A stretch of 64,000 bases of DNA from NCBI GenBank assembly GCA_002245135.1, contig NGBS01000874.1, forward strand, positions 186,001 through 250,000, read 5' to 3'. Under the pieces are notes generated by a model. It ran no database searches and was not told the origin of the DNA. It was given only the letters and a program-made list of their open reading frames with translations. Of the stretch, positions 1-64,000 are shown piece after piece. How positions within the stretch are numbered: the stretch's first letter is position 1; each line of letters opens with the position of its first letter. The translations under genes were made by a program, and so were the position numbers. Source of the DNA: Proteromonas lacertae. Its lineage: Eukaryota.

Positions 1-836
1 TCTGCACTTAAACACTATAAATATATATATCAATATTATTAAAATAAATATATTATACTTGTCCTGTTGGATTTCCTGGGTTAATTACAACTAACCCTTT
101 AACTGTAATACCTTTCTTTGTAGCTTCATCATAAGCTTTGGTTAAATCTTCAATTCTTAATGACCAACATTCTTCTTCAGTTAAGTAATAATTTACCTAA
201 TTTAAATATATACATAATAATATACTTGAACACCTCCAAATAACTCAATAGCAGCACTGTAAAGTGGGTATTGTGGAATTGGAATCATAATACCATCAGT
301 TGAGTTAGATATTAAGACGTTCAAAATGGATTTTACACCACTAGAAGCACCATCGGTTAAATAGATGTTTTCTGGATCACATTCATAACCATCTCTCTTC
401 TTTAAGAAGTCAGCTACTTCTTGTCTTACACAAGCAACACCCTTTGAATGAGAGTAAGCACCAACACCACCTGGGATATTGTCAATGTAATGTTTTGATC
501 TTTCAATTACATCCTTTGGGAATACCTCAGGGTGGTTTAATAATTCAGGATAGTTGACACATGCAAGTACTTGACGCTAAGAACGTAATTGGTTTTTGTT
601 TTAAAGCTTGTGGATTACCAATATTACAGAAAATCATGCTATTAAAGTCCAACTTCTTTCCAGCTTTCAATTCTTTCTCGAGCTCGTTTGCTTTAATTAC
701 AATAGCACCTCTAACAGCATATTCAGCATTAATAACCTATTCAGTATAAGACCAAATCTCATACGTGTGGGTTGATTTTATCAACAGTGAAATAGTGGCC
801 TAAAATAAATAATCAAAAAAGCAATATACCAGACAT
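1..836 (-). CDS. GPT: Alanine aminotransferase (PLP-dependent class I/II); 3' end runs off the window
   Basis: Spliced minus-strand translation gives MSGHYFTVDKINPHVINAEYAVRGAIV...CNIGNPQAL...GAYSHSKG...IYLTDGAS...IPIPQYPLYSA...VVINPGNPTGQ. It has four short GT-AG introns. Confidence 0.93.
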
Positions 837-1219
837 TTGAAGCAAAGAAAGAATCTAAAAATCTAATGAAACGATAATGTTGATAAATATGAAGTTTCTA
901 TGATAACTAAACATCAAAAAAATAGTTTCTACGAAACAGAAATGTAGTAAATTCAATGAATAATCGACAAGTAAATATGAATAGATCAGTATATAGATGA
1001 TTATGTCTCTTTAAAGTGATTTAAAAATAAAGTACTTGTTTAGTTTATGAGTCATTCAACTTATACTATATATATCTGTATGTTATTTTAACTCTTTTAT
1101 TAGAAAATACTAATACTTTTGTTTGATGCTGTTTATTTTATTCCTAAAAACAGATTATTTCATTTTAGAATGTCAAACCCAAGCCACATTGACTGTTTAC
1201 TCTAATTGGCTGTTTGAAA

Positions 1220-4200
1220 ATGTCTGAAGATCTATTCAAACAGTGGAGCGAAAAGAAATTTCTTTTTGTATATTTAATATAATTTTATTATTTAGGCTAC
1301 TGTTGATGACTCACTTAATTATAAGGTATGTACAAAATATATTCTTTCTAGACTGATAGTGTCTGGCTAACATCTGATATCAAATGCACATTAAAAGTTA
1401 AAAGTACAGAAGATAAGTCAAAATATATCCTTAAAGCGTTACATGTTGGTATAGACAAGGATAAGTTGGATACGATTGTATATAATAGTTGTATATATCA
1501 TAATTAATAGAAAGAGAATATCGAAAAGGTGTCTGGTAGTCATCTTCTGAAAATGAAGTGTGTAGAAGTACAAGATGGTGCATATTTAATCTGTGTAACT
1601 CCTTTACAAAAATGCACCTCTTTATCTGTTAAAATGACCTCGAAAATTGAGAAAAAGGAAATTTTGGATTGTGTCAAAGAGATAACCAAAGGTCTGATAG
1701 AATTATCAGATTTAGAATTGTATCATGGTAACTTACAACCCAGAAATGTAATCATAAGAGAGGAGAATGACATTTGCTTGGTTGATTACTTCCAAAGCCA
1801 AATAGAACCAGACATAAGCAAGAAATCAGTAGATGATGTGAAATACATGAGTCCAGAGATGATAAAAGGCGAAAGTGTAAATAGTTCGACTGATGTTTGG
1901 TCATTGGGTGTAATGTTGTATCAATTGTTGATTGGAAAATGTCCATATGAAGGTGGATCTATAGAGAAGGTGAAAGATAAAGTATTGAAAGGTAAATTTC
2001 ATAAATCAGAATTACCAGCTGAGTTTAAAGATGTTGTAACAAAGATGATAGTATCAGATAAAGATAGTAGAATTGGATTACTTGATTTGTTAGACGAATT
2101 AGAAAGTATTGAATATATATATATATATATTATTATTATTATTATATTATATTATAGAAATAAATGTAGAAACTTCTGACAACGCTGAGACTAAAGAAGA
2201 AGATAAGCCAAATGAAGAGAGTGAACAACCAAAGGTAGTAAAAGATGATGAAGATAATAATAATGTTATACCAGAACCAGTTAAAGAAGAAGAAGAAGAA
2301 GGTGCAAAAGAAGAAGTAAAACCAGAAGCTCCATCCTTTGATAATGAAGATAGTGCAAAAGAAGAAATAAAACCCAAAGATGATGATGATGAAGAAGAAA
2401 AAACCAAAAAAGAAAAAAGATAAAAAAGAGGAGGAAGAAATAAACAAACCAGAATCTCCAAAGTCAGATGATGATGATGATGAAGAGAATAATGATGTAC
2501 TAAGTCCAGAAGTAACAATAAAGAACACTAATGAATCTGATTCTGAAGCTGAGAGTGGTAATTCATCTCCATCTGTAGTTACTCCATTATCCGCAAGATT
2601 TACAAGGTCAGCAAGATCTATGTCATTGACAATGAGCATGACTCAATTAATCAGAGATATTGAACCTTTAAGTGATGATGAAATTAATCAAATTACAAAT
2701 GACATTAATAACAGTATATTCTATATATATATATATATATTATATTAATAGATATTGGTATTAAAGAGATTTATAAAAAATATGAGAAGAAGATATTTTA
2801 TTCAAAGATAGTCACATTATTAGCTAAAAACGAGAAAATATTAGAAGAGACTATAAAATTAGTAAAAGATGGTAAAGATAAATACTATGGTATTATTTTA
2901 GCAATATTCTTTGAAAAACAAGAGTTGAAATCCAAATTGACAAAGTTAAACTTAACCTCTGATCCATTATTAATTTCTGTTTTTAAAGGATTACGAAGTG
3001 GTCATAAGATCAAGCTGTCAAATAAAGGCTTGACATTAGATGATTTAAAGAAGTTATGCGATATCTTGAATTATTTCCCAAACTGTGAATCAATTGATTT
3101 AGAGAAGAATAATCTTTCTGGTGACGGTTTAGATATAATAACAACTGGATTCAGATTTATCAAAGATGTGAGACATATAGTATTAAGTGATAATAATTTA
3201 AACAGCAATGATATTGATTCATTTAGTACTAGTTTATTTGTTATACCAAATTTACAGAAATTAGAATTAACATGTATAATTGCTATATATATATATTATG
3301 TAGATAACAAGATATCTGATACTGGTTTTGTATTATTAATTGATAGTTTAAAAGACTCATGTCCTGTCATTGCATCAGTTGATTTAAGAGGAAACAAAAT
3401 CAAATTACAACAAACAGATGATGTTAACGAAATGGTTAGTAAAATGCCAACCTTAAAAACATTAGATTTAAGAGAAAACAACATTAAACCAGAAGAAGTT
3501 AAGAAATATAAAGGAATATTTAAAAAAATATCAGAATTAGAAATGGATGATCAAATTACTGATTCTTTATGGGATGATGAGAAATTGGTATTAGCATTAA
3601 TCAGAAACAATGAAACTACAATTGATCAACTTATCACTGAAATGAATGATGGTCTTTTCACTAGAAACATCATGTTAGAAATTGGTAAAAATCAGACTAT
3701 TAAAAGTCAATTAATTGAAAAGTTTAATGAGAATGAAGATTTGTTATTCTTCAGTATTATCGTGAGAATATGTTTCGAAGATCCTACTAGAATCAATGAG
3801 TTAAGTTCACAGATGAAAACTAAAGATGATGTACTTATAACTGTATTGAAATGTATTGAAGAAGGTTATAAGTGGAATTTACATGGTAATTCAATTGGAG
3901 ATCATGGTGTAAAGATAATCAGTAAAATGTTTAAAGCAGTACCAAACCTTGTTTCACTCGACATAAGCTGTATATATATATATATATATATAATAAGTAT
4001 TATTATTACTATTTAATTAGATAATGATATTACAAGTAAAGGTATAAACGAATTACAGAAAGAGTTCAGAAGAATTCAGAAATTAAAAGAGTTAGATCTA
4101 AGTAGTATGTTATAATAATATATATATATATATATATATAATACTATAGTTAATCATCTTGGAAATGAAGGAATTAAATCATTATGTAAAGGTTTAAAGT

Positions 4201-7200
4201 CATTAGCAAATCTTGTTAAATTGGTATTATCATGTGATGAAATGGATGATGAAAGTTTAAAGTTACTTAGTGACAATATCAATGATATAAAACACTTACA
4301 ATCACTTATATTGAGTTACAACAACTTTGAGAGTGGTTCAATGAAGATATTAGCAAAGAAATTAGCACATCAAGAAGAATTGCAATTATTAGATTTAAGA
4401 GGTAATTTCATTGGAGAGAATGGGTTTGATGATTTAGCTGAAAAGCTCAGAAAAGTGAAAAGCTTGAAAACACTTGATTTGAGAGAAAACTTGATAATTC
4501 ATGCTATAGAAGAGAAGTTTGAGAAAGAATTAGAATACATTCCAAACTTGAAGTTGATTGAAAAGAATTGTAGTGGATTAGAAGATGATAATTTAATAAT
4601 TAGATTAATGCCAAAGAATGATAATGATATTCATATTCAAACATTAATGACTGAATTGGGTGATAAACTATACAAAAGATCAATACTGTTTGCTATAGGA
4701 AAGAATGGAAGTATATATATATATATATGCTTATTTTTTTTTATTAGATTTGGTTCAAGAGATTATTGATGAATATAATAATGGAAATATGGACAGTTAT
4801 TCATTATTATGTAGAATTTGTTTTGAAGATGTCAATCAAAAGAAAGATATAATCTCAAAGTTATCTACAAGAAATGAAATATTATTAACTCTATTACAGT
4901 GTATTGAAAATGATTATACATGGAATATGGAAGGAATTGGAATGACTGAGGAAATTATTGAACAGTTAAGTAAACAGTTTAAATGCTTACCCAACTTATC
5001 AAGATTATCACTTGGAAGTATATATTATATATATATATATATTATATAGAGAATAATATTAGTCCAGAAGGTATTGAGACATTATGTAAAGAGTTAAAAG
5101 TAGCACCAAATTTAATTGAATTGGATTTAAATCGTATGACTATATATATATATATATATATATAGATAATATGATGGGTGAAAATGGTTTATCAACATTA
5201 TGTAATTCATTTTCATGTATTTCAAGTCTTAGAAAACTCAATATTTCATGTATATGTTATTGTTATAAGCAACATTATAGACAATGTTATTGGTGATGAT
5301 GGAATAAACATTCTGGCACCTGAATTAAACAGTATCTCAAGTTTAAAGACATTGATATTGGTACATAACGAAATTAGTGATGAAGGAATGGATGTATTAA
5401 GTGAAGAATTAAAATCAATTCCAAACTTGGAAACACTTGATCTAAGCGATAATGAAATTGGTGTTAAAGGTGTAGATTCAATTAGTAGTCATTTGGATAG
5501 TATTCCTCATTTAAAAAAGCTTGATTTGTCTGGAAATAAGTTAGGTAAATCTGGTATTAAGCAGTTATGTAAAGCGTTGAAACAAGTTCCTGATTTACGA
5601 GAATTATATTTTACAGATTGCATGATTGGTGATCATGGTTTAAAATCATTAGCGCAAGGATTAAAATCAGTACCGAATCTAACAATATGTCATCTTAGCA
5701 GTATATTCTCTAGTTTTTATTAATATTCTTATATATAGATAATGATATTACACTGCAAGGCATGTCATCATTTACAAGTGAATTTACATCAATTACAAAA
5801 TTAGAAAAACTTGATTTGAGCAGTATATATATATAAAAATATATTTATAGAGAATAATATTGGTATATCTGGAATGGAGTTTTTAGTAAAAAGTGTAAAA
5901 GATTTACCTAATTTACAGTACTTGGAATGTTAGTTGTAACAAAGTAGAAGCAGCTGGTGTGAAGTATTTAAATGAGAATATGAAATTTATACCAAATATA
6001 ATGCATTTAAATCTTAGTGATAATGAATTAGGCTCTGAAGGTATGAAGTATTTATGTGAAGGTTTAAATACAATTCAAGAATTAGAAGAATTAATACTAA
6101 GTCACAATAATATAGGTAAAAAAGGAGCAAAATTATTAGCTGAATCTTTAAAGAGTTTAGAGAACTTGAGATATTTAGATATAAGTAATAATGATATTGG
6201 AAGCAAAGGTATTGATGAAATTAGTAAGAAATTGAATAATGTTCCATGTTTAGAACATTTAGACCTAAATACAAATAATATAGATGAAGATGGTATTGAA
6301 TGTTTCTGTAAACAAATGCAAAGTATTCCTGGTTTAAAAGAATTAGATTTACATGGAAATACTATTGGATTTATGGCAATTGATAACTTAACAAAAGAAT
6401 TAGGTTCAGTACCAGCACTTAATTCATTGAATCTATCTGAAGATGATAAAATGACAACAGATAATAGTGGTAATAATACTAATAATGGTGATAGTGATAA
6501 TAGCTCATCAGGAAGATTTCCATTAATGCCTTTAAGATCAATATCCAGAGCTATTCGTAAATTACAAGAGAGTGGTACAATAACAAATAATGATGCTGAA
6601 AGGTTAGTGGTTAATTTAGTGACAAATAATAAAGGAGTTCATATAACTGATTTGATAAAAGAATTAGGAGAGAAATTATATACCAGAGATATTATAATAG
6701 CTATTGCTAATAAAGAGAATTTGATTCCTGAAATGATAGATGAATATCATTCTGGTCATGAGTTATACTATTCACTTTTAATTCGTGTATGTTTTGAAGA
6801 TGTAACAAAGAAATCATCAATAATTCCTAATATTAAAACAAGCAAAAGTATTGTTACTACTGTATTAAGAGGTATTTCTAAAGATTATACTTGGAATTTG
6901 ACAAATAAAAAACTAAAAGATGATGATATAAGGTTTTTATGTAAAGAATTTAAATCAATTCCAACATTAAAGACCTTAAATGTTAGTGACAATGAAATAA
7001 CAGATGAAGGATTGGAAGTGTTGTTAGATAATATATCTGTAGCATCGAAATTAACTTCATTGAGTATAGCCAAGAATCAAATAACAAACAAAGGAATGGA
7101 AGTATTAGCAAATAAATTAGATTCAATTAAGAATGTAGTAGATTTAGATATATCTGAAAATAAATATAACGATTATGGAATTAGTAAAATAGCACTGAAA

Positions 7201-8114
7201 ATAAGAGAAAAGTTACAATCAATTAATATGTTGGATATATCAAAGAATGAAATAACACCATTCGGTTTGCAATATATAAGAGCAAAACTGTCATTTATTG
7301 ATTCACTAAAGTATGTTGAATTAAAAGATAATAATAGCGAAGAAACGATGATGAAGTTATTAGAAACAGATGATGTAGTAATGGATGATACAATTGAAGA
7401 ATATAACTCCTGTGATGGAAATGAAAGATTCTATCCAATATTGATAATTGTGTGTTTTGATGATCCGAAACAAAAACAAAGAATTCTACCAAAGATGAAA
7501 TATGATACTCAGCCGTTGCAAAAAGTGGTTTTAAGTGGAATTAGTGAAGATTATAGATGGATATTTAATGGAAATGAAGATGAAAGCGTTGTATTGAAAA
7601 AGGAAGGAATTGCAATTATTTGTATGGAATTAGAATATGTTCCACAGTTAAAAGAATTGTGTTTATGTAATGTAGGAGTAAGTTCAAAAGAAATTGAGAC
7701 TATTTCAAATTATTTAGAAAATAATAAAGAGTTAAAAACAATTGATTTAAGTTGTATATATATTTATATATGTTTATATTTATATATATTGAATTAGATA
7801 ATGATTTTGGGAATGAAGGTGCTAGAAGTTTAAAAAGGTTATTCAAACATATTACCCAAATCGAAAATCTAAACTTAAGTGGAAATGTCATAACAGATGA
7901 ACCATTAAACGAAGTATGCCAATCAATTAGACCATTGGTAAAGTTACAATCACTTGATGTTAGTCATAATAAGATTGGATTTGGAGGTTTAGGATTACTA
8001 AATGCTGTATTAGGTAAATTGCAAAGTTTTAAGAGCTTAGATGTATCATCAAATACATGTGGATGTGGATTTAAGAAAGTAATGACTTCCTGTACTGTCA
8101 AGTATTATGTATGA
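1220..8114 (+). CDS. Large pseudokinase + acidic linker + multiple RNI-like LRR blocks protein
   Basis: The kinase fold has HGNLQPRN, DYF, YMSPE and DVWSLG. An E/D/K-rich linker follows, then many LxxLxLxxNxIxxxG repeats in five blocks. ORFs join via short GT-AG introns, with apparent 1-nt frameshifts near 2400 and 5926. Confidence 0.8.
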
Positions 8115-8298
8115 ACCTAATATTAATTATTATATATAACTGGTTTTTATATTCATTTTACTTTTTCTATTCAATGAAATATTATTATTAACAATCATAA
8201 AACAATAAAAAAAAGAGTAATTATTAAATTTAAATGAACTATCTTAAGTGAAATTATTATTTAACTTAAAAGTTTTAACATATTACGATTAATATTCT

Positions 8299-9281
8299 TT
8301 ATAACCTAAAAGTTTGATTAAAATTGCCAAATTCAACTTTTGAGAAATCATTCATAATATAGAATAATCTTTCTTGTGAACTATATACATTATTTTCAAG
8401 TAAGTTGAATCCTTTGAAAATATTGTTATTACAATGATCAACATCGTCATAATTTACAAAACTAATGTTATTTTCATTACAACAATTAGAGTAACTAATT
8501 CTCCTATCTGAGAAAGGAGAGCATATGCTACCACAGGGAGATGAAATCGGCGAGGACTCAGATGATGATAAAGTTGATATAGATGTAACTGAAGTTGCAT
8601 TTCTTGATTTAATGGTTGATCTATTAGAATTAACTACTGACGCAGACAATATTACCTGTTGTTGAGAGTTATGAAGGGTGAAATATTCATTGTATTTATG
8701 ATATTCACCATTTAAACATCTGTTATACATTTCATCAAGATAAGCTTCATCTGTAAAATCAGGTAAGTCAGACATATCAAATTTTTCTACATCAATCGTC
8801 TCAAATTTCAATGGTTTTCTCAATTCTTTTTCGAAATGAGCATATGAACAGACTTCATATTGACAACCTCCGTATTGTTCAACATTTTTGCATAATCTCA
8901 TTTTATATAACATAGGGTGAAATTGTAATTCATTGTTTCCATGGCAATATATACATCTGTCAGAATTAGGACAGTTACCAGTTTTACAGTAAAATTCACA
9001 TAGTTTGGGTCTGTATGCTTGTATGTTTCCTTCTTTTATTGGACATCTTCTTCTTTCAAGCTCATTATGATAAAACATACACTTACTCTAATACAGTATA
9101 AATAAAATTGATACTCTCTCAAGTGTATTATCTGTGTGGTGAGGATCAGTGCATGATTTTGTTTTATATGACAAAATGATCTTCATGTCTTCTGGTTTCT
9201 CATAAATGTGAAAATCTTTAGGATATTTTACTATTCTATTAAAAATATTACATTAAAAATATACTTTTTAGCAGTACTCAT
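8299..9281 (-). CDS. Tandem CCCH zinc-finger RNA-binding protein (Unkempt/TZF-like)
   Basis: Motifs YKTKSC...CMFYHNELERRRCP, CEFYCKTGNCPNSDRCIYCH and FHPMLYKMRLC...CQYEVCSYAH. The start MSTAKK is joined through two short introns. Confidence 0.8.
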
Positions 9282-9804
9282 TTTAGAAGAAAACAAAAAA
9301 CAAAAAACAAAAAACAAAAAAGAAGGTTGTGTTTTTTAGAGATGTTGGACGGTTTGTATTTTCATGATGCTAATAATATATACCGTAATTTATTGATAGA
9401 ATATATTAATTGGTTTTTATAGGTGTTATACAGGGATAGCTTTGCTATTTAAACTACAAATTATACTTGATTTTTCTATTTGTTAAAATAGATGTACTCT
9501 ATAACTACTACTAGTTATAGCCGCATTTTATCAGTAAAAAAAACACATGTGTCGTATGAAATTAATTATTTTATTTGGTATTATACTGAATTACTCATCG
9601 AATGTGTTTAATATGCTAGTTATTATGTACAATAAAGAAAGCTTAACTAAATGATGTATAAATAAACTATTCATGACAAAATAAGAAAATTAAAAATTAT
9701 CGTACTATATGAAAAAAATACCAACCGAACACAATTCTATAAATGAAATAATTGTATTACTATGTTATAACTTATTATAAATGGATTATAATCTGATTAA
9801 ATTA

Positions 9805-10588
9805 CTAACTTTTGTCAACTGATTGAAATTCTACAAATAAGCCTAATCCTACCGATTTCCCAGACCTAATTAATTCAAATCTGTCTTTGTTAGTTAAGTT
9901 TTCTTCATCTTGACTATTTGTTGTTTTTACTATCTGAGGAGAGCTATATGCATTTTCTTCTTCTTCAAATTGTAGTGGTTCTGGCTATATTAATATTATA
10001 CTACTCAGTATACAGAAACTGTATCTTCTAACTGAATATCATCTGGTGAACCATTCTTTTCAACGAATTTTAGTTGTCCTCGTAATTCCTATACTTTGTT
10101 ATTATACTATATACATTACTATCATGTGCATAACAGCAATAAGTATAAGGACAACTACCTTTATGAACCATGTGAGTACAAATTTTAGTTTTATATATCA
10201 TAGGATGGTATAGAAGCTCCAATACACTGCAATAAATAAATAAATAACACAAATATACCCATGACTATATTTACAGTTGTCACCATTGGGACAAGAACCT
10301 GTTTCTCGAAAGGTATTACACAGAGTAGCTCTATATAACTCTATATTACCTTTAACTGGACATCTTCTTCTTTCCTTCTCGTTATGGCAGTAAAAACATT
10401 GGTCCTTCAGAAAACTAAATACAACAAAAAATACTTTCTTGTGTGTAGATGATGTTTCTTGACTACAATACTCCGTTTTGTAGTGTGTCATCATTTCCCA
10501 ATCTGACTGTCTTTCGTGCTCTTTAAAATCGTCAGGATAACAGGTAATTCTAACATGAAAATAATGTAGCCTTATACTTCTTTTTCAT
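9805..10588 (-). CDS. Tandem CCCH zinc-finger protein, paralog of the adjacent gene
   Basis: Motifs HYKTEYC...CFYCHNEKERRRCP...CNTFRETGSCPNGDNCKYSH...YHPMIYKTKIC...CPYTYCCYAH. It has five short GT-AG introns and a TAG stop at 9805-9807. Confidence 0.8.
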
Positions 10589-11373
10589 AGGCTTATTACC
10601 ACTAAAAGAACTAGAAATTCTCTTTCTAGTTTTCTTGTGTACAGAAAATTACCAAAAAAGGTAACTAGAATTTGACAATACATAATGTAGTGTAAAGAGT
10701 TAATTTATTTTCTATAACTAAATTTATTTAAATAATAGCGTATATAAGAAATTTGATCTATTTAGAATATTAACATCGTATATTAATTAGAAGAAGCATC
10801 TATGTGATTAACTTATATATTTAAATATAAAAACGTACTTAACAAAATAGGGTAATTGGTATTACATTCAATCATGCATACACAATTACTAAATCCTACG
10901 ATTTTTATGTATTTTTATCTTAAATATACAATTTATATTACTTTTCTTCCTCAATTTCATTAACATATTCAAAAAATATTAAAAACCGTTACACGTTTTA
11001 AATAATGTTATTGTTGGTTATGTTAGATTCTTTGATGATTTAACATTTCATTTGTCCATATTATTTTACGCACGTTTATTAGGACCAATTATACGATGTT
11101 TTCAACTCAATCAATAATTGTTTGTGATATTTAGTTGAAATAATTCTATTTTTCATTAATTTTTTACTAATTATAAATGATTATAAAATAATATTGGAAA
11201 AGTTTGTGTAGTTTGATGATCTAAATAACCTAGAACACTATCCAATCCAAATCTCTAATGATAATATGTGTATACAACGTAGATCATATGCTTTATTCTT
11301 TCATATATATTATTCAATCAAAAATCATAAAAATACAGGAATGATGTGTATAATTTGTGTATAAAGTGTATTT

Positions 11374-12667
11374 ATGTCAGATTCAAAAGAACTTCTTATT
11401 AATCTTACTATAAATTGTATTTTTGCAGGAATAACCCTATGGGCAGGGTACCGTCTGATTGAAAAACTAGATCCTACAAGAGAAGTATAATTGATTTCTT
11501 TACCAGCAATAATAGGAAAAACAAAGATCAAAAAAAGTAGCAGAAGCACTGAGGTTGAGATTACAAAAATCTGGTAGAAATAATCTTGAATTTACTGAAG
11601 TATAAATTATTTCAATGTTTTGAATAGTATGAATTAATTGTTGCGCAAGATATAATAGATCCAAAAGATATTGATACTTCTTTTGATATGATTGGTGGTT
11701 ATGAATTAGAAAAGAAAGAGTTGAAAGTATTATATTTATATATTTCAGATTTTATGTTATAATATTTAGTCAATTGTGAGTTTACCTATAAGAAAACCTC
11801 AACTGTTCAAAAATCATCGTTTACTGTCCTTCCCTAAAGGAATATTGTTATATGGTCCTCCAGGTACTGGAAAGACTATGTTAGTAAAAGCAATAGCTAA
11901 AGAATGTAATGCAATCTTTATAAATTTACAACTGTATGACATATTTTAATTTGTTTTATTTATATTGATAGATCAACAGTGTTTAATATGTTTTTTGGTG
12001 AATCAGAAAAGCTAATAAAAGCAGTATTTTCTCTGGCTTCTAAACTATCACCATGTGTTCTATTTATAGATGAAATAGACTCATTTTTAAGACAAAGAAG
12101 TGGATATGATCAAGCTGTATTTGTCATTATTGTTTGTTATTATTATGACTATTAGATAACTGGAAATATAAAAGCTGAATTCATGCAATTATGGGATGGA
12201 TTGCTATCAAGTGATGATAATGGTGGAGTAATGGTAATAGGCGCTAGTAATCGTCCAAGTGATATAGATGAAGCATTTTTAAGAAGGTTACCTCGAACTT
12301 TTTATATTCGTCTTCCTGTATAATAATAATATTTTTTGTTATATATATATATTAAATTAAGAATGAAAAAGAAAGAGAAGAAATATTGAAATTAATATTA
12401 AATGAAGAAAAGTTGGATAATAATTTGAATTTTAAATTACTTTCTCAAAAGACAGAAAGATATTCAGGTAGCGATCTTAAAGAATTATGCCAAGTAGCAG
12501 CTCTTTGTCCAATAAAAGATGCCGAAAGAATTGAAGAAGTTAGTAATATTGAAATTGATGAGAATAATATACGAGCAATAGAAATGAAAGATTTTGAATA
12601 TGCTTTAACGCAAGTACTGCCAACTGGTGAAGCAGCCTATGGATATAGAAGTCCAAATGTATTTTAA
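11374..12667 (+). CDS. MSP1: Membrane-anchored AAA ATPase, MSP1/ATAD1 family
   Basis: N-terminal hydrophobic anchor followed by LDPT. Motifs [77 protein letters not shown] and [10 protein letters not shown]. Confidence 0.9.
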
Positions 12668-12823
12668 TAAAAGTATTATGAAAATAGGATGAGAGAAATG
12701 AGAATAGAAATATTGATTTAGCTTCTTTATTACAATTTATGGATAATCTTCATAACCATTAATTTTTATTATTCATTTTTGTTGAAAAAATAAAATTTGA
12801 AATATCAATTAAAAACAAAATAA

Positions 12824-15800
12824 TTATACTAATCTTAGAATTGAATATAAAGTGTACTTCAATACGGCATATAGTAAGATATACATTGGTTGTTGAATAA
12901 AACAGTCTAATACAATTGAACCTAAACTAGACAAAATCCAACAATATGTTAGTTTTCTATCAAACTTCAATCCATAATTAATTATGACAAACATCATCAA
13001 TGATATATACAACAACAACGTGAAGTAGAGTAATGACTTTCTCAGCCTAATATTACAGTAATGTGATTCCCAGTCTATTATAATATACAAATTCTATAAT
13101 ATACGACTACGTATTGAAGATTTATTCTCACTTTTACCTCTTTCCATTTTGAATCTGAATTTTCCTTGAGCCATTCTTCGACAAGCTGTGTTTATATTAT
13201 AATTATAAATTATATCATCTTCTGGTATTACTGCAGTTTCTGTATAAAGCTTAGCTTTAAATAATAATATTAATTTCATAAGAACTATAATTAAACTCAA
13301 TATAAAATAAACCATCCAGAAACTAATATATTTACTAAACACCCTCTTCAACCCAATATTACATGTTGATGTTAATGAACCACATTCATTAATATTTGTA
13401 TTAATAAATGTCCTTGAATCATATCCACAACAACTCAAAGATGTTTCTATATACTCTATGATATCTTTTAATAGAGTTTTGTCACTGCAATATTTCCATA
13501 TTGAATATATAATGTCTGTGTCATAATTAGAATAAATTATTATATAAATGATAATCAAGTATACATAAAATAAAATGAATATCATATCAAAGAAAAATAA
13601 AATAATGAAACACATTTTTCTGTAGTAAAATGTTAAAGATGATAATACTGTTTCGATTGAAATAACAATAGTTAATAAATATAAAATAACTAATGGTGGT
13701 CCAAATGGACAAATAATGGAGCAAATAATAAATAGTATGATGTTTAATACCAAAAATATATGCGAGAATAAATACAAATACATATTTGCTTCAAATTTCA
13801 CTGAATGATATTGATTTAGATTTACATCATCTAATATCTCATCCAGTTTATCCAATTCAAATAAATTTACATATATACGATCAATATAACCTCCATTAAC
13901 GCTATAAAGACTTATATCATTATAATCATAATCATAATAATAATAGTTATCATGATAGTAATCAATATTATTTGAATTATTACTAGAATTATTTAATCTG
14001 TTACTACCACCAGAACTAGTAGTTGAATGAACCACAGTATAGGTTAGAAATCTTCTAGAATATCTATCCAACGTTGAATAATCTCGAAAATAGTAATATC
14101 TACCTACATAATATCTATCAGAAAGGTGATGATCACTTCCTTTATTAATATAAGTTTTGATACAATCATTTATTAGATCATATAAATCTAATTTATATGA
14201 CAAATATTTTATGTAATATGGCGATTTTAAATCATTCATTCTTCTGCAGATCATTGGTATTATAATATATATGGGGAAAGCTATTAATGCAGAACATAAA
14301 CCAACTGATACTACATGATTGACATTCTCTGGATTTAGGCTATAAAACAACGTATTAACACACAATAAGGTGAATATACTAGAAGCAAAACATAAAACAT
14401 GTTCAAATCTATTTATAAATACACAATGACTAACACTTTTATAAAATGGAGCAAAGAGGTGATGTAAATTAATAAAGCTGTAGAGAATTACATTTAATAA
14501 TGAAAATGTTATCAAGTTATCATAAGTGTAAGATTCATGACAATACCAATTATACAAACACCCATATTCATCTAATCTGTTTTTGCATATTTCATAGAGC
14601 ATAGTAAATTCTTTCATATCAATGGTTATTGAATAATAAACCATCAATAAAATAAAAAATGTAAGGATAGATACTATGATTGGTATGTAAATATTATATT
14701 TCTCTATCTCTATTTTTCCATCAAAATGTGTTACTTTACTAACATTATACTTCTTTGGATCAATTTCTTTCTTTTCAATTGAAAAATCATACATATTATC
14801 AGCTCTGCATATAACATAATTTTCATCCTTTTCTTTTATTTCTCCCAATATTATTATGCCTTTACTGCTTTTTTCATTGTTATTGTCTATACATATTGCT
14901 TTCATATTTTTATAATTAGTATTACCATTTGTTCTTTGTCTATAATATACATATCCTTTATCCTGTTTTTTCATCATTTCAATTGATATAACACCAGCTA
15001 ATGGATTACTAACATTGAAAAAATATTTATCATTCCAATATATTATCATTATTTCATTTTCTTTGTTTAAATTATAATCTATGATATTTCTTAAATCAAT
15101 ATCATTATTACTATAACCAATTTGAATTGAATTATTTATATTAAATGAAGTGCCTATTCTAATCAATAATAAGCTTAAAGCATTTGCATTTATTGATATA
15201 GGTAAGCTAAATTGTTGATTATAATGAATCATTGATATATCAAACATATATTCTTTTAATCGTTTACCAACACAATAAATATTTGTATTGTTTCTCTGGT
15301 TGTTCAGCCATTCATTTTCAATTAACAGCGAACTAATCTTTACAAATGTATCAATCATATTATCATTATATAATAATATAAATTTACTCTCTTTCAAATA
15401 TTTCAAATAATTTCTCATCATATCAAACAATTCATTTATTATAATTGCATCATAATCAATAAATAAATTCAGAATGTGTTTTATTGTTATAGAGAAAGCT
15501 TTAATAGATTCTATTGATAGAATGCTCTTTCTTAATGTATTAATCATAACTTTGTTTATCAGATAATTTCTTTCTAAGTTAATCTTTTCATATTCTTCAT
15601 TCATATATTCACATTCTTCACCACTATATCCACTATCACATATACACATACTATGACAATTTGGTTCAAATTCTCTACAATCTTCCCTGGTTTTTATACA
15701 TTTACCTCTTCCGTTACATTTATTTCCAATAACACTACCATTTTCATCAATTAATTCACCAGGACACAATTTCAATGGTTCATTACATGATTTATCACAA

Positions 15801-18800
15801 TCTTTAACTTCTGTATCAATACCTATACAATTAATTGCATTTTCACCACTTGGCTTAGGATTGTTACATCTTCTTCTTCTTTTCATTCTTCCCACACATT
15901 TTACTCCATTATATATCTTACAATATGCATCACATTCACTCCATTCACTCCATTCACTCCAATTACCATTTTCAATTACTTCACATTCATCAAATATTGT
16001 TTCTTCTTCTTCAATCCTTATTTTACATTCTTTACCTCCATATTCAGGTTTGGGATTATCACATTCTCTCCATTTATATCTTTTTGATCTTCCACAATCT
16101 CTATTCCATCCACTATAACTATAGTTATCACTTAAACCACCATCTTTTTGTATATGTTTTTCACATAACTTCCCAAAAAAACCTTCATTACATTTACAAA
16201 CACCAAAATTGTCTTTTTTACCATTCTTCGAACAGCTGACATTTGGATATAATACTGATAATTCTTTCATTGAAATAATTCTTCCCAATATCATATTCAT
16301 TAATTCATCATTGTTTTTATATCCTTCTATCATCATTGTTACATTATTGATATATTCTATGTCATTAATTGGATTTACTTTTATTATTATTTCATTTCCA
16401 TTCATATCTTTTGTTGAATTACTAACTGAACCATAAACATCTTTAACAAATACAACTACCTTCACTTCATTATAATCTTCTCTATATCCAACTGGTAATT
16501 TTCCTTTATAAACATTATTACTATAATATTCACATTGTAAATAATTAATTTCATTGTTTATTATCACACCATATCTGTATGTAAATGGAGCAATTCCCAT
16601 TCCAACCAGTTGTTCTTAATATAATATCTTCACCAAATAACAATTCCGTTTTTGGACTGATAATATAACCAAGTTGTGGGGGTAATGACAAAAGTGAAAA
16701 TGAATAATACATCACAACTTTCTTTTCATTCTCATTCAAATATAAATCCACTTCAATAATATGTCTCGAAATTCTGGCATTTATTTCTTTTAATGATACA
16801 TAAATGGTTGATAAATCATTTCTACTTAACAATGGATTGATCTCTTCATCGGTTATATATCTCCAATCATATTTCTTTACATCTTTATTAATTATAACTT
16901 CTAGCTTCATTATTTCATCCCATTTATATGTAGTAACGCTGTAATATGAACTATTAGATTCATTATTATGATTTAAACTATCAATTCTACCATATATTTC
17001 GTTATTACCACTAACAACTATCATTGAAATCATTATCTTACACTCTCTTTTACTTATTTTACCTATTACTTCTATTTCAAATATATAATCACCAATTGTT
17101 AATTCATCACTTTCTATTGTTATGTTGTTTGTGTTATTATAATCTAAAATTAATGGAATTGGAGAATAAGGATTATTCTTATCTCTTATAAAACAATATT
17201 CATAGTTAATCTTTCTACATTTCCATATATATTTATATGTACCATTATCATAACTATCATCATCTTCAACTGATATTCTTATATTCACTGCTTTATTAGC
17301 TGAATGGATAAATGAACTATCAGTATTACTAAAAATTCTTAATTTGGATTCATATTCTATTGTTAATAAAATCGTAGCATTTGATCTTGTTAAAAACATT
17401 TTTTTTCTATAAGCTTCACATTTTAATAACACTTTGTAATTACCTACTTTGAGGCTATTAGATTGAATTAATATAATACTTTCATCATTTGTAAGAAATT
17501 GATTAATTGGAATAACTTCTATACTATTATTATCTTCTAACAACATTATTGACCAACTGTAATTCACTGTTATATCTGTGTAATTATTATTACACTCATA
17601 ATATCTTGATTTGCCTTTGATATATCTATTTTCATTTATTACAATTTTCAACTCTTTTTCATTCTCAATTTCAGTAATTAATCTTCCTTTATCATGTATT
17701 TCGATGGAAATATTTGCTACACTAACATCACCACTAAGAAATGGTGAGGATATACGTAACTGAAATATATAATTCGTAAAATTAGATAATAAATAAGAAG
17801 GAATTGTTATAAGGCTTGAATGTTGGTTTGACAAATAATATACTAAGTCGTTCTCTTTGCTTTCTATTTCACTCCATTCATATTTTAAAATCTTTAAGTT
17901 ACTTTTATTATTTATCTTACTATCTGATCCATCTAATATCAAATCTTCACAAAATATATTATCAGTATTTGGTGGAATTGTCTTAATTGTTGCATTTATT
18001 CTCATAATTTCATTCGGTGCGTATATATTCACACATCCTTTCATATATAACATACTGTTTATTGATGGTTTTATTATATTGTTTTTCTTCATTCTTAAAC
18101 TAGAATTATAAACACAACTGGAAATAGATTCATTTTCAGATACAGGAACGATTATTTGAGAATCTAATGACAACTCAATAACAATTCTACCATCATCTTT
18201 ATCTAAATAACATGTTGAATTACCTAATAATTCATATTCTTCTAATATTTCTTTACATTTTATACCATTTTCATTGATATTGTCATTTTCTATCACTCCA
18301 TCACTTTTATCATATTCAATAATAATTCTTTGAAAATCAGAAGAATAATTTCCATATAATAATTGTGGTGGATGTTTTCTTAATTCTATTCTTATACTAC
18401 CTACTGAAGAATTATTACTATTTGAACTACCATATATTATATTTTCTTTTAAAATTAGTCTGTTTTCATCATGTTCATCATTAAAACTACTATAATATAC
18501 TGTAATTTCATTGTCATCACTCCATCTACAATAATCAACATTCAATATTGTATTATTATATTCAAAAATAACACTACAATCGAATCTTTTGTATAAAATG
18601 ATTGATTCATTCATATAACACTTCTTATTAAATCTTATTTTTATTGATTTTTCATTTTCACTTTCTATACAGGATATTAATTCTGGTGGAGGTGTTTTAT
18701 CATCAACTGTTGTTCTTATTGGTAAATACTCAACATCATAGTTATCATATTGTTTATCTTCAGTTTCTATATAATGAGTAATATCACATTCTATATCAAA

Positions 18801-19431
18801 TGAAACTGATAATGGTGTTATTTCGATTTCATGTTGGATTTTTTCATTATCAAATGTTAATTCGGTTGGATTGATGTTATAATATCTATTACATGTTGTA
18901 TTTATTACTATATTAACAGGTAATGATGGATAAGAGGAACAGCTGAGTGTATATGTTGTTGGTGTTAAATTATCTTGGTTAAAATATAAACTATTTGGAT
19001 TAAAATTGAATTTTGGTAATTCACTTTGATAAAAATAAAGAGGATATTGGATAGTACCATAAGCAGTGTATGGGTTATCTTCAATTTGAATATAAACATT
19101 CACTTTATTAACTTCATTTACCTTTAGATGATTACAGGTGAAAATAAACTGACATGGTGTATTCATCTTTACTCTACATATGTTCTTATCAGCTGTGACT
19201 TCTTCATCATCATATTTTATATTAATATAAATATTAATATCATTATTAATCACTATTCATAGAATTATTTAATTTATACTCATTGATACTTTTATTTCCT
19301 GTATATACTCATCTTCAGTTTTTAAAACATCTATATTAAACTCATCTTCAATATCTCTTCCAAAGATCACTAATGGTGAATAAATAGGGCAATATACAAC
19401 TCATTATGAACAATAACATCAACAACATCAT
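12824..19431 (-). CDS. Polycystin-1/REJ-like receptor with EGF and TSP1 repeats and a tetraspanin-like insert
   Basis: Signal-peptide-like start. REJ-type motifs LILDGSDS, YEWS, YKYIWKC and PFTYRY. EGF repeats (CKCNEGFFGKLCE) and TSP1 repeats (WSEWSEWSEC...RRRRCNNPKP). PKD1-type TM motifs HHLFAPF...RFEHVLCF...NTLFY, VGLCSALIAFP and YGLKF...WILS...FIQQP. Two introns, with apparent frameshifts near 16598 and 19400. Confidence 0.75.
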
Positions 19432-20520
19432 TTTATATGTATTAAATATGATTTTTATATTAAGAATACAACAAATTTTTGATTTAAAATGAATGATGAG
19501 AAACGACTATATTTCCACGATAAGAATTTTCTAAGTTTTTTTTTGACTTTAAAGTGATTTTTCTCGATAACCATAAAGAATTATGAAACAAAAATTTGCC
19601 AAACCTTTTATTATATGTTTAACTTTACTATAGTGTAGTTAGTTTCATAATTACCTGATTTAGGTAATTTCTTTCTTTTGTAAAACTAATTATATATTAT
19701 GATAAATAATGAAGAAACTTATTTTTATTTAAAATTTTATAAAATAATTCCTTTTGCAACGTTCAAAAAATAAGGTCAAAGTGTCAAAAATGCGAAAAAA
19801 CTCAGATCGAAACTCACACAAAAGTCGATATTTTGCTCTGGTGTGAGCGAATAAGGAAACCAATCGAAAAAATATTTTAGAATAAAGAAACATGATTTGA
19901 AGAGCAACTTTTAAGCTATTAATAATTGAGAAAGAAAGGGTCGTATTTGGGAATGTAATTCAATGTAATTGTGATATTATGTGCTTATCCAAATATGGAC
20001 ATATAGATAAATAGTAATATTGTACTACTTTTTGATAACTCCTGCTAATTAAGGAGATACAAAGAATTGTTTTATTTTCAGCTGCTATAGCTGTATATTG
20101 ATATAATTATGAACAATAACATAATAATAACATAATTAAATACAATTATACTTAAATTATTAAATTAATTCTTTCTTCTTCTCCTTTTCCCTTCTCCTCA
20201 CTTCAGCTATACTATATCTATATAATTATAATAAAAATATACTTTTATTACTCTTATCAATCTAAAAAAAATAATTATAAAAATATACATTTATAAAATT
20301 TTATCTATATCACTTCCTTATCCTATATACATATATAAATAATTATAAATATACTAATCTTATATTCAAACTAGATATTAACAATAATCTATTAGAATAT
20401 AAATATATAGTAAATACAATATTAATTTTATGTATCTTAGAAGTAAATAAGTTATAATCTAACTATATAAAACATAAATTTAGAAATTATACCTTAAATA
20501 GTATGTATTTTAGCTTCCAT

Positions 20521-21088
20521 TGTTTTATAATTAATATTATCATAAACAATTCTTCACTTTGTTGACTTTTTCTATTTTCATTACATATTAATATATATTT
20601 ATACTTTCCATCACATTTGATATACATATCCATGTCATTTCTCCCACGATAAGATATTTTGATTATTCTATTACCTTCTTTATCTTCATCACTTGTAATT
20701 GAACAATCTATTATAATAATTTCATATATATATATATATACGAGTTAATAACATCTTTCTTATTGCTATTCTTTGAGTATAACCACCATTATTATTGCTT
20801 ATATTGTTTATATTATTTGTTGAAAGTGTGCTTGATGTCGCAGCATATTGGATTATATAATTGTCGATTATTACTAAATAAGATTCTAATTCATTTGATT
20901 CATCTTGAAAAGATATTCTTTGCACTGAATTGTAAAATGGTAAAAATAATGTAGTTAAATGAAAGTCTGGTAATATCGAATGGAATGTTACTCTTTGAAG
21001 ATGCTATTCAATTATATTATATATATCATACATCAACTACTGTATAGATCGCATTATAATAATCTACTTTGAAATAAAGGAAATAGTC
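20521..21088 (-). pseudogene. Inverted partial copy of the 5' region of the gene at 24.4-26.6 kb
   Basis: The reverse complement matches about 24537-25098 closely (QRISFQDESNELESYLVIIDNY...MDMYIKCDGKYKYILIC), including two introns. Homology stops at about 20521. Confidence 0.75.
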
Positions 21089-22343
21089 CTAACTTCTACT
21101 ACAATATAAATTATATATAATCATTATTATACTATAAAATATCTTAACTATAACACAGTCCTGAGTAAACTACCCTTCTAACATTTAATAATTTATATAT
21201 TTAACTATTAGTGGTATGAATATAGAATTTATACATCCACATCGTGAAAAGAATTAAAAAGAATAAATTTTTGAATTAATTCTAGTCGTTTCATTAGATG
21301 CATATATTCGTTTCGGTAATTTAGATATAATACACCAAGACCCTGTCTTTTTTGTCTTTTTTATATTTTTTATTCCTTCAATTATTTTCATGTATATATT
21401 TTATTAGGCAGAATTTCTGCAATTTATCTACAAATGAAAGAATATATTATTTATAATAGAATTTTATACTATGTTTAAGTAAGTTTCACTTTTCAATTTT
21501 CTAATTAATATGCCAAAGAGAATAATATGTTAATATATATGAAATTTAGTAATATTTACTTTTATTTTAATTATTTAAAATGGCTTAGAGTCAACATTCA
21601 CTATTTTTATTTATAGAAGTAATATATATAGAAATAACGATAACAACAGTTTGCTATTTATATATATTAGATTGTTATATGCTTAGATGTAGAATATCTT
21701 CCCTATACAATGTAATTGAAAATAGGAATCAATTTAAAGTATATAGTAAGGCTTTTTGTAGGTACAACACATGATCTTATATTATTTATTTGAAATAAAT
21801 AGTTTAATTGCATATATAAGCTGATTCAAAAATCCATTAAAATCTAGATTTTTTAAATAACTAGCTTAATATAAACTTGAACATGATATCAATAACTATA
21901 TTAAATATTAGTTCTTAATTCTAACTTTAAGATAGTGAAAAATCGAAAAGAAAAAGTTGTTAAAATCAAAAATCGCAGATACGATCTGAGTCAAGTATGC
22001 TTTCCCTATTTAAACACAAGTCAAACATTCTTATCGTGTCTAATAACTTAAATATCTCATAAAAGAAGATACTGTGAAGGTAATTGTTGTTATTTGTAAG
22101 GAAATGCGAATTTATACAATGGTATGATGAAATTATATTTGAGTTTCAAACATGATTTTTATTAAGTAGCTGTTGTTTAATGAAACAATACTCTTATTTT
22201 GATTATAACTATATGCAAACACCATTAAATTTTATGATGAAATCATTTTGATTGAATTAATAAAGAAAATAAACATTTTATATTTCCATAAAATAAAGGC
22301 GTTTATCATGTTAAATTACTTTTACATCCTAAAAATAAAACAA

Positions 22344-24267
22344 ATGAATCAAGTTATCATTTTAATTACCATCATCACATCATCTTGCTTTGCCCAAAAC
22401 AATCTTACAGTTCAGAACAACGATTTACAACAATTCAAAACTCTTTTAACTCAAGGAGGCCATATACAGTTACAGAAACCTTACAACATTATCCTGGATG
22501 ACGATAACAGCGCTTTTACACCTTCTATTAGCACAGTAACTGGAAATGGAGAAAAAACAAAAATTACTATCTCAGGAAGCAGCATTAGACTATTTACTGA
22601 AATTAAAAATATAAAAATGATTAATATAGATATACAGATAACTTCTAATCAAATTTCAAGCCAAGCTTTAATCGGACAGTTAATCCAGTCAAATCTACTA
22701 AACTTTACCATTTATATTAATAATAATATCACTATTACTGTCAATAAAGATACTGGTATTATTGCAGATAAAATATTAGATACTTTTCTTGTAAATGTTG
22801 GTGTAATATTCCAAAAAATAGTCGTTAATGTTCAATCTCCAGCATACTTTGGAATGATCACCCCATTCATTACAGTATCAGTGGCATTATCTGGAGTCTT
22901 TGTTAATGGAAATGAATTAATAGTTAATGCTAATATCTTTAATAATGTTTACATAGGATTATTATTTGGTAAAATTAATACATTATCTACATTGAATAAC
23001 AACACCATAGATAGATTCTATGTGAATATAAACAGCTTATCACTCGAGTCAATTGGTACTATTACTATAGGAATGCTGTGTGAAGTGGATAATATTTTCA
23101 TTAATAACTCATTTATTTTAATTAATAATATTATTACTAATATTGAGGATGCATATTTTGGAGGATTTGTTGGATTTGGACACTTTGATTGCTACATTAT
23201 CAACAGCTGGATACAGATTGTTATAAGTGAGAATTTAAAGCCAGAATATGTTGTTTTCAACTGCATTATTTATCTATTATTTGATAATAGATACTTATAT
23301 CTAAACAATATAATAATTAATATATACCTTAATTCAATCACTGATTATTTCAACATTTTCACCAGTGGAACTGTTAATACTATTATAAATATTAATGATT
23401 TATATGTGAATACAAAAATATTGGAAATACAAATCCTATTATATATGACTTTAATAAGGACTATAGAAATAATATAAATAATATTTATACTACAAACAGC
23501 TATTACCATTCCTCAGGAGTATTAATGGATTTCATTGCACCTATAGAAAATTATAAATATAATAATATACCTCCTTCATTGACTAAACTGGATATTGGTA
23601 TTAACTATAAAATATATATTAAAAATATACCTTATTATTCAAATAATATGTTCATTTCTTGTGATGATACTATTTATTATCCTTCTTTAAATGTTCATTG
23701 TCCTACAACCACATTACCAACCACAACTTCACCTGATATTACTCAACAATCAACACCAGATATTACTGTTCAACAATCAACAACACCAGATATTACTCAA
23801 CAATCAACAACACCTGATATTACTCAACAATCAATCAACAACACCTGATATTACTCAACAAACAACAACACCTGATATTACTCAACAATCAACAACACCA
23901 GATATTACTCAACAAATCAACAACACCAGATATTACTCAACAATCAACAACACCTGATATTACTCAACAATCAACAACACCTGATATTACTCAACAATCA
24001 ACAACATCAGATATTACTCAACAATCAACAACATCAGATATTACTCAACAATCAACAACATCAGATATTACTCAACAATCAACACCAGATATTACTCAAC
24101 AATCAACAACACCTGATATTACTCAACAAACAACAACACCAGATATTACTATTGATCAAACTACAATTTACATTGCTGGAGCATTTACCCTTTTAATATT
24201 GATTTGTTTTATACTATGCTACAAATCCAATAAATCTAAACAGAGAGTACATCCTGAGGTTGTTTAG
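22344..24267 (+). CDS. Intronless type I surface protein: signal peptide, Asn/Ile/Gly-rich ectodomain, Thr/Gln repeat stalk, TM helix, short tail
   Basis: Signal MNQVIILITIITSSCFA. Ectodomain motifs YFGMI, YIGLLFG and YFGGFVG. TTPDITQQS repeats, then TM IYIAGAFTLLILICFILCY and tail KSNKSKQRVHPEVV*. Continuity needs indel corrections near 23416, 23833 and 23915. Confidence 0.7.
23723..24150 (+). repeat. 27-bp coding minisatellite (ACAACACC[T/A]GATATTACTCAACAATCA), about 16 units
   Basis: I count 16 occurrences of the core GATATTACT at about 27-nt spacing. It encodes TTPDITQQS. Confidence 0.95.
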
Positions 24268-24437
24268 TACATCTATCACCTTAAAATTATTATGATATTA
24301 TATACTATAAATTACTATATGGGTTTCATAACTAAAAAAAAGGAAAAGCATAATTCAAAATGATAAAGTTTGAGTTAATCAAACTTTTTGAAAAGTGTTT
24401 TTTTACGATTTTTGAAACATATAATTCGTCTAGAAGG

Positions 24438-26593
24438 ATGAAAAAACAAAAGAAACGTATGGTAGTGAATTTTGAATGTATATAATACTGAAGCAATCTT
24501 ATAATCAGTATATTTAATAGTTCATAGCTTAGACAAGACTATGTTCTCAATTTTAAAGTAGATTATTATATGTATGATATATATACATAATATAATATAA
24601 TTGAATAGAATGTTGAAGGAGTAACATTTCATTCGATATAACCAGACTTTCATTTAACTACATTATTTTTCGATTTTACAATTCAGTGCAAAGAATATCC
24701 TTTCAAGATGAATCAAATGAATTAGAATCTTATTTAGTAATAATTGACAATTATATAATCCATTATGCTGCGACATCAAGCACACTTTCAACAAATAATA
24801 TAAACAATATAAACAATAATAATGGTGGTTATACTCAAAGAATAGCAATAAGAAAGATGTTATTAACTCGTATATATATATATATGAAATTATTATAATA
24901 GATTGTTCAATTACAAGTGATGAAGATAAAGAAGGTAATAGAATAATCAAAATATCTTATCGTGGGAGAAATGACATGGATATGTATATCAAATGTGATG
25001 GAAAGTATAAATATATATTAATATGTAATGAAAATAGAAAAAGTCAACAAAGTGAAGAATTGTTTATGATAATATTAAGATCAATAAATTATGAAACATC
25101 TCGTACATCTGTAGTTGATGATTCTTTGCGAATATTGCCAGATAGTTATAATGTAAATGATAAATTTCTTAATTATGAAAGAGGTTGGGTAATTGATTTA
25201 AGTGAAGTGTGTTTGAATGAAAATTTACAGTTATATATCTCCTTTTTACCTTCTTCATCAGTATATATATATTATTATTCTGAATTAGGATCCTTTATGT
25301 TTTAATTCTCCACCTGAAATTTGTTTAGCAATTTTGAATATAGTTAATCACTTAATATTCCAATTAGAATATCGTAATACAATTTTGAAGTGTATTCCTT
25401 TATTGAATAAGATAAGAAACTGTATAAAAGTGACAGAAGAATGTTATAGTGATTATTATGATTATAACAAAAGAAGTATATATATATATATATATATAAA
25501 TATTGTATTTTGAACAATAGATGATACTGATTGTATCTATAAATTAACTCCAACAGATTTCCGAATTAATATGTTAATATCAGTTTATCAGACAATGTGT
25601 GTTATTTCCTTTAATAATGAATCAATAAAACTTGTTAAGCCAATATTAGAATTAATACCCAGTCATTTGAAGTTTGCTGTTGATATAAAGAATCGAGATT
25701 TAATAATTGCAATAATCCAATTAGTGTATAATATTATATAAAATATATGATTGATTATTAAATAATTATAAAATAGTAAAAACATAAGTGAATGTAGAGC
25801 AAGTTGGATTGAAACACTAGTAGAGAATAATATAATATCTGCAATAGTTCATATAAAAGATTTTACATTAAAGAAGATCAATACAATCCAGAATCTACCA
25901 AATAATGTCTTAAGCTCAACAACAACCTCAATTCCATTCTATAGTCCCTTATCTAAAGTGATGATAAGTGATAATGATATAATGCGAGAATCTGAAGACA
26001 TTTCATCTTCGTCTTTATCACACAAGTTAAAATTGGATAAAACATTTAGTCCAACATCTCAGATCCGACATTTAGATACAACTAGTTCCTCTTCAACACA
26101 CAATGAAAATCGAAGATTGAAATTCAAAAATAATGAAATGAAAAGAATGGAAAGTGGTGGTGGTGGTAATGTAATAAAAGATGAAAGTTCAAGTAAAAGA
26201 TCAAGTAGAAAGTTTATTAATAGAACTGTAACACCATTACAATTAGATGAAAGTTTACTATCCAAATTAGAAGAAATAGCAAAACAACAAGATGAAGAAT
26301 CCAAATCAATGTCGAAATCAATGAAATTAGATGAAAGTAATGATTCCATCAACTATAATCATAATGAAAATAATAATAATATGAAAAGATCAAGACATCA
26401 AAGAAATAAATCAAATTTATGTAATTCAATAACAGACGATGCATTTCCACCAACAGACAGAAAAGAAGATGTAGAAAACAGTCATAATAGTAGAAATAAC
26501 ATAAATGAAGAAGAAAAAGAAGAAGCAATAACCCCCAAAACAACAAATAAATCAAAAATATCAAAAGGAAATGTATTGTTATTGATAAAATGA
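24438..26593 (+). CDS. Hypothetical protein with possible PH-like N-terminal domain and Ser/Asn-rich tail; 5' part appears disabled
   Basis: Exons join through short introns from about 24686 to the TGA at 26593. The strand pattern (YLVIIDNYII...KYILIC...EELFMIILRSI) resembles PH. The start is uncertain, and there is an in-frame TAA at 24639. Confidence 0.5.
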
Positions 26594-26744
26594 AATGAAA
26601 AAGATAATAAGTGTTAGAATGATTTTTTTATTAAGATCACAAAATGCATTTATATTAAATATTTCATAGATTTACTTCTAAGGTGAATTGAAGTAGATTT
26701 GAGAAACAGTAGAACAAAAATGAGTTTAATATATTAATTATCAT

Positions 26745-27615
26745 TTATTTACTTCGACATTTCATATATTCAACAAATTCATCAATTTGAGTAGGCCAAG
26801 CACCATCTGCATCAAATTTATCTAAACCATCTGCAAATTGGTTACTAAATGTGAAAAACATCTTCCATAAATCCATTGATATGTGACTAATATTCTTTTC
26901 GTTCAAAAATTTTATAAAATCTTTCACATAAGCTCTATCTGGTATTACTAGGTTTAATATTATTTCTGCACTTTCTCTTTCTAATTTTCTCATTGAACCT
27001 CTCATTTTGTTAAAGCAGTATACTAAAAAATTCTATACATATAAACTAATCAATAATTTATACTTTTAAATCATCTTCATTACTCTTTAAACTGATATAG
27101 ATGGTATTTAATGAATTTTTTAATTGAACTAAGGAGGTAACACTATTCATATAACACTAAAAACATATAAATACTTCATTCCTAAGAATCCAGTTGCCCA
27201 TTCATTTCTACTAATCTCTGTAAGAGATTCACAGTTCATTTTATATAAAATGGCCATCAATTTTGCATCCTAGTGAATAGTAATGTAAAAAATACATCTA
27301 CTTCTATTCCCAAATATTTACACATTTTCGTAATTCCATCAGCATCTATCACACCAGAACGATTTGCATAGGCTTTAAAATCTTTATCTGTTGTATCTGG
27401 TATATAAGCGGATAAACTACGTTATAAATTATTTAATATTACTCTATTTCTCTATTTAATATTTTATTTGCAACACTTTCAACGTCATAGTCAAAATCAA
27501 ATAAGATGGTCTTAGCAACCTCAATACTACAAATAGAACTAAATATATACGGTATATTAACTGTCTCAGCTAATAACTTAGCATTTTCATCAGTTTCTTT
27601 ACCTTTACGAGGCAT
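26745..27615 (-). CDS. DCN1: DCN1-like cullin neddylation E3 (UBA-like + PONY domain)
   Basis: Motifs IDADGITKMCKYLGIE, FYVYCFNK-like segment, ISMDLWKMFFTF and FDADGAWPTQIDEFVEY. Confidence 0.88.
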
Positions 27616-27683
27616 TAAAAAAAAATTCTTTAATGGCTTGAATACACTCAAATAATTGATTCTGAAACGACTCTTTTCTAAAA

Positions 27684-30600
27684 ATGTCGAATATTACTCT
27701 TCCGATAGTAATATGGAGTGGGTATTTGTTGTTTGGATTTATCATATAGACCTCCAGAACATGCAATTGAAACAATGATTCAAAACGAAGATGGAAGTAA
27801 AGTTGTTACACTTTCTTCAAAAGGTGAAATAATTATATGGAACGTTAGTATTAAGAATGAAGGTATTTAATGATGTTTAAAATATTGTTAAATAGATTTA
27901 CTTTTAACTCCTTTTATATATCTTACTCCTCCACATTCATATTTTGCACAAATAGCTATACATAAAGATATGAACAAGGAAATTGTTGTATGTGTAACAA
28001 AAGATGGTGACGTAGTTACTTATGATTTAGTGGAAGGTTAGTATATATATATATAATATTTAATACATATATTATAGTTGTACAAACTATTCACAGAATT
28101 TACTTTCTGGTTGTGAGAATCCTCGACATATTCTTCTGTTAGAACCAATACCATGTACTATAATCTCAAATCAAAGTAATGTAATGGAAATATTCAATTG
28201 TGAGACATTAGAATATATATCCTTTGTAACACAACATAATGATTGGTTAATTGATATGTGTGGAATAGGTCAAATATCTTAATAAATACACATATGTATA
28301 TATAACATTAGGAGCTGACAATAGATTATATTTATGGAGTTATAACTATATGAAACAAGTGTGTAATCCATCCACTAATGTTTTAATTCAAGATAATGAT
28401 GATTCTTATTATATGTATATATATTTATTATTAATTATTATATTAGTGGTTTATGCAGTTCTTTTGATCATAATTATATAATTGTCTATACACCTGATCA
28501 TTGGAAGTTTATAAATATAAGTACGTTGTTTTGTGGTTCAGAATTATTAACTCCTTCTTATAGATTACAGATAGCAAGTATTATAATTAAGAAAATAAAA
28601 TTTATAAGTAAGAATGAATATATTGTTTATTCATCAAATGGATATGCAGAAATATTCAGATATGAAGGTATATATATATAATTATTGCTATTTGAATAGA
28701 TGAATCAAATTGTGAGTTAGTTTATACAATACAAAGACCAGTTCAAAGTTATGGAAAATATGAATATTTTATACACAAATATACAGTTAATGATATTAAT
28801 AGAAATAATAATAATAATAATGAATTAGAAAGTAAAGAAATATATTACTTATTAGCAACAAATGGTGATGATACTATATATTATTATGTTTATCCTGACA
28901 ACATCAATATCTATCCTAAATTCTATTCATTAACAAGTATATGGAGAGAATCAAATAATAAACATATGTCAGTATGTAGTTGCTATATTCCTCCAACAGA
29001 TTATCCTGGTATATTAATAGAAGCAGATATAGATTGTATTATAACTGCAAAAGTATATATATATATATATATATATATTATTATTATTATTATAAATAGT
29101 TGTTACCTACTGATGAATCTCCAGTAGTATTTCAAAATTATGAAATTTTATTTAAAGATGATATTAAGAAGGCACAATGTACATGTGTAGATTATATAAA
29201 AGTTGATAAAAACAATTATATAATCATTTCGACATACAATAATGGTTTAACTCAGTTGTGGGGTTTATCATATAATGTGAATAATATAAAGAACAATATT
29301 TCTCCCTATTTGGATGTAAAGCAGTTGATTAAGGATAAAGTATCTGATTATGCAATTAAAACAATATATAAAAGTAATACTAACCAATCATTTTCTGATT
29401 ACATATTGTTATTTTGTTTAGTTTGTGATGATTTATCTGTTACATTATATGGTGTAAAAAAGAATGATGTAAATACAGTAAGCTCAACTGGAAATATAGT
29501 AAATGTATATAGATTGTATCCAGTTTACTGGTCATAATCACAAGATCATAGATATAAAATGGTTATTACATTTAGGTTATATAGTAGTATGTTGTGAGAC
29601 AGATTTTTCATTTGTTTGGGATATTTACACCGGACACTTAGAGAGATATATTCCTACATCAATAATACTACCAAACAATCCACATATTAATATACATAAT
29701 AATATTAATAATAATATCACTATTAAAAGTCATAATCGTCAGCCTTCTTTACCTAATGTTCCACTTACTAATTCTGTTTATAATAATAATGGTTTAAATG
29801 TTCAATCTCCCACAACAACAACAACAACAACAACGACAACTTGTACTACTAATGGGAATCCATCCACCCCATCTATTGGTTATAATAATAATAATTCAAC
29901 ATCTTCATTACCTATAACTCCTCGTCCAACTCCAAGAGATATAAATGATATTAATAGTTCATTTACTAATAGTCCAATTCATATACAACAACAACAACAG
30001 CAACAACAACAATTACAACAACAACCACAAGATATTATATGTAGTAGATTATTGAAATTAGATACAGTATCTGAACAAACTATATACGATGTTGATATTA
30101 ATAATTCAACTAATCATGGTACTCATGGAATGACAGCCATATCAATACATGTTAAATCGTATTCAAGGTTCTTGAAAGATATTTATTCAAAATTATCTGA
30201 AGAAGATAAGAGGATTAATCCATACTTTATATCTTTTTTTAGTTTTGTTATTTTATATAAAGTTCACTTTAATTATCCTCTTTAAGGGTTTTTATCTCAT
30301 TTATTCTTATGGAATATTGATAATTCATTATGTCATATTTATAATTCTGGTCTTGAATTAGATACACCATCAGTTATGGTTGATTATGGTTTAACAGGAG
30401 CAAAGAATATTGTGTCATGTTATTTTCCATCCCAAATAACTAAAAGGAATTGGTACAAGTATATATATATATATATATATATATAATGTAATTATAATGA
30501 TGATAATAGTATATCGTCATACTTTACTGCATCCTATCAATTATCAATACTTTCAATCTTATTCTCCATGATTAGAAATGAAAGTGATGATGATGATGAT

Positions 30601-32097
30601 AATAATCAATATATTGAATCACTAATAGAAAAATATGGATCATTAATACCATATAAGTTGATAGAAATACCAAATGATACTTCTGATTCATCATCTTATA
30701 CAGTATATATATATTATTTACATTTAGGAATGTTCAATTGATTATTTATCAATGTTCTTTTATGATCATTGGTTTGAATCACATAAAGCAGTTTCTTATA
30801 TAATGACTAGTTTATTTTCAAGATTGACTGTTGATGAAAAGAATGAATTAGTTAATAAATGGCAGCCAATTATTCTGTCATTCTCTGATATTAGATTAGA
30901 ATTATCAGATGAAGATAATATTGTAGTTCCTACTTTGTATGCTGATGATATTATATCATTCAATAGAAACGAGTTACAGAATTTATCAAGATACAAGCCA
31001 TCAATTACTGAAGAAACCGCTGTTTTTATTTTTGGATTATTATGTATGTTATTCTCTCTATTGTTATTGTTATTATAGCTTTATCTGAGATTGATCTTAT
31101 TACTCCAGCAATAGCTAATAAGTTGATATATCCATTGAATTACTATATATTCTATGAATTATATCACTCAATCTTTGCATTAATGGTGTTAGGGAAAGGC
31201 TTTTTCTTGTGGAGACCATATTTATCTGTATAATTCTTAATCATATTTGATTGATATAGAACTATTATGGAAATATTCAATTATTTTTAAATCACCTATT
31301 TCAATTAATGTGTTGTAATGAAAAGAATGATTTATTGCAGATGTTTATAAAGAATACAATATATGAGATTGGTGTTAGAGAACCTGAATTAATAGTACAA
31401 ACAGTCTGTATATTCTCTTATATATATATATATATATATAGCATCAGAATCGTTAAGAAATAGCCAATTAGGGTTAATATATAATGTAACAGCACTTCGT
31501 TCATTAGTTCGTGTGTTATCAAAAGCGCCAATTCATTTTTTCCCATATTTGAACTCAGCAATAGAATGTCTAATGAAAAGTATTGATCCATCAAGACCAA
31601 CTTTAAGAAAAAATGCAATTATAATAGCAAAAGTAGCTATTAAATCATTATTAGAACATTATCCAATGGTTAGTTTTCATCAAGATACTCAAAGATTAGC
31701 AATTGGTACAATAGAAGCATCAATTATTGTGTATGATTTAAGAACTGCACAGAAATGGAGAATATTAGAAGGGCATACTGCTCCATTATCTGTTATATCA
31801 TTCTCTTCTGATGGTTCTACGTTAGTGAGTTATAGTTATCAGGAATCCTCTGTGAAGGTATGGAAAACTGGGAATACTGGTTTTTTCAGTGGATTATTTG
31901 ATGTTCAAGGTAAGTGCATGGATACTATACCAGTACCACATACTACAAGAGAATCGAAATTACCAGATATCTTCAATAACTGTAAAATGCAAGTATTCTT
32001 AGTTTGTATTAATATATTTTCATAGTGGACTTCACCTAGAACGATATTATTAACATTAGAGACGGGAGAATCTCAAAGTATTACACTTAATTTGTAA
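27684..32097 (+). CDS. WDR7: WDR7/WDR72 (rabconnectin-3 beta)-like WD40 protein
   Basis: N-terminus MSNITLPIVIWSGRPPEHAI...GEIILW. C-terminus SIDPSRPTLRK...YPMVSFHQDTQRLAIG...VYDLRT...LEGH...WTSPRTILL. Many short introns. Confidence 0.85.
30229..30285 (+). other. Putative U12-type AT-AA intron (57 nt) in WDR7
   Basis: Sequence ATATCTTTT...TTCACTTTAAT-TATCCTCTTTAA. Removal joins INPYF|GFLSHLFLWNID in frame. A weak GTTTTG..AG alternative also keeps frame. Confidence 0.65.
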
Positions 32098-32192
32098 TTT
32101 CTATTTGTATTTCTTTTTGTTATTATAATTGTTTTTTAAAATGACAAATAAACACAGTAAATACAAATAAAAACAACAGTACTGTCTTTTTA

Positions 32193-34387
32193 TTATTTAT
32201 GATAATTAAATCTCACTTTCAACAAGTATCTAAAATTGATTTGAGCAACATTATAAACAATAAACTCGTTATATAGCAATGAGCCTTTTTTATCATCATT
32301 TATCATCTTACCACATGGAACAATTACACCATCATCTAAAGTAATTGAACCTTTAGGATCAGGATAGTTACAACCACATCCTTTAGTACTGCTACATCCT
32401 TTTGGCAACTTATCTGCATTATAATCACTATATAATAAATCTTACAAAATAATATTAAGAAAAATAAATATTAAATAAAATAAATAAATAAATAAAAAAG
32501 ATATATTTGTTTTTCCTAAAGCAACTTCACATAACAGCATTACACCTTCATTACTACCATCATAAGTATTACAATAACAATAATTTGCACTTTTAGTAAC
32601 ACAATCAGCGAAGTAAACACCTTTGCCAAACATATATCCAGTCACTGGAGCTTCTGGTGGTGCAATTCTTAACCCTTGCGATAATATACCAACAAAATTA
32701 GTCAATCTACTTCCATGCCATAATAAATTGATATTTCCAATATCTTTAACATAATTACGATATCTTTTATCAACTTCTGGCTTGTTTACTTTAAATGCTT
32801 CCAATAATTCCAATTTATAACCAGTATGTGTTTTACCACATGTATTTTGAATATAATTCATTATTACATGATAGTCATTTTCTGTTGTATTTATTGGCAG
32901 AATATCACATTCCAATTGATTATAATATCTTGTAATTTCATCAACATTACTCTTTTCTTCTTGAATAATTTTGGTGGTGATTTTCATATCAGAAAGTGAA
33001 GACAATAATGTCAATTTGGATTTAACTTCATTTATATCATTAATTAAATGATCAATCATCTTACTAAAACCAAAATCATGAGGAATATGAGAATAAAATT
33101 GACTTGTCAAATCCATTAATACATCTCTCTTTGGTTTATTTTTACTAACTTCATCAGCTATTCTCTTCAATATTTCATACCCCTTTTTAATGGAATTATC
33201 ACTTAATTTTCCTAATGGCATCTTATTAGCATCATATCCTATCTCTACCAATGTTCTCTTTAATAAATTCTTATCAAATATCATTTCTACTAATCTCTGA
33301 ACTTGTAATGGTAATTTACAATCTTCTATTTCTTCATCATTATCCTTTTCATCTTCATCATCTTCTTCATCATCTTTATCCTTTCCATCATCATCTGCAC
33401 TTTCCTATATATATATATATATATATTATATTATATTATATTATATTAATACATCAACTTCAATAAGTGTATATTTTCCTTTCTTTTCTTCAAATTCTTC
33501 TCCCCATGTATTACCAGTTTTAGCATTGAATTTTTTCATAAATTCCCTTTTCATATCATCTAAACTACCACTCTAAATATATAAATATATATATATATAA
33601 ATATATATTTTTTATACAGAATAGCTTTTTTGACCATCATAACCTACTCTTCCCCATCTAAAGAAACAATGATAACTATTTCTACACTTTATTAGCTGGC
33701 AAATATAGAATTTGTTATTATTGTCTTTTAAATTTGTTTGGTTCAATGTTGCATGCCATACACAATCATTGTCTTTATATACTTCACCACCTCCAAATTG
33801 AGATTGAGCAAATTTATCGACATGAATTGTTGGAAATTTCTTTTCTTTTCCTTTTGCTATTTTATCTGGAATTACTATATCTACTGCAGATTTTGATGAT
33901 TTTTTTGTAGCTCCTTTCTTTTTAGCTGGTGATGAAGAAGGGGATGGAGTTGGAGATGCAGCTTTAGTAGCACTAGCATCTTTCTTTCCTTTTTTTGCTT
34001 TAGATGTAGGTGTTGCAGCTTTTCTTTTAGTGCTCTTGGATTTAGAAGCTATATCTATCAAAAAATCTTCAATTTTAGCTTTTCCTTTTTTATCAATCAT
34101 CACATCGATAAAATCTTCGCTAATAAGACGTTTTTGCACATCCGCATCATCTAAATCTACTTTCTAACAAATCATATATATAAACAAATACATCCTTCAC
34201 CTCATCAACCGAATCTACATTACAGATGATGTACGGATCAGCCTTCATACTTGTTGTGACTTTTCCTCCATTACTTCTGATAGTTTTCTCTAATTGACTC
34301 TTTGTGTGGTTTTCAATGTTCTTAGTCACAAAAAATATCAAATCTAATGGGGATAAACACCTAATAAATACCTTTTAATGAAGACAT
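32193..34387 (-). CDS. PARP: Poly(ADP-ribose) polymerase (BRCT-like + WGR + regulatory + catalytic domains)
   Basis: Motifs LNQTNLKDNNNKFYICQL...RWGRVG, KMPLGKLS, LWHGSRLTNF...GLRIAPPEAPVTGYMFGKGVYFAD...KSANY and LLYNEFIVY. The H-Y-E triad is intact. Confidence 0.95.
32442..32504 (-). other. Putative U12-type AT-AA intron (63 nt) in the PARP catalytic domain
   Basis: Sequence ATATCTTTT...TTTTTCTTAAT-ATTATTTTGTAA. Removal gives EVALGKTN|DLLYSDYNADKLPKG, matching the PARP motif spacing. Confidence 0.85.
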
Positions 34388-34606
34388 AACAAGATATTAT
34401 TCAAATTAGAATCAAGTTTAAGTTTGAAAGAATATTTTTGGAGGTTAGTCAAATATATGGCGCTACAGCGTTAACCTATATCATATTGTTAATTGTTCAT
34501 TGATAAACATGTTGCATACTTAAAATCATGGATTCATTATATCTTTCTCTCATTATTAGATATTTAAAATTATATTCGTTTCTTTTGATCAAGCCAAATA
34601 ATTCAA

Positions 34607-37566
34607 ATGTTTAAGAAACCAAAAACTGAACAAAGTAAAAGCAAAAGACAGAAAAATAGAGATGAAAACGAAGAAGAAGAAAAAATCGTAATTAAAAGAC
34701 CAAGACTAGATGTGAAAGAAGAGGAAATTGATGTATGTTGCCTTTTTTTATAGTTTAGGAAGAAGAACAAGAAAGATTAAGAGACCAAAAAGAAAAACAA
34801 GAATTTGAAGAAGTATAACTATTCATTATTATACTCTTTTTCATAGAGACTACTTAAACGTGATGATGAAAACACAAGAAAAGTATTATTTATATTTATG
34901 TACATATGTTAATAGTTTGCTGGTAAAAAGGTAGTAGAGACTGCATCAATTGCTACATTAAGTCAAGCAGAGCGAGATGCAGCTGTTCCAGAGTTAAGAC
35001 AACAGAGTAGACAAAAATATTTGCTGGAAAGGAAAGAGAAAGAAATAGATTTGTTGAGATGGAAGATTAGAGATGAAGAAGAGTTATTCAGGCAAGAAAA
35101 ACTTACAGATGTAGAAATAAAAAGATTAGAAGCTAATAAAGAGCTTGTAAAAGAATTGGAAAAAGAAATCTTAAAAGAAGATAATGATGAAAATTATCAT
35201 ATTCCAGAAAGTTATATTGATGAATCAGGAAAATTAGACAAATCTAAAAAAGAGTCATTATTAAATTCTAGATATACAGTAGAAAAAGTAGAAAAAACAG
35301 AACAAGAGTTATGGGAAGAACATCAGACAGAAGCAAGTAAAGTAGACGTAATGACAAATAAGAAAAAAAAGAATGAATATGATTTAGTTTTAGATGATGA
35401 AATAGATTTTATTAGTGACAAAATTATTAATGGAGATTTATCATTGGAAGAATTAGATGAAGAAATGGAAAAAAATGAAGTATAAATTATTATTATTGTA
35501 ATAATAGAAAAAACAAAAATTACAAGATATTCAAGAAGTAAGAAAACTATTACCAATCTATAAATATAGACAAGAATTTATAGATGCAGTACAGGAACAT
35601 CAAATATTAATCGTCACTGCAGAAACTGGTAGTGGGAAAACTACTCAAATACCTCAATATTTATGCGAAGTAGGTTATGGTAAAATAGGAAAGATAGGTT
35701 GCACTCAACCAAGAAGATTAGCAGCAATGAGTGTCGCAGCTCGTGTAAGTCAAGAAATGAATGTAATATTAGGAAATGAAGTAGGTTATAGTATAAGATT
35801 TAATGATTGTACAAGTGATAAAACTGTAATAAAATATATGACAGATGGTATGTTATTAAGAGAGTTTTTAACTGAACCTGATTTAGCTAGTTATAGTGTA
35901 ATGATAATAGATGAAGCACATGAACGAAGTTTACATACAGATATATTATTAGGATTGATTAAAGATATTGCAAGATTTAGAGATGATTTGAAAGTGATTA
36001 TTTCCTCTGCAACTTTAGATGCTGAGAAATTTAGTAAATATTTTGATGATGCTCCTTTATTTAAGATTCCTGGAAGAAGATTTAATGTTGATACATTATA
36101 CACAAAACAACCTGAAGCTAATTATATTGATGCTGCTGTATTATCTAGTATAAATATACAATTAAATTATATTCTTTAAATAGTTTTACAAATTCATATT
36201 TCTCAACCTTTACCTGGTGATATTTTAGTGTTTTTAACTGGTCAAGAAGAAATAGAATCAGCAGTTGATAATCTAAAAGCAAGAACAAAAGGTTTAGGCA
36301 CAAAAATAAAGGAATTAATAATACTTCCAGTTTATGCCAATTTACCACAAGATCAACAAGCCAAGATATTTGAACCAGCACCTAGTGAAGGACGTAAAGT
36401 GATTTTAGCAACAAATATTGCAGAAACATCCTTAACAATTGATGGTATAAGATATGTAATAGATACTGGATTTTGTAAGCAAAATGTATATAATCCAAGA
36501 ACAGGAGTAGAATCATTAGTTGTAACACCAATATCACAAGTATTATTATTGTTATTATTATTATTTATAGGCAGCAGCTGATCAAAGAATGGGTAGAGCT
36601 GGAAGAACAGGTCCAGGAAAAGCTTTCAGACTATACACAAAATGGGCTTATGAGCATGAATTGAATGGTTATACAGTTCCAGAAATACAAAGAACTAATT
36701 TAGCATCTGTTGTATTAATGTTGAAGTCACTTGGAATAAATGATTTGATGCACTTTGATTTTTTAGATCCTCCTCCAGCTGAAACTATTATAAAAGCGCT
36801 TGAACACTTATACGCACTTGGTGCATTAAATGATAGAGGAGAATTAACGAAATTAGGTAGAAGGATGGCAGAATTTCCATGTGATCCACAAACAGCCAAA
36901 ATGATAATAAAAAGCGAAGATTATGGTGTAAGTAATGAAATTATAACTATAGCAGCAATGCTAGATGTAAATGGTGCAGTGTTTTATAGACCAAAAGGAA
37001 GTGAAAAAGAAGCAGATAATGCTAGAAAGAACTTTGAAAGAAGTGGTGTTGGTGATCATATTGCTTTATTAAATGTTTATAATGAATGGACTGAGAATCA
37101 AAGATCCAATCAATGGTGTAGACAGAACTTTGTTCAAGAGAAATCATTAAATAGAGCTGAAGATATTCGTGAACAACTTGTAAACTTATGTTCAAGAGTA
37201 GAAGTAGAAATTAAAAGTGATGTTAACAATCTAATCGCAATAAGGAAAGCACTTTGTGAAGGGTATTTTATGCATACAGCGAAAGAACAGAAGAGTGGTT
37301 CATATGCTACTACAAGGCATAGACATACGACTAATATTCATCCACAATCTTTACTATTTGACAAAGAACCAAAACCTGAATGGGTATTGTATCATGAATT
37401 AGTTTTTACTACTAAAGAATACATGAGAACTGTTACTGTAATAGATCCTAAATGGTTGATGGAAATTGCACCGCATTATGTGGGGAATTTGAAAATTAGT
37501 ATTGAAGAGAATAAATTGAAAATGCCAAAAAATACTGGAAAATCAAGGAGAATAGATGATATATAA
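34607..37566 (+). CDS. DHX16: DEAH-box pre-mRNA splicing helicase DHX16/Prp2
   Basis: Motifs [84 protein letters not shown] and [12 protein letters not shown]. Confidence 0.92.
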
Positions 37567-37671
37567 CTTTTTTTTGTTTTGTTTATATAATGCTTAGGAA
37601 TAAAAACACACATTTTCTAAAAAGTAATAAATTAAGAAAGCAAAATCAAAAAAGACTATGTAATCTTCTTT

Positions 37672-38396
37672 CTAATACTGATATTCTAATATTGGCTCTC
37701 CTACATTCTTTATTTCTTCAATCGTACATTTCAAAGCGAATACTTTACTAATTATAATCTTAAAAATCTTTCTAATATTTATTGAATGACTAGCAGACGT
37801 AAATACCAATGGAGCTTTCATTGCTTTTGCAAATTTTCTTGCAAATTTACATATATCTTCTTGTTCTTCTTTTGTCAGTTTGGTAAATTGATCATATTTT
37901 GTACCAATCAAAAATGGCAAAGCAGAATGGTTCAATCCTCTCACTTGCTTATACCAGTCCTTAATACTATATATAATAAAATAACAACATAAAACTTATA
38001 TATATATATATACTTTCTCAGTGTACTATTTCTAGTCAAATCAAACATAAATAGTATTACTACTGCATCATTGCAAACTAAGGGCAGCATATTGCTAAAT
38101 TCTCTTTGACCACCTAAATCCCATATGCTGAATGTGATTTCAGTATTTTTCAGTAGAATAGTCTTCTCCATAAAATTAACACCTAATTTTTAACAAAAAT
38201 CAATAATACCTAGTGTTTGGATATAGTCTTCATCGAATTTATTTTCTACATACTTTACCATCAGTGAAGTCTTACCAATTTGAGCTTCACCCACCATTCC
38301 AACTTTTATCTACAACAATAATTATTTATAATATACTGTTACACTATTTTTTCCTTCTTCATGAGTGTTATCCTCATGAGACTCTTCATCAGACAT
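37672..38396 (-). CDS. TEM1: Spg1/Tem1 septum/mitotic-exit small GTPase
   Basis: Motifs [65 protein letters not shown] and [17 protein letters not shown]. Confidence 0.93.
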
Positions 38397-38445
38397 TTTT
38401 ATAAAAAATTTCAAATGTAGGGTTCAAGTTAAAAGCTTGTCGATA

Positions 38446-41400
38446 ATGAATGATATTTTTTCATTATCTCGTGATCCGGTGTGTTTATCAGAAGATGAAC
38501 CATGGAAGAGTATTAAATTCTATGGAAGCTATGTAATACTACTGGACTCAACTAGAGTGTCTGTTTTAGATCTTGGGATTATTGACTCCAATGCAAATCA
38601 ACAGACATTTGAAATCGCTGATTTATTATACAGCTCATCACATATTTCAGGAAAGACCGTGTTTCTATTAACCAGTGAAGGTGAACTTATACAATTTCAA
38701 CCTGGTTTGAATGAATATTCATTTATAGATTGTCCATATCTAAACAAATTCTTCTTTAAAGTACCAAAAGGATGTTTTGGATCGTTTGAATCACATTATA
38801 CCTTTATAAAAGCCATATTATCAAATTCAAATGATTGTATAGTAATAATAACCCAAGATTTTGAAATGATATTTGGTATTTATCCCTTTATGACAGATAA
38901 TTGGAAATTAATCTCTTTAGTTCAGTCAGATGAAAAACCTCTATCAAGTATATTAGACCCACATATTTGTGATATATCCGTTACATTCCCAACTCCTCAA
39001 TGTCCAGTGTTGTATATATACTTGTCATCAATTGATTGTGAGAAATCTATTCATTTATATGTATTTTCGTATGATATTGATAGTTCAATTTCTTCATTAT
39101 TAATCCCAATGCATTTATCTCAAAAGATATTCCCTTATAAGTATAATTCAAAGATATCATCAATCTGTATTTCTACTCACCCTGTAAACCATACTGCTCT
39201 TATTGCTGTAAATAGTTCACAATATACACAATTATACTCTTATACATTTTACAGCAACAATTTCCATCATTGTATCTTATACAAAAGTGAAAGTGAAGCA
39301 AAAGATGAAGTAATACAAATAGAGTGGATGTTAAGTAGATCAATCATATTAACAATAACGAATAGTGGAAAATTAAAGATTTATACACCTTCATTAAAAC
39401 CATTAATATTGATCCACAGTAATGATATGAATGAATATATAATATGTAAAGATCAATACACTATACAATTAGATAAAAACACTAATACTAGACATCATCA
39501 TAAATCTAGAAATAATAATAATTGCCATTATTCCCTTTACATTAACAATTCAATAGATTACTCCATAGATTCATTCCAATTGAATAATGCTAATAATAAT
39601 AACAATAACTACAGACATAGTCAGTTTCATTATAATCTCTTATCTTTATCATCTTCGCCAAATTCTCCAATGAATAGTAGTAAACATGAGAATATTCTAA
39701 ATTCCCATACATCTACGACTAATGTGATACAAGAAATGAATGAGAATAATCAGATTATATATTATTCAAATGGTTATTATTTATGGTATATAAAGTGTCC
39801 AGTATTTTATTCAGAAAAATGTATAATTATAATATATATATATATATATAGTTAATTATAATACTTTAACACCACTTTCTTATTTAAATAATTTAAAACA
39901 GACTTTACAAATGGATATTTATGTTAAACCTTCATTATATATTCAATATAACACTATTAAGCCCATGTACAATGAATCGATCAATCTGTTCAGATTATCA
40001 AGAGAGTTGTATAATTCAAATAATGAATATTATTCATTCTATTTACCTATTATTATAAAATACTTTGAGAATATACTCTCTACATTATTATTATTACATT
40101 CGTCATCAAATACAACTTCATCATCTTCATTTACAACTTCTTTTCATAGTAAAGATGATAATTTATCATTACTAAATATAGTTCATTTATTACACGATAT
40201 AGAACTTCACTTATCTGACTATAATGTGGAAGAAATGGTGTATTTATATAACATCAGAATGTTATTAAGTTTATATATGTTTTCATATAATTCGAATAAT
40301 GTAATATTGCCAATTCAAAGCAATCAAAATGGAACAAATTCTATAAGATCTGATTCACCATTAACATATCAAACAAATAGTGGAGGAGGAGGAGGCAGTA
40401 ATAACAATAATCAACAACAACCAAATAGTGAAAGAAAACAACGTAGTTATAGTATAGATCATAATAGATCAAACAGTACTGGGAATGTAACTTCAACATT
40501 TCGAAAAATAAGTTATAATAATAATAATAATAGAAGAAGATATAGTATAAATTCCAATTATGGAAATAGTTATAATAGCATTAATAACAACAGTAATATT
40601 GGTAATGGACAAATACAGTATTATTTATTAGCCAATCAAATGATTCCTTCTAAATTAAGGAATATTAATTCAACATATATTAATTCTGATGTTGATAAAT
40701 ATTTCTTGTTTTTATATCATCCAATCAGAGACTTGTATTTTTTTAATAAAACAAAAAACAAAAAATATGAAAAGTCGCAAATTAGTTTATTTCAACATTA
40801 TAAGAATTATACTTTTCCTTCCAGATTTGATTTTGATAATTATTATCATAGTAATTATAATAATAATAGTTATAGTCAGTTGGTAAATATAGGATTATTG
40901 TTTATTGAACATTATCGTCTCTCTGAATTATTTGATTTGTGTAATTATATCAATTCAAAATATGGAAATAATAAGGAGAATAATAATGAAGGAGAAGATG
41001 ATGATGAAGACAATAGGAAAGGTGATAATGATGATGGTAGTAAGAATGACAGTCATGAAAAGGAGAATAGTTTTTACTTTTTACATTTTATTGTTGCAAA
41101 TTTGATCGTTTCATATTTAAATTATACACCACTGTATTATCCATCCTCTTATTCAACCAAAAGAAATTGATAATCAAAGAATTAAATGCTCAAAAGTTGA
41201 AAAAAACAGTATCTGTATGCTCTAGTTGGAATTATGCTACAGCCATTAGATTCTATAAACTTTCAGGTAGAGAAGAAAGAGCAGTAGAAATATTATTAAG
41301 AAATGATAATGAATTTGATATAGCTAGATTATAGTATAAATATATATATTTATTTATTATCGATAGTCAGTTATTATCAAAGAAATCAGTAGAAGAGAAT

Positions 41401-43506
41401 ATATTTCAAATATTCATACAGTATTTACGTGTTCATAATATAAGACAATTGCAATTAATCTCATCAGTTGCTGAAACCTTTGATTTATCATTATATCTCC
41501 TTAATAAAGTATTGAAGGATATAAATCATCGATTATTAAAACAAATATATCACCTATCTATCATTATTCAAGATAATTTCGTGTTTTCTAAACATATTTT
41601 ATTACCAACTTTGAATTTACATTTTAATAAATTAAGATATAAAGTCCCAAGAGTAGTTTGTAATCATTTGGAGTTCCTTTTCTGCTTATTTGATAATCCA
41701 AATATTGGTTTGTATAAGTTACTAATGTTAAACTTTTTACAATATTTTAACATTGATTTATGTAACTTCACAACTGAATATGATATATTTTCACCTAATT
41801 GTGTGAATGAGTTTAGAAAGAGAAAGAAAATTAGATATTATTTCATATCAGCTATTGTTATTCTAATACAAAACCCAGAATTATATTCATTACTCTCTTA
41901 TTTATCAAAATTAGATGAATATTCTGAAATTGTCACTTATTACAAACAATTTTTGAAGTATTTATGGTATTTCAATGTGAGAGATATGTTTAATAGATAT
42001 TATGTTGTGTTAAAGAACTTAAAGGAGAATAAATTAAAAGATTTCCCTAAAATACAAACTCCAAGTGTTTCCACAATATTATGTACATCTGTAGTGTCAA
42101 ATAATCCATTATTCTATCATGTTTCTCCTATAAAACCATTAAAAATACCACAATCAGAAAGACAAACAACTCCCATAAAGAAAATAGATAATTCAACAAA
42201 TATATCATCTCCTAAAATCATCTTATCAGATGTATTGAAATTGAAAATTACTAATCATATGTATGATAGTGATGTTGATAGTAGTATAAGTAATAGTAAC
42301 AATGCATCATTATTAACCTCTCCAATAAAGAATGAATCTCTTTCAATTTCCATTGATAATAACAGTAATTGTAGTAGAAGAAGTGAAAGTGTTGATTCTA
42401 TTGAATTAATATCAATTATTGAACCTTCACCTACTAAATCATCATCATCTCCATCTCCACCACCACCACCACCATTATATCCTTCCAATAGTAGTAATAA
42501 TTCAAGTTTGAATTATTCAACTGTTAGTTATAACAATACAGTTACAGATTCTCCATCACCACTTAAGACTTTGCATAAGTCACTACTGTTAGACACATCC
42601 ATTACTGATGATAATTTATCATTTGAATCAGCTACTACCAACAATACAGATAATACAGCTGCAAATACACCTAATACAACTGTAAATAATACACCTAATA
42701 CAAAAATGAATAATACAGCTAATACAACGTTGAATATGTCAAGTGAAAATTCGTTATTTGTAATTGATCCAATGATTTATAAATATGAATTCATCAAAGA
42801 AATGTGTGAATGGATTATTCGGTTCTATTATAGTAGTTATGAAATATTCAATAAGAATATATTGGATTATTTATTAACCATATTATATGAAGTATATATA
42901 TATATATAGATAGATAGATATTTATTTATTTATGTAATTTAAATAGTGTTTAATATTAATGGAAGGTGAAACGAAATATCATAAAATTGTTCCTTTTATA
43001 TGTAATACACTTTATCATATCACTTCAAAAACATCAATTCCACCAAAAACAAAAATTGAAAGGAAATACAAACAAATATTAAAAATACTATCAACTGAGT
43101 TGAATAAAAACATTGAAGATGTTGATAAGATTATAAAGAAATATAATAAAACCAAAAAGTATATTTATTGTCATAATATATATATTTACATATGAATAGG
43201 TTTAAGGATTATCAATGTGAGACTGATCCATTTTATTTATCATTTATAGATATATATCACGTATTTCTTAATTCATCTCCGTCAATTGATTCGTTTGTAA
43301 CTTCTGAAAGTTCAAAAACTGTTAATTTTGAGATAAAATCATCATTTAGTTCAAATTATAATGTTAGTAAAACAACAGGTCCAGGTAAACTATCACCAAC
43401 TACGCCTCATTCACATTTATCAATGATGACTCCCAAAGAAAGCGAGAATACGAGAAGAAAATCTTTAGATTTGTTATATGCAGCAGATGAATTTGGATTA
43501 ATATAG
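38446..43506 (+). CDS. Large protein resembling CPLANE1/JBTS17 (C5orf42); 3' end uncertain
   Basis: Segments EPWKSIKFYG..VILLD, LLTSEGEL, WMLSRSIILT..SGKLKIYT and VANLIVSYLN...WNYATAIRFYKLSGREERAVEIL fall in the order I recall for CPLANE1 blocks. Short introns, with a frameshift near 41160. The similarity is from memory and was not searched. Confidence 0.55.
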
Positions 43507-43908
43507 AATATGAGTATTAATTTTTAATAGTTTAAAATATTAATGATTATATTGTTTTTTTGTAGGAGTTATAGTGTAATAACAATATCAAAAAGAAATT
43601 AAAGGCTTTAGCTATGCAAAATCATCTAAAGAAAGTATATTTATGTGAAGTAAGGCTAGCAGGATAATTTCAAGTAATTTAATATGTAAATCATGGATAT
43701 GACTTACAATACAGTGTTTAAATAAAAAGTGAAAGAGTAAATCTTAAGATAGTAGTTTGTTACACAATTGTAGGTTTAATACTGTATATAATAATGAGTT
43801 ATCATCAGGTAAGGCTGTTTTTAACCTAACTAGCAACTTTAGCATTAAAACAATTAATAAGTTTACACTAATTTCAAATTTTCGTTTAAATAAACAGTTA
43901 TTCTTAAA

Positions 43909-45483
43909 ATGGCTGTGGGGGATGATATTTTTTCTTTCAGTACAATATATTTCCCAATTTGTGGTGGTGAATTATCAGACGACTGGGACTGTGGTGTGTT
44001 TGGATTGTTAATTCTCAACTTAATAGTCACATTCATTTCAGGGATGACATTAGTTACAGCATCATTTCTGATATATTTAATAGCTCCTATAATCATAAGT
44101 TTATTAGTATCAGGTTGTATTGGTGGTTTGGTCTATGTAACATGTTTTCCAGATCCGACAACAGATGGAGGTGGTGCTGGTTGTTTAGCGCTTGTAGGTA
44201 TTATTTTAATGTACTGGATGGATCCATTTGGTTATAAGCAGTTTTTTAGAGAGAAGAAATATATAGATTTCTTCTTGTGGGGTTCAGTGACAGCTGCTTC
44301 ATTAACAGGTTTAGTTAATTTAATCAATTTCATCAAATATTATTGTTTAGCTATTTATCATTTATGTATGTTAATTGGTTATTGTTGTATTTCAATTTTT
44401 GATGCTGATTGTTGGTCTAGTTGTAAATCTAACTGTAGTGAATGTTGTTCATCATGTTATAATGGTTTAACGAAATGTTGTGAATATTTGATTGCATGTG
44501 TTTATATATCGTGTAAAGGAGTGTATAAATGTATGGAAGGCGTTTGTTTATTTATATATGATGGAATATACTATTTATATGACCAATGTAGTGAATGTTG
44601 TTGTTGTTGTAAAGAAAGAAGTCATAGTTATGAAAATCATAAACATGAGAATGTGATATCTGAAGGAATAAAACATATATTTCTATTTCTATGGAAATCA
44701 ATATTATTTATAATGATTTATAGTTATAGAATAATAAGATATTGTTTATATTATATAAGTTGTAAAAAGATAAGATGTTTAGAATCTAATAAATGTTGTG
44801 AATGTTGTAGTTGTAGTTGTAGTAATATATTTTCTGATGTAGTTGAAAATCCATATAATGAATTATTAAAAATATCTTGTATGAAAAGAGTAGAAAAAGG
44901 TCGAAAATATATATTTAAAAACATATTGAAAGGATTTAAAAGATTATATAGATATGAAATATTCCATTATGCTATTTGTAATATAATAGAAAGTGTAATA
45001 AAAAGATTATATCTAAAAATCTTAGGAGATAAAAAGGGAAGTGTATATCCAGATGGTGATGATCCAAAAACAATAAAAATAAAAATAGATGATAAAGATG
45101 ATGATGATGATGAAAATAATAACAATGGAAATAAAATAATCACATCATCTAAGGGAAGTAAAGTACCAGTTGGATCTAAAGGAACAAAAGTGGCAATTAC
45201 ATCCAAAGGAACAAAAGTAGTAATAAGTGAAGAAGAAGAAAAACGAAAGATAATTGAAGACAATCTAAATATTCCAAAAGATGAGAATAACACTCCTTTA
45301 TTCTTCCGATTACCTTCAAGAGACTCAATCAATTCATCAAGTGAAAAGAAGAAATCAATCATAAAACTAAGTATAGTAAATCTAAAACGACCATCTATAT
45401 ATCAATTACCTTGCTCATCTACATCAAACAAATCATTTAGACCTCCACATCTCACTCCAATTGATATTCCTGGATCTATTTAA
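43909..45483 (+). CDS. Intronless multi-pass membrane protein with Cys-rich region (copy A)
   Basis: 524-aa ORF with about four N-terminal hydrophobic helices, many CC/CxxCC clusters and a charged C-terminal tail. Confidence 0.8.
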   Translation: MAVGDDIFSFSTIYFPICGGELSDDWDCGVFGLLILNLIVTFISGMTLVTASFLIYLIAPIIISLLVSGCIGGLVYVTCFPDPTTDGGGAGCLALVGIILMYWMDPFGYKQFFREKKYIDFFLWGSVTAASLTGLVNLINFIKYYCLAIYHLCMLIGYCCISIFDADCWSSCKSNCSECCSSCYNGLTKCCEYLIACVYISCKGVYKCMEGVCLFIYDGIYYLYDQCSECCCCCKERSHSYENHKHENVISEGIKHIFLFLWKSILFIMIYSYRIIRYCLYYISCKKIRCLESNKCCECCSCSCSNIFSDVVENPYNELLKISCMKRVEKGRKYIFKNILKGFKRLYRYEIFHYAICNIIESVIKRLYLKILGDKKGSVYPDGDDPKTIKIKIDDKDDDDDENNNNGNKIITSSKGSKVPVGSKGTKVAITSKGTKVVISEEEEKRKIIEDNLNIPKDENNTPLFFRLPSRDSINSSSEKKKSIIKLSIVNLKRPSIYQLPCSSTSNKSFRPPHLTPIDIPGSI

Positions 45484-48226
45484 TAATAGATGCAAATATC
45501 TCTCTTTCAATTAAGCTAAATACTATTAAAAATATAATCTAATTCTAATTGAAGTAGTTTGGTTTAAATTATTCTAAAAATTGATAATGAAAGTATTTAT
45601 TTCATCAGTGTTATGTGAAATACTATCAAACAACAATGTATAATTATTGAGAAAAACATAAGTTACTCTTTAATCTATTCATTACATTCATTAAATCGTG
45701 TAACTGAAATACTTGAAAAAAATCTAAAATTGTGAGAATGAAAGGTGTGATTAGATATACTTTTTTGTTAAGCAGATAAACTGATTCAAGAGAAAATGGT
45801 TTTAGGCAATCAATACTAGGAATATAATCATAGATAATTTAATTCTAAAAGCCTATATAAAAACATGAGCAAAGTAAATAATAAAAATAATGATAATAAT
45901 ATTAAATATTTAAAGAATCCTTTGATATTTGATTTTTTTGTTCTTTTGATAATAATTATCTATATTTTCTTTCAATGTTATTGAAATTTTCTTTAAACTT
46001 CCAAACATTTCTTTGTCTTTTATCATTAATCTTAATCATGTTTCATATAATTCATTCCCTACTTTATGTTTCAATCTATCTTCATTTTTTTGTTGTCAAT
46101 AATCGATTTATCAACTCTTTCATCATATCATCTGTTATGAACTCTTTATTATATCTACATCTCATGATGTTATTTAGAGTTTTAAATAGATTATTATATT
46201 CATTAAATGGTAATCATTTCATATAATACACAACCAACTAACTATATTATACTTCTCTCATTCAAGCACAAATCACATATCTTTACATTCACTTTCATTC
46301 TCAAAAACAATATTTCTACTCTTTAAATTACCAATTGTCATACCATTCTGATATAAAATCAACAAATTATAGCAAATGCTGCAAATTATGCTAATTGTTG
46401 TAATATCCTCAAGATATCAACATGAATCCACTGTCAATATTCAAATAACACATTTGAAAGGGACAGATAAAGTAAAATGGACAATCTAATCATGCAAAGT
46501 TATTTTCAACGAATTTCAAAGGTTTCTTCTCTTTTACAGAAAAGTATTTAAACAGATTTATTATTCTAACAACATTTTGACGTTGACCTTTCATTTAAGT
46601 TCACCATTGCTCTTTTTGACTATTGCTTTAACCTATAGTAATAATTAATTTAATATACTTCATAGCCACATAAAGATATCGAGTATAAAACTTCGTCTTC
46701 AACAAAATTTAAAAATGACATTTTTAAATTTCAAATAATAGCCGTTTTATTTCAGTTACACTATTTAATGAATGTAATGAATAGATTAAAGAGTAACTTA
46801 TGTTTTTCTCAATAATTATACATTGTTGTTTGATAGTATTTCACATAACACTGATGAAATAAATACTTTCATTATCAATTTTTAGAATAATTTAAACCAA
46901 ACTACTTCAATTAGAATTAGATTATATTTTTAATAGTATTTAGCTTAATTGAAAGAGAGATATTTGCATCTATTATTAAATAGATCCAGGAATATCAATT
47001 GGAGTGAGATGTGGAGGTCTAAATGATTTGTTTGATGTAGATGAGCAAGGTAATTGATATATAGATGGTCGTTTTAGATTTACTATACTTAGTTTTATGA
47101 TTGATTTCTTCTTTTCACTTGATGAATTGATTGAGTCTCTTGAAGGTAATCGGAAGAATAAAGGAGTGTTATTCTCATCTTTTGGAATATTTAGATTGTC
47201 TTCAATTATCTTTCGTTTTTCTTCTTCTTCACTTATTACTACTTTTGTTCCTTTGGATGTAATTGCCACTTTTGTTCCTTTAGATCCAACTGGTACTTTA
47301 CTTCCCTTAGATGATGTGATTATTTTATTTCCATTGTTATTATTTTCATCATCATCATCATCTTTATCATCTATTTTTATTTTTATTGTTTTTGGATCAT
47401 CACCATCTGGATATACACTTCCCTTTTTATCTCCTAAGATTTTTAGATATAATCTTTTTATTACACTTTCTATTATATTACAAATAGCATAATGGAATAT
47501 TTCATATCTATATAATCTTTTAAATCCTTTCAATATGTTTTTAAATATATATTTTCGACCTTTTTCTACTCTTTTCATACAAGATATTTTTAATAATTCA
47601 TTATATGGATTTTCAACTACATCAGAAAATATATTACTACAACTACAACTACAACATTCACAACATTTATTAGATTCTAAACATCTTATCTTTTTACAAC
47701 TTATATAATATAAACAATATCTTATTATTCTATAACTATAAATCATTATAAATAATATTGATTTCCATAGAAATAGAAATATATGTTTTATTCCTTCAGA
47801 TATCACATTCTCATGTTTATGATTTTCATAACTATGACTTCTTTCTTTACAACAACAACAACATTCACTACATTGGTCATATAAATAGTATATTCCATCA
47901 TATATAAATAAACAAACGCCTTCCATACATTTATACACTCCTTTACACGATATATAAACACATGCAATCAAATATTCACAACATTTCGTTAAACCATTAT
48001 AACATGATGAACAACATTCACTACAGTTAGATTTACAACTAGACCAACAATCAGCATCAAAAATTGAAATACAACAATAACCAATTAACATACATAAATG
48101 ATAAATAGCTAAACAATAATATTTGATGAAATTGATTAAATTAACTAAACCTGTTAATGAAGCAGCTGTCACTGAACCCCACAAGAAGAAATCTATATAT
48201 TTCTTCTCTCTAAAAAACTGCTTATA
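44233..48226. repeat. Long inverted repeat: arms 44233-45711 and 46748-48226 (about 1479 bp each), spacer about 1036 bp
   Basis: The translations are identical from YKQFFREKK to the stop. Identity continues about 230 nt past the stop, with one mismatch seen near 45697. Confidence 0.93.
45910..46721 (-). pseudogene. Decayed GN-type pseudokinase relic in the inverted-repeat spacer
   Basis: Broken minus-strand frames read MSFLNF...LCGYE|intron|VKAIV, GMTIGNLKSRNIVF, VKICDL, VGCVLYEMIT and LPFNEY...KELINRLL...EDRL, with multiple stops and frameshifts. Confidence 0.7.
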
Positions 48227-48559
48227 GTGAAACATATCTAACATATACACAGCTATTATAATAGAAGCAAAGAATAACATAATAAAGCAACCATATCCTA
48301 AAGAATCCTTTATCTTCTTGTTACAACATAAAACATAAAATACTCCACTTACACACACTGTTATTATACTATATATTACAATAGGGGCTGCTAGATATAT
48401 CAGTAACGATATAACAACCAATATCATCCCTGAAATGAATGTGACTATTAAGTTGAGAATTAACTTACCAAAAATGTAGCAGTTCCAACCATTTGAAAGT
48501 TTCCCTACATAAAATGGAAAATATATAGAAAGAATAAATGGAATTACTTTTAAATTCAT
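46976..48559 (-). CDS. Intronless multi-pass membrane protein with Cys-rich region (copy B)
   Basis: 527-aa ORF with a divergent N-terminal ~110 aa. The remainder is identical to copy A. Confidence 0.8.
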   Translation of the reverse strand: MNLKVIPFILSIYFPFYVGKLSNGWNCYIFGKLILNLIVTFISGMILVVISLLIYLAAPIVIYSIITVCVSGVFYVLCCNKKIKDSLGYGCFIMLFFASIIIAVYMLDMFHYKQFFREKKYIDFFLWGSVTAASLTGLVNLINFIKYYCLAIYHLCMLIGYCCISIFDADCWSSCKSNCSECCSSCYNGLTKCCEYLIACVYISCKGVYKCMEGVCLFIYDGIYYLYDQCSECCCCCKERSHSYENHKHENVISEGIKHIFLFLWKSILFIMIYSYRIIRYCLYYISCKKIRCLESNKCCECCSCSCSNIFSDVVENPYNELLKISCMKRVEKGRKYIFKNILKGFKRLYRYEIFHYAICNIIESVIKRLYLKILGDKKGSVYPDGDDPKTIKIKIDDKDDDDDENNNNGNKIITSSKGSKVPVGSKGTKVAITSKGTKVVISEEEEKRKIIEDNLNIPKDENNTPLFFRLPSRDSINSSSEKKKSIIKLSIVNLKRPSIYQLPCSSTSNKSFRPPHLTPIDIPGSI

Positions 48560-48681
48560 ATTTTAAAAAGTTAACTTTTTGATATTATTCTAGAAATGTT
48601 GAAAATAATATGTATTTCATTATAATTTACAAAAATAACTTGAAAATAATAGAAAAATAATAGAAAACGTTAGTATCATTC

Positions 48682-49673
48682 TTAATTATATTTCATCTCA
48701 ATCTCATGTACAGCATTATCAAGTTCAATCCACGATTCAGGGAATAAATTACCAGAAATAATCCTTCTAGCCATATCCAACTTTGGTTCTTTGTGCATTG
48801 GGTTATTACACAAATCTATAGTCTTAGCATTCTTTTTCGTACTATTACTACACCACGATTCACACCATAACCATTCTTGTGGTAAAGAATAAATAGGAAC
48901 TCGAGTTTGTGCATAATTAGGTAAATCTTGATCTAAATTAGACAAGGAGTTTGGATCTCTTGACAAAGTATCATATATTGATCTTAATATATCACCAACA
49001 CCTCGTTTCCTAAATACATCTAAATCTACTACATATAAAGCACTAATATGATAAGGTCTACCTTGTAAATGGTCAGCCCAATAACCTTGTCTCCAGAATT
49101 GAAATCCTAATGTGTCTTTATTACTATCACAGAATGGAGTATAAGCATAAGGAGCTCCATGTAGATCTATTTCATATAATTCTTTTAAATCACTTCTCAT
49201 TACTTGATCTGCATCCACATAGATTACTTTCTTTAGATTTAATGGGAATAACACATCTAAAAAGAGTATTTTATAAGCCCAAATGATTCTTTGCTTCTCT
49301 GTTTGTGGATGTAACCATTTTGGCCATTTGTAAGTGACTAATTCAACTTCACAACCTAATTCTTTAGCATAATGAGGAATAAATGACTAAATAATAATAA
49401 TAATAATATATTTAAATATATATATATATACTTTAAATGCAGGTGAAAAGAAATTTTCCACTAACCAAAACTTGACTGGATTTGAAGTTCTTTTTACCAC
49501 AGACATCATCATGATCTTAATGAATCTTTCATATAGATGACCTGAAGCTAATGAGAAGATGTTGATTGTTTCATTTGCACCTATTTTTATATTCTTTCCT
49601 AATATTGACTCTTTTACTTTTCCAAACCAACTCTTTGATACTTCAGCTTCTTCTATTTTTATAATTATTATTA

Positions 49674-49711
<38 letters not shown>

Positions 49712-52595
49712 GTTTTTCATTTTCACTACTTTCTAAAACAGATTCACTCTCTTTTCCTTCATTCTTAACAACATATAAAGAATCATAATTAGCATAAAAA
49801 TCACGAATTATCATTTGTGTAGATGTAACAGTATGTGTTCTAATATCTTCAATATCTAAATACTTTATTTTATTCACAATATCTTTATCGACTATAGAAT
49901 ATAATTCTTTTGCTCTTCCTTCAGCTAATTCAATATTCCATACACCAGCATCTCCTTTCAATTGATAATATGCCATATTCTGCATCACTAATGAATCAGT
50001 TTTGTAATCTTTAGATTTCATAACTAACTGTAAACCATGCGGAGGTGTACCACCATGGGTTAAATCAATACAACTACCTTGTACTACAATATTAGTTAGT
50101 TTATATTCAGCATAAACTAGTCCTCCAGTTTGTAAAACATTATCTGAACTCATTTGTATATTATCTAAATCGTGTTCTGCTTTATAAGTTTGAACAATCC
50201 ATGATTCAGGAGTTTCTGTTCCCATTGTTAATACTTGTTTCTTGGGAGGTTCTAAGAATAACGCTTCATTATTTGAATTAATTCCAACAAATCTGTAAAA
50301 TCTTTTTAGAGGAAATGAACTGATTTCTCTAGATGGATTTAAGTAGATATATATGTCTATATAATCTTTCAAACCATTTCTTAATGTGTCAATTATTCCC
50401 ATTATTCTCTGACATTCTTCACTTAGTGGATTTACTATTGCTTCTATGCTTACTACTGGATAATTCTTATCTTTCTTAACAGCTTCATTTTGTTGCTTTA
50501 ATAATACATATTTATATTTCTTAGGTAATTCTAAGGATCTAATTGAAGAGGATGAATGAGTATGAATGTAAGATAGAAATAATAAATATGTAATGGTTTC
50601 ACTATATTAATAATAATAGTATAATATTATACAATTTATCTTTATGTGGTTGACCTACAATAGTCTTATAAGCTTGATTATTACTGTTTTTCTCTGTATT
50701 CTCCAATATTCCTAAGTCTTCACTTAATATTGTATCTATTTCTCTAATTATTCTTCCATTATAGAAGAGTGTTGCTACATCAGCTTCAATATTGAATGAA
50801 GAAGGTATTTCTGGTGGAATATATAGATTTTTAGCTATTTATAATATATATATAAACATACACTCAATCATTTCTTTCAAAGTCTTCTCATTATCATATA
50901 ATCCTTTATATCTCATATAAAACAACTTCTTCACTAATTCAAGTGTAATTTCAGTCTTTGCACTTTTATATCCGATTAAATCACTGAAGAACAATGAAAC
51001 ATACATTGAAGCTTTTGCAACATCATCATAATCATATCCAATAGAAATAGCTCTAGATATAAAATCTCCAATTTCATTGTTGGGTAATTTTGAATTATGA
51101 ACAAAAGAAACTCGAACGTTTATATTGGAGAGAATATGTTCAAAGAATTGAATAGTGAATTCCCACATCTAGTAATACAATAAAATACATAAATATATTT
51201 ATACTTCTGATTTACTATAATCACCATATAAAATGTAATTATGAATAAAAATATTATCTAATGGAAGTTTATTATAATAATATTTAATATGATTCATATA
51301 ATATTCAGCTGAATTTGTCATTTCAGGACTGTATGATAATAATAATACATATTCTCTTTTCTATAATATAAATATATAAATATATATAATATACATCAAC
51401 ACTTTGTATGAATTGAGGATGGTATTTCTTATAAGTTCCACTTGATTTACAATAATATTCCAAAATATCCGTAGAATCAGTAACTTCACCATTATAGACT
51501 AATCTTTGTAATTCATATAGTATTGGACCAATGTAATTCATCATTGAATTTAAGTCTGCGTTTGGATATACTAATCCATTAATTGTCATTAATGGAAATG
51601 ATGTTAAACCTTTGGAGATTAGATAAGATGTTGATATTCTAATTCTATCATCAACTATATCATATATAATAATAATTTTTAATATTGATACATTCATCTG
51701 TCTTTATTATATCTAATAATTCATCATATTTAATTGGTTTAATTGTTTTACTCTTTTGCATTGCAGTTACTCCTTTTAGTATAAGATCTTTCACTTTGGG
51801 TACTTCTTGAATTGATTGGAATTGATTTAAAAATGATTGAATTACTTGTTTAGAATATTTTGTGTATAAATATAAGAACACTTTATTGAATATTCTTGTA
51901 TTTATTTTACTCTCTTCTATATATATATTAATATTGTATATGTATATACCATCAATAGTATTACTTTCCATCTCTTCACAGTTATTCCAATCAGTTCTAT
52001 TGCATTTCACTAAGTTAGGATCACTTAATATTACACCAAATCTAACAGGAACATTCATACTTACATAATATCCTATTCCTCCTAAAATATTCAAACCTTC
52101 TACTGTAGATGGATTAATGACATATATCACATTATATAAGTTCTTTTTAACAGAAGGTAATTGCCAACTTGGTTGTAATATATATCTTATTGAACCACTC
52201 CATCTTTTATAACGTGAATCTTTTTCTAAGTTGTTAATGAAATAGATGGATTGTTTATAGTTATTATCTAGTAAGTTGATTCTTATTATATCACTTACAT
52301 CCTGAGATATTTCATCATCTTCATCTTCATCGTCTAAGTCTCCAAATATACTACCTAATTCATCATCTTCTTCAGATTTTTGTTTTTTGTTTTTCTTATT
52401 TGAATTATACATCTTCTCATAATGACGAATAATTTCTTTATCTAAATCCAATTTGTTTAATAATAAATCATTATTTATATCGTTCATAATCATCTTTTGT
52501 ATTTTAAAATAATTGAAATTGAATGGATCTAAATAGATACTTTGGCCATTAATTAGAAGTTCATTAACACCAGCTTGAATATTGGTTTGTCTATT

Positions 52596-52664
<69 letters not shown>

Positions 52665-53872
52665 GCATCTATATACAGTGAATCTAATTCCTTCTGCACT
52701 TTTGGCTCAACTTTTACTCTTGATATTGAACTAACTAAACTTGGAAAATTCCAACTAATATCTCTCAACTTATCAAAAGGTTCAGCTGATTGTGTAATCA
52801 TTTCTATACTCTGAATACCTAAATTCTGCATTTCCCATATATCAATAACTGAATTCTCTTCTTCAGATAATAAACTCTCTTTGAATTGAATGATTTGATT
52901 GGTTTGATTGGGATATCTCTCTTTAAGTTTGGTTATATTGAATCCTTCAATTATTTCATGTATTTCATCTTGAGATGATTTATCTGATTCTTCTGTGTTT
53001 GTGTTTGATTTGGTATTATCTACTTTTCTATCATCTAAGGTTTTATATTCCATTTAAACAACAGAATTAATGAAAATAATTAAATTCATTCATTTAAAAA
53101 ATGATATATTTTTTATATCTAAAAACACTGAATAACCTACTAACTCTGTTTTATCTCTAATTATTTCAGTTGGAATTACTCTCAAGATGTAAATGAGTTT
53201 ATTTTCTTTCACTAATGGTAATATCTTTTTATGATATTCTTTGAGTTGTTTAGATGTAGGATTTCCATAGAGCACTATCTTATAGTTTGAATTCAAATCA
53301 GAAAATGGATGGATATGATCACCGTTGTACATTCCATTTCTTATTACATTAGTATCAGCTATGTAACTCGTTAAAGCTTTTTCTATATCTTTAATATCAC
53401 AATAACTCGTTTGTCCAATATCGTACCATAAACCTATCAATAATCAGAATATTATAATAAATACCTTTACACTTGCTGAATCCCTTTGATAATTTTGCTA
53501 TTTCATATTGGGCTTGAACCGCAACACTAGATCCTTTCATACTTACTCCATACTTTACAAAACTAGCATGGTGCTTTGATAATATCTTTTCTACTGTTTT
53601 GAAAATATAATCATCGATTAACTCTGGGGTTGTAGAATTGAGATCTTCAATTACTGGGAATTCTTCAATGTAACGCCAATACAGTTCAGGCTGAAACTCG
53701 CTTACAATTTCCCTACATTGTCATAATTGTGAATATACCCTGCTTCTTCAATTGAACTAACCTTTGAACGTGGCCAACTACTAATCAGTTTAGTCTCAAT
53801 TCTTCTGCTAAATTCTGCATTGCAAAGCAACAGAAGAGATAGAAGTGCTAAGACAAGCGATAATTTTATCAT
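48682..53872 (-). CDS. UGGT: UDP-glucose:glycoprotein glucosyltransferase
   Basis: Signal peptide. Motifs [89 protein letters not shown] and IDLCNNP. Confidence 0.96.
52599..52662. repeat. (AAT)n microsatellite inside a UGGT intron
   Basis: About 21 perfect AAT units between the GT and AG of a minus-strand intron. This explains the poly-Ile ORFs in the track. Confidence 0.9.
53054..53107 (-). other. Putative U12-type AT-AA intron (54 nt) in UGGT
   Basis: Sequence ATATCATTT...TTTTCATTAAT-TCTGTTGTTTAA. Removal gives [13 protein letters not shown], matching the conserved K[NS][MT]EYKxxDD motif. No GT-AG solution preserves this motif. Confidence 0.87.
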
Positions 53873-53977
53873 TCCAGAAGAATTTCAAAATACAATATCA
53901 AACCATTCTCAAACATATTATAATATATTCAATTTTTTGTCGTTTGTAGACATCGTTTTTATTGAATAATATAAAAA

Positions 53978-54532
53978 ATGAAACGTTCGAAGAAATACCA
54001 AGATGCTATACAATATCAAGATCAAGACATACCTGATTTTCTAAAACCTTATAGTAATTTGTTAAAAAAGCCTAAATATACGGATGATGATGAAGATGAG
54101 GAAAAAATTGTAGATGAAGAAGAAATTGAAAAAAATAAGAAAGAAATGGAAGAATTACATGTATAATATAGGTTGATGCATAATAAATAGAAAAAACAAG
54201 AAGAAAAGAAGAAAGAAGTAAAGAAAAGGTATTTCGTTTCTATTTTAATATGTTATAGAATTATGAATTCTTGTGAAGATGAAGAAATTGAAAGAAAAGC
54301 AATTGAAGAGTTTAAAGAAAAGGAAGAAAATAAAATACTGAACAGTGGTAATAAGAATGATAAAGAAGAAGTAAATAAAGAAGTAAGAGTGAAACCAATG
54401 TTTAGATCTAACAAAAAATCAAATAAGACTGTGGTTACAAACCAACCGAAAGTAAAAACAGCTATTCATGTTAATAAAACATTAAATAATAAACAATTGT
54501 TAAGTTTTAACGATGACGATGATGATGAATAA
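53978..54532 (+). CDS. Small charged protein, KIAA1143/DUF4604-like
   Basis: N-terminal IQYQDQDIPDFLK and C-terminal NNKQLLSFNDDDDE*. Two short introns. Confidence 0.55.
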
Positions 54533-54690
54533 TTTTTGTACTATATAAATATAGATTTTGTGTATAATAAGTATATAATATTGGATGTTTTTGTTTGTTT
54601 ATACTTTAAAGTAAATGTATTATTTCTGACATGTCAATATGTCAAACGTAATTGGAGGTTTGAAGGTTTGAAAAGAAGATTTTTCATATC

Positions 54691-57017
54691 ATGCAATCGA
54701 CAAATCCTTTGCTCTATCTTAAGCCGGAATATCAGCTTGTATATTGTCATATTTTGATTGATAGAAAAAATTGAAGGAAAATCTCAATTATAAAGTATCC
54801 ATTTTATTAGAGAAGGTATTTAATTTCTAGGTTAATAAGGTCATATCCTCCAGAGAAAATGTAAATGTGTATGAAGTTCAGAAAGATGATAGCGAAGAAA
54901 TTTTAACAATGAAAGTGTTAGTTTGTAAGAAAGAACAGTCAAAAATATATGAGTTTGTATAGATATATGTTTTTATTGTATTTAGAAAAATGCTTATTTT
55001 GTAGTAACTCAGGATATTGTAGATCAGGTCAATATACGTTATATCCCATCAGAATCAGGTATTCTAATATTCAGACCATATTATACAAATGGATCTTTAG
55101 CAAAATCAAATGTTCTAACATACTTCAACTCCAATAGCAGATTAGATTTTCTTAAAGAGATATGTGTAAAGTTAAGTGAATTACACAATAACAATCTCAT
55201 TCATGGTAACCTCAAGCCATCCAATATATTAATAGATGATGATAATCATTATATATTAACTGATTTTTTTCAATTATTGTTAGATTATTCTCCAGCAAAT
55301 CCAAATAATATTCCACTTACTAGTTACAGATACAAAAGCCCTGAGTTATTAAAAGAAGAAGAATATGATATTAGTACTGATGCGTGGAGTTTTGGATGTA
55401 TATTATATTATATTTATACTGGAAAAACACTCTTTAATGATAAAAATATTGACAAATTATTTGATCATATTTGTAGTGGTAAATTTGAGAATATAAAATC
55501 ATTAAAATCAAGTAAATGTAATGATATAATAAATAAATTACTCTCTACAACTATATGTGTAGAATCAGAAGAAAGACTATCAATTGATGATATTTTACAT
55601 CAATTAGATGAAATAAAGAGTTATGATGATGTAGATGAAATGAATATGTCTACTACTATAAGCAATAGTGATATAATGGAAGAGAGTAACAGTAATAATA
55701 ATAATAATGAAGTGTTATTATCTCCTTCAGATGATAATGATAATAATAATAACACAGTAACAAGTCCAGAATCATCATTGAAATCTAGTTTATATAGCAG
55801 TATAAAAAGAAATGATTTTAAGAAATCAATGGATTCTAGGATATTGAATATTCCAAGTATTAATATAATATTATAATAAATATTTAATATTAAATAGTTG
55901 GATCATCACCTGGAACTCATAGTTTGTTTCATTTAAAACCAAATTTTAAATTAGTATTATTCATATATATATATTCTTCTATTTCTAATAATGAATAGAA
56001 ATCCATATCTTATGAATTTAATATTGATAAACGCTCTGAATTGTTTTCATCTTCCATAATTAAAAAGATATCAATTTTACCTTGCTCTGCAACTTATACT
56101 ATCAAAAATATAGATAGTAAGAAAGTAAATATTGTTAAAATAATTGATGTGAAAAATATTCCAATCGCTACAATTAGAGCATTTGTATTTAATATTTATT
56201 TTATTTTATGTATAATATTAATAGGAAAGAAAATCTCAATCAATTCGAAACGTAAATTATCAATACAACATTCAGTTAATTGAATGTTATTATTTTCAAA
56301 ATGAACATGCTTTTATATCAATATTTCCTTATTATAAGAATGGGTCTTTAGAAGATATTGAAATGGAAGACATTACTTCAATCTATAACAATGATGAGAT
56401 TAGATCAGTCTTATTATTTGATTTATGTAAAAGTATTCAAGAGATGCATAGTAATATGAAATTTCATGGAAATATAAAACCATCCAATATACTTATAGTT
56501 GATAATATTGATGAAAATGATAATGGAGATAATGATAGTAGTATTAGTTATATATTAACTGATTATTATTTGAATGATATGTATTTAAGTAGTAACAACA
56601 ACAACAATATGAGATTATCAAAAGATTATATGTATATGTGTCCTGAGATGTTGAAAGGTAAAATATATGATAATAGTTGTGATATATGGAGTTTTGGTTG
56701 TATTTTGTATTATATTTACACTGGAAAGGCATTATTTAATGGAAAAAATGGTAAAGATATTTTGTTGGATATATATGACAAAATGGAAAATAAAGAAGAT
56801 AATATAAAGATAAATGATGATGAACAACTATCTGAGTTATTGAGAAATTTAGTATGTTTAGAGAAAGTAGATAGATTCACAATTGAAGAGGTTATATATG
56901 AAGTTGTTAGTATTTATATGATTATATATAATTTTTTTTTTTTTAGAGATATTTTATGGAGCTGAAGAAGAGGAAGTTATTTATGAAGAAGATGTTGGTG
57001 AGGAAGATGAGATATAG
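54691..57017 (+). CDS. Tandem double pseudokinase
   Basis: Domain 1 has HGNLKPSN/TDFF/YKSPE/DAWSFGC. Domain 2 has HGNIKPSN/TDYY/YMCPE/DIWSFGC. The exons join through short GT-AG introns. Confidence 0.82.
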
Positions 57018-57088
57018 TAAAATATATAATAATTATTCATTTAATAAATTGTTGAATTATTAAAAACAAAAAATTCTATATATAATTA

Positions 57089-58690
57089 TTATTTATCATT
57101 ATTAATTTCTTCATTATTCTTTTCATTATCATCTCCAATATTATCGTTATTCGCTTCTCCTCCATCTTCACCACCATTCTCATTCTCGTTATTATCTTCA
57201 TCGTTTTCAATATCATCACTATCACTATCACTATCATAATTAAATCTATTCTCCATATGTCTACATACCCCATTATCAAATATATATGTACTTGGTTTAC
57301 AAAACAAATATGGCTTAACATAATAATCAACAACTTCATGAACAGATTCTAATCTTTCATCGTTATTGCAAATGATTCTCTTATCTAAATCATTACCTTT
57401 CTTCAATTCTAAATCATCCAATTCAATATCTTTATTCCAACCTAATCTGTATATTAACTCTTTCACTACTACATCACAATCTCCAAGGAGTTGTATATCA
57501 TATTCATCAGGTTTTCCTACAATTTCTCTATTTATTAATACCACAGGAGTATCACTATTTGAATAACCAACCATTCTATTTACTGGAGAAACTTTTAAAC
57601 TTGAACCAATAACAAATATTAAATCACAATTTTCCATATCTTTATGAACATTATCATGATAAATATCTGGTAATTGTTCACCAAAGAAGACAATGGATGG
57701 TTTCATTACTCCTCTTTTCATTATACCATCACTATAATAATAGTAATAATATAAATATAAATACATTTCAATAGGTTGACAATGATTACAATAAGCCACT
57801 TCTCCACTACGAATATTATCAATAATTGTATCAAAATTAACTTCATAACCACAGTGAGTACAACTGGCTGTATTATAAGAACCATGACATTGGATTACAT
57901 TCTTTATACCTACTTTATTCTCAAGTCGATCAATATTCTATATATAATTATATAATTATTTCTACTATTTATACCTGTGTATAATTCCTTAACAATTTGT
58001 TATGATCTTCAATTAATTTAATAAATTTATGTGTTATTGATGGATTATATGAATCTTCTGATTGAAATAACATTTTTGAAACTTTATAAAATGGTTCTGG
58101 ATTTATATTAAAATATCTTTTATCAAATACATCTTGTGGATCTGTTAAATTAAAGTTTAAATCTTTTACCAGATTGTATAAACCATTCTTTGATCTAAAA
58201 TCTGGAATTCCACAAGATGTACTTATCCCAGCACCACTAATTACTGCAATTTTGTGACTTTTATTTATTAACATGACTACATCATCCATTGTGTTATAGA
58301 TTGGTAGCTTTTTTCTAACATTCATAAATAACTGATCCACTAGTATACTAATCAACTGTGGAACTGTAAATGTGTTAATTACTGTTTCCATTGAAGGATC
58401 AGTTGATATATTTAATACATGTAATATATCTGTATTTGTTAGATTCTTTCTAGCAAGACTATATATAAAAAGACTTAAATTTTCTTTAGAACAGAACCTT
58501 GGCATATCATCACTATCTGATGATGAAGAGGAAGGTGGTTGTTCTACATTTGCATCTTCTTCTTCCATTGGATTTCTTAATTCTTCAATTTCGCCTTCTT
58601 GTTGCTCTGCTTGAGGTGCTTGTGGTATTTCTTCATTCTATAAAAACAAATGCATAATTTAATATGTACTACATTAACACTAGGTTCCAT
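57089..58690 (-). CDS. SIR2: NAD-dependent deacetylase, class I sirtuin (SIR2/SIRT1-like)
   Basis: Motifs SGAGISTSCGIPDFRSKNGLY, LLRNYTQNID, QCHGS, CTHC/CNHC, MKPSIVFFGEQLP, IGSSLKVSPV and LINRE. Confidence 0.95.
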
Positions 58691-58869
58691 ATAAGCGAGA
58701 AATTAAATTCAAAAAAAAAAATGCAAAAAAGAACAAAGACAGAATCAAGCCTGTTTATTATTTATATAGTAAAAAAACTTGTTTACACTACTAAAACAAC
58801 TAATTCAACAATAACATAATATTATATAATGTGAATTACAAATAAAAAAAGGAATTAAACTTAATAAAT

Positions 58870-60208
58870 CTATATCTGAGCAATTTTTGCTCTTTTTGAA
58901 GTACGTTCTGGCTCACCAGTGTATGGATTAGTTCTAACAGTAGCAACTCCTTCCATTTGTTTATCATCCTTCAAAGTAGGTACATTCTGTTGCTGTGAAG
59001 AGTGATGAGCTGCAGCTTGTTGTTGTTGTTCCATAACCATTGGAATAGGTGTTTGAATAGATGTTGCTGATGCATTAGAATTTACATTACTGTTTGAAGA
59101 ATTAGCTTGAATTATATTTGGATTAGCAATATTAACATTAGTAGCAATCTGTGAAGCATTTAAATTTGATAAAATCGGTGTATTATTCTCTCTCTCCAAT
59201 TGTTTCATTGATTTTCGCTTATTTTTCCTAATTGCACTATTCCATCTATTTTTCACACAATTATCACTTCTTCCAGGTAATAGCTTTGCTATTTCAGTCC
59301 ATTTATTACCATATTGATTATGACCTTCTTGTAATATTCTATCTTCTTCTTCAGTCCAATCAGCTCTGACTAATTGTGGATGTAATTGATTATACCATCT
59401 ATCACGACATTGTTTACCTATTCTTCCTGGAATATAACTTGCTATTCTACTCCATTTAGTCATTCCATTCTTAATACATTCAATAATAATAGCATCTTCT
59501 TCTTTACTCCATCTTCCTTTCACTAAACCTGGTTTTAACACTTTTTGCCATCGATGTAAACACTGAATATCTGATCTATGGCCTCCTAGGAATTCCTGAC
59601 TAATTCTTTTCCAATTCTTGGGGCCTATTGATTGAACGCCTTCTTTTAATTTCTCATCTTCTTCTTGAGTCCATTTACCACCACCTAAAGCATATTTCTT
59701 TGACATTGAAGTAGGTGATGATCCAGATGGTGGCTGTTGCTGTTAAATTTGATGGAGTTGAGACTACTACAGCTGCATTAGTAGCTACACCAGTAGGTAC
59801 TGTTGCTGATGGTGGTGGTGTGGTTGTTATTATACCGTTGTTAGGGACTATCACTACACTTGATTGTTGCTGTTGAATTGTTATTGTATTATTGTTATTT
59901 ATGTTATTTGGGGGAATTAGTGTAGAGGTTGTAGTAGTTATATTCTTTGGAGACGATTCTGCCTCTTTCTATATGGTATATTATAGAATAATGTATACTT
60001 TTGAACGTTTGTTTGTTGTATTCTGCATTTCAGGTAGAGGTATTGGAATAGGAGCTAATGGTGAGGATGCATCCATCTAGAATACTATATATTTCAAATT
60101 AAAATACAATTGGTGGTTGCGGTAACTGAGTGTTGTCGGCTTTAGTCTATATGGAATAATATAAAAATATACTGTTATGGTATTCATCTGTTGGGTTGTT
60201 TTAGACAT
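58870..60208 (-). CDS. Three-repeat (R1R2R3) Myb transcription factor
   Basis: Motifs KWTQEEDEKL...QCLHRWQKVLKPGLVKGRWSKEED...GKQCRDRWYNQL...WTEEED...LPGRSDNCVKNRWNS. The 5' exons join through three introns, with an apparent extra base near 59745. Confidence 0.88.
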
Positions 60209-60799
60209 TTCTTTTGAGTGATTTAAATCTGTGTTTGGGTAAGTCTGAAAAACAAAGTTTTTGAAGGGGGTTTGATTTATAAAAAAATATAATGCTGATA
60301 ATAGGCTTGTAGAAAATAAATAGCTAAAATGCTATGGGTTTTTATAGTGGTTTTATTACTCGTTTTATAGTGGTTTTATTGAAAACGAATCAAATACCGA
60401 CTTTTCTTCTAAAATAGATTTTGATTATTTTTTCGATTTTTGAGAGAACTAGAAGGAATTGAAGAGCAAAACTTCTTGTGATACTTTTTGATGATATTGT
60501 ATAAAGATCAAACATATTAAATAAGGCACAGAGATAATTTGTAACGATATTAATAATTAGACAAAAATAATTGTGACTAAATACTTTAATGTATTATTAA
60601 CTACATAGATATTCTTTTCAAAGGATATAAACATTAATTGTTCTTCATCATAAATCTAAGCAATTTTGAAGTCTGAATCTATTTACATTCCCTGGATCAT
60701 CATTATAATTATAATTTGAATAGCTAAAACCTCTTCATAAAAAGATTTAAAAATAAATGATACAAAACGACTAGTATTTTAGAAAATCTTAAAAATATT

Positions 60800-62110
60800 A
60801 TGGAATGGGATTATGATGATGACGATAGTGGAGTAGAGTTGACTCAAGGAGATAAAATGATTTGTGCAGGTCTTGCAGGAGCTATAACTACATTTGTTAT
60901 GAATCCTTTAGAAGTTATGAAAACTCACATGCAAGTATTTGTTTAAATATTTAATAATTAGTTGAACTTGATTACAGATCATAGATCAAATATCTTTGGA
61001 GTATTTACATTTTAGTTAATCTTCTATTTTGTATTTAGATTAAAAGAGCAAAACATAAAATAATATATCCATTTAGACTAGCTAAAGCTATATATCAGCG
61101 TTTGGTATGTCTTTATTATTTATATTATGAAAATAGGGAATTAAGACATTATGGAGTGGGGCAGTATTGGCTATTCTTTCAGCATTACCAAATCAAGTAT
61201 TATATTACTCAAATCTGGATAAATTCAGAGAATCTCTACAAGATTCAATTTTTGATACAAAGTAAAATTATATATAATAAGTATCTATATAAATAGAACA
61301 CAATTCTTTGCATATTCATTATCAGGTGCATTTTCAAGGGGAATAGCTGTGTCTATTTGTACTCCAATCGAATTAATCAAAGTAAGACAGCAAACTGTGT
61401 ATAATTATTGAATTATTATTATGTATAATAAATAAAATAGAATGTCCAGATCTATAGTAGACACTATAAAGAATGTAAAAGCAGAAATTGATCGTGAAGG
61501 AATCTTATTTTTATATAAAGGATTTGGATCAACATTATTTCGAGATATTACATTTTCATCAATCTATTGTTATTTGTATTTATATTTCATTATTAAATCT
61601 TTTCTTTTATATTTATATATATATATATTTAGATATTCTCGTTTTCGTACATTTTACAGTGTAGCATTTGATAAAAGCAGAGATAATAGTATTTGTATAC
61701 TTTTAGGAGGGTTTTCTGGAGCAAGTATTGCATCTATTATTACAGCTCCAATTGATATTATCAAAACATCAGTTCAAGTATATTTTATATTTCTAATAAT
61801 GTTTATATTATTGTTATTAGTTGAGTTCTCAAAAAAAGAGTGGTTTTGAAATACTTGATCATATTAAAAAGGTATTTCTTTTTCTTTTCTTTATATTTGT
61901 GATGAATAGAAACATGGAGTTTGGGCTTTATTTCGAGGATGTATTTTAAGAGGATTACAGTTAGGAATAATGATGACAACATATGAAATGTGGAAGAAAT
62001 ATTATAAGAAGAAGAAGGAAATTCGATATAAAGGTAAAAAATTTGTGAAAAAGACAAAAAGAGATATGATGATAAGTGATGAGGATTTTTCGAGATGTCT
62101 TGATTCTTAA
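60800..62110 (+). CDS. Mitochondrial carrier (SLC25 family; MTM1/SLC25A39-40-like)
   Basis: Three carrier signatures: PLEVMKTHMQ, PIELIKVRQQ and PIDIIKTSVQ. Also LYKGFGSTLFRDITFSSIY and IMMTTYE. Eight short introns. Confidence 0.85.
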
Positions 62111-62239
62111 TGTTATTTGTATTTGTTATAGTTCATGAAATTAAATTAATATATTTGTTTAATTCTTCTTATCTTTTGTTTTTTGAAATGAAAAATTGAA
62201 TAGATTTGATTCCTATCAAGCCACATTTTCATATTTTCG

Positions 62240-62775
62240 ATGAAATCAGCACGTAAGTCAATCAATACTCCAAATAAAAGGTATTTTTATTGAATATAAC
62301 ATCAATAGGCAGAAAAAATCACCAGATGCTGAACTAAATGACAACATTAATGAATTATTGTCTATTCCAAATACATTTCTATCTCAAAATATTGTAAATA
62401 ATTTAATTCAAGGGTATCTTACTAATTAATATATTTTAAGTCATTCTCTATACACACAATTTAAAGAATCTTCTTCTAATCTAGATACAATGAATATAGC
62501 ACCATCAGTAGAATGTGCTGTATATTCTAATCTAATTTTCATTTAAATAGAAACAAGTACTATTTTCGATTCCTCCAAACACAGAAGAAATAAAGCCAGA
62601 TCAAGATAAGTACATAGAGACAGTATTGAAATGTTTTAGTGACGATATTGAGGCTATTAGAAAGGATACAAGCTTTGGTGAAGGAACAAATGATTTATTG
62701 ATTTTGAGTGAATGTCTCAAAGATGAGTATAAAAACAAAAGTGAAATAGAAAAGTCTTTTATTAATAATTTTTAG
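62240..62775 (+). CDS. Small spliced gene with an Rsa3-like C-terminal motif (not in the ORF track)
   Basis: Four exons join in frame. The C-terminus YIETVLKCFSDDIEAIRKDTSF...LLILSECLK resembles the Rsa3 ribosome-assembly motif as I recall it. Confidence 0.5.
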
Positions 62776-62856
62776 TTTTATGTTTTCGTGTTAACATTAT
62801 TGTTGTTTTTGAAGAATAAAATATTTGAAACGGATTTATTTTTTTTCATTACAAAA

Positions 62857-64000
62857 ATGGCTTGGGGAAAAGCTCCATCCTGTGATGACTTAATAGACAA
62901 AATTCGAGAGAATGAAGATACAGCAATGTATATCTTGCCATTTAGAAAACTAAATGAAGATAATTTCAATCAGATTTTTAATGAATTGAAGAAGAATGTA
63001 TCATTACAAGAATTTTATTCATCTGGACATAAATTAACTCAAAAGAATGTAGAAATATTTAGTGAAATGTTGAAAGTCAATCATACTCTCAAAACAGTAT
63101 GTTATTAGTATTATATTTACTTAGTTTTGTATTGGACAAAGTAATTTTGGTGATGAGTTCATGGATATTTTAGTAGAAGGCATTGAAGCCAATAATACTC
63201 TTGAAATACTTGATTTTGAGAATAAATCTATAACTGCTGTTAGTTGCTCTAAATTAAATCATATTTTATATACTCATGAAAATATTAAAGTATTAAAACT
63301 TAACAGAAATCCACTTAAAAATGAAGGATTATTTAATTTACTCAACTCTCCTTCACAACAAGATAATCCCATTTCAAAACTAAAAGAACTGCATATATCA
63401 GATATACAGTTAGATAAAGAGAGTGCTATGATATTTAATACTGTTATGAAAAGTATAAATAGTGTTATTTATATTTAAATAATGTTTATCTATAGATTTT
63501 CCAGAACTTTCTGTTTTATTGTTAGATCATAATGACTTTGAAAATTCAACACCATTATTGTGGGAGTATAATTAATTATTATATTTATATTATTATTAGT
63601 TGTCTTTCGAATATTACAATTTTAGACTTATCGTATTGTAAATTGAATGAAAATTCAATGCCTTCACTATCATCTAATGTTTTTCAATTACAAAAAGTAT
63701 GTTTATATATATAAAAATTAAATAGTTGAATTTATCTTATAATGATATTAAAGATGAAGGTTTATTACTCTTAGCTCAATCTATCATGTTTTTCCTGCAT
63801 TTAAAATATTTAGATTTATCATCTAATAATCTCACTGATAGTGGAATTACCTATTTAGCTGATAGTTTAGCAAATTATGAATTGAATGATTTTAGAGAAT
63901 TACATCTTAAACACAATCAAATCACATCTAAATCCGCTTCAAAACTGTTGAAAATACCTTATTTAAAAGACATTTCCTTATTCAATAATAATATCAATAG
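62857..64000 (+). CDS. RNI-like LRR protein; 3' end runs off the window
   Basis: MAWGKAPSCDDLIDKIREN...SLQEFYSSGH..., followed by LxLxxNxL repeats (LKLNRNPLKNEG, LNLSYNDIKDEG, LDLSSNNLTDSG). Confidence 0.8.

What the first reader, a model, noticed from the sequence alone, without database searches (positions are those of the whole stretch)
30229..53107. A class of AT-AA minor-type introns with a fixed 12-nt branch-motif-to-3'-end spacer in three unrelated genes
Seen in sequence: WDR7 (+, 30229-30285), PARP (-, 32442-32504) and UGGT (-, 53054-53107) each contain an insertion with the same structure. It starts ATATC[T/A]TTT, contains a pyrimidine-rich ...TTAAT, and ends exactly 12 nt later in TAA. 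The lengths (57, 63, 54 nt) exceed the usual ~30-nt GT-AG introns, and all three are phase 0. Established: U12 introns use RTATCCTT donors and a TCCTTAAC branch site close to the 3' end, and AT-AA ends are normally rare exceptions. Inference: this lineage has an AT-drifted minor spliceosome in which AT-AC has been systematically replaced by AT-AA and the 3' site is set by distance. All three non-canonical introns I found in 64 kb are AT-AA, and I saw no AT-AC intron.
Basis: partly seen in the sequence, partly recalled or inferred. Interest (0 to 1): 0.92.

Follow-up and report, generated by a model that had tools for sequence, protein, structure and literature searches.

The report
AT-AA minor introns in AT-rich protist
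Three genes of an unnamed AT-rich protist are interrupted by short segments with the signals of the rare "minor" intron class that end in AA instead of the usual AC or AG, which suggests, untested by RNA, a lineage where this normally rare ending is common.

Summary
The three segments exist at the stated coordinates. The pattern has 4 matches against 0.29 expected; the fourth is antisense to a long ORF. For PARP and UGGT, homolog spacing fixes intron length (161 of 161 and 107 of 107), and every GT/GC-AG alternative deletes conserved residues. A PARP relative has an AT-type start at the same site and AAA/AAG, not AC, before the next exon. The WD40-gene intron has a weak GT-AG rival (30242-30286). 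These are best read as A-type (AT-AN) minor introns. AT-AA ends and an 11-13 nt branch distance are published, so the 12-nt spacer is not new. The frequency is unusual: 3 of 3 here, against 3 of 120 rows read for Blastocystis ST1. That rests on n=3, with no RNA, genome, snRNA gene or organism name. Systematic replacement of AT-AC is unproven. The scan noted a similar AT-AA-rich set on other DNA (Rozella, e1-9948028, not checked).

The parts
30229..30285 (+). AT-AA candidate minor intron, 57 nt, phase 0, in a large WD40 gene (WDR7 label recalled, not from a call). Branch-type TTAAT at 30269-30273.
   Evidence: downstream frame after AA open for 66 codons versus 24 after AG and scores +6.4 versus -5.7 bits as coding; no homolog test of the junction
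30242..30286 (+). Rival canonical GT-AG parse (45 nt) for the same interruption; keeps the frame and adds four codons
   Evidence: donor score above only 5 of 94 modelled donors, acceptor above only 2 of 94
32442..32504 (-). AT-AA candidate minor intron, 63 nt, phase 0, inside the PARP catalytic domain. TTAAT at 32458-32454.
   Evidence: 161 of 161 matching homologs have the 7-residue spacing that only the 63-nt intron gives; Pfam PF00644 positions 2-121 before, 124-199 after; relative
53054..53107 (-). AT-AA candidate minor intron, 54 nt, phase 0, inside a conserved UGGT motif. TTAAT at 53070-53066. Can slide +2 to AT-AT with the same product.
   Evidence: 38 rows spanning the junction, from 80 loci searched, no gap at the junction; 107 of 107 matching homologs
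27684..32097 (+). Host gene 1, modelled span: large protein with a C-terminal WD40 region
32193..34100 (-). Host gene 2, modelled span (5' end probably further upstream): PARP with regulatory and catalytic domains
48682..53540 (-). Host gene 3, modelled span: UDP-glucose:glycoprotein glucosyltransferase

Best explanation
The three segments are likely A-type (AT-AN) minor-spliceosome introns, removed by the ordinary U12 mechanism, whose loosely constrained last base has probably drifted to A in this AT-rich genome. Shown by sequence or calls: the U12-like donor, the TTAAT motif 12 nt from the end, the need to remove exactly 63 and 54 nt from PARP and UGGT, and a non-AC end in a PARP relative. 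From published work: U11/U12 recognise the donor and branch motif, the 3' site is chosen about 11-13 nt downstream, A(-2) pairs with the branch A and the last base pairs with base +1. Inferred: with A at +1 the last base is weakly selected. In Blastocystis ST1, 48 of 120 rows read end in something other than AC, 41 of them AG. G-to-A change from AT-AG, alongside C-to-T changes at donor +6 and the end of the branch motif, would give the window's pattern without a re-engineered spliceosome. AT-AA is then probably common, not necessarily universal, among this genome's minor introns.
For: Pattern excess. Homolog spacing 161 of 161 and 107 of 107; contiguous Pfam positions. All 10 PARP and 5 UGGT GT/GC-AG alternatives within the searched range delete conserved residues. 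0 of 94 modelled GT-AG introns have TTAAT 12 nt from the end, and none starts GTATC. Relative P0001 and its 4 cluster members read I-S-F straight after the conserved exon end, as the window does. P0257 and 2 members begin M-K before the conserved D-L-L-Y, so the last in-frame intron codon is AAA or AAG; these are paired with P0001 by equal longest-contig sizes 11532, 5873, 5940. ST1 ATATC introns: AC 72, AG 41, AT 4, AA 3 of 120 rows read out of 339. Published rules: PMC3584512, PMC8280824, 10.1101/212811.
Against: The sample is three introns, and one has a canonical rival and an interior that scores between coding and intron (-0.01 bits/nt; intron 95th percentile -0.08, coding 5th percentile 0.16). 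The UGGT donor has A at +6, seen in 0 rows of the ST1 file as held. Plain drift would give AT-AT as often as AT-AA (intron interiors 48% T, 40% A), yet none of the three needed introns is AT-AT at its best donor. ST1's branch spacer is mostly 5-7 nt (read by eye from the same rows), unlike the 12 here, so ST1 is an imperfect model. No call names the organism. The relative's end may be AG.
Confidence: 0.65

Rival explanations
1. Real minor introns, but the AT-AA run is a small-sample effect: genome-wide the class is a mix of AT-AC, AT-AG, AT-AA and AT-AT, and the WD40-gene segment may now be spliced as GT-AG (30242-30286).
For: n=3. A canonical parse exists for one. The relative's codon allows AG. 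One unneeded AT-AT candidate, 22933-22992, scores 0.16 bits/nt and is not excluded. Phase-0 TAA ends are conspicuous, whereas stop-free 3n introns are easily missed.
Against: At the ST1 rate (3 of 120), 3 of 3 has p 1.6e-5. The scan of 17 sense-strand RTATCHTT donors allowed every A-N end and found no other needed intron-like case. The GT-AG rival has very weak sites.
Confidence: 0.15
2. One reading: the minor spliceosome of this lineage has been re-tuned so that AT-AA has replaced AT-AC, with a rigid 12-nt ruler.
For: 3 of 3 end in AA with the same spacer, and none in AT although T is the commoner intron base. The scan noted an AT-AA-rich set in Rozella (e1-9948028, unchecked).
Against: 12 nt lies in the published 11-13 nt optimum. 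AT-AA introns are spliced by the unmodified human minor spliceosome. The donor and branch changes seen are mostly C-to-T, which would need no compensatory change (wobble pairing, recalled). The relative may use AG.
Confidence: 0.12
3. Consensus errors: the true ends are AG (one G lost from AAG|G) or AC.
For: Two of three ends are followed by G. The window shows apparent frameshifts elsewhere (about 575 on -, about 23400 on +), so it is not error-free.
Against: The UGGT end is followed by ATG and needs a different error. ORFs of 900-1170 codons are intact, so errors are sparse, and hits at exactly two acceptors are very unlikely.
Confidence: 0.04
4. Non-canonical introns removed by the major spliceosome, or copies of a mobile intron, with U12-like words arising by chance in AT-rich DNA.
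For: The genome is about 26% GC and ATATCHTT-type words are frequent. No minor snRNA is in hand.
Against: The three interiors are unrelated in sequence (by eye). Donor, branch motif and spacing match U12 rules jointly, and the major introns here use GTAT..TAG without that motif.
Confidence: 0.04

Closest known systems
A-type (AT-AN) U12 introns of animals and plants (PMC8280824; PMC1557818 Table 2; PMC10639083 Fig. 6)
   Same: ATATC-type donor, branch motif near the 3' end, A at -2, variable last base; AT-AA is the commonest non-canonical minor end in both kingdoms.
   Different: There all non-canonical ends together are about 4% of conserved minor introns; here 3 of 3 are AT-AA, with T or A at donor +6 and TTAAT as branch core.
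Blastocystis ST1 minor introns (PMC5608401, S11 Data; PMC10639083)
   Same: Minor introns about 1% of all introns, nearly all AT-started, longer than the major introns, 49% phase 0, last base relaxed (AC 72, AG 41, AT 4, AA 3 of 120 rows read).
   Different: ST1 introns are mostly 37-44 nt with ATATCC donors and a spacer mostly 5-7 nt; AA is 2.5%. The window's are 54-63 nt, spacer 12, all AA. Kinship to Blastocystis is only a lead: low GC and longer, variable introns resemble the tortoise isolates of PMC12129017.
Physarum polycephalum transformed minor system (10.1101/2020.10.12.336362)
   Same: Donor with C or T at +6, narrow branch distance (9-12), many non-canonical ends.
   Different: AT-AA is 27% of the non-canonical U12 subset only, and the branch motif is TTTGA with compensatory U12 snRNA changes; no such change is shown here.
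Scan note e1-9948028 (Rozella allomycis AT-AA introns)
   Same: Reported set of about 19 minor introns mostly ending in AA.
   Different: Other genome, a fixed 13-letter start, unchecked AI note; not evidence for this window.

Membership tests
U12-type A-type (AT-AN) intron | Extended 5' splice site RTATCCTT-like | tested here: met
   ATATCTTT twice, ATATCATT once: 7 of 8 positions each; +6 T is accepted in Physarum, +6 A is absent from the ST1 file as held
U12-type A-type (AT-AN) intron | U12 branch motif close to the 3' end | tested here: met
   TTAAT core in all three (preceded by CT, TC, CA); 0 of 94 GT-AG model introns have it at that distance. The upstream TCC part is degenerate.
U12-type A-type (AT-AN) intron | Branch-to-3' site distance about 11-13 nt, with A at -2 | tested here: met
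   12 nt after the motif, 13 after its last A; optimum from PMC3584512
U12-type A-type (AT-AN) intron | Removal restores the conserved reading frame with no canonical alternative | tested here: inconclusive
   Met for PARP and UGGT; the WD40-gene intron has a weak GT-AG alternative and no homolog test
U12-type A-type (AT-AN) intron | Excised from mRNA at these boundaries | not testable with these tools
   No sequencing run was listed
U12-type A-type (AT-AN) intron | Genome encodes U11, U12, U4atac, U6atac and minor-specific proteins | not testable with these tools
   No genome held; only the 64-kb window could be scanned, 0 Rfam hits
U12-type A-type (AT-AN) intron | Position conserved as a minor intron in relatives | tested here: inconclusive
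   Protein-level only: PARP relative reads I-S-F at the donor and M-K before the next exon; 14 of 14 UGGT relatives in one cluster start at the Met after the intron, which the ATG alone could explain
Introner-type mobile introns | Near-identical copies at unrelated sites | tested here: not met
   The three interiors share only the splice signals (by eye; no alignment run)
Genus Blastocystis (host lineage) | Proteins group with named Blastocystis proteins | tested here: inconclusive
   No named close relative; the quick UGGT tree leaves the window unresolved; Atlas uninformative

The most novel reading that the evidence does not exclude
This protist lineage has a dense set of minor introns (3 of about 97 in the window) in which AT-AA is the majority ending and AT-AC is scarce, a reversal not found in my literature searches. 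Such introns would be invisible to standard annotation, and the last-base pairing of minor exon ligation would be dispensable for a whole genome.
Probability: 0.5. Interest if true: 0.68.

Novelty: new variant of a known kind. Interest (0 to 1): 0.5.

Why it matters
If AT-AA is the majority end, this would be a natural test of how much the pairing between the first and last intron bases matters in the minor spliceosome, which has only been modelled for A-C (10.1101/212811). It would also mean that annotation pipelines accepting only GT-AG, GC-AG and AT-AC truncate a few percent of this lineage's intron-bearing genes, because each phase-0 AT-AA end here reads as TAA. Surveys of minor-intron presence could undercount AT-rich protists for the same reason. 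If the frequency is ordinary, the finding is three more A-type introns.

Tried and rejected
No genome was held, so no genome-wide motif or snRNA search was possible. No sequencing run was listed for 29500-34500; this is no evidence either way. Rfam found nothing in the window at gathering or E 0.1. A DHX16-like ORF found no related loci in prokaryote or viral contigs. The 80 metagenome UGGT loci are 36-72% GC; in the 38 rows that span the junction there is no intron. The longer-PARP search found no annotated full-length copy among the best 120 listed. The quick tree (careful search unfinished) and two Atlas searches did not name the lineage. Five short peptide motifs were absent from the first 4 MB of the Proteromonas supplement of PMC12129017; the file is cut, and that paper's genomes and annotations were too large to read. 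The perfect-looking donor ATATCCTTT at 28217 was rejected: its interior scores as coding (0.50 bits/nt, coding median 0.53) and a 43-nt GT-AG intron follows. Sites 6744 and 31795 were rejected likewise. Other AT/GTATC picks of the parser had canonical or no-intron alternatives where I inspected them (not all were inspected). PDB and Pfam did not test the WD40-gene junction. P0256, a second PARP relative, starts one codon into the exon and says nothing on the end. Literature searches for a lineage dominated by AT-AA listed none in their titles or abstract starts, and the passages read gave none; the library lacks most subscription journals.
Full report
Observation. All three segments are as described. 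They are 57, 63 and 54 nt, phase 0, start ATATCTTTT, ATATCTTTT and ATATCATTT, carry TTAAT ending 12 nt before the end, and end in TAA, which is an in-frame stop if retained. The combined pattern has 4 matches against 0.29 expected; 0 of 100 shuffles reach 4. The pattern was fitted to the three, and the fourth match (39428-39381) is antisense to a long ORF.

Context. The window is 24-29% GC. A self-trained parser gave 22 gene models with 94 GT-AG introns: median 35.5 nt, 81 of 94 starting GTAT, 86 of 94 ending TAG. With any A-N end allowed it chose the three stated boundaries. Its priors for AT introns were my own and loose, and it made other picks that are mostly spurious. None of the 94 has TTAAT 12 nt from the end.

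Are they needed? PARP: of 244 fetched homologs over 250 aa, 201 have the upstream anchor and 161 match both anchors; all 161 have a 7-residue spacing, which only the 63-nt intron reproduces. D is the second commonest residue at the junction position (16, after E 134). Pfam PF00644 positions run 2-121 before and 124-199 after. UGGT: of 188 fetched proteins, 107 match the motif and all have the 2-residue spacing that the 54-nt intron gives; 38 tblastn rows from 80 loci span the junction without a gap. All 10 PARP and 5 UGGT GT/GC-AG alternatives within the searched range delete conserved residues. The UGGT intron can slide by 2 nt to AT-AT with the same product, at the cost of the donor motif. 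The WD40-gene intron is weaker: a 45-nt GT-AG parse (30242-30286) also keeps the frame, though its donor beats only 5 of 94 and its acceptor 2 of 94, and no homolog of that region was available. The name WDR7 is recalled, not from a call.

Relatives. P0001 (74% identical, unnamed) and 4 cluster members read I-S-F directly after the conserved exon end and then end, as the window's read-through does. The next exon, P0257 and 2 members, starts M-K then D-L-L-Y. They are linked to P0001 only by matching longest-contig sizes. Because homolog spacing leaves no room for K, that codon is likely intronic, so the relative's intron ends AA or AG and not AC. This is independent of the window's assembly but does not separate AA from AG. 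Fourteen of 14 members of the closest UGGT cluster begin at the Met after the intron, which is compatible but uninformative.

Missed AT-AC introns? Of 17 sense-strand RTATCHTT donors in modelled genes, 7 have a frame-keeping A-N end with a branch-like motif. Three are the finding. Sites 28217, 6744 and 31795 score as coding (0.48-0.52 bits/nt). Site 22933 (AT-AT, 60 nt, read-through open) scores 0.16 and is unneeded but not excluded. The WD40-gene interior itself scores -0.01, PARP -0.41 and UGGT -0.21. Weaker donors were covered only.

What is known. AT-AN is a named class including AT-AA (PMC8280824, passages). AT-AA is the commonest non-canonical minor end in animals and plants, where all such ends are about 4% (PMC10639083, passages; its preprint, passages; supplement listed only). 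PMC1557818 Table 2 lists 8 AT-AA cases (passages). The branch-to-3' optimum is 11-13 nt (PMC3584512, passages). In Physarum AT-AA is 27% of non-canonical U12 introns (preprint passages). In the yeast structure A(-2) pairs with the branch A and the last base with +1 (10.1101/212811, passages). Blastocystis ST1 has 346 U12 introns and the full machinery (PMC5608401: passages, section 8, supplement 12). Its intron table holds 339 rows starting ATATC; I read 120 (1-60, 151-180, 310-339) and counted by eye AC 72, AG 41, AT 4, AA 3; the file is cut within the ST7 sheet. Low-GC tortoise Blastocystis with longer, variable introns are described in PMC12129017 and its preprint (passages); 'minor' occurs 0 times in either main text. 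Their genomes and annotations could not be read and may bear on the claim.

Statistics. At the ST1 rate, 3 of 3 AT-AA has p 1.6e-5; at the intron A frequency, p 0.066. The 95% lower bound on the AA share is 29%. Three minor introns among 97 has p 0.07 at ST1's density. Three equal spacers have p 0.04-0.11 for 3-5 allowed values. So the AA share is probably far above published lineages, while 'fixed spacer' and 'systematic replacement' are not established.

Mechanism. Most likely ordinary U12 splicing: recognition of donor and branch motif, 3' site by distance, A(-2) kept, last base loose. The T at -3 matches this genome's TAG habit. AA may derive from AG by G-to-A change, which fits ST1's frequent AT-AG and the relative's AAR codon. 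This path is inference, as is the wobble tolerance of the C-to-T changes (recalled). Against simple drift, no needed intron ends AT.

Limits. The window has apparent frameshifts elsewhere, so error cannot be fully excluded. A Blastocystis-like stramenopile is my lead (about 60%), from GC, intron profile and recalled UGGT signatures, not from a call. The scan holds an unchecked note on AT-AA-rich minor introns in Rozella; other look-ups gave nothing bearing on this window.

Verdict. Observation confirmed; interpretation partly supported; new variant of a known kind; interest 0.5.

Noticed in passing
window about 575 (-): An aminotransferase-like gene (label recalled) changes frame in a conserved stretch with no intron: one extra base, assembly error or pseudogene.
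   Followed up: partly
window about 23400 (+): Frame change at a run of five A between ORFs 22209-23477 and 23399-23848, followed by a Thr/Gln/Ser tandem repeat (23818-24267); possibly a homopolymer error.
   Followed up: partly
window 29490-29530 (+): The WD40 gene needs a frame change here: either a very short GT-AG intron (19-25 nt) or an indel.
   Followed up: partly
window 43894-45483 and 46976-48562 (-): Two tandem, intronless, Cys-rich membrane-protein ORFs with different N-termini and an identical C-terminal part of about 400 residues.
   Followed up: no
window 20305-21054 (-) and 24610-25305 (+): Near-identical inverted duplicate of a multi-exon gene part.
   Followed up: no
window 13094-19404 (-): About 2000-codon, nearly intronless surface-protein-like gene with Cys/Trp-rich repeats and transmembrane-like segments.
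   Followed up: no
window 1553-8114 (+): Kinase-like N-terminus fused to many leucine-rich repeats, with a repeated non-LRR module.
   Followed up: partly
window 22933-22992 (+): Unneeded AT-AT candidate with donor ATATCTTTA and TTAAT 13 nt from the end; read-through is open.
   Followed up: partly
PMC5608401 supplement 32, ST1 sheet: 41 of 120 ATATC rows read end AT-AG, a pairing called disfavoured in PMC3584512, and the branch spacer is mostly 5-7 nt, shorter than the published 11-13.
   Followed up: partly
whole window: Many major introns are GT(AT)n...TAG microsatellite-like.
   Followed up: no
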